Below, one piece after another: positions 1 through 64,000 of a DNA stretch of 64,000 nt (positions are counted from its first letter, which is position 1; the number at the start of each line of letters is the position of its first letter). The stretch lies in IMG/VR virus record IMGVR_UViG_3300042934_000869; one strand, written 5' to 3'. The notes beneath the pieces are model-generated. The model did not search any database and was not told where the DNA came from. It saw only the letters and a program-made list of their open reading frames with translations. The position numbers were made by a program, and so were the translations under genes. Source of the DNA: an uncultured virus (IMG/VR IMGVR_UViG_3300042934_000869). Its lineage: Duplodnaviria > Heunggongvirae > Uroviricota > Caudoviricetes.

Positions 1-1
1 A

Positions 2-3000
2 TGTATTCCCACTACCATCTGGAACATAATATAATGCTTCTTCTTTAGGCCAAGAGCCATCTCCGCTAGGAGGTTTACCTATATTATAATTCTTCTCATT
101 GGTTGATGGAAAATAGAAGTAATTATTATTCTCTTGATTATTGTCTCCTCTAATTGAATATAAATATTTATCAAGAGTCTTACTGCTGTCTACAATACTT
201 CCTTCATAGTAGGTATTAGTAGAGTCTACTACTCCTTTTAACGAATCTTTCTTCACTAAGACCATATAATTATTACCGTTACTTATACTTCCAGTTTCTC
301 CAGTACACACATAAGTTTGGCCATCTATCACATACTCTTGCCTTACTTGTATTGAACTAATTGAATTATTTTGTCTAGCTACTACTCTAACTCTGGTAAC
401 TCCATTTGAGGTTTCTGAATCTAAATTCTGATCTATACCTTCTGATATGTATGAATCATTTGAGCCAAATGATTTGTACAGCACACCAGTTTTATCTATT
501 ACATAATTACCGTATTCTACAGCTCCAGAATCTCCCATCTTTCGTCCTTTTATGTAAGTAAAAGTTCTTCCCTTTGCTAGCTTAGCATACCAATCATCTC
601 CACTAACTGAGAATATAGATTCTCTTGCTGAATTTCCTTGTATGAATTTTGATCTGTATTCTTGAGAAAATTTTAGCTGTTCAACAATGCTGTCTAGTTC
701 AGTTGGTGTATAATTTCCAGTACTAAGAATTGTTACTTCTGGACACAGATATCCGCTAACACTATAGTTAAGGTTATTTGTTCCATAGATGTAATTTAGT
801 AATGCATTTGATAACCCTGTATTACTATCCCACCATTTTCTTAAATCTGGATCTGTTGGTCTTTGATTGAAGAAGTTAGACATTTCACTTGCAGATGGAT
901 TCGTTGTTCCAAAATACATATCTCTTAAATTGGATATAGTTTTGTTACTTAGGTAATTAGTATTTGGTATAACTACGTTCCAATTTACAACTAAATATAT
1001 TGGATTTGTCATTCCTAAATCTTTTACTATATTTCTATACACAGTCGAAGATATGTTACTTGTATGTAACATTGAATAAAATTTTCTAGTTGTTTTTTCT
1101 GAATTTTTATCATTAGGATCATCAGTTTGATTTTTTCTAACATCTTCTATCCATGATACATACGTCCTATCTATTACTGATTTAGAATCATAAGACATTA
1201 TACTTTGAAGACCTTGATATTTTGCTATATCAGACGTTCCGTTACTTCCTATATAAATCTTATTATCCCACATTGAATCTAAATATGTGTTGGACATTAA
1301 CCTTGCTATTATACCCATATTGTAATAAACTTCTCCACCTATGCCATTTACAATATTATCATTGGTGGATATTACTTCATTACCTATTAGAGCTTTTTTG
1401 TTATCATCTAATAATACTGCTCTAGTACCTGTATCAGTATTCATCAAATATTTATCATCTAGAGCTACTATTTCATCTGATATTGAGTTGTTTGAACTTG
1501 CTCCTTGTAATGCAGATTTTGGTAAATAGTTTGTCACTTCTTTTGATGAATTTTCTACTTTTGCTATTGTATCTACTTTTGATACCAAAGCTTTGTCTGC
1601 ATCTAATACTGATACGCCTGAATCAATCATAGCTACTGCCGTAACATCAGATGGTGCTCTTACAATAAATATAACTTTATGAGCATCTTCTCTAGCTCCG
1701 TCATCACCCTTTTTGATTTTGTTTACTGAACTTATTTTGATGTTAGCTACTGGATTTGAAGTAGTATCCGGCTTTAAATCTTTTACTAATGTTCCTTTAT
1801 ATAAAAAATTTGAACTATCATAGAATACTCTTGTTACTTTATATTCTTTATTAGCTGATAAATTATCTCGTATACTTATAGCATTTGTAGATAATAATCC
1901 AAATAAATTAAATCCTACATCTTGTTGAGGATTTATTTCTTGTACTTCTGTACTTGAACGTATGTCTACACCTTTATAAAATTCTAGAGTTTGTTTATAC
2001 ATTCCTTTCTCTAACCAATAATTTTCATTGTCAGTTAATTGGACTTTGGAGAAATCTACTCTTGCATCTTTATTAGCTATCCTATATATTAGCTTAATAA
2101 GATACTCCTTTGTAAGTCCATCGAATAATTCTGAGAACTCTTCTTTATTCTCGAAATCAATTATCCCTTGAGAAATTAAATACATAACAGTCTTTTTTGT
2201 ATTATCATCTAACTTACTAATATAATCTACTCCATATTTGTATGTTATTATTTTAGATTCTAGCTCTGACATATTGTCTTCATTAACTCTCATTATCTTT
2301 TCTATAAGTTTTAAAAACTCTATAGTTGATATTGAATTTGACATGAAATAGTCTGGTGTCTTTGAATTGGTCTGTACCTTGTTAAGATACTTAGAATCCT
2401 TAAATCCTTCAATGGGAAGCGACTGACCTAGGGGTTGTCCACTACCTTCTGTACTATTTTTAAAAACCTCATAGTTACCTAATTCTGGTGCCCATAAAGG
2501 AAATCTGTTTCCCTGCTTATATTCGTTTATAAAATCTAGGTTGCTAAATTCTGTTATTGATATAAATCCTTTGTCTAATAAAGTTCTAAAGTATATTTCA
2601 TAAACGTTTGGTGATGTGTAAACATTATAAGACCCTTCTCCAAAATCATAAGATTGGTTTATCGAATTTAATTCACTTGACTCTGATGATTTGGAATTTA
2701 TTATTATAGGTCTAGAACTTTGCACACCGAAAAATGCTTTAGATAAAGACATAATAGCATCTTCTTTCCTAGTATAATCTTCCGTGGAAGATAGTAAAGG
2801 ATTTGAGACTGGATTAGTTGATATACTAACTTGGTCAGACTGGAATGTATAATCTTTACTTATTATATCATGCTCTTGTAACCAAGCTACTTCTTCTTCG
2901 CTATCTCTTATATTTTTATATTCGCTGTAATTATCATATAATATTTTATCAGATTTAGTATTTATAGCTTTTCCTATATTCTGTAATGATTCTACAGAAT

Positions 3001-3133
3001 TCTTATATGTACTATAGTCATTCTTATTATTTAGAGACTCTATCACAGTTACAGTCATTGCATTTGCAATTATAAAGTTTGGAATTAGTAGGAATCCTGT
3101 GAGAGCTTTAAAGAATAGATTCTTTTTATCCAT
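2..3133 (-). CDS. Large secreted cell-surface protein with SLH-like repeats (>1040 aa, runs off the window start; absent from the ORF track)
   Basis: ATG at 3133 overlaps the upstream gene end. Starts MDKKNLFFKALTGFLLIPNFIIANA (signal-peptide-like). Every segment I translated is open, including the window edge (...WPKEEALYYVPDGSGNT). SLH-like segments: EEVAWLQEHDII..DYTRKEDAIMSLSKA, YFRTLLDKGFI..ISTIEFLKLIEKI, TVMYLISQGII..GLTKEYLIKLIYRI. Confidence 0.8.
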   Translation of the reverse strand, partial: MDKKNLFFKALTGFLLIPNFIIANAMTVTVIESLNNKNDYSTYKNSVESLQNIGKAINTKSDKILYDNYSEYKNIRDSEEEVAWLQEHDIISKDYTFQSDQVSISTNPVSNPLLSSTEDYTRKEDAIMSLSKAFFGVQSSRPIIINSKSSESSELNSINQSYDFGEGSYNVYTSPNVYEIYFRTLLDKGFISITEFSNLDFINEYKQGNRFPLWAPELGNYEVFKNSTEGSGQPLGQSLPIEGFKDSKYLNKVQTNSKTPDYFMSNSISTIEFLKLIEKIMRVNEDNMSELESKIITYKYGVDYISKLDDNTKKTVMYLISQGIIDFENKEEFSELFDGLTKEYLIKLIYRIANKDARVDFSKVQLTDNENYWLEKGMYKQTLEFYKGVDIRSSTEVQEINPQQDVGFNLFGLLSTNAISIRDNLSANKEYKVTRVFYDSSNFLYKGTLVKDLKPDTTSNPVANIKISSVNKIKKGDDGAREDAHKVIFIVRAPSDVTAVAMIDSGVSVLDADKALVSKVDTIAKVENSSKEVTNYLPKSALQGASSNNSISDEIVALDDKYLMNTDTGTRAVLLDDNKKALIGNEVISTNDNIVNGIGGEVYYNMGIIARLMSNTYLDSMWDNKIYIGSNGTSDIAKYQGLQSIMSYDSKSVIDRTYVSWIEDVRKNQTDDPNDKNSEKTTRKFYSMLHTSNISSTVYRNIVKDLGMTNPIYLVVNWNVVIPNTNYLSNKTISNLRDMYFGTTNPSASEMSNFFNQRPTDPDLRKWWDSNTGLSNALLNYIYGTNNLNYSVSGYLCPEVTILSTGNYTPTELDSIVEQLKFSQEYRSKFIQGNSARESIFSVSGDDWYAKLAKGRTFTYIKGRKMGDSGAVEYGNYVIDKTGVLYKSFGSNDSYISEGIDQNLDSETSNGVTRVRVVARQNNSISSIQVRQEYVIDGQTYVCTGETGSISNGNNYMVLVKKDSLKGVVDSTNTYYEGSIVDSSKTLDKYLYSIRGDNNQENNNYFYFPSTNEKNYNIGKPPSGDGSWPKEEALYYVPDGSGNT

Positions 3134-3533
3134 ATTTCCTACCTACTTTTAGCAATATAGGGAGGTCTGGAAACGCTACTAAATAGTCTGGATTCTCTTC
3201 CATTATTTTTATTTCATAACTCATAAAATCTATAGAGTTTAATGTTTCATCTAAATATTCCTCATATCTCCTATCAACATCTATGTATGCACACTTAACG
3301 TTATCTGAAGATAACTTTCTATCTAAATGATATAATAAAACTAGTTTTAAATCTTCTATAGTTTTCATTCTATGAACTAATTCCCTGTCTAATTCTTTCT
3401 GTTTATAATCTCTAAATAGTGAGGTTTTAGATATTGCTGACCTAGTTGCCACAACTATTCTCTCTAATGGTTTTAGTATATCTAGGTCAATTTCTTTCTC
3501 TATATCAATTTTCTCTCTTACGAATACTCTCAT
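3126..3533 (-). CDS. Hypothetical protein (135 aa)
   Basis: Overlaps both neighbours in the same orientation; no motif recognised. Confidence 0.7.
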   Translation of the reverse strand: MRVFVREKIDIEKEIDLDILKPLERIVVATRSAISKTSLFRDYKQKELDRELVHRMKTIEDLKLVLLYHLDRKLSSDNVKCAYIDVDRRYEEYLDETLNSIDFMSYEIKIMEENPDYLVAFPDLPILLKVGRKYG

Positions 3534-4737
3534 TTACTAGATCCTTAAACGAAGTAGAAGTTATAAATGAGTTTTCTTTGCTTGAAGATTCTGATACAAC
3601 TTCTCTATTTATTTTAGCGTTTTCTATTCTAGTAGAATTTTTAACTTCTTCTATAACTTCTTCTTCCTCTATATTCAACTTAGAATAATTTTCCTTAACG
3701 CCCTTTTGAATTAATTTAGCACATAATATTAAGCTATACTGTAAATCTGATAATTCTGAATCTAATCTTAAGTCTGATAAAATTCTATAAACTTTCATTA
3801 AGTTATTAAATCCTACTGTTTTTGCAAAGGACTTATCTGTAGGCTTTAAACTAGTTTGTTTAAAGCTAATATTCTTAGATAGGAAACAGCAATCCATTAT
3901 ATAGTCTTTAGCGTTAGTTAAGAACGTTCCTATTGGAGACATGTCAAGTATTTCTGATAGAAAATTTAGGTATGTCGACATATCTGAGTAAGACTTAAAT
4001 AGAGTTCTTAAAGATTCATCAGACACTCCTCCAAAAAACTGAGACAACTCTTCTTCACTAAACTTGGGATTATTTTTTATAAAATCAAAAGTATTTGCTA
4101 TTACTCTAGGATTTCCTCTGCTTGAAGTTTGTATAATAGATTTAACTTCTTTGGTTAATCTAACACTGTTATCCATACATAATTTATCTATTAATAACAT
4201 AGAGTTAGATGATGTTAGAGAATCAAATCTAAAGACTAATGCTCTACTTCTTATATCCTTTATAATGGAGTTGATGTTAGTAGTGCATATCATTATGTAC
4301 ACATTTTCTGGTATTCTTTCTAAGTCCTCTAGCATAGAAGATTGTAAATTTTTATTAAGTGTTTCGAATAGTTCGAATATAAATACTACTGGCTTATCCC
4401 CACTTTCTATTTTAAAAACTTCATTTATAAGTTCTCTAACTTGCTCAAAGCTAGTTATGTGAGATATATCTTTTTTTATTAGTGTACTGCTTTTACCTTT
4501 AGAACTCATTGCATTTAAACCCGAAATACATTCACGACACTTAAGACACGGCTCTTCGTTTATTGGTGATTCGCATCTTATTCGTAAAGCAGTGATTTCA
4601 GCAGTACCAGACTTACCAGTTCCTGACGGTCCGAACATAATAGAGAACTTAGGAAAAGTACCTGTCTGAACAGACTTGGTTATTGTGTTTAATGTAACTG
4701 CATTTCCAATAATGGCTTTATATTGATTCAGCCTCAT
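3505..4737 (-). CDS. dnaX: DNA polymerase III gamma/tau-like clamp-loader AAA+ subunit (divergent)
   Basis: Walker A GPSGTGKS, zinc module RCE..EPCLKCREC, IRSRA (SRC-like), GNPR sensor 2. Walker B reads FIFEL instead of IIDE. Confidence 0.85.
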   Translation of the reverse strand: MRLNQYKAIIGNAVTLNTITKSVQTGTFPKFSIMFGPSGTGKSGTAEITALRIRCESPINEEPCLKCRECISGLNAMSSKGKSSTLIKKDISHITSFEQVRELINEVFKIESGDKPVVFIFELFETLNKNLQSSMLEDLERIPENVYIMICTTNINSIIKDIRSRALVFRFDSLTSSNSMLLIDKLCMDNSVRLTKEVKSIIQTSSRGNPRVIANTFDFIKNNPKFSEEELSQFFGGVSDESLRTLFKSYSDMSTYLNFLSEILDMSPIGTFLTNAKDYIMDCCFLSKNISFKQTSLKPTDKSFAKTVGFNNLMKVYRILSDLRLDSELSDLQYSLILCAKLIQKGVKENYSKLNIEEEEVIEEVKNSTRIENAKINREVVSESSSKENSFITSTSFKDLVNESIRKREN

Positions 4738-4750
4738 ATTTACACCTCCT

Positions 4751-4783
4751 AAGAAAATAGGAGAGGTAACAAATACCCCTCCT
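4751..4783 (-). terminator. Intrinsic terminator after the 633-aa gene
   Basis: Minus strand AGGAGGGGTA-TTTGT-TACCTCTCCT followed by ATTTTCTT. Confidence 0.7.
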
Positions 4784-4799
4784 TTGAACCTGCTAAATT

Positions 4800-6701
4800 T
4801 TATGAATAGATTAAGCCTGATATAGTAGCTTCTAAATTAGAAAGTTCTTTAGCTCCTAATCCTTGTTCTACTTCAAGATTTGTTGTTTTACCTTTCATGC
4901 TGTTTAATAAGATTCCTACTGCAACCTCATTTGACATGTTTACTCTAGTAGAAAGGTCATTTTGCTTTTCTCTAGTCTTAGTAACTTCTTTAATAACATC
5001 AGCAACTGTTTTACCGCTAAGTACTTTTCTGATTTTCTCAAATCTTGGAGATACTTGTGGATCAGCTTTAAATAATTTATCTACTTGCTCTTCAGTTAAT
5101 CCGAATTTATCGTAATCTTTTCTTGAAGGATTCTTCATTACGTCATAGCTTATGTAGCTTAAAGTCTTACCTGATTTTGTGTTGTCAACTAAAGCTCTTA
5201 TAGCTATTTCTGGATTAGTGTATACTTCTTTAGCATCATAGAATTTACCAACTTCTAAAGGCATCTTAGGATTTTTTGCGATGTAAGCTGAAGTGTATCT
5301 GTTTTCAGTAACATTTCCCTCTTTGTCTTTAATTGCATCTTCAGCAACTAAAGCTTTAGATTGTTCTGAAAGTTTTGAGTACTTGCTTCCATTAGTAGAA
5401 GTTTGGAATATTGGGTAGAATAATGATAAGTTAGCTTGATCGATCTTTCTGTCATCTTTTATGATGTCAGTTAAAGATTCAGTTAAGAACACTTTTCTTG
5501 GAAGGTAATTTCCTTCAATGATCGGTCTCTTTCTGTTACCAACTGAGAATACAGTTCTTGTAGTTGGTTTTTCTTTTCTTAAGAAACCTTGTACACTTAC
5601 TTTTAAAGTGTCTGCTTTTTCTCCTAATATTTCCTTATCTTCTTTGATTTCTCCATCGAAGAATGAAAGTATCATAAATGCTAATTCATCTTTTGATTTA
5701 GATAATGTTACTAAGTCTTGTTTTGTAGTATCTGGTTCTGGAGCAGTTTCTCCTAATAAATGATCTATAGTAACTAATCCACCTACTGGGATTGAGAATA
5801 TTCCACCTGTTGGAGATGATGGTGCTGATTCTTTAACAACAAGAACTGAAACTTGTTCAAAGTATTTTGATTGAACTTTTTCTCCTCTGTCGTGAGCTTG
5901 TCTAATAGCTGCTGAAACATCTGCTTTTAATCTTCTGTCTTGTTCATTAGCTGGTAGTACTGAAGCTGTTGAAGAAACTATCTTCTTATCATTTAGAGTA
6001 GTGAAAGCGTGGAACTTACCTCTAGCTCTGTTGAATGCATATAATGCGTGAGCTTTCTTAACTTCTGCTCCTGCCGCACTTTGAGTTATAGCACCTAATA
6101 ATTTCTCATTCTTTTCTTTCTTTCTTCTCTTTTCTGCTTCTCTTTCTTCTTTAGTCTTTGCAGGTTTTGTAGTATCTGTAGCTTCTGCTTCAAATGCTTT
6201 AGAGTCTACTACACCAGTTTCTACCTTACCTTCATTTTTCTCAACTTCTTTTAATGCTTCTTCGAATGCATTATTGTTATCTGCCATTTTGTTATCCTCC
6301 CTTTGACTTTCAATAATTTGATTTTTTAGTACTTTAGTTCTTTCTTGCTCCTTTATCAGGGGCTCATTGAAAACAGGTGATTTCTCAATCACACCATCAT
6401 CATCATTCTGGAATAGCTCGAATTGAGTTATCATTTTATTCCTAGGTGCAGTTGTCCACAAGAAACCTTCTGAGTCATATGTAAATACCATGTTATCATG
6501 AGTAGCTACTAAAACTGCATTGTCAGCAATTACTTTCTTTTTCACAGTTACTCTCTCCTGAGGAGACAACTTCTTGAAATCACTTAAGCTGATACATTCA
6601 GTTTTTTGTTTAGATACAACTATCCTTGATGAGTCCTTTGGTATTACATTAGACTTTTTCAGGTCTGTTATTTTCAACGATTTAGCTATCAACACTATCA
6701 C
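4800..6701 (-). CDS. Hypothetical protein (633 aa; strong internal in-frame start at 6287 giving 495 aa)
   Basis: Long ORF bracketed by the promoter motif and a terminator. RBS GGGAGG before GTG/TTG at 6695/6692, and again before ATG at 6287. Confidence 0.8.
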   Translation of the reverse strand: MIVLIAKSLKITDLKKSNVIPKDSSRIVVSKQKTECISLSDFKKLSPQERVTVKKKVIADNAVLVATHDNMVFTYDSEGFLWTTAPRNKMITQFELFQNDDDGVIEKSPVFNEPLIKEQERTKVLKNQIIESQREDNKMADNNNAFEEALKEVEKNEGKVETGVVDSKAFEAEATDTTKPAKTKEEREAEKRRKKEKNEKLLGAITQSAAGAEVKKAHALYAFNRARGKFHAFTTLNDKKIVSSTASVLPANEQDRRLKADVSAAIRQAHDRGEKVQSKYFEQVSVLVVKESAPSSPTGGIFSIPVGGLVTIDHLLGETAPEPDTTKQDLVTLSKSKDELAFMILSFFDGEIKEDKEILGEKADTLKVSVQGFLRKEKPTTRTVFSVGNRKRPIIEGNYLPRKVFLTESLTDIIKDDRKIDQANLSLFYPIFQTSTNGSKYSKLSEQSKALVAEDAIKDKEGNVTENRYTSAYIAKNPKMPLEVGKFYDAKEVYTNPEIAIRALVDNTKSGKTLSYISYDVMKNPSRKDYDKFGLTEEQVDKLFKADPQVSPRFEKIRKVLSGKTVADVIKEVTKTREKQNDLSTRVNMSNEVAVGILLNSMKGKTTNLEVEQGLGAKELSNLEATISGLIYS

Positions 6702-6724
6702 CTCCCATCTCTTATTAACTCACA

Positions 6725-6758
6725 TTTATATAATCTAAATACGAGAGTTTTAGGGGTT
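6725..6758 (-). promoter_or_regulatory. Element-specific promoter-like motif, copy 1
   Basis: AACCCC-N20-TATATA upstream of the 633-aa gene. Confidence 0.55.
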
Positions 6759-6796
6759 CTAGTTTGACGGGGAAATTATATAGAAATTGACAGTTT

Positions 6797-7420
6797 CTAT
6801 GAGTTTTTTAGATTTTCTCTTATCTCCATATACTTGTCAATTATACTATCCAAAGCATCTAATGTTTTCTGTTTTGCTGTAGAACTTTTAGACTCTATAT
6901 TGATACATACTTTTTCGGAGTCTAAATCCTCCTTTGTACTTGCTGATACTGTTACATCACAATATCTAGCGGACATTCTTTGAAATCCCTTTAGGTTTAT
7001 ATTTAATGATTCTAGTCTCTTGGAATTGTAATCAGATGATTTAAAACCAGAGTTCCTATCAAATACTATTGTTAAATTTACAGTATTCTGTTCACCTACA
7101 GTGTGAAGTAAATCTTTATTTTCTTCTACTTTTATATCAGGTGTATTTAGATTTTGAGAATTTAGTACACCTCTGAATGTGTATTCCTGTACAAAAGGGA
7201 AATTCACATTAGGGTCTATCTCAAAATTTAAATCAGCTAAATCACTAGAAAATGAAACCATGTCTAATACTGCCTTACCAGGCTTATATAAGGTACTGCC
7301 ATCTGATAATTTAAATGCAATAGGTTTTACCTTCATCGAAGATTCAATAAGCATTTGTCTTATTAGATTACTGAAACCAAGTCCTGTGTTTTTATCTACA
7401 TTAAAATCTAGTATCACCAT
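6797..7420 (-). CDS. rpoA: RNA polymerase alpha-subunit N-terminal-domain homolog lacking the alpha-CTD
   Basis: NTGLGFSNLIRQMLIESSMKVKPIAFKL resembles GFGTTLGNALRRVLLSS..GAAITAVKI; LTIVFDRNSGFKSSDYN resembles MELTVEKGRGYVPAEEN; EKVCINIESKSS..KQKTLDALDSI resembles DKLTLEVETDGS..PEEAL..AAKIL. Confidence 0.7.
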   Translation of the reverse strand: MVILDFNVDKNTGLGFSNLIRQMLIESSMKVKPIAFKLSDGSTLYKPGKAVLDMVSFSSDLADLNFEIDPNVNFPFVQEYTFRGVLNSQNLNTPDIKVEENKDLLHTVGEQNTVNLTIVFDRNSGFKSSDYNSKRLESLNINLKGFQRMSARYCDVTVSASTKEDLDSEKVCINIESKSSTAKQKTLDALDSIIDKYMEIRENLKNS

Positions 7421-7421
7421 A

Positions 7422-7907
7422 TCACCTCATTTCTATTAGTTTAATGTCATTACTTTTAGCGTGTTTGAGTAGTATATCTACTTTCAATTCCCATTCATCT
7501 TTGCCGTCTGAAAACTCTGAAACATAATCTTTTAGATTATTTGATTCTATTATTTCTACTGGCAGTAAGTCTGTAAATTTACTTTGTATATAAAAATTAA
7601 AGTTATCTGTTTTATATAACTCCATAGAGTTGGTTATTGATCTAGCTATATCTTCATAGAAGAATCTTACTACTCTGAAAAACCTATCTATATTTTCTTG
7701 AGATAACTTTCTTTTTTCTACTACTGCTAGTGCAGAATTATAATCAATTACACTTCTCCCCTCGTCGTATGCAACCATGGGGAAGTGTAATTGAGATTTT
7801 ATATAATTCTCGAGAGTGAACGTTAGATTATTAGGTATACGATAGTTTGGCAGAATACTATTACATACTATATGATTAAAATTATAATAGGGGACTACTA
7901 CTGACAT
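7422..7907 (-). CDS. Hypothetical protein (161 aa)
   Basis: Tightly packed in the operon; no motif recognised. Confidence 0.7.
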   Translation of the reverse strand: MSVVVPYYNFNHIVCNSILPNYRIPNNLTFTLENYIKSQLHFPMVAYDEGRSVIDYNSALAVVEKRKLSQENIDRFFRVVRFFYEDIARSITNSMELYKTDNFNFYIQSKFTDLLPVEIIESNNLKDYVSEFSDGKDEWELKVDILLKHAKSNDIKLIEMR

Positions 7908-7908
7908 A

Positions 7909-8979
7909 TTAAAAATCCTTTACGTTAATAGTTTCAGAAAAACTATTTACTCTCTTTAATGATAGGTTATTATCTGCCATGTATACTCCATTTTTATAAT
8001 CTCTACCAAACTGATAAAGCTCTTGACTTAGTTCCTCTAAATCTGCACCTTTCTTATATTTAGCTCCCATTTTTGATAATGTACCCATTGACACTTTATC
8101 ATCTACTATTTGAGCATAATCCATAAGTAGCTGTATGTCTATACTATTTTTAGTTCCTAACTTGTAACCACTAGGGTCGTCACATGGTATTAGTTTTGGG
8201 AATACTGTTTTAATCCTTCTGTCTAATAATTCCATATCTTTCTCAGGTAAGTTTTTAGTAGCTAAGAATTTTCTGAATAGATCTTCGCTTCTAGTAACTC
8301 TTCCAGATAGTCTTCTATTAAAAGAATCAAGAAGCTCTATATACTCTTTATACAACTCAAATCCTTTAGTTCCATCTGATAATTTAAGTGGCTTAACATT
8401 ATCTGAGACATCGTAGCATAAAGCTTTAAATACAGATATAGTATTAAACTTAACAGGATATCCATTATCCTTATGTCTTAATACTTCTGAGAAATTCATC
8501 CAATTTACATTTAAAGTGTTAGTATTAGATGTTCTATACTCTACTCCTTCTTCGTCTACATTATGACATAAATCATAATCAGAACCATTTACAACTATCT
8601 TGTGGTCTTTACAAACTGGGTAGAATTGTTCTACCATACTAAAAATGTAAGAATCAGCTTCTCCTTTTCCTTTATAACAAGGTACTCCGCATTTAGATAA
8701 AAATCTAAATAGGTAATCAGCTTGAGCACCTATCGAAGGATTTCGTTTTCTATTTGATTTATACCCTTCTAATAGAGGTTCTGATTTTCTCCATTGGGAG
8801 TCAAATGCACAAGCAACACCAGAGTCTACAATTAGCTCTGATACTAATTTTTTTAGAAAGAAATGTATACCACCTACTGGTAAATCTCTTCTTTCTATTT
8901 TATGGTATTTGGTAATCCACTCAACAGTGTTAAGATAACCATAGACATCAAATAATTGTATATCAAACAATTTAAGCAC
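7909..8979 (-). CDS. Stand-alone 5'-3' exonuclease / flap endonuclease (PolI N-terminal / T5 D15-like)
   Basis: Motifs CAFDS, GYKSNR, GEADS, GSDYDL, KALCYDVSDNV. Confidence 0.85.
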   Translation of the reverse strand: MLKLFDIQLFDVYGYLNTVEWITKYHKIERRDLPVGGIHFFLKKLVSELIVDSGVACAFDSQWRKSEPLLEGYKSNRKRNPSIGAQADYLFRFLSKCGVPCYKGKGEADSYIFSMVEQFYPVCKDHKIVVNGSDYDLCHNVDEEGVEYRTSNTNTLNVNWMNFSEVLRHKDNGYPVKFNTISVFKALCYDVSDNVKPLKLSDGTKGFELYKEYIELLDSFNRRLSGRVTRSEDLFRKFLATKNLPEKDMELLDRRIKTVFPKLIPCDDPSGYKLGTKNSIDIQLLMDYAQIVDDKVSMGTLSKMGAKYKKGADLEELSQELYQFGRDYKNGVYMADNNLSLKRVNSFSETINVKDF

Positions 8980-9922
8980 CTCCCTCTATGGCATTGTAAG
9001 TTTCTAATATCTTCTTTATAAATTTAGAGAATTCGTAAAGAGCTGTTTCCTTATAAATAAATAAATCAGAAGAACCACTCATACTTGCTGTCTGTCTGAA
9101 CTGCTCAAATAACTGTTCTGTGTAGATTGAAAATCCAACAAGACCACATTCATGGAGTTCTAGAGTTATACTAAAATATTGCTCTTCTGTTAACTCCATT
9201 TCTAATAGAGAATTAAAGTAATCTATATTCATATATTTAACTACTTCTTCAAGTTGTGTTACGGACTCTTTTATTTTAGGAATGTTGTAACTTACTTCCT
9301 GATCAGTAAGATAAGTTTCTAATATCTTATAATCTTCTCTTAGCTTATTTACAACTTCCTTTCTATTTTTATTATTACGTCCTTTATAACTTTTATTCAG
9401 TTCATTAAATTTTTTATAGAAAGCATTTTCGATTCTCCAAATATTACTTTCTCTTAGAAGATACAGTTTCTCGTTTAGTACAGTAACTCCGGAATTACTA
9501 TCAGAGTAATGTATGTTATTATAGAAGTATTTTATCATATTTAATCTACTATAAAGTATTTCTATAATTTTGTATGCACCATCAGATAGCTTGTTAACTG
9601 AAGACCCTCCTACTACTCGTGACAGGACTTTGGCGTGTCCCTCTAACTTTTTCTCCATCTCTTGTCTTTCTTCTTCAGAACTATATCTTTTATGATTTAA
9701 CATTGCACTGATTCTATTTAACTCTGGAACTTCATATACTGCCGGTAATCCTTCTAAAAACTTTATTAGTTCCTCCAAATCTTTTTTAAGAACTGTCAAT
9801 AAAACTCTATCAGAAGCAGTATCTAAACTTTCCACAAGTTTAGGGAAAGTTATAGGGTTAACTGTAGATAGAGATAGTGTGACAGCACTTAGACCAAAGA
9901 ATTTACCTATCACTTTCATCAC
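8972..9922 (-). CDS. Hypothetical helical protein (316 aa)
   Basis: ORF with an AAGGAG RBS; no motif recognised. Confidence 0.7.
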   Translation of the reverse strand: MMKVIGKFFGLSAVTLSLSTVNPITFPKLVESLDTASDRVLLTVLKKDLEELIKFLEGLPAVYEVPELNRISAMLNHKRYSSEEERQEMEKKLEGHAKVLSRVVGGSSVNKLSDGAYKIIEILYSRLNMIKYFYNNIHYSDSNSGVTVLNEKLYLLRESNIWRIENAFYKKFNELNKSYKGRNNKNRKEVVNKLREDYKILETYLTDQEVSYNIPKIKESVTQLEEVVKYMNIDYFNSLLEMELTEEQYFSITLELHECGLVGFSIYTEQLFEQFRQTASMSGSSDLFIYKETALYEFSKFIKKILETYNAIEGGA

Positions 9923-9927
9923 TCCTT

Positions 9928-10344
9928 TTATTTAAATTTAGTAAATGCTGAGGCTATATTTCCAAGACCTTTTTTACCTTTTGAATTCTTTTTTGGTAGT
10001 GCAATTTTCTCAGATACAACAACAGGTTCTGGTATTACATCCTTCACTTCTACTCCAGCACTCACTTCATTTATTATATTATTTTCACTAAATTTAGGTG
10101 CTGATAATAGACCGCCCATTTGTTTCATCATCGCTCCCTGCATTTCTGCCATTGCTGATAATTTATTTTGTATAGACGATATATCATCTTCCCCATTTGC
10201 ATAATCATTGAATATTATAGATAATCTTTCCCATAGAAGTCCTGATTCAGTAAGCTCTATAAACAACTTCATTGACTTCTCATTATCTAATGATAGATAC
10301 CCTTCTGACATTAATACCATTTTAACATTACGCTCTCTGCTCAC
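9928..10344 (-). CDS. Small protein downstream of the actin; candidate ParR-like adaptor
   Basis: 138 aa, AAGGAGG RBS, basic C-terminal tail. The adaptor role is inferred from position only. Confidence 0.55.
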   Translation of the reverse strand: MSRERNVKMVLMSEGYLSLDNEKSMKLFIELTESGLLWERLSIIFNDYANGEDDISSIQNKLSAMAEMQGAMMKQMGGLLSAPKFSENNIINEVSAGVEVKDVIPEPVVVSEKIALPKKNSKGKKGLGNIASAFTKFK

Positions 10345-10361
10345 ACAAATACCTCCTTAAT

Positions 10362-10391
10362 AGTATAGGTAGGAGCCATGAAAGCTCCTAC
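10362..10391 (-). terminator. Stem-loop after the actin gene (possible terminator or RNA-stabilising hairpin)
   Basis: GTAGGAGC-N7-GCTCCTAC with a weak U-tract. Confidence 0.45.
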
Positions 10392-10401
10392 ATATTTAAC
10401 A

Positions 10402-11823
10402 CTATTCTTGAAGATCTTTACTCTCTACTTCTACACTTTTACTATCTAAATCTAAAGATATACTATCTGTAACTTCATCTGAAGCTACTTCAGCTTCAAC
10501 TTCTTCTTCATCTGAGAATACATATCCACTGTATTCAGTAAAGGCTTTGATTAGATTTCCAGCTGGTATATAATTATCCTCTAAAGTAACTATTTCTACC
10601 TCAGGTAAATCAGCTTTGATTAATTTGGATAGAGGTATTACTACGCTATATGAATCTGGTCTTGGTGTAGCTTTAGGATCTTCGATGGAGTCTTTCTCAT
10701 CAAGCTTTGGAAATACACTATTATTAAATAATCTTCCACTTAATACTATTAACTCTATCTGGTCTAAAGACATGTTTACTACTTTATCGAATACTTCTAT
10801 ACTTAATGAATTATAAAGAGTTCTAGCAAAATCATCTTGAACTTTTATAACTAAATCCGAAATGTCTATTATATTAGTACCCTTTTTGATAGTACCAGTC
10901 TTTAAAGCTTTAGATAAAATTGCGATATCTATTTCTCCACCACCAAACTTATCTCTATAAGCTTGCCCTAAATTCATAGCTAATTGAGTTCCTCCATACT
11001 TAAATGCTGTAGCTGCGTTGCTCTGTGATACTCCATTTATTAGAATATCTACTCCAGAAGACCTTCCGCCTCCGTCTAGACCTAAAGCATATTCTGGTAA
11101 ATCTCTCTCTTTCATAGCTAGATAAGCTTTAAGAGCTCCTTCAGGTTCTGTTTGTATAGCCGCTGCTTTTATATCTATTACTATCTCAATGCCATATACT
11201 TCAGATTTCCAAGTGTAAGAATTAACTAATCTCTTCAAGAAAACTTCTTTATTTAATACAGTAGTATCATCTGGTGGCAGAGATACTCCAGCATATACTT
11301 CATATGTTCTTTCTAATTTGCCTTTGTATTTTTGAATTAATGCGTAAGCTATAGAATCAATTATATTGATGTAGAAGCTAGACGTATTAATTTTTTGCTT
11401 CTTAGAACTTATTCTGTCTTCAGATTTGTTAGCAGAAGTAAGTTTGGTAGTTCTTAAAACTCTTACAGTATCAAAAAGAACATTTGATTCTAAACCATTC
11501 TTTTTTGGTATTATTATAGAGTCTAGATTGTCTCTTAGTTTTTCTGACTGAGGTTCTATTATCTCAGTTCCAGTTAGTGTAGCATGTGGAGAAGGAATTG
11601 CATATATTTCTTCTAGTGCTTCTTGTCCATCATCTTCATCCATTATTGTAACTCTACTTTGAGTTGAGCCACCATCTACACCTACTAGTATAGACTTTAC
11701 TGAATTTTCTTCTTTATTTACACTTACTTGATAAACTTCGTGTAATCCTTCTTCGTTAGTGTCGATCTCTACTTTAGCTTTTTCTGAAAGAGACCCTACC
11801 ATTTTCTTTTTAACTAAATCCAT
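10402..11823 (-). CDS. ParM/StbA-family actin-like ATPase
   Basis: Phosphate-1 VGVDGGSTQS, VSLPP, connect-1 QTEPEGA, phosphate-2 LGLDGGGRSS, adenosine-motif position VLSGR, acidic tail. Confidence 0.85.
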   Translation of the reverse strand: MDLVKKKMVGSLSEKAKVEIDTNEEGLHEVYQVSVNKEENSVKSILVGVDGGSTQSRVTIMDEDDGQEALEEIYAIPSPHATLTGTEIIEPQSEKLRDNLDSIIIPKKNGLESNVLFDTVRVLRTTKLTSANKSEDRISSKKQKINTSSFYINIIDSIAYALIQKYKGKLERTYEVYAGVSLPPDDTTVLNKEVFLKRLVNSYTWKSEVYGIEIVIDIKAAAIQTEPEGALKAYLAMKERDLPEYALGLDGGGRSSGVDILINGVSQSNAATAFKYGGTQLAMNLGQAYRDKFGGGEIDIAILSKALKTGTIKKGTNIIDISDLVIKVQDDFARTLYNSLSIEVFDKVVNMSLDQIELIVLSGRLFNNSVFPKLDEKDSIEDPKATPRPDSYSVVIPLSKLIKADLPEVEIVTLEDNYIPAGNLIKAFTEYSGYVFSDEEEVEAEVASDEVTDSISLDLDSKSVEVESKDLQE

Positions 11824-11905
11824 TTTTCTACCTCCTAAGTTAGGTCATTCGACCATTCGTGATTTACTGATAAAATTTTTTATATTATTTTTAACTCAAT
11901 ATTTC

Positions 11906-11943
11906 ATTATAATATAATACTATTTTAGATGTTATAAGGGATT
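11906..11943 (-). promoter_or_regulatory. Element-specific promoter-like motif, copy 2
   Basis: AATCCC-N21-TATATT(ATAAT) upstream of the actin gene. Confidence 0.5.
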
Positions 11944-13234
11944 AGGTCGCTCGGGGAATAACTGTGACTCGAGCTCTAACATAGTCAGTATCTCCAGATT
12001 TAAACTTATCTATAGTTGCCGAGCCATCTAATTGGAATCTCTTTTTTAATGTTTCCACTGAAGAATTAGTTTGCTCTTCAGACATAGCAAGTAAAGTAAC
12101 ATTAAAAATACCATTATTATATACGTAATTTGAGGCTCCTAAATCTCTAGTCTCTTTATAGATTAAACTTAAATCTTTAGCCGGAGATTTAGACATGTCA
12201 CCACTATAGTATTCAGTGGTTCTACTTGAGGTATTTACTCTATCTTCTAATACTCCTACTTTTTTCTCTAAAAGTTTTATTTCTCCTTTATAAAGGATAG
12301 AAAGGAATACACCTATTACTAATAGACACCCCATTACTATCAATCCAGCTGTTACTGCTATATTTATAAATTTGTTGTATTCTTCGTCTTGGTCTTTGAA
12401 GATTTCTGAAGGTTCTTCATTCCTAGTAAATTTTTTAGTTTTTCTATTACTGGGAATTTTGGTGTGTTTCTCAACCTCGTATTCATCTAAATCTTCTTCA
12501 AATTCAAACTCATTATCTTTAATTAAACTGTCTTCATCTAGGAATGTACTGTCTACCTGTTCGCTAGACCATTGAGCTTTGTTTTCTTCTGATGAAGCTT
12601 CTGATAGTAATAATTGTTTACCCTCTGTATCTAGACAGTATGGTACATGAGATAATGTAAATAATTCATCTTTTGATATCTTTTCAAAATTCTTTAGAGC
12701 ACCTCTTAACTCAATATAATTCACAGAATCTTGAACTGCTATTACTGGATATGGATAAGATTTCATAAAGGTTCCAATCACACTCTGTAAATTAGATTTA
12801 GAACTTTTCCTAAAATCCTTTATTATTCCATTATCAATATATGACACTGAATAATCATTTAAATGATTATCTACTACTAATATTTTACCCTCCTTTCTAA
12901 ATTTATTTGCTATGTAATCATAATAATTTATAATTCTACAATCCTCTATACCTAGAGTATTACATAATTCTGAAAAGAAACTTATGTCATCTTCTTTTAT
13001 AATAAATGGAACTTTAACATGGTTCATAGTTATGTTGGATAGTTTGTATCCATCCTTTACCATTTCTGTAACTAGAGTTCCTTGACACAATATTATTAAT
13101 TTATCTATGTTGTTGTTGTACAGATACTTAGATATCTCTGATACCTTATTTACTTTTGCTCTTAATACTAACTGATCTTTTGCTATTATCGAGAACGACA
13201 TAGTATTAGTTAGCTTAACTATACATACTCTCAT
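11942..13234 (-). CDS. Bitopic membrane protein with GspL / PilM-PilN-like architecture
   Basis: Large N-terminal alpha/beta domain, acidic linker, one TM (IAVTAGLIVMGCLLVIGVFLSIL), coiled coil and small C-terminal alpha/beta domain; downstream of the PilB-like ATPase. Confidence 0.5.
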   Translation of the reverse strand: MRVCIVKLTNTMSFSIIAKDQLVLRAKVNKVSEISKYLYNNNIDKLIILCQGTLVTEMVKDGYKLSNITMNHVKVPFIIKEDDISFFSELCNTLGIEDCRIINYYDYIANKFRKEGKILVVDNHLNDYSVSYIDNGIIKDFRKSSKSNLQSVIGTFMKSYPYPVIAVQDSVNYIELRGALKNFEKISKDELFTLSHVPYCLDTEGKQLLLSEASSEENKAQWSSEQVDSTFLDEDSLIKDNEFEFEEDLDEYEVEKHTKIPSNRKTKKFTRNEEPSEIFKDQDEEYNKFINIAVTAGLIVMGCLLVIGVFLSILYKGEIKLLEKKVGVLEDRVNTSSRTTEYYSGDMSKSPAKDLSLIYKETRDLGASNYVYNNGIFNVTLLAMSEEQTNSSVETLKKRFQLDGSATIDKFKSGDTDYVRARVTVIPRAT

Positions 13235-13235
13235 A

Positions 13236-13691
13236 CTAATCCCCCTTTACTAAGACCCTTAAAGTTATTACGTCTTCTTCGATACTTAGACTCTGATAAG
13301 ATAAATTCTTGTCTTCTAAATACTCTAGTGACTTACCTACATCTGAAGATCGTAAACTAAATTCTATAAGGGCGCTGTTTTGTATGTTAGCAATTTCATC
13401 CATTGAATACTGTTTTACTGTATCCATAGATTTAGTATCAGGGTTAACTTCTACTATTAATTTTACTTCGGATAACCCATCAATTCCTCTGATAATAGTA
13501 CTTACTTCTTTTGGTGAGGTTATAGAGTTATTAGTATTAATTGGAGACATTATTCTAGATCTTAGAGACTCATAATTAGTTTTTACTTCTTTATATCTTA
13601 AATAGGTTTTTAAACCAATTACTATAGAAACTGAACCAAGTATCACTGACAAAGCAAGTATTACTAACTTCATTTTTAACTTTTTGTTCAT
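13236..13691 (-). CDS. Bitopic membrane protein with PilO/GspM-like architecture
   Basis: Basic N-terminus, TM, short coiled coil, then a small alpha/beta domain; adjacent to the GspL-like gene. Confidence 0.45.
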   Translation of the reverse strand: MNKKLKMKLVILALSVILGSVSIVIGLKTYLRYKEVKTNYESLRSRIMSPINTNNSITSPKEVSTIIRGIDGLSEVKLIVEVNPDTKSMDTVKQYSMDEIANIQNSALIEFSLRSSDVGKSLEYLEDKNLSYQSLSIEEDVITLRVLVKGD

Positions 13692-13700
13692 ATAAACCTC

Positions 13701-14147
13701 CTATCTTATGCTGATGATATTGGTATCATCTACTTCATCTGAGAAATCTATATCAGCTGAGGCTTGAGATTTACTTTTTGTTATGTGTGAATCTTTCTGC
13801 TCTTCACCTATTATCCAAGGTATTAGCATTTTACCTGCTTCTATCAAGGCTATTGAGTTAGTTATAAATATATCTATTTGCTTTGGATTTGTTACTGTAT
13901 CAGACATTACAAATGTATTTAAAACTACCCGTTTTCTAGTATTTCTATCTGTAGACACTACATTATGCTCATCTATACTAGATCCAAAATCCAGCTCATC
14001 TCTAGAATTATCTTTACTGACTTTAAAGTTTCTTTTTTCAGGTTCTCTTTTTTTACTCAGTAATCCTTCTAGAAATCCCTTTTTCTCTGTTGATTTTTTG
14101 GGTTTATTTTCTTTTTTCTTTGACTTATTACTTGAAAATCCTGGCAT
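13701..14147 (-). CDS. Hypothetical protein (148 aa, Lys-rich N-terminus)
   Basis: RBS AAGGAGG; lies between the PilB-like ATPase and the membrane genes. Confidence 0.7.
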   Translation of the reverse strand: MPGFSSNKSKKKENKPKKSTEKKGFLEGLLSKKREPEKRNFKVSKDNSRDELDFGSSIDEHNVVSTDRNTRKRVVLNTFVMSDTVTNPKQIDIFITNSIALIEAGKMLIPWIIGEEQKDSHITKSKSQASADIDFSDEVDDTNIISIR

Positions 14148-14161
14148 TCTAATCTACCTCC

Positions 14162-15787
14162 TTATTGTAGTTTTTTAAAGTCACTCGGGTCTAGCTTACC
14201 TTCTTTTATAGACTTTGCTATAAAGTATTCCATAGTAGATTTACTATCGTTTAATAATTTTTTTATATAATCTTCCATATCATATGCAGTCTCACATTTC
14301 AGTAAATTGGATTTTACTTCATCTGTAAATTCTAAAAATTCTGCATATGGCTGAACTTTTCTTGCTCTACCTGTTCCTCCACAACTCAAACATCCTTCAG
14401 CTTTTTTAAATGTTACTATATTATGCTTATCCATTAAATTAAGTATTCCATCACTGAATTCTCTACTTTCTGTTAATTTACAGCATTCTTGACATAACTC
14501 TACAAACATCTTTTGATTACATACACCATTTATTTGTGTTATTAAATCTTTATAAGATTCTCCAAAGTAGTCTTTAAGTTTATATGGTAGATGCCACAAT
14601 CTATTTATATGAAATGTTGTCATGACATAAACTGATGAATTTACTAAATCATATATAGCGTCTGCTACTTGTTTGTCTGGTAATTCGTTTATTATGGATA
14701 CATCTATATCTTCTTTCTTCGCTAGATTAACTAAATTAAGAAGTTTCTCCCTACTGTCTGAGTAATCTATTTGTTCAAATCTCATACTTATCTCTATAGG
14801 AGATGAGTACTCTTTAAACTTAATAGGTCTTGCAGTCATACTATTTACTATTGCCGTCATAGTTGTTCCTTTACCAGTTCTCTTCTTACCAGTTATTAGA
14901 GTTAATCCACTTTCTCTGTCAGACATCTCATATAAGAAATTTACTACAGGTCCTGAAAAGCCAAGCTCATCTATCTTCTTTCCAGTAGTACTTTTTGTCT
15001 GTATTCTTGTTACACATGTATATCCTACTTGAGTTTTAGAGCAAGTAATTCTTAGGTCTACTTCGTTATCATCAAACACATTTATCCACGACGCTTTAAC
15101 TCCATTTGATGAGTTAAGATCTGTTATAACACCAAATGTTCTTTTATTAACTATTTCAGTTATCATTTGATTTGAGAAATCTTTATTTAGCTTGAATCTA
15201 GGTTGCTCTATATAATCATTCAGTATTCTATAGAAAATGTAGCAATTATTATCTTGTATATTATTTACTATATGTATATCGGAAGCATGATTATCTATAG
15301 CGTCATATACTACTCTCTTGAAATATATTAAATGGTCATACAAATTATATTTGTAAGAATCACCTAGATTCAAAATCTCCCAGTTTAGAGGTGTTACTTG
15401 GAATATGTCTACATCATATTCTTGAAAGTGTATAGATATACTTTGATCTATTCTTTCTTCGAACATATCATGTACTAGAGTTAACTTACCTCTTATACCT
15501 TCCTTTGCACTACCTTCTGTAAGAGAATGTACTAGGTATCTGCCATTTATTATTTTGTGTATTTCATTAGCTATCTCTCTGGGCTGTATTGCATGCTCAC
15601 AATCTAATAACCTATACGTACCGTCTTCATTTAAATTATTTATTATAGAGCTTCTATCAACTAAATTATATAACTCTATATTTAGTAGGGCATCCCTGTC
15701 ATTATCTAATCTACTTCCATCATCTAAATCTCTTACTATTGATGGATATTTTTTAGAGCTTTTCTCTATTAATTCTAGTACACTCAC
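14162..15787 (-). CDS. PilB/GspE-family secretion or pilus-assembly ATPase (divergent)
   Basis: ASDIHI, YRI, DLRI, ELGF, Walker A GKKRTGKGTT, His box TTFH, NQKM, zinc cysteines LCQEC..GCLSCGGTG. Confidence 0.85.
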   Translation of the reverse strand: MSVLELIEKSSKKYPSIVRDLDDGSRLDNDRDALLNIELYNLVDRSSIINNLNEDGTYRLLDCEHAIQPREIANEIHKIINGRYLVHSLTEGSAKEGIRGKLTLVHDMFEERIDQSISIHFQEYDVDIFQVTPLNWEILNLGDSYKYNLYDHLIYFKRVVYDAIDNHASDIHIVNNIQDNNCYIFYRILNDYIEQPRFKLNKDFSNQMITEIVNKRTFGVITDLNSSNGVKASWINVFDDNEVDLRITCSKTQVGYTCVTRIQTKSTTGKKIDELGFSGPVVNFLYEMSDRESGLTLITGKKRTGKGTTMTAIVNSMTARPIKFKEYSSPIEISMRFEQIDYSDSREKLLNLVNLAKKEDIDVSIINELPDKQVADAIYDLVNSSVYVMTTFHINRLWHLPYKLKDYFGESYKDLITQINGVCNQKMFVELCQECCKLTESREFSDGILNLMDKHNIVTFKKAEGCLSCGGTGRARKVQPYAEFLEFTDEVKSNLLKCETAYDMEDYIKKLLNDSKSTMEYFIAKSIKEGKLDPSDFKKLQ

Positions 15788-16527
15788 AGTCTACCCTCCT
15801 TTATTAATCTAAATAAGCTTTGATATAATTGCTTATCTTCTTCTTTATCAACACTATTTATTAATGAATTTATTAAGTTTTCATTACTTATCTCATTACT
15901 GTATTTTCTTCTTATCTGTGTAGACCTTAAGAGATACAGTATTGAGTCTTTTTCCTTATCCAATATACTAAGTAATGGGTCATTGAATATAGCTCTCTTT
16001 TCATCTGGAGCATTTATAATTTCTTCTTTAAGCATATCTATTCTGCTATCTAGTATCGGAATATAGTACTTATCATTGCTAGTATAGTCTACTGGATTTA
16101 AAACTTCTTTTTGATTAAATTCTTCATATGGATTAAATCTGTCTTTTATGATTGTACCATATATTGATCTTTTTATATCTGTATCTGTCATGCTCTCTAA
16201 ATCAGTATATACGTATAGGTTCAAGTTGTGTATCTCGGTATTGTCAATTAATGTATCAATTCCATCTTTAAAGAAGCTACATATCACTACGGGCATTTTG
16301 GTACATATACTATTTAGTTTATTTATAAAATCACTAAGTGGAGTTAGGTTTTCAGGAAGTAAGTCAAATACTAACGCTACTCCTAATATATCATCAATAT
16401 TAGTGTAGGCTAAATTCTTCATACCTTGTTCAATACTGTGGTATCCTTTAACCATAAAGCTAAAATCACCTGATTCTTCAATCATAGGAACTAGGTAATC
16501 TGGGCTGACTACATAAACGTATTTCAT
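15784..16527 (-). CDS. Protein with an atypical receiver-like N-terminal domain
   Basis: VKGYHSIEQGMKNL..GVALVFDLLP..MPVVICS resembles a REC fold. Likely start MKYV at 16527, coupled to the recJ stop by TAATG. Confidence 0.5.
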   Translation of the reverse strand: MKYVYVVSPDYLVPMIEESGDFSFMVKGYHSIEQGMKNLAYTNIDDILGVALVFDLLPENLTPLSDFINKLNSICTKMPVVICSFFKDGIDTLIDNTEIHNLNLYVYTDLESMTDTDIKRSIYGTIIKDRFNPYEEFNQKEVLNPVDYTSNDKYYIPILDSRIDMLKEEIINAPDEKRAIFNDPLLSILDKEKDSILYLLRSTQIRRKYSNEISNENLINSLINSVDKEEDKQLYQSLFRLIKEGRL

Positions 16528-18062
16528 TATAAAGACACACAACTATTCATTGCTATTAGTCTTATGCTTGAAGACTTTACTGGCTTTATTTTTATTCTGC
16601 TTCCTGATATTAGTAATGAATTACTTTCTACTGAATGGGTTCCCCACTTATATTTATAGTTATAAGATTTAGAATAATTCTTACTGCATACTAGATTATT
16701 TTTCTTTGTTATAATAGCTATAGGTGCATTAATACCCGAGAATTCATTGTATGTAGCTATGTGCTCAACTAGTGAAATATCTGGCATTGATTCATCATGC
16801 TCTATTATTATAGGTTCTTGAACTCCTAGTATATAGAATTTTTTATCTATTTTTTCTTTTAAGTAATATATAAATTCATGATAATCTTTGTAACTTAAAC
16901 TTATTCCAAAGGCCGAAGGGTGCCCGTCTGACTTACAGAACTGCTTAAACACTTTTAGATAATTTCTCGACATGTTATCTCTGAAACTACCCTTTATCCC
17001 CTTTCCTGTATCACAAAGCACTACACAAGGTTTACCGTACTCTTGTGATAGATTATTAGCCACCAGCCCAGTGTAGTTATATAGTTTATTCATTGATATA
17101 GAAACGTTACATGAACCTAGATTTGCTATAACTATATTGTCTAGATTTTCTCTTACTACTATATCTGTTACTGTACTTATTAGACTTCTTTTTTCTTCAT
17201 GTATATTGTTTATTCTTTCTAATATATTTCTAGTTTCTTCATAATTACTTTTTCTAAACATATATCTATTTAATAATTCTAGCTCTTCTGCTCTGAATAA
17301 TGAGTTTATTTTAGGAACAAAACTGAATTCTATAAATCTTCTAGAAAAGGTATTATAGTCTTTTAAGTAATGATTTACTTCTCTAGGTAGTTCACTTTTA
17401 TCTAAAGACATAGCCATATAGTATATGCTTCTGTTTAGGTCTTTAGTCATATCTATACTATCAGAATATAATGTTATTAAAGCATATGCAGATAACTGTT
17501 TATATGGCATATTTCTATCCATTAAATATTTAGAACATAAAACGAATACTAGTGCTCCACAGCTTAGTGTATACATATCTTTTCTTCTGATTATATTCTC
17601 CATCATTGTATTTATTAATATACAATTTTCTGGGTAAACTTCTAAAGTATAGTTTGGAAAATGATGGTCTAGTACTACGACATTTACTCCAAAATTGCAT
17701 AACTTGTTTATATTAGGTAAATCATTAGTGGAAGAATCGATTATAAATATGTAATCATATCTTCCGTATATAGCGTAATTAACTGCTTCATTTGTGATAG
17801 AATGTGTACGAATTTTGTATTCGTAAAACTCGTAGTTCGTGTATCCTAATCTATTAAATGTCTCTATTAGTATTTTAGAACCAAATGCTCCATCTGGGTC
17901 TGAGTCTCCATGTATTAGAACTCTTAAATTCATATCAATAATTTGAGAGATTGCATTAAACAATCTCTCATCATTTGTAAACCCTTCATAGTTAAAACTT
18001 GGAATCTCTAAAACTTCTGATAACTCTAACTCTTTTAATTTCTCTAAAAATTTATTACTCAT
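16527..18062 (-). CDS. recJ: RecJ-like DHH-family ssDNA exonuclease
   Basis: IHGDSDPDG, IIDSS, VLDHH, PKINS..R, KGSFR, GHPSAFG. Confidence 0.9.
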   Translation of the reverse strand: MSNKFLEKLKELELSEVLEIPSFNYEGFTNDERLFNAISQIIDMNLRVLIHGDSDPDGAFGSKILIETFNRLGYTNYEFYEYKIRTHSITNEAVNYAIYGRYDYIFIIDSSTNDLPNINKLCNFGVNVVVLDHHFPNYTLEVYPENCILINTMMENIIRRKDMYTLSCGALVFVLCSKYLMDRNMPYKQLSAYALITLYSDSIDMTKDLNRSIYYMAMSLDKSELPREVNHYLKDYNTFSRRFIEFSFVPKINSLFRAEELELLNRYMFRKSNYEETRNILERINNIHEEKRSLISTVTDIVVRENLDNIVIANLGSCNVSISMNKLYNYTGLVANNLSQEYGKPCVVLCDTGKGIKGSFRDNMSRNYLKVFKQFCKSDGHPSAFGISLSYKDYHEFIYYLKEKIDKKFYILGVQEPIIIEHDESMPDISLVEHIATYNEFSGINAPIAIITKKNNLVCSKNYSKSYNYKYKWGTHSVESNSLLISGSRIKIKPVKSSSIRLIAMNSCVSL

Positions 18063-20467
18063 CTAAAAAATCTATCTCTAAGAGATTGTCTGAAGTTATT
18101 AGTCTTTGGTAGATTCTCGACACCTACCTTAACAACTTCCTCTAACTTTACAGGTTCAGCTCCTTCCTCCTGTATGACTACTACTCCTGAGACATCCTCC
18201 TTTCTTTCTATTTCATTTTCATTGGTTTTAACTACTTCTTCATCTATCTTAAGAGAAACTATTTCATGATCTAATGCTACCTCATCTTCTATACTGTATG
18301 AGTGAGTAGTCTTGTTTAGTATACCACTAGATAGTATGTCTGATATGTAGATAGATGGGTCTATTTTATCATAGTACATGGTGAGATTATCAATAGTTCT
18401 TGTTATAGCTACATACAATAATCTTGTCTCACACTCTTTTAAATTATCCTTAACCTCTTGAGGATAGTCTTTAGAGTCTATGAATACGGTGTTTGGGAAT
18501 ATAGATTCTTTTAAATCCATTATTATAACATTCTTAAATCCTAGTCCTTTTAATGAGTGAAAGGTAGATAATGATACACCTCTTTTAGACTTTTGGTCGC
18601 TTTGTATTATTGATAATTGCCTTTCATATTCATTATACAGTTCTGGAAATGTCTTACTTGTATTGAAAAAATCTCTTATACTTTCAGTAAACTCTATATC
18701 TTCCTCTATACTTAATTTTTGAAATCTTACTACTGAGTCCCAATAATAATCTTTTATACTAGCTATTAAGTCATTTATATATAAATTTACTGGAGCCTTA
18801 TCTATATTCTCAGATATTACTCTTATATACTTTAAAGAATTATTAAATTGATTATTGTAGGTTTTTGTATTAAAATTTATTTCTTCAAATAATATATTAT
18901 CTTTCTTATCAGTTGGAATCAAAGTGTCTGGGTCTAGATTTAAAGACATTGCCATCTCTTTCTTATTAATAGGAAGACACTTATGTAAGTTGTAAAACAT
19001 CTTTTTATGAACTCCTATCTGCAAAGCTCTTAATATATCCATAACTGCTCTGAATAATCCATATGAATATGGTTTTACTCCTGATAATATATTAAAATGT
19101 ATCTCTCTTTCTAATAACTGATTTACAAGTATATTAGATGAACTTTTATTCCTGTAGCATATACAAGTATTTTCTCTTTCTTCTTCACTCATATACTCTA
19201 GTTGATTCATTATAGATATCAGTTCACCTTTTCTATCAGAGTATCCTTGTAAAACAATATTACCATTTGGTTTCTTAGATTTTATGATTTTTTCATATCT
19301 ATTTTTATTTTTACTTATTACGTAAGAACCTAAAGATACTACATTCTCTGGACATCTTCTATTAGTTCTTAATAAGAATACTTTACCATCTGGAAATATT
19401 TTTTGGAAATCTAACATAATATCACTATCTGCTCCTCTAAAAGCAAATATAGATTGGTCGTCATCTCCTATAAATGTGACTGGTGAGTTTTCAAATAACA
19501 CTCTTAAAGTTTCTCTCATTATAGGTGTTAAATCTTGAACTTCGTCTGCAGTAACATACTCATATAGATTATTTATACGTAATATTACTTCTTCTGATAG
19601 TCTTGGAGTTGTATACACTTCTTCTCCATTTGTATTCTTTATCTTAGTATCAAATCCTCCAGTTATTAATTGATTGAACACTGTTAATGAGTCTGTATGA
19701 TCGTATCTTTTCTTTCTTCTTTTTACTCTATCATAAACTCCAAAACACTCTTCTATAAAATCTTTATCAAGTCTTAAATCTATAAATTTGTCAGTTCCAT
19801 CAATGCTATCGAATCCTGTCATTCTTTCTCTCATATAGTTATACAAACCTAAAAGTGTATTTATATTTACTTCTTCTAACTTTACTTTTCCTTCGTAATC
19901 TTCTATTACTGAATTTACAGCACTTGTCATAAGCGAGTTTTTGGAATCATCATCCATTAATTTAAATCCGTTCATATCACATTGAAATGAATATTCTCTT
20001 ATCCACATCCCACAAAATGCATGCATTGTATATACCTGTAAGTTGTCGTCTAAATTATCTATTCCCTTTATCATACTTCTTTTTAATTTATATATTAACT
20101 CAGAATGTCTTTCTTGTATATCTTTAACATTGCTATTTCCATAAACTAAAGATAGTATATTGTTACCTTTTATTTTTCCTTCTCTAAGTCTGGATTTTCT
20201 GCATAATTTTTGTATAACTATTTTAGCATTTACTGTACTTGTTTTGGCTCCACCTGCAGGAGCTAATATTAACTGTTTTTCACTTTCATCAAGTAAAGCT
20301 AAAAGTAAATCCTTCTCTAAATCATATCCAAATATATCATACAGTATTTTTACAATTTTATATCTATTAATTGCTGGGGCACATAAAGGATTTGGGGTAG
20401 ACATTTTTATTATATCATCTACTGATAATTCGTCTATATTTTCTCCTACTACTTTTAAATTTTTCAT
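18059..20467 (-). CDS. UvrD/PcrA-family SF1 helicase
   Basis: APAGGAKT (atypical Walker A), TMHAF, DEVQD, GDDDQSIFAFRGA, TNRRC, TFHSLKGL, RLLYVAITR. Confidence 0.92.
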   Translation of the reverse strand: MKNLKVVGENIDELSVDDIIKMSTPNPLCAPAINRYKIVKILYDIFGYDLEKDLLLALLDESEKQLILAPAGGAKTSTVNAKIVIQKLCRKSRLREGKIKGNNILSLVYGNSNVKDIQERHSELIYKLKRSMIKGIDNLDDNLQVYTMHAFCGMWIREYSFQCDMNGFKLMDDDSKNSLMTSAVNSVIEDYEGKVKLEEVNINTLLGLYNYMRERMTGFDSIDGTDKFIDLRLDKDFIEECFGVYDRVKRRKKRYDHTDSLTVFNQLITGGFDTKIKNTNGEEVYTTPRLSEEVILRINNLYEYVTADEVQDLTPIMRETLRVLFENSPVTFIGDDDQSIFAFRGADSDIMLDFQKIFPDGKVFLLRTNRRCPENVVSLGSYVISKNKNRYEKIIKSKKPNGNIVLQGYSDRKGELISIMNQLEYMSEEERENTCICYRNKSSSNILVNQLLEREIHFNILSGVKPYSYGLFRAVMDILRALQIGVHKKMFYNLHKCLPINKKEMAMSLNLDPDTLIPTDKKDNILFEEINFNTKTYNNQFNNSLKYIRVISENIDKAPVNLYINDLIASIKDYYWDSVVRFQKLSIEEDIEFTESIRDFFNTSKTFPELYNEYERQLSIIQSDQKSKRGVSLSTFHSLKGLGFKNVIIMDLKESIFPNTVFIDSKDYPQEVKDNLKECETRLLYVAITRTIDNLTMYYDKIDPSIYISDILSSGILNKTTHSYSIEDEVALDHEIVSLKIDEEVVKTNENEIERKEDVSGVVVIQEEGAEPVKLEEVVKVGVENLPKTNNFRQSLRDRFFR

Positions 20468-20468
20468 A

Positions 20469-20885
20469 CTATACCTCCTGAGGAAGATAGTAAAATTTAT
20501 CTGTCTTTGAGTTGTAATATAAATTTTCTTTATTCTCTATTAATAACATAGTGTTACTGCAGTCTAGTAATTCTAGACTATTAACTATATCATAGTTATT
20601 TTTTATTGATTTAGTATATCTTTTATTTTTATAAGATACCAATTCTTTTATAGAGTCAAGAAATTCCTCTGACTCTTCCTTAGTATCAAATGTTCCTATG
20701 CATACAGAATTCATAGGTGCCGCACATAATCTTATAATTTTATCTCCTAATCTCTCAGATTCTATAAGTATGTCCTTACCTATTAATGCTGTAATTCCTT
20801 TGTCTTCTAAATGTTTAAAGTAAACTCTATATTTCTGTGATTGAGTTGCTTTAAAGATATCTTTGTAGATAGTTGCTTTATTCAT
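20469..20885 (-). CDS. Hypothetical protein (138 aa)
   Basis: AGGAG RBS; first gene after a structured intergenic region. Confidence 0.7.
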   Translation of the reverse strand: MNKATIYKDIFKATQSQKYRVYFKHLEDKGITALIGKDILIESERLGDKIIRLCAAPMNSVCIGTFDTKEESEEFLDSIKELVSYKNKRYTKSIKNNYDIVNSLELLDCSNTMLLIENKENLYYNSKTDKFYYLPQEV

Positions 20886-20911
20886 ATTGATTCTCCTATA
20901 CTATTTAGTAT

Positions 20912-20933
20912 TTTAGTATTAATTAATACTAAA
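20912..20933. repeat. Perfect 22-bp palindrome, operator-like
   Basis: TTTAGTATTAATTAATACTAAA. A related 12-bp palindrome ATTAATATTAAT lies at 20959-20970. Confidence 0.7.
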
Positions 20934-20958
20934 GAGAACACCTACTAATAGGTGCTCC
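20931..20958 (-). terminator. Terminator/attenuator-like hairpin downstream of promoter copy 3
   Basis: Minus strand GGAGCACCTA-TTAG-TAGGTGTTCT followed by CTTT. Confidence 0.5.
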
Positions 20959-21013
20959 ATTAATATTAATACTTAGGGTTCTAGTAGAAAACATTGTCTT
21001 TTGTTTTCGCTAT

Positions 21014-21046
21014 ATTATAAATTAAATTCCTATATTACTGGGGATT
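21014..21046 (-). promoter_or_regulatory. Element-specific promoter-like motif, copy 3
   Basis: AATCCCC-N20-TATAAT. Confidence 0.6.
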
Positions 21047-21064
21047 TTACCTCCCAAAGATATT

Positions 21065-22621
21065 TTACATATCAATATCCTTTCCTAGCCCTATTGACAG
21101 ATATCTTACTAGCATTGGTGTAAATCCTCCGAAACAATCACATCTATCTCTAGTATATCCTCTACCTTCTATGTCATCAAAGTTGTTACCAAATCCTTGT
21201 CTTATATATCTAGAAGTTTTACCGTATAGACCGAAGGTGCTTAAGTTTATTTTACTTTCCTTCCAATCTTCTCTAACTCGTATACAGCTGTTTTTAATAA
21301 GCTCAGTTAGTTTTCTTCCGGTTTTAACTGTAGGAGGTAACTTAAAATTATTTTTATTGCTCAGAGATTTCATTATTGTCATCGCATCACTTCTTCCATC
21401 TATAAACAAATCTATTGGTGCTAGAGATCGTATATCTTTTATATCTAATTTAGTATTACAGATTCCTAACTTTGGTCTAAATAAAATAGCGTCTACCTCA
21501 CAGTTTAATTCATGAACATATCCAACATACACTATTCCATCTTTTGAGAAAAATATTAATTTTGTCACATCTATTATATCGTTTTCTATGCCTAGCAACT
21601 CGTATAGATTATCTATTCTTGACCTGCACTCTCTGCATCCTTCTACAGTGTCTATGTCATGAAAATCATAGATACTAAGAATCTTTATATTATCTGCATT
21701 AGTAAATCCAGCAGTTTTTCTGTCATTTATACTTTTAGATTCTATATTGATATATGTGAGTTTTAAGTATATTTTACTTGATTTTATTATATTATATATT
21801 ATTCTATCATTAACATACTTAACCATGATAAATGGAAGATTAGTAAGATATTTAACTCGCTCTTCAACTAACATACAATCTTCTCCTATTAGGGAGTCTG
21901 ATATTTCTCTCATTATGTGCTTTATTGCATGTGAACTAATATAACATGATATCCCATACCTCAAATATAATTCTATTATTAAACTCCTGTATATACTCTC
22001 ATAAGAATCTGGTCCTGCATAAATTACTATATTACTTCCTTTATTATCTTTTATAAAATCTACAGCCTTAGAAAACTCATCCAAATATTTATAACTATAA
22101 GTGTCGTATTGTGACAGCTTAACACATATATCGGATACATCGTATACTTTATCTGTACCTATCCGATTTATTATATTATTTTTTATACTCTCATTATAAG
22201 TCTTTATATTAACCATTTGGGTAAGTCTTATATCTGGATATATTTCTTTTATCTGATTAAGAACAGATTCTATTACATCTCCATCGCTTGAAAGAACTAC
22301 TAAATGCGTAGGCTCTGAGTCACTAGGCATACTATATCTAGACGCTTCTATTTCGGTATTTATAGGTTTGTTGGGGTCAATTATCATAAGATAATTTAGT
22401 CTGTAACTAGACAGATATCCGAAATAGAGACCAAAGTCAGCATACTGACTATCAAGAGATTTATCAAATAAATTCTCTTCGTCTTTAATAAAATAAGACT
22501 CTTTTTGATCTTTTACTACGTGATAGAACTTTACGATATCAACATAGTACGAGTATATATTATCTAACTCTATAGAACTTTTATTTACTTTCTCTAGAAA
22601 CTCTTTATAAGTTAATTCCAT
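21065..22621 (-). CDS. Hypothetical protein (518 aa)
   Basis: Long ORF with a GGAGG RBS; no motif recognised. Confidence 0.8.
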   Translation of the reverse strand: MELTYKEFLEKVNKSSIELDNIYSYYVDIVKFYHVVKDQKESYFIKDEENLFDKSLDSQYADFGLYFGYLSSYRLNYLMIIDPNKPINTEIEASRYSMPSDSEPTHLVVLSSDGDVIESVLNQIKEIYPDIRLTQMVNIKTYNESIKNNIINRIGTDKVYDVSDICVKLSQYDTYSYKYLDEFSKAVDFIKDNKGSNIVIYAGPDSYESIYRSLIIELYLRYGISCYISSHAIKHIMREISDSLIGEDCMLVEERVKYLTNLPFIMVKYVNDRIIYNIIKSSKIYLKLTYINIESKSINDRKTAGFTNADNIKILSIYDFHDIDTVEGCRECRSRIDNLYELLGIENDIIDVTKLIFFSKDGIVYVGYVHELNCEVDAILFRPKLGICNTKLDIKDIRSLAPIDLFIDGRSDAMTIMKSLSNKNNFKLPPTVKTGRKLTELIKNSCIRVREDWKESKINLSTFGLYGKTSRYIRQGFGNNFDDIEGRGYTRDRCDCFGGFTPMLVRYLSIGLGKDIDM

Positions 22622-22622
22622 T

Positions 22623-23279
22623 TTAAGACCTCCATTCTTCTGTTTTTTCTACACATACATTTCCAAGCTCTTTAGTGAGGTATATCATTTTTCTACTTAA
22701 GTCTTGGTATAGCTCTCCTCCCTGTGTTATTAAAATTATCTGCATTCCTTCTTCTACACATTTACTTAGTATATTACCAACTTTTGCTTTATTCTCTGGG
22801 GAACTATTTCCGAAAGCTTCGTCTACGAATAATACATTCACTCCTTGCATTTTACTTATTCCATGACTAGCAGTGAATGATACTAATTGTTTTAGCAATC
22901 CGCCTTCAGTATTTCTAGGATTTCTAGCTTTGTTTCTTTCATCTAACAAAACAAGCTTGGCTTTACCTCTCCCCTTCTCATCTACTAGTATTTGTGAATT
23001 TAAGTTCTCATCCGGGAATATATAGTCTATACTTGAATCTATCTCCAACTCTAACCTAGATACTCTGTTCTGTTTATATCTATTACCATTTATTCTAGCT
23101 TCTTCTTCTATGTTTTGTAGTATAGTTAGATAGCCACGTGCTTTAAATAAATTATCTCCTACTTGAGATTGTTTAATCATATTTTCTTCTAGCTTACTAT
23201 TATTTATCTTTGCATTCTCTAATTCATTTATCTTCTTATAATATGTTTTTCTTAACTCGTCTATTTTATAATTATTCAT
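22623..23279 (-). CDS. sbcC: SbcC/Rad50-like ABC ATPase, C-terminal half
   Basis: Coiled coil, signature-like TEGG..Q, Walker B LFVDEAFGNS, switch region IILITQ; no Walker A. Confidence 0.8.
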   Translation of the reverse strand: MNNYKIDELRKTYYKKINELENAKINNSKLEENMIKQSQVGDNLFKARGYLTILQNIEEEARINGNRYKQNRVSRLELEIDSSIDYIFPDENLNSQILVDEKGRGKAKLVLLDERNKARNPRNTEGGLLKQLVSFTASHGISKMQGVNVLFVDEAFGNSSPENKAKVGNILSKCVEEGMQIILITQGGELYQDLSRKMIYLTKELGNVCVEKTEEWRS

Positions 23280-24360
23280 TTACACTACCTCTAGGGAAGA
23301 GTATTTTCCCTCCCTTGAAAGACATTATTATGAAGTCTTTACATAAATTAAATGTACTATCTCCGCTAGATGGTATACTATTAAGAACCCATTTTGGTAT
23401 AGAGAATACTGGAACTTTTTCTCTTTTTAATTCTTCATCTTTATCTATTATACTAGTAAAAGCATTTAAATCTATTAAATCATTATCATCAGTATTTTCT
23501 TTTGAATCTTTATTGGCACTTATTTTTTCTTTAATTACTATACTAGCTTTTACCTCTTTCATATCATCACGTAGAACTACAAAATTTTCATTGAAATCTA
23601 CTTTACATTCTACGCCTTTATCAAAAGTAAGTCTTCCATTTATTGAGTTCAAACTTGTCATATCTGTCTTTATTTTGTACCTATACTTTATAGTTAGTAT
23701 ACGATGTAAATCACAATCCATTGGCACTCTTAGCTTTGAAGTTATTACATGTATATCATAGTCTTCTATATTATAATAAATATATTGTCTTATAAAAGTT
23801 AATAGATATGCATCTGCTATTAATTTTTTCATTGTGTATACAGATAGCCCAAAATTAGGTAGGTCTGATTTATTAAAGATAAAACACCTCTCAAACATAC
23901 CGTATGCAATACCATCTAAGCTGTAGAACTCTGTATTTAGTCTTATCAACGTTCTTATTAAATTTGATACCTTGGATATGGTATATCCTTCATAGTTTCC
24001 CGACTCTTCTATTATTTTTAATTTTTCTTCATAATCTATAAACCCTGTTTGTCTTCTAGTGCTTATCTTATACATTAATTCCATATCTTTATTATAGAAT
24101 AAAGTTTTTACTGTATCTGATTTTATTATGAAATCTATTACAGATTCTGACGATAGTTTCTGAAAGAAAACTTTTGGCATTCTTATACTGATATCATTGC
24201 TGTCACCATCTAATACTTGGAGAACACAGTGTACATAAATATCTGACATTTCTGAACATAAGAATACAATATTATTTTTATACACTATGTCTATATAGTC
24301 TCCGCAATAAGAACAAAACTTCTGAAGTTTAGTATTATCCACACGAACTCTATAATTCAT
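23272..24360 (-). CDS. Putative DNA sliding clamp (beta-clamp-like, highly divergent)
   Basis: 362 aa, matching DnaN size. Repeating beta-alpha-beta pattern; IVFLCSEMSDIYV..DISIRMPKVFFQKL resembles clamp domain 1. DnaX and delta-like genes are in the same window. Confidence 0.45.
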   Translation of the reverse strand: MNYRVRVDNTKLQKFCSYCGDYIDIVYKNNIVFLCSEMSDIYVHCVLQVLDGDSNDISIRMPKVFFQKLSSESVIDFIIKSDTVKTLFYNKDMELMYKISTRRQTGFIDYEEKLKIIEESGNYEGYTISKVSNLIRTLIRLNTEFYSLDGIAYGMFERCFIFNKSDLPNFGLSVYTMKKLIADAYLLTFIRQYIYYNIEDYDIHVITSKLRVPMDCDLHRILTIKYRYKIKTDMTSLNSINGRLTFDKGVECKVDFNENFVVLRDDMKEVKASIVIKEKISANKDSKENTDDNDLIDLNAFTSIIDKDEELKREKVPVFSIPKWVLNSIPSSGDSTFNLCKDFIIMSFKGGKILFPRGSVNE

Positions 24361-24653
24361 TTTAAATACTCCTCCACAAGATTTAGAAGTTCTACAACTG
24401 TTGTATTTATTTTTTCTTTTAATTCCATTACTTCTTCATATGATAAGCTATTCATATTCATAATGTATTCTCTGTTTACTAAATCTGAATTAAATAGCTT
24501 TATTCTACTAATTACGAACTCGTCAGAGTTATCTATTATCTCTAATAAAGATTTCTGACACTCTTCTATTATAGTTTGCTTTTGTCTATTAGCATAAGTA
24601 TATTCTGATATTTTATTTCTATAATTACCTATCCTATCTTTTATGTTACTCAT
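24357..24653 (-). CDS. Small coiled-coil protein (98 aa)
   Basis: AGGAGG RBS; lies within the sbcCD cluster. Confidence 0.7.
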   Translation of the reverse strand: MSNIKDRIGNYRNKISEYTYANRQKQTIIEECQKSLLEIIDNSDEFVISRIKLFNSDLVNREYIMNMNSLSYEEVMELKEKINTTVVELLNLVEEYLK

Positions 24654-24657
24654 ATTT

Positions 24658-25728
24658 CTACCTCCTAAGCATATCCTTTAGAAATTCTAATGTACTATCT
24701 GGTTTGTTCTCTAGTATTTCGTCTATCACACTATTTATAAATGGGTTTTGGTTGAAGTGTGTCTTTATTCCTTCTATTGGATCTTCTACCTCTCCTAAAA
24801 CACTTATTCTATGTTTTCTTTCTTTTACTGATTTATATTTGGTCTTTTGTATTTCTACTAATTCTTCATTCACACATTCTTCTCTAGATGGTAGATTAAA
24901 TTTGTTAGAATCTTCTCGTATATATTTTCCATCTTCAACTATTACAACAGGAATATTTCTCTCTAAGAATTTATTAGATATCTCACTCTCTTTAGTTCTG
25001 TATAAAGAGCCTAGGTAGCTTAAAACAATATCTTCTTCTTCATCTATCCACTCTCCGTATAATAGGTGTTGGTGACCAAAATAACATCTATTATATCCTT
25101 TTAGTACATCGTTATTATCTAGGTAAATGTAATTATACTTCTTCTCCATAGTTTCTTTATTCAATTCAAATATATCCATATTTCTAGTTTTCACTTCATC
25201 TAGTATATGTCTGAAAACTACATCCTGATGGAATAAACCTATTGTTCTCTTTTCTGGATTTGGAGTAAGTATGCCACACCCATAGTGGTTGAATAGAAAT
25301 TCAACTTCTCCGTCTTCGAGCCTGTCACAAATAGTTATACACTTATTAGCTCCTTTTACTTTCCAACTTGTTTTCTTATAGTTTTTAACTCTCGAAGAAT
25401 TAATTTCAGAGACTAGATGCCAGAATGGATTATTCTTATGGTAGGTAAATTCATGATTTCCTATAACAGAATATATTCCATTAAACTCTTCCTTCTTACT
25501 ATACATACTTGACATACTTGACATTGCTTCGTCAACATCTCTATATGAGTTATTAAAAACATCACCTAAATACATAAGATATACATTATATCCTTTATTT
25601 TTGTATTTTCTTCCTATTTCCAATATTTTGTCATCTACTACTTTTTGTTCGAGTAAAAAGTTTTTTCTATTTTTAGCTGCTCTATATGTTATATGAGCAT
25701 CAGCAATTTTCAGGTATGCATTCTTCAT
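24658..25728 (-). CDS. sbcD: SbcD/Mre11-family metallophosphoesterase nuclease
   Basis: IADAH, LGDVF, IGNHE, LFHQ, FGHQH, YLGSL. Confidence 0.88.
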   Translation of the reverse strand: MKNAYLKIADAHITYRAAKNRKNFLLEQKVVDDKILEIGRKYKNKGYNVYLMYLGDVFNNSYRDVDEAMSSMSSMYSKKEEFNGIYSVIGNHEFTYHKNNPFWHLVSEINSSRVKNYKKTSWKVKGANKCITICDRLEDGEVEFLFNHYGCGILTPNPEKRTIGLFHQDVVFRHILDEVKTRNMDIFELNKETMEKKYNYIYLDNNDVLKGYNRCYFGHQHLLYGEWIDEEEDIVLSYLGSLYRTKESEISNKFLERNIPVVIVEDGKYIREDSNKFNLPSREECVNEELVEIQKTKYKSVKERKHRISVLGEVEDPIEGIKTHFNQNPFINSVIDEILENKPDSTLEFLKDMLRR

Positions 25729-26908
25729 CTTTTAGAACGATTCTTCCATAGATAGGACAATCGTATGATTCACCACCTTCTAACTCTTTATTTATATAGT
25801 TACTATATTCTTTTATTTTAGAATCTATGTTTCCATAGGAAATACACGTTTCTAATTTGTCGGTTATTGAGTCTAATTTAGCAATTAAATCTAGTATTTT
25901 ATCTGGCTTATCAACTTCTTTAAATTTAGTTACTGTCGATAATTTATATTCTATACTGTCTAAATTTCCAACAGATTCTATAAATCTATTACACATATCT
26001 TCATCTATATTTCTAAACTCTGGTATCTTATCTAGGTTTACTAAGTTTAGGTATAAGCATTCAGATATATTATTAAGTACTTCTGCTTTATCTAAATGCT
26101 TAGGTACTTTATGTATTTTACTTAATACTTCAGATGATGAATGTAAAGTATCTGCTTTATCTAGCAGTATGTTTGTGTTTATATTTATTATTTTAAATTC
26201 CTTTACTTTAAATAACTCGTCTGAGATTTTATCTATACTGCTACATATGTTTATTAGTGCGTGAGAAGATTCTAATATCTCTTCTTTTCCTGTTGTGTCT
26301 ATATAGCTAGAATTATTTACTATATTATCTAAGTATGACTTTTCTATTTCTAGTCTTGCTATTATCTCTTTTGTCTCAGGAATTCTAGTATTATTTATTA
26401 CATCAGTTAAGTTATTTAAATCGTTATGAGTTGTCACACTGTCTACCACTGTAAAAGTTGCTGAATCATCACTTGTTATAAATAGCATAGGTTGGTCCAT
26501 GTCTACTATATTACTTATTAGCGGTCCTACGATTTTCGAACCTATCTTATGTAAAAAGTCTTCTGGTGGTTCTGTTCCGATGTATTCAAAATTTTCATCT
26601 TTTATATTTAGCTTTCTAAAGTATCTGTTTTCTTTTAATGTTACATCCACTTTATAAATACTTTCATCTGTAAATACATATATTAAGGTGGACTTACTAT
26701 AACCTATCTTTATAAAATCTTCCCTATCAACTTTATCGAAACCTCTAGGATTTACAGCTATTCTTAACATCTTTAATATTACACTTTTTCCTGTTTGGTT
26801 AGGAGCTACGATTACATTTAAGCCACTGTCAAATGTAATTGTACAGTCTTTCCATGATTGAGCATTTATCATTCTCATTCCAGCTAAATAAACCTTTTCT
26901 TTGCTCAT
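25700..26908 (-). CDS. sbcC: SbcC/Rad50-like ABC ATPase, N-terminal half
   Basis: GLNVIVAPNQTGKS Walker A, FIKIG, Q-loop MDQ, coiled coil, ends with CPIYG..C..C; no Walker B. Confidence 0.82.
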   Translation of the reverse strand: MSKEKVYLAGMRMINAQSWKDCTITFDSGLNVIVAPNQTGKSVILKMLRIAVNPRGFDKVDREDFIKIGYSKSTLIYVFTDESIYKVDVTLKENRYFRKLNIKDENFEYIGTEPPEDFLHKIGSKIVGPLISNIVDMDQPMLFITSDDSATFTVVDSVTTHNDLNNLTDVINNTRIPETKEIIARLEIEKSYLDNIVNNSSYIDTTGKEEILESSHALINICSSIDKISDELFKVKEFKIININTNILLDKADTLHSSSEVLSKIHKVPKHLDKAEVLNNISECLYLNLVNLDKIPEFRNIDEDMCNRFIESVGNLDSIEYKLSTVTKFKEVDKPDKILDLIAKLDSITDKLETCISYGNIDSKIKEYSNYINKELEGGESYDCPIYGRIVLKDEECIPENC

Positions 26909-26983
26909 CTGATACCTCCTAGTAAATATTTCTAAAAATGATTACCTATTAAATAATCACTTTATTAAAATATATAATAAGGT

Positions 26984-27009
26984 AAAAGTTGTGGGGATAA
27001 ACCCACAAC
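26984..27009 (-). terminator. Intrinsic terminator after the 459-aa gene
   Basis: Minus strand GTTGTGGG-N6-CCCACAAC-TTTT. Confidence 0.7.
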
Positions 27010-27015
27010 CTTATA

Positions 27016-28395
27016 TTATTCTTCTATTTCCATTTCTGTATCTGTATTAGCATTAATCTCATTAGCTATTTTCTCTAAGTCTTGCTCAGCAAGTTTCTTA
27101 GTTTCTTCGCTAACACTTGAACCTGAAATCTTATCTCTATCATGTTTAGCAAATAAATCATCAGCAGAGTCTCCCCAAATACCTGTTATTAGGTCTGGGT
27201 ATCTATCAAATGCTTCCTTAGTAAGATACTTACACACATAATCAAATGGGTACTCCTCTGCAGTACATGCTAATAATTGATTGATTGAACTATCATCAAT
27301 TATATATTTAATTGCAGATTTCATTACTGAAGTTTCTTGGTCTTTTAAGTCATCTATATATTTACAGTAGAAATTATAGAACTCTTTAAAGTCCGCATAC
27401 TTATCTATAGGTATTTCAGAAGTATTGAACTTTGTGTTTTTACCTCTATCAGAGTCTTTGTCTTCATCTGGAACTATCATATCAAACTCTAGGAATGCTG
27501 GATATATGTCCCTGCTTTCTTTATAAGTGGTTAATTGATTTTTTATAGCTGTTTCGATGTTCTCACTCATCTTAGTAACTCTAGTAGTTTTAAAGATCTC
27601 CTGAGCATCATATTTATTTAAATCCTTAATTTTTAATTTCTCCATCGGAAATTCATTAAGCATTAAGAAGTTGGCATTATAATCCTTAGTTATAGGAGTA
27701 CTACGCATCATGGTTTTTCTTTCTTCTTCTTTTTTATCTTTTGTAGCTCCTATGTTATCTCTTTCCCACGCTGCATATCTTTCCATATTTATTAAACTGA
27801 ACAGACCTTGCAATTTTAGTATTTGAGGGAACTCAAACTTTTTCCCTTCTTCAAGAGGCTCTTTTGGAACTACTTCTCCCATTTCATTTCGTGTAAAGGT
27901 AACTCTGTAATCTCTTCCATAATCTGAACCAGTAAATAATTTAGAGTTTACATGTAGTACTCTTTCTGTAAATATTCTTACTGGTCTAAATTTATCCAAC
28001 ACTGCTAAATCTTCTGGAGTTATTTCATCTGTTTTAGATGTATCCCATTCTTTGATTCTAGCTTTCTTTAAGAACTTTTCTTTTACTTCTTTACCTTCTT
28101 CACTTTCATAAAAAGTTTTTAAAGCCTTTACTATTGTATCAAAAGATTGTTCAACTCTAAACTTAGTCTCTTGATTATATTCATCTGTTTCTTCTCCTGT
28201 AAATGGGTCAAATGGTAAGAAGAAGTCCGTAGGTATAAGTAGCTTAGCTATCTTGTTCTTCTCTTTCTTTAAGAATTGAAATGAAGCAACACCTTGTTGT
28301 CCTTGTTTAGATTCATTTCTTAGATTTAATTTAGAGGTTGTATTTACCTCTTTATTTCTTAATTTCTCTAAATATTCTTGAGTTTCTGTAGTCAT
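27016..28395 (-). CDS. Hypothetical protein (459 aa) with acidic tail, monocistronic
   Basis: Own promoter motif, AGGAGG RBS and terminator. Confidence 0.85.
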   Translation of the reverse strand: MTTETQEYLEKLRNKEVNTTSKLNLRNESKQGQQGVASFQFLKKEKNKIAKLLIPTDFFLPFDPFTGEETDEYNQETKFRVEQSFDTIVKALKTFYESEEGKEVKEKFLKKARIKEWDTSKTDEITPEDLAVLDKFRPVRIFTERVLHVNSKLFTGSDYGRDYRVTFTRNEMGEVVPKEPLEEGKKFEFPQILKLQGLFSLINMERYAAWERDNIGATKDKKEEERKTMMRSTPITKDYNANFLMLNEFPMEKLKIKDLNKYDAQEIFKTTRVTKMSENIETAIKNQLTTYKESRDIYPAFLEFDMIVPDEDKDSDRGKNTKFNTSEIPIDKYADFKEFYNFYCKYIDDLKDQETSVMKSAIKYIIDDSSINQLLACTAEEYPFDYVCKYLTKEAFDRYPDLITGIWGDSADDLFAKHDRDKISGSSVSEETKKLAEQDLEKIANEINANTDTEMEIEE

Positions 28396-28429
28396 TCTTT
28401 CTACCTCCTAAGTATTTGTTTATCATCAT

Positions 28430-28461
28430 ATTATATAATATTTTCTATTAGTATAAGGGTT
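28430..28461 (-). promoter_or_regulatory. Element-specific promoter-like motif, copy 4
   Basis: AACCC-N21-TATAAT. Confidence 0.6.
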
Positions 28462-28465
28462 GTAA

Positions 28466-29236
28466 TTAAAGGAGAATCGATGAGAAAATTCTGTTTCTAC
28501 CAGCTTTATCAATCTCTTCTATAAACTTACTAGTTCCGTATTTTCTAATATAATCGTCTAAATCTTTTGTCTTAGATTGTGTTATTGATTGTACATTGGG
28601 TAATTTCTTTTTAAGATACTCGTATAGAGAAATTCCAGCTTCGTCATTATCATATGCTACATATAACCTAGGTACAAACGATAGAATATATAAAGTGTAA
28701 TCATTTACTATAGAACCTAGATTACATACAGTCGAGTATCCTAATGACCCAGGAGTTATTGAATCGAATATACCATCTGTGAGTATTGCTACTTTACTTG
28801 ATATTAACTTTCTATATCCATTTGGTACGTATAAATATCTTCCTCTATCAAAACAACTTTTATTTGAGTATATGTATTTTGGAGGTACTTCATTATCTGT
28901 ACCAAATATCAAATTGTCTCTACTTATCTTTTTACTAAGTGGGTTAAATCCTGCAAATCCAACTAATTCTCCCATTGCACCTCTTATAGGTATAACTAGA
29001 TGTCCTAACCATTTACATGTCCCGTCTCCTTCGTACAAATCATTACCGTAGTTTAGAGAGCTTGGTCCAAACATATTAAATATGTAATCCTGATTTGGTA
29101 CGAAAAAGCATCCTCTAGATAGTAGATATTCTATATCTATATATCTATCTTCTGCTAAGACACTTAGGAATTCTATCTGCGAATCTCTATCTCCTTCTAC
29201 TATATTTTTTATACCTATATCAAAATTATTAAGCAT
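28466..29236 (-). CDS. dnaG: DnaG-type primase catalytic core (TOPRIM), without zinc-binding or helicase-binding domains
   Basis: LVIPIR..GELVGFAG, PKYIYS, LTDGIFD, NLGS, AYDNDEAG, KDLDDY. Confidence 0.85.
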   Translation of the reverse strand: MLNNFDIGIKNIVEGDRDSQIEFLSVLAEDRYIDIEYLLSRGCFFVPNQDYIFNMFGPSSLNYGNDLYEGDGTCKWLGHLVIPIRGAMGELVGFAGFNPLSKKISRDNLIFGTDNEVPPKYIYSNKSCFDRGRYLYVPNGYRKLISSKVAILTDGIFDSITPGSLGYSTVCNLGSIVNDYTLYILSFVPRLYVAYDNDEAGISLYEYLKKKLPNVQSITQSKTKDLDDYIRKYGTSKFIEEIDKAGRNRIFSSILL

Positions 29237-29991
29237 CAGACTGCCACTATGAAAGTATTGTCAAATGAATAGATTTTACACATTTCAAATTCTCTCACTA
29301 ACTCTACTTTTCTTCCTAGAACTGTATTATTCTCTACTAAATTTTTATCGCAGAATGCACCAAAACTCTCAGTATTTACCCCTATAGATATCAGACCCTT
29401 AAACGCATCTATAATTCTTTTTAATAAGAGATGTTCGTTTATTAACTCTGCTATTTTTGGAATTGTATCTTTATTTACTACTATAAAATCGTTTGTAACA
29501 TCTTCTTTTAATTTGTAACAAACCACTGACCCCCTGTATATTTTTGCGAATGAATTTACTTCTCCGTACTTTATAAACATAGTTTTAGAGTCAAGATAGT
29601 TTATCTCTTTTTCATATGTAAAATCTCTTAAAATACTTTCCTCTGTTATAATTTTTTCTATATTAGCATTTGATTTTTCTAAACTAGATTTTCCAATAAA
29701 CGAATTTAAAGTTATTATCTCTGTAGTATCTTTCATATTTTCTAATGCAAATTCTGCTGTATCTAGTATATCAATTAGCTGTGAATATTTTTCTAATTCT
29801 TCACTATTGTAGCTATTGTACTCATCCTTCAAAAGTATTTTAAACTGAGATATTAACAATTTTCCCTCTTTGTTATATGATATTTTTCTAAGAAAGTCTT
29901 TAGGATTGTTTATATTAAACGACTTTCCTAATTTATTAAACGAAGAATCTAAATCGTACCAAAGGTCATATAACTTATCTAAATTTTTCAT
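29236..29991 (-). CDS. Hypothetical protein (251 aa)
   Basis: GGAGG RBS; translationally coupled to the primase. Confidence 0.75.
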   Translation of the reverse strand: MKNLDKLYDLWYDLDSSFNKLGKSFNINNPKDFLRKISYNKEGKLLISQFKILLKDEYNSYNSEELEKYSQLIDILDTAEFALENMKDTTEIITLNSFIGKSSLEKSNANIEKIITEESILRDFTYEKEINYLDSKTMFIKYGEVNSFAKIYRGSVVCYKLKEDVTNDFIVVNKDTIPKIAELINEHLLLKRIIDAFKGLISIGVNTESFGAFCDKNLVENNTVLGRKVELVREFEMCKIYSFDNTFIVAV

Positions 29992-29999
29992 ACTACCTC

Positions 30000-30503
30000 C
30001 TAATTCTGTATTTCGAATATTTTATTAACTATATCGATTTTTATAGTTTGTCCTTTTATATCTACTATATTATAAGCGTGGCTTATATCTCCCTCTATTC
30101 TACACTCTATACCGTTATATTCACACAGCTCTCTGAACATTAGAGATATTGCTTGACAGTTACCACCCTTTTTAGATAATTCATTTGGGTTTGACTGTTC
30201 AGATGAATATTCAAATTTGTTCATATATTGTATAATTGAGTTTAGCTTTTCTGAAGTACTTCCCTCAAATATTTCTTTTCGTGCAGATATACTTCTTTGT
30301 GGAAATGCTATAGTTCTTTTGAATATATTTATATATTTTAAACTATAAATATCATACATTTCATTTCCCTTTTTCTGTAGGTATTTTTCTACTGTTTCGT
30401 CTTTAGGTACTATTACTACCTTCTCAGTTTTTATTCCTACTATGATTAAGACTAGACACATAATCAAGATGAACGCTGGTAAGTTTCTCAGAACTTTTAT
30501 CAA
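30000..30503 (-). CDS. Membrane-anchored transglutaminase-like (Cys-His-Asp) protein
   Basis: N-terminal TM; GNCQAIS, SHAYNIV, KIDIV. Confidence 0.8.
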   Translation of the reverse strand: MIKVLRNLPAFILIMCLVLIIVGIKTEKVVIVPKDETVEKYLQKKGNEMYDIYSLKYINIFKRTIAFPQRSISARKEIFEGSTSEKLNSIIQYMNKFEYSSEQSNPNELSKKGGNCQAISLMFRELCEYNGIECRIEGDISHAYNIVDIKGQTIKIDIVNKIFEIQN

Positions 30504-31170
30504 TTACTTCCACCACCTTTCTAACATGTTCTATTGACCACAGAACAGGTCTGGTGTTATAATCATTAAATATAGAATATATAGTTTTCTCATTCACATA
30601 CTGAAATATTCTTTTATACTTATCTTCTCTAACATCTTCTAATTCTCCATCAGAAAAATCGAACAATACTATTTTATAAGGTTTCTTCTTTGCATTAGAC
30701 TCTAGTTGAAATTTATATAAATATTTGTTCAAAGCTTGGAGATGCTTAGTGTGTTGAGAGTATACATCTATAGCTAAATCGTATCCACCTTTGTTCTTTC
30801 TTTTGTATAGAGAGCATTTATCTCTTAATTGTTTCTTACCCTTATATGATTTACACTCAAATAGAATTATCTGCTTTGGAGTAAATAATGTTATATCTAG
30901 CTCTGTAGTGTATGCAGATTTGGGATTTTCTAAATCTTTTAATATCATACCTTTGCTGACGAACCAACCCTTTGATTTTAAGTTATGTTTTTCTATGAAC
31001 TCCTCTAGAAGTGCTATCAACACTACTTCAGCTAATTCTCCTCTCATTAACGGACTTGAATTATTTGACTCTAGTATTTTTCTGCATACTTCTAGAAACT
31101 TATCTATATTTTTTGTCTTATAATAATATTTTAAAATTTCTTCATAAGTTTTTGTTTTTATATTATTCAT
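30424..31170 (-). CDS. NERD / PD-(D/E)XK nuclease
   Basis: GELAE..TELDITLFTPKQIILFECKSYKG..QHTKH. An alternative start at 31188 is possible. Confidence 0.8.
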   Translation of the reverse strand: MNNIKTKTYEEILKYYYKTKNIDKFLEVCRKILESNNSSPLMRGELAEVVLIALLEEFIEKHNLKSKGWFVSKGMILKDLENPKSAYTTELDITLFTPKQIILFECKSYKGKKQLRDKCSLYKRKNKGGYDLAIDVYSQHTKHLQALNKYLYKFQLESNAKKKPYKIVLFDFSDGELEDVREDKYKRIFQYVNEKTIYSIFNDYNTRPVLWSIEHVRKVVEVIDKSSEKLTSVHLDYVSSLNHSRNKN

Positions 31171-32965
31171 CTCCAAAAACATCTCCACTAGAAGAAATTT
31201 TACTGCACCAATTATATTTCTCCGTTAGTAAATCACTAGTAGTAAACTCTATATTATATTTTTTACAGTATCTGCTAACCATATATTCCGCTAAAGTATT
31301 ACTGTCTATTAGCAGAGAAGGACTATAGGATCTTCTAAATTTAACTAACATATTTGCGTACTCTGTAGTTTCTTGTCCTACTAATAAAGTATTTACCATT
31401 ACATCAGATATGTCTCTTTTTCGTAGATTTCCTGCTCCTAAAGATATTTTACCTAGTATGGTTTGTAGAATCTCTGTTGGATTGAAGTTCTTGAATAGTT
31501 CATAGCTGCATCTTTTATTTATGTGGTCATACATTGAAACGATATGTTCATTTGTATTTGGGATTTGGTAAGTTCCTAAAGTTATGGCAAGTATATCTTT
31601 TATTGGTATCATTACATTTTCTTTTACGTATCTTGGGTTTATCTGTGGTTTGTATGACTGGTCGTAGAATCCTTTAGCGAAATTTTCTATTTCTTCATCT
31701 TCTCTATAGTATGTTCTAGTATAGCTAAAATCTACTTCCAGAGGAGTCCAGTTCTCAAATACAACTTTTTGATGCTTTTGGAATATATAAGAGTATTTAA
31801 GATATTCATTTTTAACTAGGAATATTAATTCGTCATGTCTATTGATGTAGGAAAATATTCCTTCATTTTCACTAGTAGCTCCTACCTTTTCAAATTCATC
31901 TCTTATACTATTATTTACCGATACTACTATTTGACTTGTTCCTGCTTGGAATGGTGAGTTTAGTGCTTTATCTCTTTTTTGTACTTTTATATCTCCATAT
32001 GGATTTCTTACTCTATCTATTAACATTTCACTTCCAAACATTGTAGTTACTACTAAGGGCAAATTATACTCCAATCTTAAATTTATTCTTCTAACAAACT
32101 CTTGATATGATTCACAGGACTCTAGGAATTTTCTTGCTAGATTTATATATTTCTGTCCTATACTTGTTTTACCTTTAGTTGCTCCATATATTGGGGATAG
32201 TGAGTACTCTTTATAAGATTCTCTGTTCTCCTTAAACTCATCTAACTCAAATGCATCTATCATAAGAATTCTAGCCAAAGCCTCATATGAATCGTCAGCG
32301 TTAGCGAATATAGGTATATTACTCTCATTCATTAAAAGAGTATTGTAAACTATTCTTAAGTCTGATTGTTTAAAGTCCCCACTTACTAGAGTATATCCTT
32401 TAGGCGCTTTTATTCCGTGTAAAGCAGTTCTAGGGATTCCTTGAATACTATAATCATTATAATATGTTCTAAAGTTATCTTCTTCTCCTATATTAAAACT
32501 TACTCTATATAAAGGTTTACCATCGTATGTTTCTAATGTTGTTTTTTGTAATCTTTGTAAAAGTCCTTCTAGACTTCCTTGTATAGATTTCTTGGACATA
32601 TACTCTTTGTATAGTGTCAGGAAATATTCTGCATATCCTTTTTCTAGTAATGGTTCTATAACTCTTTTAGCATCTAGACTTGGACCATCTCCTTTATTCT
32701 TGCTATTTCTAAACATATGTTCAGGACATTTCTCAAATTCTGTTAAGTATCTGTAAATAGCCTTTCTATCTAAACTTGTTAGAAAGTATCCTGTATCTGT
32801 TATCATGGTATCTTTACAAAGATAGTTTAAAGTTCTAACTTCGTTCTTCAGTCTCAATATTTCTATCTCTATAACTTCTTTATCTATATAGATAAATCCT
32901 AGTTCTGATAAGTCTGATAGATACCTTTGAAAGTCTACTTTAGAATGTCTATTCAGTTTTAACAT
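31163..32965 (-). CDS. Family A DNA polymerase, second copy, lacking exonuclease domains
   Basis: Motif A VSGDFKQSDLRI, motif B RESYKEYSLSPIYG, NSPFQAGTSQI, motif C RHDELIF. Confidence 0.85.
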   Translation of the reverse strand: MLKLNRHSKVDFQRYLSDLSELGFIYIDKEVIEIEILRLKNEVRTLNYLCKDTMITDTGYFLTSLDRKAIYRYLTEFEKCPEHMFRNSKNKGDGPSLDAKRVIEPLLEKGYAEYFLTLYKEYMSKKSIQGSLEGLLQRLQKTTLETYDGKPLYRVSFNIGEEDNFRTYYNDYSIQGIPRTALHGIKAPKGYTLVSGDFKQSDLRIVYNTLLMNESNIPIFANADDSYEALARILMIDAFELDEFKENRESYKEYSLSPIYGATKGKTSIGQKYINLARKFLESCESYQEFVRRINLRLEYNLPLVVTTMFGSEMLIDRVRNPYGDIKVQKRDKALNSPFQAGTSQIVVSVNNSIRDEFEKVGATSENEGIFSYINRHDELIFLVKNEYLKYSYIFQKHQKVVFENWTPLEVDFSYTRTYYREDEEIENFAKGFYDQSYKPQINPRYVKENVMIPIKDILAITLGTYQIPNTNEHIVSMYDHINKRCSYELFKNFNPTEILQTILGKISLGAGNLRKRDISDVMVNTLLVGQETTEYANMLVKFRRSYSPSLLIDSNTLAEYMVSRYCKKYNIEFTTSDLLTEKYNWCSKISSSGDVFGDE

Positions 32966-33582
32966 TATCTAACACCAACTCCATTTTTAGTATTTTTCAT
33001 TTCTTTACCTCTGGCTTTAGAGATTCTATTTTGCTCTGCGTAAAAAGTACCACAGCTATATGGTCTAGGTAATTCACTGAACATAAGTATCTCTGCTTTT
33101 GGCATTGAATTAAATAATCTAAACATATCTGTTTCTATTACTTCATAGAAATTCTCACTTTCTTCTATATAGAATACTCTACTGTTTATATAATAGGCAA
33201 CCCTTGTCTCTTGTTCATCCTGAATTACGAATACTGCGTTCTCTCTCATAATTTTAAATAATGACAAAAATAACTCTATGTTTCTATATGTTAATATTTT
33301 GTTTACAGATGATACTGTACCTATGTGAGTTCTTCTTGTTTCTGTAAGAGATAGTACTTTGCACTCCACTAAAGGTATATCATTTACATTGCTGTAGTTA
33401 CTCTCTAATTCAACTCCAGTTTCAGAAACTGATTTTACTTTTATAGGCTCTACTGACTTATACGCATTACAAGTAATCTCATACTTTGCTTTTGGATTAA
33501 AACTTTCCAGCTCTAATAGAAATTCTGACCTGATAGAATCATTTAATACCGATATTATTTGTCTTAGAAGTCCTTCTCTCAT
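32965..33582 (-). CDS. Hypothetical protein (205 aa)
   Basis: Coupled to both neighbours by TAATG overlaps. Confidence 0.75.
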   Translation of the reverse strand: MREGLLRQIISVLNDSIRSEFLLELESFNPKAKYEITCNAYKSVEPIKVKSVSETGVELESNYSNVNDIPLVECKVLSLTETRRTHIGTVSSVNKILTYRNIELFLSLFKIMRENAVFVIQDEQETRVAYYINSRVFYIEESENFYEVIETDMFRLFNSMPKAEILMFSELPRPYSCGTFYAEQNRISKARGKEMKNTKNGVGVR

Positions 33583-33896
33583 TATAATACCCCCATGTAT
33601 AAAAATGTTTTATCTCTATCAATAGATGGAACTTTCACAATCAGAGTTGAACCTTTATTGATTGTTTTGGATATCCATGATATATTATTTCTTCCATAAA
33701 TAGGAACATAAGCTTGGGTTAAAGAGTTACTTTGTAAATCTTTAAATAGGTAATTTTCTAATCCCTTTACTTGTTTAAATTTAAAATATGTTATGCTGTC
33801 AATATTTCTTCCCATCATGTTAATACATTCTCTTGAGAAGTCTTTAGCTATTTGGTCTACAGCTTCTTTTCCTTTATATACTTTGTAATCACTCAT
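33582..33896 (-). CDS. Hypothetical protein (104 aa)
   Basis: AGGAGG RBS; coupled to the next gene. Confidence 0.7.
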   Translation of the reverse strand: MSDYKVYKGKEAVDQIAKDFSRECINMMGRNIDSITYFKFKQVKGLENYLFKDLQSNSLTQAYVPIYGRNNISWISKTINKGSTLIVKVPSIDRDKTFLYMGVL

Positions 33897-33926
33897 ATAC
33901 TCTTCCTCCTAATGCTAACTTGGATA

Positions 33927-36044
33927 CTATATATCAGTATCTAAAGTTAGTCTCTTGAATAATCTAGTCTGCTTCAATATCTTGTCAAACAGTACTCCAC
34001 ATACTTCCTGTACTTTGTCTGGATAATCTTCACAGTCTATTCTGTTTGCATATTTCTCTACTTTATCTAAAATACAATATCTTACTCCATGTTTTATATC
34101 AGAGCTAAATTCATCTATTGATGTACAATATAATATAAATTTTATATTAACTCTGAATGAATCCATTAAAACCTGTTTAACTTGTCCTAGACTAAGTGTA
34201 TTTGATGCTCTTCCTATTCCGTTTAACTTATCTATCCCTACTACATGAATTATAACTTCTGATAAATCTCTCTTAGTTATCTGCGAAGATAAATATTGAC
34301 TTCCTGTAATTTTTATTAGTTTCATAGACCTAGTTATCAATCCTGCAATTTTTTCTTCTAGCTCTTTTCCTACTACTCTTGTTAATCCAAACATGCTAAG
34401 ATAATTATTTTGTCTTAATAAACTATTTAATCTGAACACTCTAGATTTATTTATTTCATTTTCTTTACTGATATTAGACTCTACATATTCTTTTAAGAGA
34501 TTTTCACTAGATTCATCATATTTTATATCATTAAATGCTAGCTCATCAGCATCAATTACTAACTGTCTTAGATTTACTGAGTCTAGATAAGATTTCCATA
34601 CATTACTACTAGAATCTCTTACTGAGTATCTTACAAACCCATCCCTCTCTGGGTCTATATCTTGCATTACATAATCATCTGCTGCTAAAAAAATATGATT
34701 ACAATTATCTTTTGCTTTGTCGTGTAAACATGTTTGATATATTGTTTTAAAGTATCTATACAAGTCTGTACTGTTATTAGTGTAAACTAGTATATTCTCT
34801 ATATCTCTATTCTCAAATACTAATTCTAATCTATCTGGTGTTGTACTAATAAAACTAGGCTCTCCTATTACTATTGATTTAGAGGACTCTTTCTTTTCTA
34901 TAGCTAAACGTAACTTATCTATATCTATAGGATCAGTCTCATCATAGAAGTTTAGGGGTCTGTCCCATTTAACTTTCTTTCCAAGTTCATGTAATTCTTT
35001 TACACAAGCTTCAAACTCTGTTTTAGGTTGAAATGGTACTCTAAATTTTGTGTTATCTTCTTTCTTTCCGGCTCCTGCATTATTGTTTAAATAAATTCTA
35101 CCTATACCTACATCTCCAAGTGCACCTTCATTATTACCTAAAATCATTTCACTTACTTTAGGGCTGCATTTTAAACACATTCTAGTTGCTATATTTTCGA
35201 GTATTGGTTTTATGTTTTCGTCAACTTCTTGTGATGCTAGATACATATGAAATCCACCATTTCTTCCAAGTCTTCCTACACTATCCATCTTGTCTGCTAT
35301 ATATCCTGCTTTTTTCTTTGCAAATTTAAACATTGCCTGATATTCATCCATTACAAGAACTCTTCTAGGTACTGTTAAACCTGTAGTCTCTCTGAAGTCT
35401 CTTAGATTTTGTACTCCTAATTTTCCTAGAAGCTTATTAAACTCCATCATCTCATTATTATACTCTTCTAAGACAGAGATTAAAAAGTTTACATCTTCTG
35501 TTGCAGATATAGTTCTTATATGAGGAAGTTTCTCTCCTATACCGTATCTCTTAAACTCTGCTATTTTTGCATCTGTCATTATTAGTTCTAACTCCCAAGG
35601 AGCATATTGATACATCATAGAAAATAATATAGAGTTTGTTGTTGCTGATTTACCAGAACCTGTAGTTCCTGCTAATGTTGCATGAGCTTTTAATTCAGAA
35701 TCTAGAGCATACGTAGATAGATATCTTTTATCACTATTTTCATATCCAACTTGTAATTCTATTTTATCTAAACTATTAGATGGCCATACTTCATATCCAT
35801 TATGTAATAATGGTGCAGTTAGTGTTATTATTTGTGATGGTTCAAAATTACCCTTTAGCATATCCTTAACACTAGGTGCCACTTTTATAACTCTTGGGTA
35901 TTGGTTATTATATTCTTTTTGTTTTTGGCTAAGCAGATTATCTACAAAGCTGGAGAACATTAGTGCTCCAGCTTTGTTAGATTTTCTATAAGTTTTTAGA
36001 GAGTTTAAGAATTCTCTTTTATCGTTAGACATAGTGTTATACAT
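33927..36044 (-). CDS. Soluble FtsK/SpoIIIE-family ATPase (EccC/EssC-like) with a second, degenerate ATPase-like domain
   Basis: HATLAGTTGSGKS, YAPWELELIMTDAK, LVMDEYQ, LGRNGGFHMYLASQ, TRMCL. The C-terminal region starting ENILVY lacks a Walker A. Confidence 0.88.
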   Translation of the reverse strand: MYNTMSNDKREFLNSLKTYRKSNKAGALMFSSFVDNLLSQKQKEYNNQYPRVIKVAPSVKDMLKGNFEPSQIITLTAPLLHNGYEVWPSNSLDKIELQVGYENSDKRYLSTYALDSELKAHATLAGTTGSGKSATTNSILFSMMYQYAPWELELIMTDAKIAEFKRYGIGEKLPHIRTISATEDVNFLISVLEEYNNEMMEFNKLLGKLGVQNLRDFRETTGLTVPRRVLVMDEYQAMFKFAKKKAGYIADKMDSVGRLGRNGGFHMYLASQEVDENIKPILENIATRMCLKCSPKVSEMILGNNEGALGDVGIGRIYLNNNAGAGKKEDNTKFRVPFQPKTEFEACVKELHELGKKVKWDRPLNFYDETDPIDIDKLRLAIEKKESSKSIVIGEPSFISTTPDRLELVFENRDIENILVYTNNSTDLYRYFKTIYQTCLHDKAKDNCNHIFLAADDYVMQDIDPERDGFVRYSVRDSSSNVWKSYLDSVNLRQLVIDADELAFNDIKYDESSENLLKEYVESNISKENEINKSRVFRLNSLLRQNNYLSMFGLTRVVGKELEEKIAGLITRSMKLIKITGSQYLSSQITKRDLSEVIIHVVGIDKLNGIGRASNTLSLGQVKQVLMDSFRVNIKFILYCTSIDEFSSDIKHGVRYCILDKVEKYANRIDCEDYPDKVQEVCGVLFDKILKQTRLFKRLTLDTDI

Positions 36045-36050
36045 ATTTTA

Positions 36051-38471
36051 TCACCTACAAGCTATATTAAATAAATTCTTTAAAATGTTAGAGTAATAAA
36101 CACAGGACTCTATATTATCAAATTTAAATTTTACATTACCGCCTTCTATTATCTTTATTAAATCTGCTGAATAAGCTGTAGCTACTTTAGATATATTCAT
36201 TGAATTCTTAGCATCTGTATTCACTCCATTTGGTGTTAGGAATACATATTTAGAGCCATCTTTTCTTACAGCTATATATCCTACTACTATTCCAGTTATG
36301 GTTTCATTTGTTGCTTTTACATTTGATTTAACCATTCCGTAATTATTTATTCCAGGCATAACTCCTTTTACTTGGTCATAATATTTTGTATTAACATATA
36401 ACTTACTTATTATCATATCTGTAATATCTGTATCGATTAATTCACTAGCATAAGATTTAGTCTGTTTGATTTCAGATTCTTTAACTTCTTCTTTTGAAGT
36501 TTGAGCAAATGCTATTGATTCTTGTAAAGAATTTGCTTTGGATGATGTTTGAGAATAATTTCCAGTATATCCATTCTTCTGCATTATATTTTCGAAATAT
36601 GAAATATAATCATTTATATCCATATGCTTACTGTCTAATGTATTATTAGTTATTATTGTAAATACATCACAAATCATAGGTATTAATGATCTAGCTATAT
36701 TAGCTTCAATACATGTTCTAGGTGTAGTTCTGTATTGTAAACATAAAGCTTCTAGCTCTTGTTTTGTCTCGTACATGTATATATCTAGTTCTCCTAAATC
36801 TGATTTTGACATAAAGTTATTGATTATTGAAAGAGTAGATGTTTTTCTATCGAAACATTCCATTTCCATAAATGCATCTTTGAAATCGTCATAACAGTAG
36901 TATACTATAGTGTTGTCGTCATTATTATTTACCGCCGCCACTAAATCTTTTAAATTATATTCTGTCAGAGACTCATCCAATAAATTATTTGATACTCTAA
37001 GCCTTCCGTTCTCTAAGGTAATTCCAGATATTTTACATAAAGGTTCGTTGTTATTATACGCCCTTATCACATCTACTATGGACACTAATACGTTCTGTGT
37101 TTCGTCAGAATCCTCAAAACTTCTTCTGCATATAAATCCAATAGGTAAATCTAAAGATGAATTTTGAATTTTATGTTTTCTTAAATATCCAGGATCTTTG
37201 ATAAAATCTGATAATCTTATTATTCCATCTAGCTCAAGATTATTTCCCTTTGAATCTGTTTTTATTTTAGTTGAGTTAAAGTTTCCATTTCCTGTCACAG
37301 CTCTGAATTGATTTAGGTCTAGATACTTATTTCCATCTAGTTTTATCCTAGTTGGTTTTCTTTTTCCCCATCTTAATAATGATATAGCTATATCAATTAC
37401 TCCATATGGGTTTGTATTAAATACTGAATCCATCAATTCACCTAAAGCAGATACTCCGTCTATAAACGTAGTCATACGTTCAACACCTGCCGCAAATAAT
37501 CTGTTACCATATGCTGAACTTCCTGAGCTATCAAATTCATCATCTCCTGAGTCATCGTCATCAGATAATTCTGATTCTATTGATAGTGGAAATCTTCCTG
37601 TATGGCTCCAATTTATCGATGCTCCCATCAAAGCTATATTGAATATATAGTCTTTTACTAGAGTACTTCCTATTCCATTTTTTATACATTCTTCTACTTC
37701 CCTATCGGGGAATTCTTTCTTAATACCATAGTCCATTAAAGACTTTAATGCATTATAATATCTTTGTTCGTTTGGTTGTATCTCTAAATCATTGTTCTGA
37801 CTATCTCCTATTATAAGAATCCTTTGCTCTGGTCTCTCTATATATTTAGCAAATTCTAATGTTGAAAATCCTTCTTCATCATAAGGCTTCATTACGCTAT
37901 CAAACGAAGGTAATTTTGAATCTGCTAATGTTAGGCTTTCGTAACTAGGAACTTTTATAAATAATTCGCTAGTATCTTTTTCCATGAATCTAGTAGCGTT
38001 TTCTCCTTCTATGTATAGTGCTTTAGCTCTTCCAGAATTGTTTATCTCTTGCACTAATTCATTAGTTTTAATGAAATTCCAGTAGCTAGAACTTTGCATA
38101 TTTATTTGTACTTTATCACCTGCTATGTATGAGTCTAGCTCTTTAAATGCTGTCATCATATCTTTTAGATTATCTGGTGTTAGAGGCTTTAACTGTACTG
38201 ATAATTTTTCTAGTACTTCTAATCCAACGTCATGTTTTTTAGATAGAGACCAATTATAAAATGCTGTGATTTCTGAATTCCTTAAGTTATCATCAACTTC
38301 ACACACTACAAATGGTATATCTAAATTTTCAAAGCTTGTGAGATATAGTGTGTTAGTAATTAATGGAGTTCCTAGTATTTCTTTTACATTATATAACCTT
38401 CCATCTATTAAACTACAAGCTACTATTGAACGTTCTTCCCCACCTAACTTTATTCTTATAAAATAATTCAT
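36051..38471 (-). CDS. Hypothetical protein (806 aa)
   Basis: AGGAGG RBS; first gene after promoter copy 5, directly upstream of the FtsK ATPase. Confidence 0.85.
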   Translation of the reverse strand: MNYFIRIKLGGEERSIVACSLIDGRLYNVKEILGTPLITNTLYLTSFENLDIPFVVCEVDDNLRNSEITAFYNWSLSKKHDVGLEVLEKLSVQLKPLTPDNLKDMMTAFKELDSYIAGDKVQINMQSSSYWNFIKTNELVQEINNSGRAKALYIEGENATRFMEKDTSELFIKVPSYESLTLADSKLPSFDSVMKPYDEEGFSTLEFAKYIERPEQRILIIGDSQNNDLEIQPNEQRYYNALKSLMDYGIKKEFPDREVEECIKNGIGSTLVKDYIFNIALMGASINWSHTGRFPLSIESELSDDDDSGDDEFDSSGSSAYGNRLFAAGVERMTTFIDGVSALGELMDSVFNTNPYGVIDIAISLLRWGKRKPTRIKLDGNKYLDLNQFRAVTGNGNFNSTKIKTDSKGNNLELDGIIRLSDFIKDPGYLRKHKIQNSSLDLPIGFICRRSFEDSDETQNVLVSIVDVIRAYNNNEPLCKISGITLENGRLRVSNNLLDESLTEYNLKDLVAAVNNNDDNTIVYYCYDDFKDAFMEMECFDRKTSTLSIINNFMSKSDLGELDIYMYETKQELEALCLQYRTTPRTCIEANIARSLIPMICDVFTIITNNTLDSKHMDINDYISYFENIMQKNGYTGNYSQTSSKANSLQESIAFAQTSKEEVKESEIKQTKSYASELIDTDITDMIISKLYVNTKYYDQVKGVMPGINNYGMVKSNVKATNETITGIVVGYIAVRKDGSKYVFLTPNGVNTDAKNSMNISKVATAYSADLIKIIEGGNVKFKFDNIESCVYYSNILKNLFNIACR

Positions 38472-38519
38472 TTTGTACCTCCTAAAATTCTCTTTATATG
38501 TAAACGTCTTTATTACTGT

Positions 38520-38552
38520 CTTATAAAATAAAAAATACTAAATACTGGGGTC
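38520..38552 (-). promoter_or_regulatory. Element-specific promoter-like motif, copy 5
   Basis: GACCCC-N21-TATAAG. Confidence 0.5.
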
Positions 38553-38594
38553 AGTATATAAATCTAATCGGGTTGGTTTAATTTAAATCTATTT

Positions 38595-38634
38595 AAAAGT
38601 ATAGAAGGGATGCCCTAAAGGCGCCCCTTCTATA
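38595..38634 (-). terminator. Strong intrinsic terminator after the two small helical genes
   Basis: Minus strand TATAGAAGGGGCGCC-TTTAG-GGCATCCCTTCTATA followed by CTTTT. Confidence 0.8.
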
Positions 38635-38638
38635 TGTA

Positions 38639-38974
38639 CTATATGATTAACATATCGTTGTCTAGTTCAGTTGCTTTTACTGAGCTAGATTGTACTTTCA
38701 CATTCCCTAAATCTAATTGCTTGATTTTAGCATCTAGTTCAGGTAATTGAGTGGATATTACTTTGTCTATATCTCTTATAATTGGAAGTACTTCTGTATT
38801 ATAAGCATTTTCCATTTTTCCAAGATTTCCAACTAAGTCATCTTTTACTGTTGATTCTGGTAACTTTTTTACTAGTCCAGCTAACTCATTTAATGATTCT
38901 ATTACATCAGAATTAAAATTTCTTTTCATAACAGCAGTAGCTTCTGCTGATTTTGCTAGATCAAATTTTGCCAT
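38639..38974 (-). CDS. Small helical protein (111 aa); WXG100-like candidate
   Basis: Amphipathic heptad pattern, GGGGAGG RBS, flanked by FtsK-domain genes; no literal WxG. Confidence 0.6.
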   Translation of the reverse strand: MAKFDLAKSAEATAVMKRNFNSDVIESLNELAGLVKKLPESTVKDDLVGNLGKMENAYNTEVLPIIRDIDKVISTQLPELDAKIKQLDLGNVKVQSSSVKATELDNDMLII

Positions 38975-38978
38975 AATC

Positions 38979-39248
38979 TTAAACCTCCCCTGTTATTTTA
39001 AGAATCTTCTCTACTGAGCTGTAAGTATTCTCAACTATTTCTATGCTGCTCTTTAATAATGGATTTAAAGTTTCTGTAGAAAGAACCTCTAATGACTCTG
39101 CATTCTTATCTAGAACTGGCATCTCTAAAGTTTTTATTTCTTCCTTAAATACCTCAGCAGATGGAAGTAATTTCTTGTTTAAGTTTTCTAATATCTCTTG
39201 ACATTGTTTTAAAACTGGTAAATCTTCTCTTTTGAATTGATTTGACAT
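38979..39248 (-). CDS. Small helical protein (89 aa); WXG100-like candidate
   Basis: Helix-turn-helix hairpin pattern with a central turn (LEMP); paired with the 111-aa gene; no literal WxG. Confidence 0.6.
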   Translation of the reverse strand: MSNQFKREDLPVLKQCQEILENLNKKLLPSAEVFKEEIKTLEMPVLDKNAESLEVLSTETLNPLLKSSIEIVENTYSSVEKILKITGEV

Positions 39249-39289
39249 TTATAACATTCCCCTTTCTCATTGTATTGTTTTGTCACTGT

Positions 39290-39321
39290 ATTATAAAATT
39301 TAGTAGCACACTCTAGGGGTT
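39290..39321 (-). promoter_or_regulatory. Element-specific promoter-like motif, copy 6
   Basis: AACCCC-N20-TATAAT. Confidence 0.6.
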
Positions 39322-39324
39322 GAA

Positions 39325-41058
39325 TTACAAGTTATTATTTTCTAATTTATCTAAATAATACTGTTTAGCTCTCTTATTGACTGAACTGTCTTCAAGTTTG
39401 TATATGTATTTTACTGTATCAAAAAGATTTATAATAGAAGATTTATTGGATTGATTAATGTCTTTTTCATTAATAAATACCAGATACTGATAGCCTACTC
39501 TTGTACCGTTTATCATTACTTGTTGGTATTCATTACCGTTAAATCCCCCTAGGTTTGGATATAAATGTACTATAAAATTGTATCCTTCAGTAGGACAATC
39601 CATATCTCTCATAAAATTATTATACTCTACTATATCTTCTTTACCTACCATTAAAGACATTCTTTTCTTTACATTGAAAGCAATAACTTCCATCTTATCT
39701 CTTATACTCTCTTCTGTAGTATATATGGAAACTACTTCATCTTCTATCTCTAAGAATTGACCTCCTAGAGTTCTTGTATCAATTATATCAAAATGTATGC
39801 AGTTTGGGTTTATTCTAGATATTGTTTGATATAGTAATATATCTAAAAACTGTGATAAACATTCTTCACTAGAGTAAGTAAATACTACACTGCTATTAGG
39901 TAACTTGAAAAAGTTTGGATTTATACCATTTATATTTATCAAGTAATCTTCAGGCAATTCTATGTTATTTGATACTTCAGTTCTAAAGTATTCATTTCCT
40001 AATTCTGCTAAACTGTTTTCTAACTCGTAACTCTTTTTCTCGTACTCTCCTCTTAAGGCTTTAAGTCTTTCTTTCTTTGATTTCTTTTCTTCGATAAGAC
40101 TGTCTTTCTTATCTTCGTATCCCCTTATTATTGACTTAAATTCTTCCTCTAGTTGCGTACCATCAAATATAAAATTGACCTTTTGTTCTTCTTGTTCTAT
40201 TATCATAGCATCTTGAAGTTCTAAAATCTTAGAGTCTATTTTAGATCTGTTTAAATTATATTTTGTATCTATTTTTTCTCTATCTGCTTCTATAGCATTT
40301 TTTATTCTGGAATTAACCAGTTCCCTTACTTCTTCTGCATTTCTTTCTAGAGACTTTCTGCTAGATGTACATTTTACAAATAAATGAGATTTGTAAATAT
40401 TGTATATAATAATTACTACTAATAATATTAGAATTAACGGATACACGAAAAAATATCCAACCACTATCATAACACATATTGCTATTGCAACAGGAAGTTG
40501 TGTATTATCCTCTTGCTTATAGTTTATTCCATTTAGCAAACCATCTAGTAATCCCTGTAAATCAAAAGACTTACTCAAAGCACTAGAAGACTGCCTAAGA
40601 TTCGGTATTATAGATGCTGTTGATTCTATACTCTCTGATTCTTGTACAATTGACTCTACTATCTCAGTAAATATAGGTCCGTAAAAATTAGATGTCTTTT
40701 CTTTTATTTCCTTACAGCTCTCTAATTCTTTATCTACATCTATTCTAGTTTTGAATTTTGCTCTATAAGTTCCTTCATCTATTTTAGATAATAATTCGTC
40801 TCTCTTTAGTTTAGACCTTATTTTAGTATCTTCTAGTTTCTTTATATTTAATAAGTATGGCTCTGATATCTCATCATTGTACTCTCTAAATCTACGTTCT
40901 CTTTCATCAACTAATCTTTTCTCTCTATCTGAGATTGAAAATCTTATATTCTTATCACAAGATTCTATGCTTTTCTCTACTTCAGATATTTCATCACTGC
41001 ATATATCTATTGACTCAAGTATTTCTTTTATTTCTCTTTTTATTTCTGAGTAACCCAT
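39325..41058 (-). CDS. Coiled-coil / TM-hairpin protein with a C-terminal degenerate FtsK-like domain
   Basis: Coiled coils flank two TMs. The C-terminus (LLYQTISRINPNCIHFDIIDTRTLG..KKRMSLM..DIVEYN..NGTRVGYQ) follows FtsK-domain order but lacks Walker A and B. Confidence 0.65.
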   Translation of the reverse strand: MGYSEIKREIKEILESIDICSDEISEVEKSIESCDKNIRFSISDREKRLVDERERRFREYNDEISEPYLLNIKKLEDTKIRSKLKRDELLSKIDEGTYRAKFKTRIDVDKELESCKEIKEKTSNFYGPIFTEIVESIVQESESIESTASIIPNLRQSSSALSKSFDLQGLLDGLLNGINYKQEDNTQLPVAIAICVMIVVGYFFVYPLILILLVVIIIYNIYKSHLFVKCTSSRKSLERNAEEVRELVNSRIKNAIEADREKIDTKYNLNRSKIDSKILELQDAMIIEQEEQKVNFIFDGTQLEEEFKSIIRGYEDKKDSLIEEKKSKKERLKALRGEYEKKSYELENSLAELGNEYFRTEVSNNIELPEDYLININGINPNFFKLPNSSVVFTYSSEECLSQFLDILLYQTISRINPNCIHFDIIDTRTLGGQFLEIEDEVVSIYTTEESIRDKMEVIAFNVKKRMSLMVGKEDIVEYNNFMRDMDCPTEGYNFIVHLYPNLGGFNGNEYQQVMINGTRVGYQYLVFINEKDINQSNKSSIINLFDTVKYIYKLEDSSVNKRAKQYYLDKLENNNL

Positions 41059-41061
41059 AAC

Positions 41062-41844
41062 TTACTTTAAAATATTCAATAATGCCCATGTTGCAACTAC
41101 ATCATATCTGGCATCATGAAAACTTCCCTTGTCTTCGTTATTGAGTCCCATCCTTCTAAGTATTATCTTATATAGCTTTTCCATTTTATCTCCTAGTCCT
41201 GATAACCTTATTGCTTCTTCTAGTCTAGGATTTTTGTAATAAGAGAAATAACTTTTAGACCTTGCCATTAAATCATAGTAACAATTACCAAAACTTTCTG
41301 CTTCATTTAAGCTCTTTATTTTATCCCCAAACTTTATTACTGAATTAACTAAATCTTCTTGTGTTATAGTTTTGCTATTACTAATTTTTGAATAGTTAAA
41401 ATTGTACAAAGTTCTATTTATACATCCAATATCAAATATTACATTATACCCCACAAAGATAGTATTATCATAGCAAAAGTCATCTTTATATTTCCCCAAT
41501 ATATAATCTTCTAGTGATTTTTTATCAGGACATAATCTAACTATCTCATCATTTGAAATACCGTGTACTCCGAAAGCTCCTTGAGTTATAGGTTCTGACG
41601 GTAAACAGTAAAAGCTTTCTAATTTTTCTATATTCATTGATGGGTAGTCACATACAGCAAATGCTACTTGTATCGGTTCACCTTTAGATATTATAGTTTC
41701 TTTACTTCTTATATATCCTTCTCTTTTTGAGAAGTAGTTTTTCACTAATTCACTATTAGAAGACTTTCCTTGTACCATATCTGATCTTCCAGGTATACCT
41801 ACTGTCTCACAGTCGAATATTATAATTTTCTTTTTCTTCTTCAT
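41062..41844 (-). CDS. DEDDh 3'-5' exonuclease (DnaQ/epsilon-like)
   Basis: IFDCETVG, VHGI, VGYNVIFD, HDARYDV. Confidence 0.9.
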   Translation of the reverse strand: MKKKKKIIIFDCETVGIPGRSDMVQGKSSNSELVKNYFSKREGYIRSKETIISKGEPIQVAFAVCDYPSMNIEKLESFYCLPSEPITQGAFGVHGISNDEIVRLCPDKKSLEDYILGKYKDDFCYDNTIFVGYNVIFDIGCINRTLYNFNYSKISNSKTITQEDLVNSVIKFGDKIKSLNEAESFGNCYYDLMARSKSYFSYYKNPRLEEAIRLSGLGDKMEKLYKIILRRMGLNNEDKGSFHDARYDVVATWALLNILK

Positions 41845-41859
41845 TAAATATATTACCTC

Positions 41860-42972
41860 CTACATGGATATCATATTTCCATTTAAATACGGAATTCCAT
41901 TATTGTATATTATATTAGAATACTTTCTACTGTTTACTAGATTAACAAATGTCTCTAGATTAAAATAGCAAGGAAGTGCTCCCGTCTCTTTTAGTGTTTC
42001 TGGTAGATAAGACATTGTGCAATATACGTTTCCATCTCCGTTATTAATTCTAACCATGTAATAAACTCCATGAGAGAATTTTATCATTTCATCTATATCT
42101 GGTATACTTATACCTATGCTGTTAAATAAATTTATAGGCCTACAATTAAACATATTACTTAAGTCTATTAGATTTAAAAAGTCTTCATCAGAACATTTAA
42201 ATAAATCAACCATTTTACTCATGGTTGCATTTAATGTCGATATGTTCGCTATTTTAGAATCTCTTGCTCCTAAAGAACATACATACAATAAACATTCTAA
42301 TATAAACCCTTTACTATACTTTCTAATTATTCTGTAAGGTAATGTAAGTTTTCCATCTTCTAACTTAATCGATTTACCTTTTACTACATCTAATATATTT
42401 TCTATATCTAGTCCGTATTTTGATTTTAAATTAACATATTTTTTATAGCTACTAGTTCTTAGCATTGAAGATAATTCTAATATAGTTAAAGGTTTCCCTT
42501 CTACATACACTAATGTATTAAAATGATAAGAACCATCACAAAATATTTGTACTAGCTCTCTGTTTTCCTCTATAAACTTGTCAAGACCCTTAAATGAATA
42601 AGGATTTTGTTTTGGACTTTTTCTTTCTCTTCCTATTCCAATAACTTCTAATTCTGTAAATATATCAACTATTTTAGATGTTCTATCAACATTAAATATT
42701 TTCTCTTGCTCTGTCCAATATGAATCATTCTCTAGATTCTGTATTACTTCTAATCTCTTCTTGTACCTATTGGATGAACTAAGAAAGGTATTATTTACAT
42801 AACCAATGCTTTCATAAAGAAAGTCTTCTAGTTCTTTGTGATTTGAAAGTTTAAACTCCTCTTTTATTCTTTTCTTTAAACTCGATTTTAGTATATCTTT
42901 AAATGAGTTATTTTTTATAAACCATAATCTTAAACAACTTTTTAAATAAAAGCTACTTCGCAATTCCAACAA
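41860..42972 (-). CDS. Hypothetical protein (370 aa)
   Basis: Long ORF overlapping the upstream gene. Confidence 0.75.
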   Translation of the reverse strand: MLELRSSFYLKSCLRLWFIKNNSFKDILKSSLKKRIKEEFKLSNHKELEDFLYESIGYVNNTFLSSSNRYKKRLEVIQNLENDSYWTEQEKIFNVDRTSKIVDIFTELEVIGIGRERKSPKQNPYSFKGLDKFIEENRELVQIFCDGSYHFNTLVYVEGKPLTILELSSMLRTSSYKKYVNLKSKYGLDIENILDVVKGKSIKLEDGKLTLPYRIIRKYSKGFILECLLYVCSLGARDSKIANISTLNATMSKMVDLFKCSDEDFLNLIDLSNMFNCRPINLFNSIGISIPDIDEMIKFSHGVYYMVRINNGDGNVYCTMSYLPETLKETGALPCYFNLETFVNLVNSRKYSNIIYNNGIPYLNGNMISM

Positions 42973-43777
42973 TCCTTCCTATCTTATAATATAATACTTC
43001 AAGTGCCAGTATGCTTTGTTCAAATGGTCTCATACCAAGCAGAGGATTCTCTGATAAGGCAGTCATGTTTTTATCTTTATAACTTTCTACTAGGTTGTCT
43101 AGTATATTTAGAGTTTTTTCTGTTAACTCTTCTGACATAGTATTTAGTTTCTTTATATCGAAAAGTCCTGCAGATATGTTTGAAGTATTTCTAAATGTAC
43201 TAGTTTTTTCAATATACTCTGGGTCTTGCACTATTACTGATCTAGAGAATAAATTTATATCCTTCAACATTTCGTTTGGTATCTCTAGAGACCTTAGTAC
43301 CTTATTAGATATCTTTGGTATTCTATTTGTAATTAGACTATTCATAAGCTTTATAATATCTTCATTCTCTGCACATACTTTATCTGCCATATATACTTTA
43401 TTAGCAGATATTTTTTGTGAGAAACATTCTATCTCTAATAATTCTTCTCTTGATATGTCATCTACATGAATAGTGCTGAATTCAATAAAGTACTCATAAA
43501 GTAGATTTCTATTTATTCCTTTAGCACTTTCTAGAATTAGACTGGTTAGTATTTCTACTCCTTCAGTATAGTACTCTATAGTTATTTTTTCAGTTTTCCC
43601 TTTGGTTGCCTTAAATTGACATGGTGAAACTACTTCTATTGAATCTAAATTTATCTTATCTAGACATGCAGATAAGCTAACATAGTTTGCTATATCACCT
43701 CTTGGTATTTCAAACTCTTCTAGAAATATTCCGCTATTAATTGATTTATATAATCTTAGTGGTTTAGTTACTCTCAT
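42953..43777 (-). CDS. Hypothetical protein (274 aa)
   Basis: AAGGAGG RBS. Confidence 0.78.
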   Translation of the reverse strand: MRVTKPLRLYKSINSGIFLEEFEIPRGDIANYVSLSACLDKINLDSIEVVSPCQFKATKGKTEKITIEYYTEGVEILTSLILESAKGINRNLLYEYFIEFSTIHVDDISREELLEIECFSQKISANKVYMADKVCAENEDIIKLMNSLITNRIPKISNKVLRSLEIPNEMLKDINLFSRSVIVQDPEYIEKTSTFRNTSNISAGLFDIKKLNTMSEELTEKTLNILDNLVESYKDKNMTALSENPLLGMRPFEQSILALEVLYYKIGRIVGIAK

Positions 43778-43901
43778 ATAAATACCTCCTTTTTAGAATT
43801 GTAGCTAACATCAGTAATCCTAATGTTACTACTAAATAATTTAATTTAAATCCACATACTATAGTAGTTGATAATATTAATAGTAATGATAGTAATGTCA
43901 T
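43764..43901 (-). CDS. Small hydrophobic protein (45 aa), not in the ORF track
   Basis: MTLLSLLLILSTTIVCGFKLNYLVVTLGLLMLATILKRRYLYESN; TAATG-coupled to the upstream gene and fills the gap exactly. Confidence 0.6.
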   Translation of the reverse strand: MTLLSLLLILSTTIVCGFKLNYLVVTLGLLMLATILKRRYLYESN

Positions 43902-44965
43902 TATAGTATCCTCGCTCTATATACAATATTGTATAAATCATCTGGTGTGCTAAATCCTAATTGTAACGTATTTCTTACACAATGATAGAATAAAGAATTA
44001 TTAGATACGAATAAACCTCTTTGTGACTCGTCTAGTTCTAGCCATTGTTTGCGAGTAAGAGTTACAATATAAGATGTGTCTTTTGGACTGTATACATCTG
44101 TTTCAACATTTGGAAAATTTTGATTTAATAAACCTAATAGAATATTTAGTACAAATCCAGTAGATAGTCTTATCACTTTACTAAAGTTTAAACTTTCAGA
44201 TATATCTTTATCTGAGCAGAAATACACATCTAGACTTTCGTAAGATACCTGATACTCTTTTGCCTTACTAAATAATTTAGATTCCTCTCTAATCGGTCTG
44301 TATCTTTTAACTTCAAGTATTGGGTTAAATACACAAGGTCCTGAAATAAATAATGGTCTCCACACATCGAATATATAAAAATTTCTTATGTCTTTTCTAC
44401 CTGTTCTTCTTAAGTGACCGCTTATTATTTTATCATATAGTGCTAGATAACTGCTCATACTTGATGTGTCAAATTCTGTGTATAAATAATTTCTTTCTTG
44501 AATACTTATAGTTCTTCCATTTTTAAATGATATTTTTTCAGTATCTTCTACATAGATTTTATTGAATAACTCCATATAAGTGCTTTGTTTTATATTGATT
44601 AATCTGAATGCTTGATTAATCTCTATTTCTATATTTAAGTCATCCTGACTAATACCTAGGTCTAGTCCAAAAACTCTAGTATCAGTTATTATCTTTAAAA
44701 ATGATTCCTTCAAATTATAATCTGGAATAAATCTACTTCTGTTATTTATTCTTTCTAAATGACCCAACTGGAATCCTTTATCTCCATTAGATTCTTCTAT
44801 ATAACTTACTCTTATTGCTGTCTTATTATCTTTACCTCTTTTAGAAGAATTTGAATCTCTAGCAACTTGCAATAATTTATTATTTATTAGTAGAGTATAG
44901 CTATTATTACTTTTGGTTCTTAGTACTTCGTCTATATCTCTACTTATTTGCTCTATCGTAGCCAT
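43901..44965 (-). CDS. Hypothetical protein (354 aa)
   Basis: TAATG coupling and AGGAGG RBS. Confidence 0.78.
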   Translation of the reverse strand: MATIEQISRDIDEVLRTKSNNSYTLLINNKLLQVARDSNSSKRGKDNKTAIRVSYIEESNGDKGFQLGHLERINNRSRFIPDYNLKESFLKIITDTRVFGLDLGISQDDLNIEIEINQAFRLINIKQSTYMELFNKIYVEDTEKISFKNGRTISIQERNYLYTEFDTSSMSSYLALYDKIISGHLRRTGRKDIRNFYIFDVWRPLFISGPCVFNPILEVKRYRPIREESKLFSKAKEYQVSYESLDVYFCSDKDISESLNFSKVIRLSTGFVLNILLGLLNQNFPNVETDVYSPKDTSYIVTLTRKQWLELDESQRGLFVSNNSLFYHCVRNTLQLGFSTPDDLYNIVYRARIL

Positions 44966-46239
44966 TACTTTGGAGCCTCCTTTCTAGTAACTTTTATACT
45001 AGTATCGTACATACTTCCTTGTAGAAAGAAAGAAGTATAATGATTCCAAGCCTTCAGTGCTGAGTCATGCATAATGCAAGATACTCTAGTATTGAATAGC
45101 ATCAATTCAGTTTCTAATAATTTTTTCTTATAGATCGTTAATTTTTGTGAAGCTATATCCATATAATCTAGTCTTACTCCTTTCGAAGAAGTTTCGATTA
45201 TACTCATTAACTCTTTTATACAGTACGGAGATATTTCACCAAAACCTTGTTGCTCTAGAAATGTTCTCAAGGCTTTCATTGATATACTTGAATTTCTTTC
45301 TTTCTCTATTTTAACCAATTGTTGTGCCGCATCTATATAAGATTCAGCTATGTCCTTGTTTACAACTGGTTTCTTTAAAGTAAAGAAAATTCCATATAAA
45401 TTATTTTTATATACTTTTATATCTACTTCTGATTTATTCTGTAATTCTTCTTTATCTCCTTCTACCTCAGAATATAATAGCTCTTTTACACATGTAGTTA
45501 TACTTTTGAATATATAACTTACATATGAGTAATGAACTGTGTGTGGTGGACTAAATATAAAATTGTGAGTACTACTACATAGAGGTAGGGTTCTTCTGTA
45601 TTCATATACGAAGTAAGTTTTGTCACTTCCATTCACTTTAGTCTCTCTTAAGTATTTTAATCCAAAAATATTAAAGTACTTTACCGATTCCTCAGGTATT
45701 AGACATATAAAATCATTTTGCTTTAATTGATTATCTTCATCCATATAGATTATTTTATTAGTACTCCATCTTGCTAGATTTAGACTAAAGCTACTTATAC
45801 CAACATGCATCGTGGATTTAGATACTTTTAAGTCACTAAATCTTGGTACGAAAGCATAGTCATCTAGGTAGTCTATATTATGCAAATATAAGCAATCTCT
45901 TTTTATTAATTCATTTAATAATTGATACATTGATATTATTTTTTCCGAAGTCTTTATATACTCCTCTGGTGCTGATGTTGGTGAGCCTAGAGGTATATTA
46001 AGCACATCATGATTAATGATTAAACTATTGTCCTCATAAGAAAAATCTTTTATCGAGTCTTTATTATTCTCTATGAAGTCTTCAAAGTTTTCTCTTCTCA
46101 CCATAATGTAGTCTATAGACTCTACATCTTTAAATTTAACAAACTCTGCTGACATTGTAATGTCTTGGAATGTAAATATCTTGTTTACATATAAGAACAC
46201 TAAATCCATCTCCTTTCTGTGCTTTGAAGGATTAGCCAA
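44965..46239 (-). CDS. Hypothetical protein (~415-424 aa)
   Basis: Long ORF; start uncertain. Confidence 0.78.
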   Translation of the reverse strand: MANPSKHRKEMDLVFLYVNKIFTFQDITMSAEFVKFKDVESIDYIMVRRENFEDFIENNKDSIKDFSYEDNSLIINHDVLNIPLGSPTSAPEEYIKTSEKIISMYQLLNELIKRDCLYLHNIDYLDDYAFVPRFSDLKVSKSTMHVGISSFSLNLARWSTNKIIYMDEDNQLKQNDFICLIPEESVKYFNIFGLKYLRETKVNGSDKTYFVYEYRRTLPLCSSTHNFIFSPPHTVHYSYVSYIFKSITTCVKELLYSEVEGDKEELQNKSEVDIKVYKNNLYGIFFTLKKPVVNKDIAESYIDAAQQLVKIEKERNSSISMKALRTFLEQQGFGEISPYCIKELMSIIETSSKGVRLDYMDIASQKLTIYKKKLLETELMLFNTRVSCIMHDSALKAWNHYTSFFLQGSMYDTSIKVTRKEAPK

Positions 46240-46249
46240 AGGGCTAATC

Positions 46250-46438
46250 CTATTTTACTTCTTCCACTGGTTTTATGTCGTATGGTGTAAGCCTATAAGA
46301 TGTTTCATTCCTTCCAAGCTGTCTTAAGTCACAACCTGTTATTACTGTACTTACTAATACATACAAAAGTATTAACAATATTTTTTTAATGTTCTTTTTT
46401 CTGATACTGACACACCTCCTAGTGGAATAGATTTCCAT
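46250..46438 (-). CDS. Small putative lipoprotein
   Basis: KKNIKKILLILLYVLVSTVITG-C: basic, then hydrophobic, then a lipobox. Start codon uncertain. Confidence 0.55.
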   Translation of the reverse strand: MEIYSTRRCVSIRKKNIKKILLILLYVLVSTVITGCDLRQLGRNETSYRLTPYDIKPVEEVK

Positions 46439-47253
46439 TCTTCTTTTATCTTCATAATATACTCTGTTTGCTTAAAAGCACTGTACACTATGTGGGCAAG
46501 TAAGTGTTCTGGCTCTCCTATACCTAATATTGATTGTAATGCATCTTCCATTACATCGCTTGTACTAGCTTTTACACTAGCGGGTAGCTGTTTTAATATA
46601 TCTAATTTATCTCTAAGAGTTATTACATCTAGTAGACTTATTCTATCTAAATACCTTCCATAGTGTACTACACAGTTCTTTAATACTTCTAGTATTGTCT
46701 CTCTATCTTGCTCAGAAAACTCATTAGAATATATTCCAACATTATAATACCATTCCCAAATAAATTTAATATAGCCTCCAATTTTATCATTGTATATACT
46801 AGAGTAATGTTTACTGGTGTATACTGGTGATAACATATTTACTCCGCCTCTATTTATAAGTTCTACACATTCTTTATACAGGTTTTCTACATCTTCTACT
46901 ATTCCTAAAAATTTCTCTGGAGACTTAATCGATTGCTGGTCTATTGTATATATGTTTTCAACTATTAGAGAGTACTGGCCTGCATGTATCTGTGGTATGC
47001 ATTCAAGCTCTATAAATTTACTTTTTAATGATATCAGCTCTAAGCCTGATTCTATGAATCTAGCTATATTAAATATTTGTGCTCTTACTGTAGTACCATC
47101 TTCAGTCTTTACATATAGTGTATAAAACCCTTCTTCATATTTAGATATACCTGTTTTGTAATCGCTTACAAAACACACTCTTTTTATTAAATGTCCTAGA
47201 GATAAATCTTCATCTCTTAAATTATTATTTTCTGTTGTTTTTACTAATTTCAT
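46372..47253 (-). CDS. YhaM/Cbf1-like protein: OB fold plus degenerate HD domain
   Basis: OB-like YTLYVKTEDGTTVRAQIF..GQYSLIVENI, PEKFL, then IGGYIKF where YhaM has GGLLxH. No HD dyad seen. Confidence 0.55.
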   Translation of the reverse strand: MKLVKTTENNNLRDEDLSLGHLIKRVCFVSDYKTGISKYEEGFYTLYVKTEDGTTVRAQIFNIARFIESGLELISLKSKFIELECIPQIHAGQYSLIVENIYTIDQQSIKSPEKFLGIVEDVENLYKECVELINRGGVNMLSPVYTSKHYSSIYNDKIGGYIKFIWEWYYNVGIYSNEFSEQDRETILEVLKNCVVHYGRYLDRISLLDVITLRDKLDILKQLPASVKASTSDVMEDALQSILGIGEPEHLLAHIVYSAFKQTEYIMKIKEEWKSIPLGGVSVSEKRTLKKYC

Positions 47254-47257
47254 ATAC

Positions 47258-47662
47258 TTATTCCTCCCAAGATTCTTCTTCTACTTCTATATATTCATAT
47301 GTACTTCTATCATTTAGTATGTATATATTTATTACTATATCTAGGATGAGTAGCAGTAGAAAAGATACTAATATAAGTTTTTTACTACCTATAGGCTTTA
47401 GAAAAGTTATTACAAATTGAACGAGTCTAACAAGAAGACAGGGAAGTAAAGGAGAAGGTTGTCCAAAATATCCGTGTGCACCTATTACTCCTATACCTAC
47501 ACTTACTATAGATATGTATGAGAATATAGATGTCACTCCGAAACTTAATGGTCTATAGATAGGCAAACTTAGATTTACAATGACATAAATACCATACATT
47601 ATACTAAGTATTTTTAATGGCAATAATATTTCTTTTTCGTAACTATTATGTTTACTTCTCAT
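47258..47662 (-). CDS. Multi-pass membrane protein (134 aa)
   Basis: About four hydrophobic segments, acidic tail, AAGGAGG RBS. Confidence 0.75.
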   Translation of the reverse strand: MRSKHNSYEKEILLPLKILSIMYGIYVIVNLSLPIYRPLSFGVTSIFSYISIVSVGIGVIGAHGYFGQPSPLLPCLLVRLVQFVITFLKPIGSKKLILVSFLLLLILDIVINIYILNDRSTYEYIEVEEESWEE

Positions 47663-47879
47663 GTATCCTCCTTATTAATTCTTCGGCTTCGTCTTCTGAA
47701 GAATTATTATCTTCTTCTTCCTCTAAAACAGACTCTACTTCTTCGTCTTCTATTCTTATTCCTATATTATCTCCTACATCCTCTTTTTGTATATATAGAA
47801 TTTTCATTAAAGATTCTCGGGATTCGTATAGTCCTTTAGACATAGATACTATTATAATTATTATGATTAAAATTATCAT
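47652..47879 (-). CDS. Small membrane-anchored acidic protein (75 aa)
   Basis: N-terminal Ile-rich TM, Glu-rich tail, GAGGG RBS. Confidence 0.65.
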   Translation of the reverse strand: MIILIIIIIIVSMSKGLYESRESLMKILYIQKEDVGDNIGIRIEDEEVESVLEEEEDNNSSEDEAEELIRRIHEK

Positions 47880-47916
47880 ACTTTATTAACCCTCTAGTTA
47901 TTTAATGTAGCTTTGT

Positions 47917-48060
47917 TTATTCTCCTGAAGAGCTACCTCCACTTCTGGGTCTTCCACCACCCTTTCCTTTCTGATTCATTCCAATTCCTATTATTATAAA
48001 CACTAGGATTGATATAGGAATAAGTCTTTCTCCCCAAGTATTTCCTAAAAAATCTAACAT
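47917..48060 (-). CDS. Small single-TM protein with Gly/basic tail (47 aa), not in the ORF track
   Basis: MLDFLGNTWGERLIPISILVFIIIGIGMNQKGKGGGRPRSGGSSSGE; AAAGGAG RBS; downstream of promoter copy 7. Confidence 0.75.
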   Translation of the reverse strand: MLDFLGNTWGERLIPISILVFIIIGIGMNQKGKGGGRPRSGGSSSGE

Positions 48061-48153
48061 ATTCTTAACTCCTTTACTAATTGATTGTCTTATTCATTAA
48101 TGAACAGAGTTAATAAGATAGCTCATGCTATAGTTATAAATATACGCTTATTA

Positions 48154-48184
48154 ACTATATTAACTAATAAAGAGCTATAGGGTC
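48154..48184 (-). promoter_or_regulatory. Element-specific promoter-like motif, copy 7
   Basis: GACCC-N20-TATAGT. Confidence 0.5.
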
Positions 48185-48219
48185 TGGCTCAATACACAAA
48201 CCCTATGCCTTTAAGTATT

Positions 48220-48366
48220 TTAAGATTCTACAATTTCATCTTCCTCGTCTATAGAATCTTCTTTACATATCGAATCTATTTTTGTCATAATGTAAATTAG
48301 TACGTATGTGTATAGTAATACTGATCCTAGCATTGCTGTAAGTCTTACTATTTCTTCTTTTATCAC
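48220..48366 (-). CDS. Small single-TM protein with acidic tail (48 aa), not in the ORF track
   Basis: MIKEEIVRLTAMLGSVLLYTYVLIYIMTKIDSICKEDSIDEEDEIVES; the GTG start overlaps the upstream TAG (TAGTG). Confidence 0.6.
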   Translation of the reverse strand: MIKEEIVRLTAMLGSVLLYTYVLIYIMTKIDSICKEDSIDEEDEIVES

Positions 48367-48746
48367 TATCTAATTCTAATCAACCTTTCTAGGTTATCTG
48401 CCATATTATCCACACCTTTTCCTGCTATTTCCATAGTCTCATCTGTTACATTATCCCTAAGGCTAAACTTATATTCAGACGAGATTGTAAGAAGTGTTAA
48501 TACATTCTCTAAACTAAAATCTATATGACCTACTGTTTCTTCTATACCATTAAATCTAATAATTAGAGGTAGAGATGTTTCTGAGTTATTTTGATTTGTA
48601 CACATAGATACTATCGCCTTTATCTCATCTTCAATAGTAACACCTTCTAGGATTAACTCCATTGGTTCTCTATTTTCTTTATCAGTATCTTCAACTATAT
48701 CTATACTCTCTTCTATTTCTAATTCATCATCATTATCACTATACAT
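48366..48746 (-). CDS. Acidic hypothetical protein (126 aa)
   Basis: AAGGAG RBS. Confidence 0.75.
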   Translation of the reverse strand: MYSDNDDELEIEESIDIVEDTDKENREPMELILEGVTIEDEIKAIVSMCTNQNNSETSLPLIIRFNGIEETVGHIDFSLENVLTLLTISSEYKFSLRDNVTDETMEIAGKGVDNMADNLERLIRIR

Positions 48747-48777
48747 ACAAACACTCCTTATCTATATATTAATAGTA

Positions 48778-49827
48778 TTATACTCCAGCTACTATTCTGT
48801 ATGAGTCAGGTGATATTAAAGCTACTGCATCCACCTCTTGAAATCTAGCAAGTAAGTAATTTAATTCATTAGTATTAAATAGAACTGTTTTATATGTTTC
48901 ACCCTCAATCTCGACATCTACTATTAACTCTTCGTTAACTATTCCTCCGTCTTGTATTATCTGTTTCCATTTTTCCTCATAGTCTTTTACAACTCTCTCA
49001 TTAACTTGATGGTCTAGAGCTGAAGCATATTTCATTCCAAACATTTCAAATATGTTATATCCTAGTATTTGAACAACATTATTATTTAATGGAACAGCTT
49101 TAAATGGTATGCATGAGATTTTATGTTTCTTTTCAAATTGTTCTACTCTCTCAGCTATACTTCCTTTTCTGTCTCTTATCTCTTTAAAGCTTATTGGTTC
49201 AACTGATAGGGTCTGAGGCCTATAGATATCTATACTAACAGTTGGGTCAAGTTTTAGTGTCTCAATTAAATGACTTTTCTGAAGATTATTTACAGGAACT
49301 AAAGACTGCTCTTGATTACCTGTAGAGTTTTTAATTACTGGAACTTTCTTCATTTCATTCTCTAAAGCTACTGCTGTACTTCTAGGTACAATTATAGGAT
49401 TTCCGTAATTATCTAACTTCACACTGCCATCAGCTGAATACAAATATACTAAATCATTCATATTAGGTTGTGGTACTGTATTTTGTTTGTGTATATTATT
49501 TGGTTGCTCTATGTAGCTATATTGTCTATGATCAGCTTGTCTTAACTCAACTGGTTGTGTAGCTTCCTGATACTGAACATTAGTAGGTTGTCCTACTGGT
49601 TGCGTATATACTACCCTTTCGTGATGTACTGGTTGATATTGAGGTTCACCAACTGGATTTCCATAATTATCAGTCTCTATTGTTTTTGGTTGTATATTTT
49701 GATATGCAGGTTCTACTATATTTGGTTGATTAAAACTAGTAGATTGTGTTGGAGCTCCCATTTGTTTTTGTTGTTTTTCTAATAAGGCTTTTTCTTTTAG
49801 TTGTTTTAATTTATCTGCTGCATTCAT
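48778..49827 (-). CDS. Hypothetical protein (349 aa) with Gln/Pro-rich N-terminal region
   Basis: Low-complexity QP-rich N-half followed by a globular C-half. Confidence 0.8.
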   Translation of the reverse strand: MNAADKLKQLKEKALLEKQQKQMGAPTQSTSFNQPNIVEPAYQNIQPKTIETDNYGNPVGEPQYQPVHHERVVYTQPVGQPTNVQYQEATQPVELRQADHRQYSYIEQPNNIHKQNTVPQPNMNDLVYLYSADGSVKLDNYGNPIIVPRSTAVALENEMKKVPVIKNSTGNQEQSLVPVNNLQKSHLIETLKLDPTVSIDIYRPQTLSVEPISFKEIRDRKGSIAERVEQFEKKHKISCIPFKAVPLNNNVVQILGYNIFEMFGMKYASALDHQVNERVVKDYEEKWKQIIQDGGIVNEELIVDVEIEGETYKTVLFNTNELNYLLARFQEVDAVALISPDSYRIVAGV

Positions 49828-49828
49828 C

Positions 49829-50527
49829 TTATCTATCTCTCCTATCTAATCTGTACTCTTCTATATTATGTTGTGTTATTCCTAGGTTGTTCAAAGAATG
49901 AAGTCTGTCCAGTGAAAATGAAAGTATTATACATCTTGTTACTGGTAACATTAGAAGTATTATGAATAGTACTGGAAAGTATCTATGAACAGTGTCTACT
50001 ATTTTTATTATCTTTCCACTCTTCATAGATGGAAAGGCTTTACTGAATAATGATGCTATCTCTAAACTATTTAAATAGTAACCTAAGCCTATAAGTATAT
50101 TTGATAGCAATATTGTACCTACTAAAATATTAGGAAGTACTGATTCTGATTTAAGAACTAAGTTACTGCTTATTAGGTTTATCAATTCGGGAAATATAAT
50201 TGATAAAGTTACTAGAAAGACTAATACATATGATATGTAAATTAACCATGCTATTACTTTATTAGTAGTTAATGTATAGTTGTATAGCGGTATGTATCTA
50301 GTTACTGTATTTGACTCTGCTTCCCACATTTTGTAATAGTTCTTTATAAATGACGGGACTATAACTGTAAACTCAAATACAACTATTATCACGCCGATAA
50401 AAGGCAATGGTATATATTTCGTATACAGTAAACACACTATAACGTACACTAGTAGTGCAATTACACCTATAGCAAGTATTAGTGTATTTCTATTTCTTAC
50501 TTTTACACTCTCAGTTTTTTTAGCCAC
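49829..50527 (-). CDS. Multi-pass membrane protein (232 aa)
   Basis: About five hydrophobic segments. Confidence 0.78.
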   Translation of the reverse strand: MAKKTESVKVRNRNTLILAIGVIALLVYVIVCLLYTKYIPLPFIGVIIVVFEFTVIVPSFIKNYYKMWEAESNTVTRYIPLYNYTLTTNKVIAWLIYISYVLVFLVTLSIIFPELINLISSNLVLKSESVLPNILVGTILLSNILIGLGYYLNSLEIASLFSKAFPSMKSGKIIKIVDTVHRYFPVLFIILLMLPVTRCIILSFSLDRLHSLNNLGITQHNIEEYRLDRRDR

Positions 50528-51174
50528 TAAATCTCAACCCCTTGCGCTTCGAAACTCTCTAGACACTTAACTACTATATTAGTGAGTTCTGCTTTATCAT
50601 CATTGGTAATGTAGTACATAAGCACATCTATTAATGCAGTTTTAGTATCATCTCCATCTGTATTAGATAGTACTCCTATAAAGTACTCCAAAGAGTCATC
50701 ATCTATAATATTGTCAGGAGTTTTAGACGCTATTTTTTCCTCCGCTATTTTTAGCCTTCTTTTAAGATTACTTACTTCTTCTTCTAATTCCTTTATCACT
50801 TCAGGATCCTCCTCGTCCATCATCATATCTACTGAATTACTAGTAGCTGATGGTCCATATTTAATTAGATTGTCTATTCCTCCAAATCTTTCTATGTAGG
50901 TTTTTGTGTACGAGCCAGGATGATATACATTACAACATTGAATTATCATTTCATCATTTTCTGACTCAAAACTTCCTTCTATTAGCTCAGAATGTGATGG
51001 AAACGCGCTCTTTAAGAATATACACATTGCTGATATCTGTTCAGTTGGTAGTACTATGTAATACCCATCAAGCCTTTTATGTTCTTCACCACAATTTTCT
51101 ATTACTATAGCATTATCTAGCTTTTGATTAGTAAAATTAATTATATCAAAAAGTCTATTATCTATATCTGTCAT
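50527..51174 (-). CDS. Acidic hypothetical protein with a short coiled coil (215 aa)
   Basis: AAAGGAG RBS; coupled to the next gene. Confidence 0.75.
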   Translation of the reverse strand: MTDIDNRLFDIINFTNQKLDNAIVIENCGEEHKRLDGYYIVLPTEQISAMCIFLKSAFPSHSELIEGSFESENDEMIIQCCNVYHPGSYTKTYIERFGGIDNLIKYGPSATSNSVDMMMDEEDPEVIKELEEEVSNLKRRLKIAEEKIASKTPDNIIDDDSLEYFIGVLSNTDGDDTKTALIDVLMYYITNDDKAELTNIVVKCLESFEAQGVEI

Positions 51175-51189
51175 TAAGGTAACTCCTTT

Positions 51190-52041
51190 CTATAAAATAG
51201 CTATAAGTTCTAATACATTCTCTACTTTAGATATTGCATATTTATATGCTATTAAATCCTCTATTGATAGATTAGGAAATATTTCTAATACTACTAAAGA
51301 TGTATAATATTCTGAAACTTTAAACTTGTTATCGGAGTAGTACCTACTAATATTGTCTGCTCCTAATATACCAAGTTCTATGTCCTTGTACATCTTTTCT
51401 GTATCTTCTATTATTTCGAATAATCTAGTCTTTAAATATTTTATTGCATATCTAAACTGGTAAAGAAACTCAATTAAAACTTTTTCTTCTGCCTTTCTCA
51501 CTCCTATCATATGATAGAATACTGTATTCACTGTAGCACTAGATCTCTTAGGGATATAGGTATTAATATCCCTAAGAGTTACTTTACATCCTATGGTATT
51601 TAGTATAGTTAATGATTCTTCAACGTATGGCATGTAACCTTTTGTTTGCGTATATAACTTATCAAGAGCATCAATCTCTATTTCGATACGACTTAAAATA
51701 TAGGATTTACATTCTTCTTCACTCAAGTTGATTACATTAACTATTTGTGTGTTTTCTTTCTTGGGACATAAACTATTCTTGTGCTTTAGATTTAGTTCTG
51801 TAGCGTATATGACATTTACACAGTGTTCTATATTTACTATATCCTGTATGACTGTATCGCTTACTCTATTATCTACTAGAACTAACCAAGAATTTGATAG
51901 AGTTGGTTTCTTATTAAGAAGACCTATAAGAGTTCTAGCATCTCTTGGTGTTAGTCTTATTGTACTTGATCTTGGAAATTTCTTAACAACACTAGATGTG
52001 AATATTGGTGCTCTCTTATCTTCTAAAAGAATTATATTCAT
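51190..52041 (-). CDS. DNA polymerase III delta (HolA)-like clamp-loader subunit
   Basis: KPTLSNSWLVLVD resembles PFF..RRLVVV; IEIDALDKLYTQTKG..VEESLTIL..KVTLRDINTYI..TVF resembles the delta lid and collar. Confidence 0.6.
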   Translation of the reverse strand: MNIILLEDKRAPIFTSSVVKKFPRSSTIRLTPRDARTLIGLLNKKPTLSNSWLVLVDNRVSDTVIQDIVNIEHCVNVIYATELNLKHKNSLCPKKENTQIVNVINLSEEECKSYILSRIEIEIDALDKLYTQTKGYMPYVEESLTILNTIGCKVTLRDINTYIPKRSSATVNTVFYHMIGVRKAEEKVLIEFLYQFRYAIKYLKTRLFEIIEDTEKMYKDIELGILGADNISRYYSDNKFKVSEYYTSLVVLEIFPNLSIEDLIAYKYAISKVENVLELIAIL

Positions 52042-52044
52042 TTC

Positions 52045-54822
52045 TTACTCCTCTTTTATTACTAAGAAATCTTTAGCTATTTGTGTTGGTATCTCTAGTC
52101 CTTCTAGTTCAGACAAAATAGCTTTATGTTCATGTTCCAGTATTCCAAATAAAGAATCATCATCTATACCAGGATCTCTTAAATATGTGTATATATTGGA
52201 GTCTGATATGTATAATTCTCTGAACAATGAACTCATACTGAATGAACCTTTTGGTATACTAAAATTAGTATCTAAATAGTGTTTACAAATTATTTCTTTC
52301 ATAAATAAGACTTTACACAATTCACTTATATTTAGCTTTCTGGAGAACTCAATAAACATATCTTTAGCTATGCTATACTTCATAAACTCATTAAATACTA
52401 CACTACTATCTAAGGTTTTTATTCCCATTAATCTTACTAAATTATCTTCTACAAACTTAGTTAATTCTGGGAATGATAGTGTTTCTATTTTTCCATGACT
52501 TTCTAAATCAGTATAGTACTCTAATTTCTCTGTAAATGTATCACCTTTTAAATCAGAAGGTGCTGACTTCTTTTGATTATAAACTTCTATTATTTTATCT
52601 TTCTCTTTTTTACTAAATCCATAATCTTTAAAATAAAATGAATATTTATCTTCAGTTAGATTAGTAGATGGGAAAGACTCTATAATCTCATAAACACATT
52701 TATACTTCTTACTATTATTAAATGCTTCTAACTCATCATGATAAGATTTTAAAAGCTGATTCCTTGTAACCATTGCTTCATAATAGTCATAATCCAAAAC
52801 ATTTTTTGCAAACTTACTAATTAATGCTATAGCTGTATGGTCTGCGCAAATGTTCAAAAGAAACTCTGATGTATCAAATTTAACCTTTCTAGTACTATCC
52901 AATAAATCTGAAAAGAAATTCATATACTTCTCTAGATTCTCTTTTATCTTCCATAAGCTTTTTATTGAATTTTCTCCAGTTAAATCTTTCCATCTGGAGA
53001 AGTAACTTTGATTTGATGACTCTAATAAAGTGTTGTTACCCGACCTTTTTCTAGGAGAAAAGTTTTCTATAAATCTTTCTGCTTGTTGTGATATTATCAT
53101 ATAGTCTGATATCTCATCTAGAATCCCTCTTAATCTATCATCACTTAGATAATTGTTTATATCCGATTCAGATAGCTTAACATTACTTATAGGTAATCCA
53201 CTAAATAATACAGTATTCTCTTTTAGTTCTTTTAGATAGCGTTCTCTAATTATTGGTACTTTATTTACAAACTCTTTGTATAATTTGTAGTCTTGGTTAA
53301 ACTTATTTATGTCTATAGAACCATCATCCTTGACACAATCGCTTTCTATGTCTTTAGCTATTTTGTCAGCATATACTTCTTTCTTCTTTTCATAATATAT
53401 TGGTAGACTTAGTCTGGGAAGTGTATCTTCTTCTAATAATTCTAATTGAGATGATTTTAATTCATATATTATAGAGGCTATTGCTTTCTCCTTTAAATCA
53501 CTATAAGAATTAGAAAACTCTCCTAGTATCTTTGCCACTTCGTTAAGTCCTAATACTTTTTCGGTATCTACCTTTCTTGATACATGAATCTGCTTAATTA
53601 ACTCCAAATACTCTTTTTTTAATTCTTCCCAATTTAGATCAATTTCTTGAACTTCTTTTTCATCTTTCTCTATATGAAAGAATAAGTCCGGCATTATCTC
53701 TTCAAGTTCATAATACGAAGGTCCATATAGTAGTACATTAGACATCTCCTTAAATTCTGTCTTGAAAAAAGTTACATCATCTTTAAGAGACTTTATTAAA
53801 GCCTTTATTCCATCGTACGGAAGTAAATTTATAAACCCACAGTGATTACATACTATAGGTGTTTGGGTTGGTATCTTAGAGCTTTCTACTCTTAGTATAG
53901 ATATTAGATCTCCATAGCCTTCTTGTTCGTGATTACAATTTCCGCACACTATGCTATACCCATCATCTGACATTATAACTTTGGATATTAGAGTTGTGTT
54001 TTTGTTTGTTGATTTATCCAACATACTCGCATGAATCATAGGTTGGTCTTTGAATATCAAATTATAGTATTTCTCTATAAGATTTTGATTCTGTGTAGCC
54101 GCCGCATCCAACTCGCTGTTAGTATTTTCCACTTCTCTTGCTAAATCATTTAGGTACGAGTAGAACATTGCAAATTCAGCGGACTCCTGACCTTTTACTT
54201 CTTCAGAATCTTTCTCATAAACTTTCTTATAGATAGCCACAGCTTCCTCATAGTTATGATTATAATTGTTTAGCTCTTTCTGAATGTAGCTAGCTTTTCT
54301 TTCTCCTATATATTCTGGTGCTTTTGATATACTAGCTGAAACTTTCTTATTTAGCTCCTCTTGCCTTAAAGCAGATAATGCTGTGTTTGAATCTTTTACT
54401 ATTTTCTCTAATGCAGTATCTAATCCTGATTTAGTGAAAGTTGCTGACTTCTTTATTATATCTAAGTTTCTTATTATAGATAGAGCTTCTGAACGTTCTT
54501 CAGATGGAATGTATGGGTCTATTCCTAATTTCTCTAGAGTTCTCCTCTCAGATTGAGTTAACTTTTCTTGTACTATTAACGATGAAGATTTCTCTTCTTC
54601 TACCATTTCCATGGCTACATCATATTTTATACTTTCTATTATAGATTCATTATCTTCTAACTCTAACTCTATATCAATATCCTCTGAGCTAACATCATCT
54701 TCTTCCAAATCTAATTCGTTGTCTTCTTGGTCTAGATAACTATCACTGGGTGAAGAAAACTCTAACTCTATCTCTAACTCAAGCTCTTCTTCATCAGTTC
54801 CTCCTCTGCCATCTGTACGCAT
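52045..54822 (-). CDS. Large protein (925 aa) with acidic N-terminus and a C4 zinc ribbon
   Basis: VCGNCNH..VCNHCGF; the first ~60 aa are Glu/Asp-rich. Confidence 0.8.
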   Translation of the reverse strand: MRTDGRGGTDEEELELEIELEFSSPSDSYLDQEDNELDLEEDDVSSEDIDIELELEDNESIIESIKYDVAMEMVEEEKSSSLIVQEKLTQSERRTLEKLGIDPYIPSEERSEALSIIRNLDIIKKSATFTKSGLDTALEKIVKDSNTALSALRQEELNKKVSASISKAPEYIGERKASYIQKELNNYNHNYEEAVAIYKKVYEKDSEEVKGQESAEFAMFYSYLNDLAREVENTNSELDAAATQNQNLIEKYYNLIFKDQPMIHASMLDKSTNKNTTLISKVIMSDDGYSIVCGNCNHEQEGYGDLISILRVESSKIPTQTPIVCNHCGFINLLPYDGIKALIKSLKDDVTFFKTEFKEMSNVLLYGPSYYELEEIMPDLFFHIEKDEKEVQEIDLNWEELKKEYLELIKQIHVSRKVDTEKVLGLNEVAKILGEFSNSYSDLKEKAIASIIYELKSSQLELLEEDTLPRLSLPIYYEKKKEVYADKIAKDIESDCVKDDGSIDINKFNQDYKLYKEFVNKVPIIRERYLKELKENTVLFSGLPISNVKLSESDINNYLSDDRLRGILDEISDYMIISQQAERFIENFSPRKRSGNNTLLESSNQSYFSRWKDLTGENSIKSLWKIKENLEKYMNFFSDLLDSTRKVKFDTSEFLLNICADHTAIALISKFAKNVLDYDYYEAMVTRNQLLKSYHDELEAFNNSKKYKCVYEIIESFPSTNLTEDKYSFYFKDYGFSKKEKDKIIEVYNQKKSAPSDLKGDTFTEKLEYYTDLESHGKIETLSFPELTKFVEDNLVRLMGIKTLDSSVVFNEFMKYSIAKDMFIEFSRKLNISELCKVLFMKEIICKHYLDTNFSIPKGSFSMSSLFRELYISDSNIYTYLRDPGIDDDSLFGILEHEHKAILSELEGLEIPTQIAKDFLVIKEE

Positions 54823-55787
54823 ATCTTCACTTCCTCTCTTAACTTATCTACAAATTCTTGTGCAGTTAATATAAGTCCTTCCTCTCCCATCTCTTCCCTT
54901 TCTCTAGCTAAAAGATATTTTCTACTTGAACTTGGGTAATCTGCTATAACATTTTCGCACGAACTTATTGCAGTTGAGTTACTTATAGTACATAGCTGTA
55001 TGTTATTAACTCTACAAATTTTATTACATAGCTGTATAAATTCTTCTCTGCTGTATCTCATTTTATTTACATTTACGAATCCTGTAACACATATCTTTTT
55101 CTCACTTAGGCTTGGTATTACTAGATTCTTATATAGTGAGCTCTCTGCTATTAGTATAGTTTGTAAATTCTCATACAAGCTCATTATTTTTTTACCATCT
55201 TTTATACCTCTATCATTACAGAACTTTGTTATAGAACTTTCCTTTATACTATCTATTAATTCTTTTGTGTTAGCTATTCCTTTTAGAACGTCTTCAGCCG
55301 AAGTCTTGAACTGCGGTATTCCTATCTTAGATATAAATGAGGGAAATGTCATATCTGATTTTCTTATCATCTCTATATTTCTAGACAGGTCATAGTATCT
55401 AGCTCCTAACTGTATGTTTAAATCAGTAGAATCATAACATCTTAATATTTCTGTATGAGTGGGGACCTTAAAGAATCCCCTCTTAATACAGTGTTCCGCT
55501 ATTTTAACACATGTTTTCTCAGAGATGTTTTCTCCACCAAAATTCTTAAACATCTCTGACATTCTTTTTCCTATCTTTATATAACATTTAGGGTTCATGC
55601 ATAGACATCTTTTTAATTTCTTTGATATTATAAAATCTGAACCACATAGGCACTTATCTTTAAACAACTCATGGAATTGTACAGGTATTGCTCCAGTGTA
55701 CTTTGCTAATTCTACTGGTATAAAGTCCTCATAATTGTTTCCTATATCCCATTTTCTAAATTCATCTATATTCATTTTATCGACCAT
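54774..55787 (-). CDS. NAD-dependent DNA ligase C-terminal-like protein (Zn finger, HhH, BRCT) without an adenylation domain
   Basis: KCLCGS..CLCMNPKC, HhH-like GENISEKT and IGIPQFKTSA, BRCT KICVTG..SREEF..SSRKYLLA. No KxDG adenylation domain. Confidence 0.75.
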   Translation of the reverse strand: MVDKMNIDEFRKWDIGNNYEDFIPVELAKYTGAIPVQFHELFKDKCLCGSDFIISKKLKRCLCMNPKCYIKIGKRMSEMFKNFGGENISEKTCVKIAEHCIKRGFFKVPTHTEILRCYDSTDLNIQLGARYYDLSRNIEMIRKSDMTFPSFISKIGIPQFKTSAEDVLKGIANTKELIDSIKESSITKFCNDRGIKDGKKIMSLYENLQTILIAESSLYKNLVIPSLSEKKICVTGFVNVNKMRYSREEFIQLCNKICRVNNIQLCTISNSTAISSCENVIADYPSSSRKYLLAREREEMGEEGLILTAQEFVDKLREEVKICVQMAEEELMKKSLS

Positions 55788-56499
55788 TGTCTAACAGAGT
55801 CTTAGCATCTTTCTTAACACTCATATATGTTATTACTTCACTATTATCTTCTAAGACTGAAACTTCTACGTTTACTACTGTTATTCCTTCTTCCTCTAGA
55901 TTATTAAATACTTGGAATGGAACCTGTATCTTATATGGTTGTTTTTTATAGGTAGCTTCTAGCCAATAGAACTCTACACCTTTACCTGTAACTGCTCTGT
56001 ACTTTTTGTAGTTTACAAAATCAGTAACTGTTTTGTATTCTTTAACCTTATAGTTAGCATCTATTGGAACTTGTTGTAGATTAGTTGTTATTACAGAATC
56101 TTTGACTGGCTCGCTTTTATTCTGTGTCTCATTAGATATATTCAAATTGGGTATACCCGCTTGAGTATCAGTTTTTTGATTAGCCAGAGCATTTTGTCTG
56201 GCTATCTCTTGTTCCTCAGATAATCTTTGTTCTTCGTACTTTAGAGCCTTACGATGATTTATAAATGTTATTGAACCTACGGCCAGTGCACCTGTCACTA
56301 CTACGCTTATACATGCTACGAGTATTATTTTATTTTTCTTACTTGAGGTATCTTTTTCTCTTCTAAGTGAGGTATGTCGAGATGTAGATATTACATCATC
56401 CATCTCTCCTTTATCTATATCTAACCCAGTGTCATCAAATTCGTAGTCTTCCTCATCTATCTCTACATTTTTCTTTCTGTTTTGGTTGAACCCTGCCAT
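55777..56499 (-). CDS. Bitopic membrane protein (240 aa)
   Basis: Acidic N-terminus, one TM (IILVACISVVVTGALAVGSITFI), beta-rich C-terminal domain. Confidence 0.78.
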   Translation of the reverse strand: MAGFNQNRKKNVEIDEEDYEFDDTGLDIDKGEMDDVISTSRHTSLRREKDTSSKKNKIILVACISVVVTGALAVGSITFINHRKALKYEEQRLSEEQEIARQNALANQKTDTQAGIPNLNISNETQNKSEPVKDSVITTNLQQVPIDANYKVKEYKTVTDFVNYKKYRAVTGKGVEFYWLEATYKKQPYKIQVPFQVFNNLEEEGITVVNVEVSVLEDNSEVITYMSVKKDAKTLLDNGR

Positions 56500-59400
56500 A
56501 TATCATTTCCCCCTTTCTTTGAACTATTTAATTCATCAAGTAGATTATCTAGAGAGTCTAAGTCTGCTTTATATCTACCCGCAAGCGTTGTTGTACCTAT
56601 AGGAGTTTCTATCATGAATATATCTCCTCCAGACATCATATATGGTTTTAGGAATTCTTTTATCTTTTCAGAGTTACTTCTTTTAGTTAGATAAACTTTT
56701 GTTACTTTGTTTAATCTAGTAATATGTTTGAACTCTTTAGGTTTAACTTCAAATAATTTTGAGTCTTCATCCTCAGTATCGTCAAAGTACATATTAGATA
56801 CATGTTCGTACATTTCAGATTCATTTTCATCAAATGACCAGTAATCTAATTCAGCATCTCCTGTTTCTTCTAATTCTATCTCATCTAGGTTATCAGATTC
56901 ATCGAACATATCTTCTAAATCAATTTCTACTTCTGACACTACTGTACTTGCAATTCTCATATCTGAGTACTCTTTAGCTGTGTATACTTTATCATCCACT
57001 AATACACTAACATTCTCTAACTCTTCTTTTATTAGTAATGTGCATAGACATGATAGGAAGTTATCGGTATCATCTGTAATATCTTTCTTTTCCTCAAAGC
57101 TATAAATCTTTCTTGGTTCATAGGCTCTGGAGTTTTCGTAAGTGTAAGACCTTACCATATAATTAGTGAAGTTCTCTGCTATATTTTTTATGTCTAAGCA
57201 TCCTTCTCTAAAATTAGGTTGTATCTCATCCATTACTTCTAACACTCTAGTTCTTTTATACTTCTCTATCATTGGCATGATAATTTCTTTAGGATTATCT
57301 GTCCAACTATTAAGTTCGTAAGTACTAAACTCTTTATGCATTCTCTCTAGTAGTAGAGCTGGTATTTCATTTATATCTTTTTTACAATCTCCCCATGAGT
57401 GACCAAAGTTTAATCCTACATAGTACTTGGTGTGACCCTTTACTCTTACTACACATGACTCTTGCACTATCTTAGCTATTAATCTTGGGTCTATAGATTT
57501 GTGTATTGAGAATAATAATTCATCGTGTATATACATATGGAATATTATCTTATCTCGTATTCCATACTTTTCTAAAGTTGCAGTGAATCTCTTTAATAGT
57601 AGTCTATATAGGTCTGCTGTTCCTGATTGTATAGGGTAATTACCTGCTTGTCTACCAATTGCTTCTTCTCTTTTTCTATCGCCCAATACGTTGTTTAAAA
57701 TGAAGTATCTGTAGAACCCATTCTTGTTATAAACCATAGATACTACATCATCTTCTTTTAATCCTAAGAAGTCTCTTAAATTCTTAGGTAAATCTCTAGG
57801 TATTAACGCACTCTCTCTTATAGACTTTAAGAACTTCATTGTCTTCGCTTTTGCTGATTCAAACTTTGCTTTTAGTATTCTAGTTTGAAGTGCGTTCTCT
57901 TCATTGTATACTGTGAATAATCTCTCGGTAAGTTTAAAATCAGAAAGTCCATACGGTATACCGAATCCAAATGCCTTAGCCATTGTTCTTAGTAGCTTAG
58001 ATATTAAATGTGGTAGTATACCAAACATTAGACTAGCATTGGATGTATGAACATCACTCTCAGGATTATCTGACCTTTTAATCCCTTCCATATCTCCTGC
58101 TTCAGAAGTAAACCATCTATCTTCTACTTGAGCTAAATCCCAATCTCCCAAATAATAATCTTCATTATAGGGAATAATAGCATCCTTAACAGATTTCTTT
58201 AATATCTGAGCCGCTGATGATAATCTTCTTGTTTCTACATTTGTAGTTGATATTCTCTTGAATAATCTACCTTCTAAATCTTCTTCTTCCATTGGTTTAT
58301 AGTAGGTGTCATACTCTTTTGTTAAATCAGCAAATACTCTTAGCAGATAACATAAAGGATACTTATAACTATTAAACAACTCTGCTTTAACTAAAACTTC
58401 TCCATTATCTGATTTTATATCTTCTTTTAATATGTTAGATGATTTAGCATTCTTTTTATATAAAAGCTTTTGTATAGCTTCTTTATTAACTGCCGCATCT
58501 CCCTTTTTAGTTTTAACCAGTACTGGATACTTTAGTTGCTTATACATTACATGCCTAAGCTCATCGCCTTTTAATTTAAATACGTATCTATGACCTTCTA
58601 GACTCACATCTAGATCATCATCCATATCAAGTTTGCCATTCATCATCATAGTTACTCTATGAGATAACACTGCACCTACATATGAGTATATAGTTTCTTC
58701 TATAGTTTTTAAATCCTTTTTTAGTCTTCTATATACTACGTCTATTAAATCTACATCTTCTGTCATTCCATAGTATTCTGATTGTGCTGTTAGATACCAA
58801 GTTATTGGGTCTAACTGGGAGTATGATTTAAACATTTTATCCGACATTAATCCTCTTAGGAATTTAAAGATTTGTCTTGCTTGGTCAACGTCGGCACAAC
58901 CATATATACGAGCTACTTCTTCATCAGATAAATAATGAAATTTACCTTCATTACCCTTTCCTAGTAGTTCTCCTAATTCTGGCATTTCTACACCTAAGAA
59001 TCTTTTAACTAAATGTTTTAATCCTTTACTTCCTTTTATAACAGTTGGATTTATATTGAATGCCATCTGCAGTGTATCATGGTCGAAGAAGAATTGATAT
59101 CCTTCACTTAGAGTACCTCTGGAGTCGAATGATGAATTGTGACCTGTTAACTCATACCACTCTTTTAATACAGTTACTACCTCATTTATCTCATTGCCTT
59201 CTTCATCATAAATAAGTTCAAATTCAGTACTTGTCGCACCGTACTTAAATAGAGGGTATAATCTTTTTAGTACATATTGTAAGTCCACATTTTTGAAATA
59301 TTTCATGTGGAAGAACATTATACGTCCCATATCATCATCCCATGATAACTGTATGGTAGTCATAAAATCTTTACTTGGGTTAGTTGCTGATAAATCCAGT

Positions 59401-60170
59401 AAACCAAATCCAGTAGACTCTATATCGCAACCTATTAAAGTTTTTATACCATTCTTCTGATTCTCTATTATTTTTCTTATCATAGGAGTTACTGTATTAA
59501 CTTCAAATTCTACTATAGAGTGTATAGCTTTGTAATCTTTCTTACGAACTCCAGTATCTTTATCCCAGTACCATGATAAATCTATCATAGAATTTAATGC
59601 TTTAAAATCTACTTTATCAATTGAAACAACATCAGCATTATTTCTTACTTTTGCTTGGTCTATTGTTTCATAAGGTATTTTTTGTGGTATTTTTATTTTA
59701 AAATTTGATTGTAAGTTTACACTTATCTCTGGAGTACTAAATTCTAACTTAGAGTATAAACCTTCTTCTTGTCTAAAACTTACTGCTCTGCCACCGTATG
59801 AAGCTGTATAATCTCTTTCCGGTAGCGGATCAAATCTAGTCTCATTAACAAATATTGAATCTTTAGGGTACGAGAAGTCTCTAGCTTCAATGAATGCCTG
59901 CATTACTTTATCAAGTATAGGAGTTCTTCCGTAAGCTTTTATCTCTCCAGTTTTCTTAGACCTAGATATGCTTTCGGTCATATATTCAAGTCTAGATTTA
60001 CTTGTTAGCATCTTTAATGTCAAGCTATTTTCGTATCTAGCTTTTCCTAATTTTGCAAAATTCTCTGGATGTATTTCTGAGAATAAAAACCACCTTTGTG
60101 CACTTTTAGTATCGTCTAAAACTAGGAAGTATCTGAAATCTGAAATCTCTATATCAGAAATTAATCTCAT
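56463..60170 (-). CDS. polA: Family A DNA polymerase with 3'-5' exonuclease domain (likely the replicative enzyme)
   Basis: ExoI CDIESTG, ExoII GHNSSFD, ExoIII YGCAD; TRRLSS, motif A WDLAQVEDR, motif B RTMAKAFGFGIPYG, NYPIQSGTAD, motif C IHDELLF. Confidence 0.92.
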   Translation of the reverse strand: MRLISDIEISDFRYFLVLDDTKSAQRWFLFSEIHPENFAKLGKARYENSLTLKMLTSKSRLEYMTESISRSKKTGEIKAYGRTPILDKVMQAFIEARDFSYPKDSIFVNETRFDPLPERDYTASYGGRAVSFRQEEGLYSKLEFSTPEISVNLQSNFKIKIPQKIPYETIDQAKVRNNADVVSIDKVDFKALNSMIDLSWYWDKDTGVRKKDYKAIHSIVEFEVNTVTPMIRKIIENQKNGIKTLIGCDIESTGFGLLDLSATNPSKDFMTTIQLSWDDDMGRIMFFHMKYFKNVDLQYVLKRLYPLFKYGATSTEFELIYDEEGNEINEVVTVLKEWYELTGHNSSFDSRGTLSEGYQFFFDHDTLQMAFNINPTVIKGSKGLKHLVKRFLGVEMPELGELLGKGNEGKFHYLSDEEVARIYGCADVDQARQIFKFLRGLMSDKMFKSYSQLDPITWYLTAQSEYYGMTEDVDLIDVVYRRLKKDLKTIEETIYSYVGAVLSHRVTMMMNGKLDMDDDLDVSLEGHRYVFKLKGDELRHVMYKQLKYPVLVKTKKGDAAVNKEAIQKLLYKKNAKSSNILKEDIKSDNGEVLVKAELFNSYKYPLCYLLRVFADLTKEYDTYYKPMEEEDLEGRLFKRISTTNVETRRLSSAAQILKKSVKDAIIPYNEDYYLGDWDLAQVEDRWFTSEAGDMEGIKRSDNPESDVHTSNASLMFGILPHLISKLLRTMAKAFGFGIPYGLSDFKLTERLFTVYNEENALQTRILKAKFESAKAKTMKFLKSIRESALIPRDLPKNLRDFLGLKEDDVVSMVYNKNGFYRYFILNNVLGDRKREEAIGRQAGNYPIQSGTADLYRLLLKRFTATLEKYGIRDKIIFHMYIHDELLFSIHKSIDPRLIAKIVQESCVVRVKGHTKYYVGLNFGHSWGDCKKDINEIPALLLERMHKEFSTYELNSWTDNPKEIIMPMIEKYKRTRVLEVMDEIQPNFREGCLDIKNIAENFTNYMVRSYTYENSRAYEPRKIYSFEEKKDITDDTDNFLSCLCTLLIKEELENVSVLVDDKVYTAKEYSDMRIASTVVSEVEIDLEDMFDESDNLDEIELEETGDAELDYWSFDENESEMYEHVSNMYFDDTEDEDSKLFEVKPKEFKHITRLNKVTKVYLTKRSNSEKIKEFLKPYMMSGGDIFMIETPIGTTTLAGRYKADLDSLDNLLDELNSSKKGGNDIWQGSTKTERKM

Positions 60171-60919
60171 ATTATCATCCTCATTTCTAGAATTTTCTCC
60201 TTGTCTAGTTTTCCTAATGTGTTAACTTTAACTATGCAACTCTCTTGACCTGTTATATTGCATAATTCTAAGTCATCAAACTTTGGTCTTTCATTAGTAG
60301 TGAACACTATACTTGAGCGTCCTATACTTCTTAGAATTAATCCAGGATATTCTTTCTGTAGCTTGAAACCTAGGTATTTCATTATCTCAGAACTGGTGGT
60401 AAGTATACTAGAATAGATTTTCATTATAGCATTAGATGAACTATTACTACTTATCTGTTCCATTATAAACTTGTCTAGCTTTGGGTGTTTCCTTAGAAAA
60501 TCTGATATGTGTATATCAAAGTTGTCAGTGTCTAGAGATAATAGTGCCCTTGATTTCTTTTCATAATCTGATATCTTTCTTACGCTTTCAGTACTGCATC
60601 CGCAAATCATACTCATAACAAAATCTAAACATGTGGACATATCTATTACTACTGAATAGTTTCTGGATGATGTAGTAACTCCTAAACACTCCAGGATTGT
60701 ATGGGAATCGAAGCTATATCCAAGTACTGATTTATACTCTCTTATATTTGATTTTCTTAAGTATTCGAGTTTTCCAAAATCTAGACCAAAATCTTTGTGA
60801 TTTTCACACAGTATTTTATACATGTTTTGATCTATATTACATTGCTTGTTTCTCAGTGCTCCAAAGTTTAGAGAGACCTTATCCCTAACTTCTATGTCTT
60901 TAAATATAGCTATTTGCAT
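60167..60919 (-). CDS. Possible degenerate (inactive) PolA palm/fingers-like protein
   Basis: SVVIDMSTCLDFVM resembles motif A; FLRKHPKLDKFI resembles YFERYPGVK.Y; IYSSILTTSSEIMK resembles NAPIQGTAADIIK; LRSIGRSSIVF sits at the motif C position without HDE. Confidence 0.45.
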   Translation of the reverse strand: MQIAIFKDIEVRDKVSLNFGALRNKQCNIDQNMYKILCENHKDFGLDFGKLEYLRKSNIREYKSVLGYSFDSHTILECLGVTTSSRNYSVVIDMSTCLDFVMSMICGCSTESVRKISDYEKKSRALLSLDTDNFDIHISDFLRKHPKLDKFIMEQISSNSSSNAIMKIYSSILTTSSEIMKYLGFKLQKEYPGLILRSIGRSSIVFTTNERPKFDDLELCNITGQESCIVKVNTLGKLDKEKILEMRMII

Positions 60920-61205
60920 ATTTATCCACCTTTCTCCTAAACTCTGGTATCTTAGAACTTATTATTATTTTTTGATCTTCGACTTCCTGAAATATATCAT
61001 TCTTTATGTCATATATAATATTCTCTTTTAGAGACTTATAGTCTTCACTATAAATATCAGTAAGAGGTAAATTACCTCTTACTGATTTTATTATATCAAG
61101 GTTTCTTGTACCTCTAAATACTTTACAACTTTCATCACTATAGACTAACTCTACCCAGTAGATGTCATCATCTAAGCTTAACTCATTCATATACTCTACC
61201 TCCAA
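60900..61205 (-). CDS. Hypothetical protein (~95-101 aa)
   Basis: GGAGG RBS before MNEL; overlaps the next gene. Confidence 0.7.
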   Translation of the reverse strand: MEVEYMNELSLDDDIYWVELVYSDESCKVFRGTRNLDIIKSVRGNLPLTDIYSEDYKSLKENIIYDIKNDIFQEVEDQKIIISSKIPEFRRKVDKYANSYI

Positions 61206-61216
61206 ATACTATGATT

Positions 61217-63427
61217 CTAAAACTTTATATTATCCCCAAGTTCGGATACTATATTTCCATCATTGTCAACTAAATATCCGTATTCGTGGACATAAAAACT
61301 CTGTATTAAAACAGGTTTACCTCCGTAAAATAAATACCCATGTACTTCTTCACATTGAGATTTATAGTTTGTGAATGAACTATTACTGTTCCTTAATTCC
61401 TTTGAGTAGTAAACTACAGCGGAAGCATTTATAACTCTTGGGCTTAAATTACTACTTAGTTCAGTCTCTATTCCATTCTTACTAAAATCTTTTACAAGAC
61501 TATCTATTTTTTTATTAACAAAATCTATTCCTATTTTACATTCATCGTATACTAAAGAATAAAATTCTTTTAACTGTCTGTTCAGAGCAGCCTGATCATA
61601 TACTGCACTTCCTAGTCTGAACTCATCAGATACTTTATTAAAGAATTGCAAGTCTTGTATACTTGATAATTCTGTTGGAAGTTTGGTTATGGCTCTACTA
61701 GATGAATCTCCTCCTAAATTTTGTATTAACTCATACCTATCGTTTGCTCCTGTTTTAATTCTTAAATCGCATAGTGCCTTCAATATATTTAATCTCAATG
61801 ATGCAAATCTTATATAACTTGAGAACAACTGCTCATCAAATGAGTATAGTAGGAACTTCTCCCTATATTTCTCTGGAACTAGCTTTTCGCACATGCTCTT
61901 AAATTGCTCATTAATTTGTATCTGATTATCACATACTTCTGTACCAACACCTTCTCGGTCGCATACTTTTAAAATCATTTTAAAAGTAGAAAGTACTCTC
62001 TGGTGCTCTTCATACGCCCATAAAAAGAATTTGCTCATATCTACTGTACTAACTGTAGCTATGTTATTTAGTTGATTCTTAACTACTTGCGATATACTTA
62101 AGAAACTAAATTCAGGTTTTGATTTTATAGATTCATATATTTCATCATTACTATATAATTGTCTGCTATACTCTTGAGAAGCTCCCTTTATTAAGGCACT
62201 TGTTATATCATAGCATTCTAAACAATCATCTAGACTAATAAATCTATCTATATAAATGTTAGTTCTGAATATGTCTGTTGGTATATCGAATATGTTTATT
62301 TTTTTAGAATTACAATAAGATATTAAATTTCTTAAAGATACCAGACCGTCTAATAATACCATAAATTTGTTTCTGTTCTCTTTATCGTATATAGCTTTGT
62401 CTCCTTCTTTTAATGAAAATAGAGATCCTTTGTTTTTAGATGATCTACTGCCTCCATCTATTATCCATATTGTTTCATATATGTTTCTTATAAGTTCTGG
62501 TGTTAGTATAGAATCTATTTGTTTATATAGCTCTATGCTAATTTCGTTCCTTATTCGATACGTTCCAATTCTGTATTCTGTTTCATATAAAGATTCCGGT
62601 CTTGATACTTTTATTGGTATAAAGAACTCATTCTCATAAAGAAACCTTTCTGCTTGTTTAGTATGCGTGGTTGGATTAAATTTATTCTGAATCCTATCTT
62701 TTAGAGTGTCTAGCTTAGACGTAACTTTGTATATTTTATAATTAGATACTAAATCCATATACACTGTTCCATCTGTTCTACTGTTAGCACTAAATAGTAA
62801 TTTACTGGATTCATAAATCTGTTTAATATCCTTCTTAAAATCAAAAGTAGCTTGTGTCTCTATAACTGACATTTCGCTCATAATTTCAAGACCTATTTCT
62901 CCATCTCCACCCCTAGTCAAAAGACCTTTTTCATTTATTAATTTACCTAAGTCTTGTCTTCTAGACTGTATAAAAAATACGAAGGATTGCCTTATAAACC
63001 CAATTGGATTAAAAGAACTATTTAGGTCGTATTTACTTTTAGAGTATAAAGAGAATCTTTCACTAAATTCATTTATGACTTCGTTTATATCATATTTAGC
63101 ATTCTTTAAATTATACTCTTTCCTTATTATTGGATTATATACTTTCTCTTTTATATAGTTTAAACTTAAGTAGTCTTCAAATAATTTTTCAATTCCATAT
63201 TTAAGTATGTACTCTTTTACCTTATATAGGAATCTATTTATGTCATTTCTATATCCATGAGTAGTTAAGAACTTCTTTAACTGCTCGAACCCATCTTCAT
63301 CAGATTTGAATGTTTCTGTAATTAACCTATCAAAAATTTTACTACAGCGTTCTTCATCTAGTAAAATCTCTGAAGCCATCTTTAGTTCTTGAACTCTAAT
63401 TTCACCTCTAAGTTCTCTCAATAACAT
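61217..63427 (-). CDS. Hypothetical protein (736 aa) with a possible sigma70 region-2-like segment
   Basis: GIEKLFEDY..DINEVINEFSERFSLYSKSKYDLNSSFNPIGFIRQSFVFFIQSRRQ. The CDS is secure; the sigma similarity is tentative. Confidence 0.6.
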   Translation of the reverse strand: MLLRELRGEIRVQELKMASEILLDEERCSKIFDRLITETFKSDEDGFEQLKKFLTTHGYRNDINRFLYKVKEYILKYGIEKLFEDYLSLNYIKEKVYNPIIRKEYNLKNAKYDINEVINEFSERFSLYSKSKYDLNSSFNPIGFIRQSFVFFIQSRRQDLGKLINEKGLLTRGGDGEIGLEIMSEMSVIETQATFDFKKDIKQIYESSKLLFSANSRTDGTVYMDLVSNYKIYKVTSKLDTLKDRIQNKFNPTTHTKQAERFLYENEFFIPIKVSRPESLYETEYRIGTYRIRNEISIELYKQIDSILTPELIRNIYETIWIIDGGSRSSKNKGSLFSLKEGDKAIYDKENRNKFMVLLDGLVSLRNLISYCNSKKINIFDIPTDIFRTNIYIDRFISLDDCLECYDITSALIKGASQEYSRQLYSNDEIYESIKSKPEFSFLSISQVVKNQLNNIATVSTVDMSKFFLWAYEEHQRVLSTFKMILKVCDREGVGTEVCDNQIQINEQFKSMCEKLVPEKYREKFLLYSFDEQLFSSYIRFASLRLNILKALCDLRIKTGANDRYELIQNLGGDSSSRAITKLPTELSSIQDLQFFNKVSDEFRLGSAVYDQAALNRQLKEFYSLVYDECKIGIDFVNKKIDSLVKDFSKNGIETELSSNLSPRVINASAVVYYSKELRNSNSSFTNYKSQCEEVHGYLFYGGKPVLIQSFYVHEYGYLVDNDGNIVSELGDNIKF

Positions 63428-63432
63428 TTATA

Positions 63433-63951
63433 TCACCTCCCTATCAACATAGTAGTTACTAGGTTGATAACATAACAGTAAGTAACTATTAGTAGACCTT
63501 TTTGTACCACTGACCTTTGTGTTCTTAAAGGTCTAAAGCACATTGCTATAAAAGACATTATAGCTAATGCTATTAAGCGTAATATCCATATAATTAAATT
63601 CTGTATGAGTATTAACAGCTCTTCTAGTATTTTAGCTATAATTCCTTTTATAGAATAAAACTTTATATTTTTCTTATTATCTTTGCCATATTCCACATTC
63701 CAAAGACCAGCTTTATTACTTTTCTTTTTATTACAATCTGGACATATCGCAACACAATTAAACACTCGGTTTATACCAAACCATTTAGATACAGGGAATA
63801 TATGGTCTACTTCCATATTATGTACTGTTAGAGGTTTTATGCATTGGGAACAAAAATAGTATCTATTTAGAATACCTCTATTGTGTTTAAGATATTCTCC
63901 TCTGGCATCAAACTTTTCCCTTTTCATCCTTGAATAGGATTTGTAGCCCAA
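63433..63951 (-). CDS. HNH endonuclease with C-terminal transmembrane helices
   Basis: CSQC..EVDHIFP..NCVAICPDCNKKK followed by two hydrophobic segments. Confidence 0.85.
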   Translation of the reverse strand: MGYKSYSRMKREKFDARGEYLKHNRGILNRYYFCSQCIKPLTVHNMEVDHIFPVSKWFGINRVFNCVAICPDCNKKKSNKAGLWNVEYGKDNKKNIKFYSIKGIIAKILEELLILIQNLIIWILRLIALAIMSFIAMCFRPLRTQRSVVQKGLLIVTYCYVINLVTTMLIGR

Positions 63952-64000
63952 AGTTTATCACCCCTTCTCCCCCTGAAAGTAATAACAGTCAGTAGCCTAG

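Follow-up and report, generated by a model that had tools for sequence, protein, structure and literature searches.

According to the abstract of one account (PMC7598289), jumbo phages carry their own RNA polymerase (RNAP) of multisubunit type and their own replisome. Literature searches found no description of an element combining its own DNA-copying and RNA-making machinery with a conjugation-like secretion apparatus and lacking recognisable virion genes. The pairing of a VirB4 ATPase with an NlpC/P60 hydrolase is typical of Gram-positive type IV secretion systems (T4SS) and is a conserved core of the conjugative T4SS of Firmicutes; segregation by TubZ or Alp filaments is also used by plasmid-prophages. 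The stretch of DNA analysed here (64,000 nucleotides in its whole length, hereafter the window) is read, with a modest preference over all the alternatives together, as about 40% of a giant (160–190 kb) mobile element of Clostridia, episomal or integrative and probably conjugative, with autonomous transcription and replication, which would occur as an episomal circle in some hosts and be integrated at specific sites in others.

Gene organisation and closest relatives

The window belongs to a 160-kb contig from a soil metagenome. The ORF list of the 64 kb window comprised 58 genes, all of them on the minus strand, as are all features given below by their window coordinates. The coding share was about 97.6–98%, 23 of the 57 neighbouring gene pairs overlapped, 20 more had gaps of 0–20 nt, and AGGAG or GGAGG was present at −22 to −4 in 28 of the 58 ORFs, versus 4% at random positions. 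The unidirectional, overlapping genes with Firmicutes-type ribosome-binding sites described in the initial annotation are thus confirmed, with a strong Shine–Dalgarno signal. GC content ranged from 0.28 to 0.32 and plus-strand GC skew was negative in 16 of 16 bins of 4 kb. No tRNAs were found in the window, and its Rfam scan gave zero matches. A Pfam match (E ≤ 0.01) was missing for 38 of 57 proteins, a larger share than the roughly half called unrecognisable earlier. Virion and metabolic families were absent from the window in Pfam, PHROG and NCBIfam scans, as first noted. About two thirds of the proteins are unannotated, and diverged virion genes could therefore hide among them.

Among complete relatives, the closest is a 188.3-kb contig (C57; G001:C57), closed and circular, from a cultured isolate of Clostridium paraputrificum; its first ~127 bp recur at its end, the start reappearing at position 188342 of 188469. 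Collinearity extended to 56 of the 58 window ORFs at 24–59% identity, that is, 55 of the 57 closed ORFs (BLASTP, E ≤ 1e-3) and the truncated first ORF (39% identity). ORFs of at least 100 aa occupied 171.5 kb on one strand of C57 versus 5.5 kb on the other. Besides plasmid-type segregation, toxin-antitoxin, sortase/adhesin and T4SS-like genes, C57 encodes GreA-like, DnaK/DnaJ, DnaB and ligase proteins. Neither rRNA nor a ribosomal-protein cluster was found in it, and no terminase, portal, major capsid, sheath, tube, tape-measure or tail family was detected with Pfam and PHROGs (135 + 36 ORFs scanned directly, the remainder through window orthologues); labels of 'tail' or 'virion' came only from weak matches (E 7e-4 and 2e-4) or through lytic and hydrolase domains.

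Relatives were present in genomes of at least Clostridium, Lachnospiraceae and Wujia, and together they form a conserved collinear family with a common core of about 100 kb. The GC content of the element was host-like in each (30–32%, 33% and 43–46%), which points to a long association per host after horizontal spread. No close relatives were found in phage, plasmid and IMG/VR collections, the last by a pattern-based search of 2.9 million contigs. Neither rRNA and ribosomal-protein clusters as main copies nor tight clustering with a described phage genus was observed. The absence of rRNA, ribosomal-protein cluster and virion families from the closed C57, its plasmid-type genes and the lack of close relatives in the collections fit the original reading of a megaplasmid-like replicon belonging to a poorly described class, neither normal chromosome nor typical phage.

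Episomal and integrated forms

A distant relative of 180.4 kb (G3) is integrated between exact 24-bp repeats. The first, at 65793, adjoins a tyrosine integrase, the second, at 246153, is the 3' end of tRNA-Met, and host genes lie beyond each of them. In G4 the host chromosome reaches a large serine recombinase (143.1–144.8 kb), followed by element genes. TubZ is present in both genomes, and their clade is the only one in which a sigma factor was detected. Integration of distant members beside recombinase genes indicates a class that is episomal or integrative; the term extrachromosomal therefore does not hold strictly. Some lineages would have added an integrase, giving rise to giant integrative-conjugative elements.

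Replication and repair genes

The replication set of the family includes a family-A polymerase with proofreading, DnaB-like helicase, split DnaG, ligase and RNase H, together with DnaX-like and delta-like proteins, flap endonuclease, DnaQ-like exonuclease, RecJ, UvrD and SbcCD. The giant family-A DNA polymerase (56463..60170; 1235 aa; PF00476 E 4.9e-28, phrog_17 E 8.3e-47) has a 3'-5' exonuclease region and about 40 family-specific homologues; D249/E251 and motif A D678-Q681-E683-R685 are among the residues invariant in the family, motif B lies at 728 and HDE at 881. A second family-A polymerase-like protein (31163..32965; 600 aa; PF00476 E 5.2e-11), in which a simple motif search found only the HDE of motif C, has putative activity. 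The DnaG-type primase Toprim domain is a separate ORF (28466..29236; PF13155 E 7.5e-6, phrog_47 E 2.8e-11, TIGR01391 E 1.7e-12), the CHC2 zinc-ribbon part being a separate gene elsewhere in C57.

The clamp loader is represented by a DnaX (gamma/tau)-like AAA+ subunit (3505..4737; PF13177 E 4.6e-19, phrog_5846 E 4.6e-25, TIGR02397 E 1.6e-31) with Walker A at residue 36, and by a probable delta/delta'-like subunit (51190..52041; 283 aa, no Walker A). The latter, already proposed as delta, aligned by hhalign with a profile of 24 Clostridia HolA sequences (94.1%, E 1.3e-7, 222 columns) and ranked first among 51 ORFs, followed by the DnaX-like protein (87.7%) and the others at ≤4%; a PDB sequence-profile search did not recover HolA. 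Among the replication and repair analogues named initially, DnaX, primase, two PolA-type proteins, RecJ, UvrD and SbcCD were recovered, and the sliding clamp was not (best hhalign probability 11% against a Clostridia DnaN profile in 57 window ORF alignments).

Further genes encode a 5'-3' exonuclease/flap endonuclease (7909..8979; PF02739 E 7.3e-9, NF011547 E 4.9e-8), a DnaQ/RNase T-type 3'-5' exonuclease (41062..41844; PF00929 E 7.8e-9, phrog_192 E 6.1e-17), a RecJ-like ssDNA exonuclease (16527..18062; phrog_2484 E 1.2e-49, TIGR00644 E 1.3e-40), whose nearest phage relatives are SPbeta-type YorK proteins at about 25% identity, and a UvrD/PcrA-type helicase (18059..20467; PF00580 E 5.5e-27, PF13361 E 1e-23, TIGR01073 E 1.4e-42). 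An SbcCD-like nuclease is encoded in pieces (22623..26908), namely the SbcC N-terminal head (25700..26908), SbcD (24658..25728) and, separated from SbcD by two ORFs of unknown function, the SbcC C-terminal head (22623..23279); the matches were AAA_23 (E 1.3e-6), Metallophos (E 8e-4), phrog_77 for the SbcC C-terminus (E 2.1e-5) and Rad50 NF003034 (E 2.5e-8), and the order is kept in C57, G3 and G4. This replisome would copy the element unidirectionally and co-oriented with transcription, a mode favoured by the coding-strand GC skew, which is positive in every 5-kb bin around the closed C57 circle.

Transcription machinery and promoter-like motif

In C57 a fused beta-beta' RNAP of 2393 aa was identified (Rpb2_6 E 2e-49; Rpb1 domains 2–5). 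The fused gene adjoins the polymerase gene in all four other genomes, NADFDGD is intact in the three relatives examined, and from these relatives its place is just beyond the end of the window. An HNH endonuclease (63433..63951; PF01844 E 2.3e-8) has orthologues in C57 and G3 directly downstream of it. Within the window, the RpoA reported previously is verified as an RNAP alpha N-terminal-domain homologue (6797..7420; 207 aa, no C-terminal domain; NF003517 E 5.4e-5), and a profile of four orthologues matched RNAP alpha chains (best 4noi_A, E 5.7e-14). Its predicted homodimer scored 0.69 versus 0.00 for the best control, a mark that 20 of the 30 solved pairs and 1 of the 23 single chains attained; contact agreement between runs was at least 95% and pLDDT at least 81, and this pass may reflect the solved alpha2 complexes. 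The family encodes a bacterial-type RNAP core, composed of the fused beta-beta' of the relatives and the alpha homologue of the window.

A promoter-like motif of 38 nt (AACCC-N19-21-TWTAWA-N3-5-RTG), defined post hoc from the same sequences used for counting, occurred on the coding strand three times in the window and eight times in C57 (shuffle means 0.01 and 0.11) and never on the opposite strand. Ten of the 11 copies were intergenic and two pairs were at orthologous positions. The window copies, all intergenic, are at 39284..39321 (35 nt upstream of an ORF; orthologous C57 site 181453), 28424..28461 (28 nt upstream of a 459-aa gene; C57 site 8402) and 6721..6758 (19 nt upstream of a 633-aa gene). 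The element's own polymerase would transcribe the single-strand gene array from such element-specific promoters (AACCC ... TATAAATA ... GTG).

Segregation, secretion and surface proteins

For segregation the family has cytoskeletal genes (Alp actin or TubZ), and its members would be partitioned by actin or tubulin filaments. The actin noted at first inspection (10402..11823) is an Alp/ParM-type protein matching phrog_691 'partition protein' (E 5.7e-9) and Alp12 (4apw, E 8.8e-5). The pilus ATPase likewise proved to be of PilB/GspE type (14162..15787; PF00437 E 2.4e-22, TIGR02533 E 3.8e-22), with a tetracysteine motif CxxC...CxxC at residue 432. One of the FtsK proteins claimed earlier is well supported, an FtsK/SpoIIIE-type ATPase (33927..36044; PF01580 E 7.9e-19, phrog_1358 E 7.7e-34; NCBIfam EccC/EssC E 6e-20, FtsK E 2.5e-14) whose Walker A is at residue 126 and for which no transmembrane (TM) segment is predicted, a candidate coupling protein or DNA pump.

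The secreted surface protein of the initial annotation corresponds to the N-terminal 1044 aa of a giant secreted or membrane protein (2..3133; 3' end beyond the window) with a signal-peptide-like N-terminus and no Pfam, PHROG or NCBIfam match, the first gene of a T4SS-like block. It aligned over 1076 columns (39% identity) with a 1442-aa C57 protein that has a signal peptide and three C-terminal TM segments. The C57 block comprises a VirB4-fold ATPase of 656 aa, an NlpC/P60 hydrolase (E 5e-10) with an N-terminal TM segment, encoded by the following gene, and polytopic membrane giants, the signal-peptide proteins of 1442 and 1502 aa (three and six further predicted TM segments). Structure models cover two proteins, this ATPase and an 806-aa core protein. 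The AF2 model of the ATPase (pLDDT 76.5) aligned with TrwK/VirB4 of R388 over 614–655 columns (E 1.8e-13, TM 0.49/0.41) and shows the full-length VirB4 fold. Predicted structures of Bacillus phage proteins matched it with similar E-values (phage G gp156 1e-15 and gp155 4e-13, phage JL 4.7e-14, one unnamed 8.8e-16), at rmsd 9–25 Å versus 8 Å for TrwK, so that a VirB4-like fold alone does not exclude a phage. The element would move from cell to cell through a Gram-positive-type T4SS apparatus, in which the FtsK-like ATPase would pump the DNA or serve as coupling protein, and adhesins anchored by sortase would provide cell contact.

Nature of the element

The window and C57 yielded no relaxase, replication initiator or oriT, and this, the lack of a predicted TM anchor in the FtsK-like ATPase, the missing clamp and the restriction of the sigma factor to the G3/G4 clade speak against the preferred reading. 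The main alternative, a temperate jumbo phage infecting Clostridia and carried as prophage or plasmid-prophage, with virion and packaging genes too diverged to recognise, has a real but clearly smaller chance; secreted giants, wall hydrolases and the VirB4/HerA-like ATPase would then serve assembly, packaging, entry or lysis. Phage-like traits are the tight one-strand gene array, an RNAP and replisome of its own as the abstract of PMC7598289 describes for jumbo phages, PHROG replication matches, an endolysin-like glucosaminidase (phrog_25820, E 1.3e-30), insertion at a tRNA gene accompanied by a tyrosine integrase or next to a large serine recombinase, TubZ or Alp segregation, the YorK-like RecJ and the phage G and JL matches to the ATPase model (E 1e-13 to 1e-15). 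Nevertheless, the closed genome and the window lack all the virion families searched for, no relative appeared in the pattern-based search of the IMG/VR contigs, and no close phage record was found for polymerase, RNAP or ATPase; moreover, the alignment of the ATPase with VirB4 extends to the N-terminal domain, an NlpC/P60 gene comes next, and sortase, adhesin and toxin-antitoxin genes are present.

Somewhat less probable still is a giant plasmid or integrative element that cannot transfer itself and spreads by other means, in which the VirB4-like block, the PilB-like and FtsK/EssC-like ATPases and the sortase/adhesins would mediate protein secretion, pilus formation or adhesion to the benefit of host or element. 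The absence of relaxase and oriT, the FtsK-like ATPase, which lacks a TM anchor and resembles type VII EssC/EccC no less than FtsK, and the abundant, variable surface-protein cargo are in accordance with it, but the occurrence in at least three host groups with host-like GC implies horizontal spread, no WXG motif was present in the five small proteins examined, and the VirB4-plus-hydrolase pairing is that of conjugative T4SS. A giant non-tailed, membrane-containing virus, with an FtsK/HerA-superfamily ATPase packaging DNA and membrane giants building an internal or external vesicle by analogy with PRD1-like or large eukaryotic DNA viruses, is very improbable despite the missing tailed-phage hallmarks, the cell-like RNAP and large replication set and weak matches of the ATPase model to A32-like packaging ATPases (E 1e-3 to 1e-4), since these are far weaker than those to VirB4/HerA and cover the P-loop domain only, A32-type enzymes are short, unlike a 656-aa ATPase with a VirB4-type N-terminal domain, and no capsid candidate was identified.

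Other conserved proteins

Core proteins of unknown function include one of 633 aa (4800..6701; orthologues in C57, G3 and G4) with no Pfam, PHROG, NCBIfam or PDB profile match, and a highly charged one of 459 aa (27016..28395; orthologues in all relatives), whose gene is preceded by the promoter-like motif and which gave no PDB profile match. The 806-aa protein (36051..38471; seven homologues found; AF2 pLDDT 79.6), neighbour of the FtsK-like ATPase, had no Foldseek match at E ≤ 1e-3 and a best VIA Z of 6.9 for a small three-helix domain only; it was rejected as a second FtsK, having neither Walker A motif nor fold match. The 736-aa protein (61217..63427; no known domain) belongs to a family of 59 representatives at 50% clustering (E ≤ 1e-3), and its 57-sequence profile gave no PDB and no consistent Pfam match. 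A conserved membrane protein of 577 aa (39325..41058; orthologues in C57, G3 and G4) has two TM segments (residues 185 and 204); its Pex24p Pfam match covers a hydrophobic region and was therefore judged spurious. A transglutaminase-like protein with an N-terminal TM segment (30000..30503; PF01841 E 4.6e-5) and a NERD nuclease-related protein (30424..31188; PF08378 E 7.9e-9) are also encoded.

Gene organization of the window

All 58 genes of the window were located on the minus strand, in agreement with the one-way array described in the initial annotation, and they were tightly packed: 23 of the 57 adjacent pairs overlapped, a further 20 were spaced by 0–20 nt, and approximately 97.6% of the sequence was coding. 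The Firmicutes type of the ribosome-binding sites was likewise confirmed, with AGGAG or GGAGG at positions −22 to −4 of 28 of the 58 ORFs versus 4% at random positions. The first gene (2–3133) is truncated by the start of the window. GC content ranged from 0.28 to 0.32 and the GC skew of the plus strand was negative in all 16 bins of 4 kb. Neither tRNAs nor Rfam families were detected in the window. Pfam families (E ≤ 0.01) were lacking for 38 and PHROGs (E ≤ 0.001) for 44 of the 57 proteins scanned. The largest apparent gap, 47663–48365 (703 nt), was occupied by several small ORFs of less than 80 aa, some of them hydrophobic or glycine-rich and each preceded by its own Shine–Dalgarno site.

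Relatives and closed circular replicon

The contig from which the window derives has a length of 160,102 bp. In a search of sequencing runs, the stretch was complete in one soil metagenome, which is probably its source, and present with a share of 0.06 in one compost metagenome; no RNA runs carrying it were found among the matches listed. Metagenomic contigs as long as 230 kb contained approximately 40 specific homologues of the large polymerase (31–49% identity). An alignment-based scan of GTDB genomes yielded five relatives: two in isolates, one of Clostridium paraputrificum (48% identity) and one of Lachnospiraceae, and three in MAGs assigned to Wujia, Lachnospiraceae and Clostridium. No relative was obtained by a single-sequence-pattern scan of genome contigs or found in IMG/VR, and matches in phage and plasmid collections were only distant (<30% identity) or corresponded to host genes.

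The nearest complete relative was C57, a contig of 188,469 bp from the C. paraputrificum isolate. Its first ~127 bp recur at its end, and thus it assembles as a circle of approximately 188.3 kb. Collinear homologues were present in C57 for 55 of the 57 closed window ORFs (24–59% identity) and for the truncated first ORF (39%). ORFs of at least 100 aa covered 171.5 kb on one strand of C57 versus 5.5 kb on the other, and the GC skew of the coding strand was positive in every 5-kb bin, without any change of sign. Among its 226 ORFs of at least 50 aa, 135 plus 36 were scanned with Pfam and PHROGs and the remainder were covered through their window orthologues. C57 encodes DnaK, DnaJ, a DnaB-like helicase, a separate DnaG zinc-ribbon ORF, NAD-ligase-like, RNase H and SNF2-type helicase proteins, a sortase, a 2276-aa repeat surface protein, a glucosaminidase, and Fic, HicA, HipA-like and HEPN genes, together with a ParA/AAA_31 protein adjoining a second T2SSE ATPase. 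The latter two and the next two ORFs (117473–122559) resemble a Tad/Flp-type pilus cassette and are unique to C57.

Replication, repair and segregation genes

Window proteins were compared with the family models of Pfam, PHROGs and NCBIfam. Several functions that had been proposed by the initial annotation were recovered in this way, namely DnaX as a DnaX-like clamp loader (3505–4737), the pilus ATPase as a PilB/GspE-type ATPase (14162–15787), RecJ (16527–18062), UvrD as UvrD/PcrA (18059–20467), SbcCD as SbcD (24658–25728) between two halves of a split SbcC (25700–26908 and 22623–23279), the primase as a Toprim domain (28466–29236), and PolA as a 1235-aa family-A polymerase (56463–60170). The proposed actin (10402–11823) matched Alp12 (E 8.8e-5). 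Family models also indicated, on the same strand, a 600-aa family-A polymerase-like protein (31163–32965), a 5′-3′ exonuclease (7909–8979), a DnaQ-type exonuclease (41062–41844) and an HNH nuclease (63433–63951), besides a NERD protein and a transglutaminase-like protein.

The clamp-loader delta subunit is probably encoded at 51190–52041: this protein was aligned by hhalign at 94% with a 24-sequence HolA profile and ranked first among 51 ORFs, ahead of the DnaX-like protein in second place and of all others, which stayed at ≤4%, although a profile search against PDB did not confirm it. The sliding clamp, in contrast, was not recovered; the best hhalign probability was 11%, and PF00712 matches in the C. 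paraputrificum assembly were confined to the host contig.

Two genes of this group are split. SbcC/Rad50 occupies 22623–26908 as consecutive N-terminal head, SbcD, two ORFs (98 and 362 aa) and C-terminal head, an order kept in all relatives. For DnaG, the Toprim ORF (28466–29236) is in the window, and the CHC2 zinc-ribbon ORF of C57 (115832–116467) lies ~80 kb from its Toprim ORF, adjoining a DnaK-like gene.

PADLOC, run on 39 of the 57 window proteins, reported for two genes only the generic similarity of a UvrD helicase (GajB) and of an ABC/AAA head (GajA, PtuA, LmuB). A Gabija system was rejected and no defence system was called, since the two genes are not adjacent. Pfam matches to TcdB_N, Pex24p and ATP11 were also rejected, being weak, below the cut-off, or in low-complexity or hydrophobic regions.

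Transcription genes and promoter-like motif

The RpoA of the initial annotation (6797–7420) gave a weak NCBIfam match (E 5e-5), and a profile of four orthologues matched bacterial alpha subunits (best E 5.7e-14); only the N-terminal domain is present. A complex predictor supported an alpha-like homodimer with a score of 0.69, versus 0.00 for the best control, a value that was attained by 20 of 30 solved pairs and by one of 23 single chains. At least 95% of the contacts agreed among runs (pLDDT ≥81). The predicted dimer may echo the α2 structures already solved.

In C57, the gene immediately upstream of the counterpart of the window's terminal HNH gene encodes a fused RNA polymerase (RNAP) beta-beta′ of 2393 aa (Rpb2_6, E 2e-49; Rpb1 domains 2–5). 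The beta and beta′ domains were also in a single chain in two contigs with integrated relatives, G3 (Wujia MAG) and G4 (Lachnospiraceae), the chains of the family measuring 2393–2878 aa; the motif NADFDGD was kept in all three relatives checked, and the gene adjoined the polymerase gene in all four other genomes. Phage and plasmid collections contained no near relative of this protein, only ordinary rpoB/rpoC at 25–28% identity. C57 additionally encodes a GreA-like factor. Sigma70_r2 was matched by the element of G4 (E 3.9e-10) and, as a weak match, by that of G3 (E 1.6e-3); C57 had none.

On a host contig of the Wujia MAG (G003:C111), the rpoB- and rpoC-like matches were all inside one open frame of 2585 aa; the host's own beta and beta′ may be fused, or read through, as well.

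Several intergenic gaps contained, past a stop codon, a hairpin followed by AACCC, a TATAAATA-like box ~20 nt further on and GTG, with a total length of 38 nt. The pattern AACCC-N19-21-TWTAWA-N3-5-RTG, built from these same sites, occurred three times in the window (6721–6758, 28424–28461 and 39284–39321, minus strand) and eight times in C57 (among them at 8402, 23873, 83944, 132481, 133594, 144269 and 181453), always on the coding strand and never on the opposite one, in comparison with shuffle means of 0.01 and 0.11, respectively. Ten of the 11 sites were intergenic, nine of these ten being 19–44 nt upstream of an ORF start, and two window sites were orthologous in position to C57 sites. The motif was not seen in G3 or G4. 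Its spacing exceeds by ~3 nt that of a standard sigma-A promoter. Derived post hoc, this candidate promoter is to be taken only as a lead.

Secretion block

Downstream of the counterpart of the window's first ORF, the relatives have in common eight large genes without family matches. The best-conserved protein of this block (656 aa, Walker A motif mid-chain) was folded from an 11-sequence alignment (pLDDT 76.5), and Foldseek matched the model with full-length TrwK/VirB4 of R388 (E 1.8e-13, 614–655 columns, TM 0.49/0.41), followed by the VirB4 C-domain, HerA and TrwB. Sequence searches gave no family match for this protein; according to its predicted fold, the orthologous block of C57 includes a VirB4-family ATPase. 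A TM-anchored NlpC/P60 hydrolase is encoded directly downstream, and the neighbours are proteins of 1442 and 1502 aa with signal peptides and three and six more TM segments, respectively, and a 320-aa protein with two TM segments. The topology of the 1502-aa protein suggests a VirB6-like component. We take this layout of ATPase, NlpC/P60 hydrolase and membrane proteins to be that of Gram-positive conjugative type IV secretion systems (T4SS). The RNAP and most of this block lie outside the window, and we infer from synteny that they belong to its element too.

FtsK proteins had been reported in the plural: one FtsK/SpoIIIE ATPase (33927–36044) was verified, whereas its 806-aa neighbour is not an FtsK. 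The verified protein has an FtsK_SpoIIIE domain that is equally EssC/EccC-like (type VII), lacks a TM anchor, and is a candidate coupling protein. The WxG motif of WXG100-type substrates was absent from five small proteins near it.

Integration in distant relatives

In G3, host chromosomal genes were recognized at ~13–60 kb (RF-1, Rho, trigger factor, a butyrate operon, MreB), followed by a tyrosine integrase (65,881–67,143) and the element genes. An exact 24-bp repeat occurred at 65,793 and 246,153, the second copy being the 3′ end of a tRNA-Met that is followed by the host tRNA cluster; the repeats thus delimit an integrated element of 180.4 kb (65793–246176). In G4, host genes (flagella, MutS/L, PBP2, Obg, His operon) extended up to ~143 kb, and a large serine recombinase (143087–144769) was located exactly at the junction with the element genes. 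No site-specific recombinase was detected in the window or in C57. The scans of the contigs with integrated relatives covered 65 of the 164 G4 ORFs of at least 90 aa and, in a further round, two sets of selected ORFs (28 of 31 and 68 of 71).

TubZ was present in both of these elements, which also share a sigma70-family gene that is lacking in C57. The GC content of the elements followed that of their hosts throughout (30–32%, 33% and 43–46%). Besides its TubZ, the G3 element has its own tRNA-Gln and a second thymidylate synthase. At ~290–300 kb of G4, a second tyrosine integrase and a 10-kb patch of low GC content (0.35) suggest that another small element is nested inside.

Nature of the element

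The initial annotation had viewed this DNA as a megaplasmid-like replicon, neither a normal chromosome nor a typical phage. The best-supported reading, to which we give somewhat more credence than doubt, is that of a giant episomal or integrative element with autonomous transcription and replication and a conjugation-type apparatus; it would combine its own transcription core and replisome with cytoskeletal segregation.

The main rival, a jumbo phage that is temperate and whose virion genes escape recognition, is in our opinion unlikely. As in the initial annotation, which saw no virion genes, no family of portal, capsid, sheath, tube or tape-measure proteins was recognized by HMM in the window and C57; the large terminase subunit likewise gave no family match by HMM in the window (Pfam, PHROGs, NCBIfam) or in C57, though a very diverged one may have escaped. 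The virion-type matches obtained were weak or at domain level (‘tail fiber’, E 7e-4; ‘virion structural’, E 2e-4; lysin domains); the search for virion folds comprised HMMs plus structure models of two proteins, versus ~100 ORFs without assignment. The model of the 656-aa ATPase also matched predicted proteins of Bacillus phage G (gp155/gp156), phage JL and another virus (E 4e-13 to 9e-16), with an rmsd of 9–25 Å versus 8 Å for TrwK, and no sequence-level match to it was found in phage genomes. The phage G and JL proteins (550–913 aa) have a VirB4/HerA-like predicted fold (BFVD).

An element that is not transmissible and uses its secretion systems for other purposes appears more doubtful still. 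Concerning a transfer apparatus, the VirB4-fold ATPase, the wall hydrolase and the polytopic protein were found; no relaxase family was detected in the window or C57. C57 carries an HD-domain protein, a conceivable MOBH candidate. A non-tailed giant virus is very improbable.

With less assurance, since we would place it a little short of an even chance, the giant episomal or integrative elements may form an undescribed class of Clostridia mobile elements, uniting two sets of traits hitherto known only separately, the transcriptional and replicative autonomy of jumbo phages and the transfer and upkeep equipment of conjugative plasmids and ICEs. Autonomy would be provided by a complete cell-like RNAP core (α2 plus fused beta-beta′, a GreA-like factor and its own promoter type) and a full replisome. 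The equipment for transfer and upkeep would comprise a secretion apparatus of the VirB4 type, an FtsK-like DNA pump and adhesins, together with segregation by actin or tubulin and, optionally, integrases. Such a capsid-less ‘conjugative jumbo element’ would be a strictly one-way gene array, read and copied in a single direction and possibly in the order of its arrival in a recipient cell.

As far as we know, plasmids and ICEs rely on the RNA and DNA polymerases of their hosts, and genes for a multisubunit RNAP have marked cells and a few giant viruses. If the reading is true, plasmids and viruses would become less sharply distinct through a conjugation-type element that has an alpha/beta-beta′ polymerase and a replisome of its own. 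Such an element would allow the reasons for the evolution of genetic autonomy (a broad host range, evasion of control or defence by the host) to be tested in nature, and would provide a compact, orthogonal transcription system of Gram-positive type that includes a promoter of its own. Given the cultured carriers, the C. paraputrificum and Lachnospiraceae isolates, these questions are directly testable.

Comparison with known systems

Jumbo phages such as phiKZ and AR9 are similar in their large genomes, beta/beta′-related RNAP and extensive replication machinery of their own, which make them independent of host transcription. In such phage RNAPs, beta and beta′ are split into several polypeptides and no alpha is known. 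The window's family differs in its one-chain beta-beta′, separate alpha-NTD homologue and GreA-like factor; no virion module was found in it, and relatives integrate at att sites. SPbeta-like temperate phages of Bacillus and Clostridioides (125–135 kb) have large serine recombinases, their own polymerase and recognisable virion genes, and their unusual RNAP, YonO, is a single chain, without a full beta-beta′ plus alpha. Among phage proteins, the SPbeta-type YorK came closest to the window RecJ, at only ~25% identity.

Elements of the Tn916/ICEBs1/pCW3 type have FtsK-like coupling proteins and a recognisable relaxase, measure 18–75 kb and use host polymerases. They share with the window's family a VirB4-type ATPase adjoining an NlpC/P60 hydrolase, a polytopic VirB6-like protein, an FtsK/SpoIIIE ATPase and, in some members, an integrase and att site; in comparison with them, the family is larger (160–190 kb), encodes RNAP and a replisome, and has no detected relaxase. 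Large plasmids of Bacillus (B. amyloliquefaciens/velezensis, ~215 kb; B. thuringiensis, ~350 kb) are also mostly unidirectional Firmicutes replicons with a family-A polymerase of more than 1100 aa, a DnaB-like helicase and a CHC2 primase, but this polymerase was only 22–24% identical over 45–69% of its length, and no fused RNAP was present in the plasmid collection. Among them, the mostly one-strand NZ_CP071971.1 (B. amyloliquefaciens, 215.9 kb), encoding a 1157-aa family-A polymerase (22% identity), a DnaB-like helicase, a CHC2 primase and ParB, may be distantly analogous in its lifestyle.

The nearest published concept found, in the part of the source available, is that of the Hodors, conjugative megaplasmids of gut Bacillota of more than 300 kb with a GC content of 44–47% (bioRxiv 2026, PMC12934698). 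According to that part, they are likewise very large Bacillota elements without TerL, overlooked or mistaken for huge phages; their T4SS is of the VirB4 type with a VirB6 that is difficult to recognise, a canonical relaxase is lacking, and they carry sortases and giant surface proteins as well as genes for ParM-type segregation and toxin–antitoxin systems (PMC12934698). They replicate with Rep_3 and ParA/ParB and encode SecYEG, trigger factor and a surface protein of more than 7000 aa; in the text available, ‘RNA polymerase’ occurs 0 times and the sole ‘DNA polymerase’ is that of a prophage (PMC12934698). The window's family differs in its own RNAP and replisome, all genes on one strand and a size of 160–188 kb, and no match to Rep_3, ParB or SecY was found in the window or C57. 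Judged against the part of the Hodor description available, the window's element falls outside that group, sharing with it only sortases, surface proteins and VirB4. No RNAP-encoding conjugative or integrative element of Clostridia was described in the portions of the literature consulted, and the Hodor and Al-Shayeb et al. 2020 supplements might list such elements. Large non-viral elements can go unnoticed in MAG bins and among collected ‘huge phages’, a point that the available part of the Hodor study made with regard to another class (PMC12934698).

Conserved proteins without family

Sequence-profile searches against PDB gave nothing useful for the VirB4-like, 419-, 459- (27016–28395), 806- (36051–38471), 736- (61217–63427), 633- (4800–6701) and 430-aa or delta-like proteins, and ESM Atlas scores for the 419-aa block protein (0.81 and 0.76) were uninformative. 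The conserved 806-, 736- and 633-aa core proteins received no assignment, deep profiles notwithstanding. A good model was obtained for the 806-aa protein (pLDDT 79.6); it had no Foldseek match at E ≤ 1e-3, and its best comparisons across VIA, at Z 6.9 (three-helix domain only) and at Z 6.0 with the phi29 gp16 C-terminal domain, were below the noise level stated for the tool. The family of the 736-aa protein, which has no Pfam or PDB relatives, comprised 59 representatives at 50% clustering (E ≤ 1e-3), and its size is a rough gauge of the diversity of this class of elements in metagenomes.
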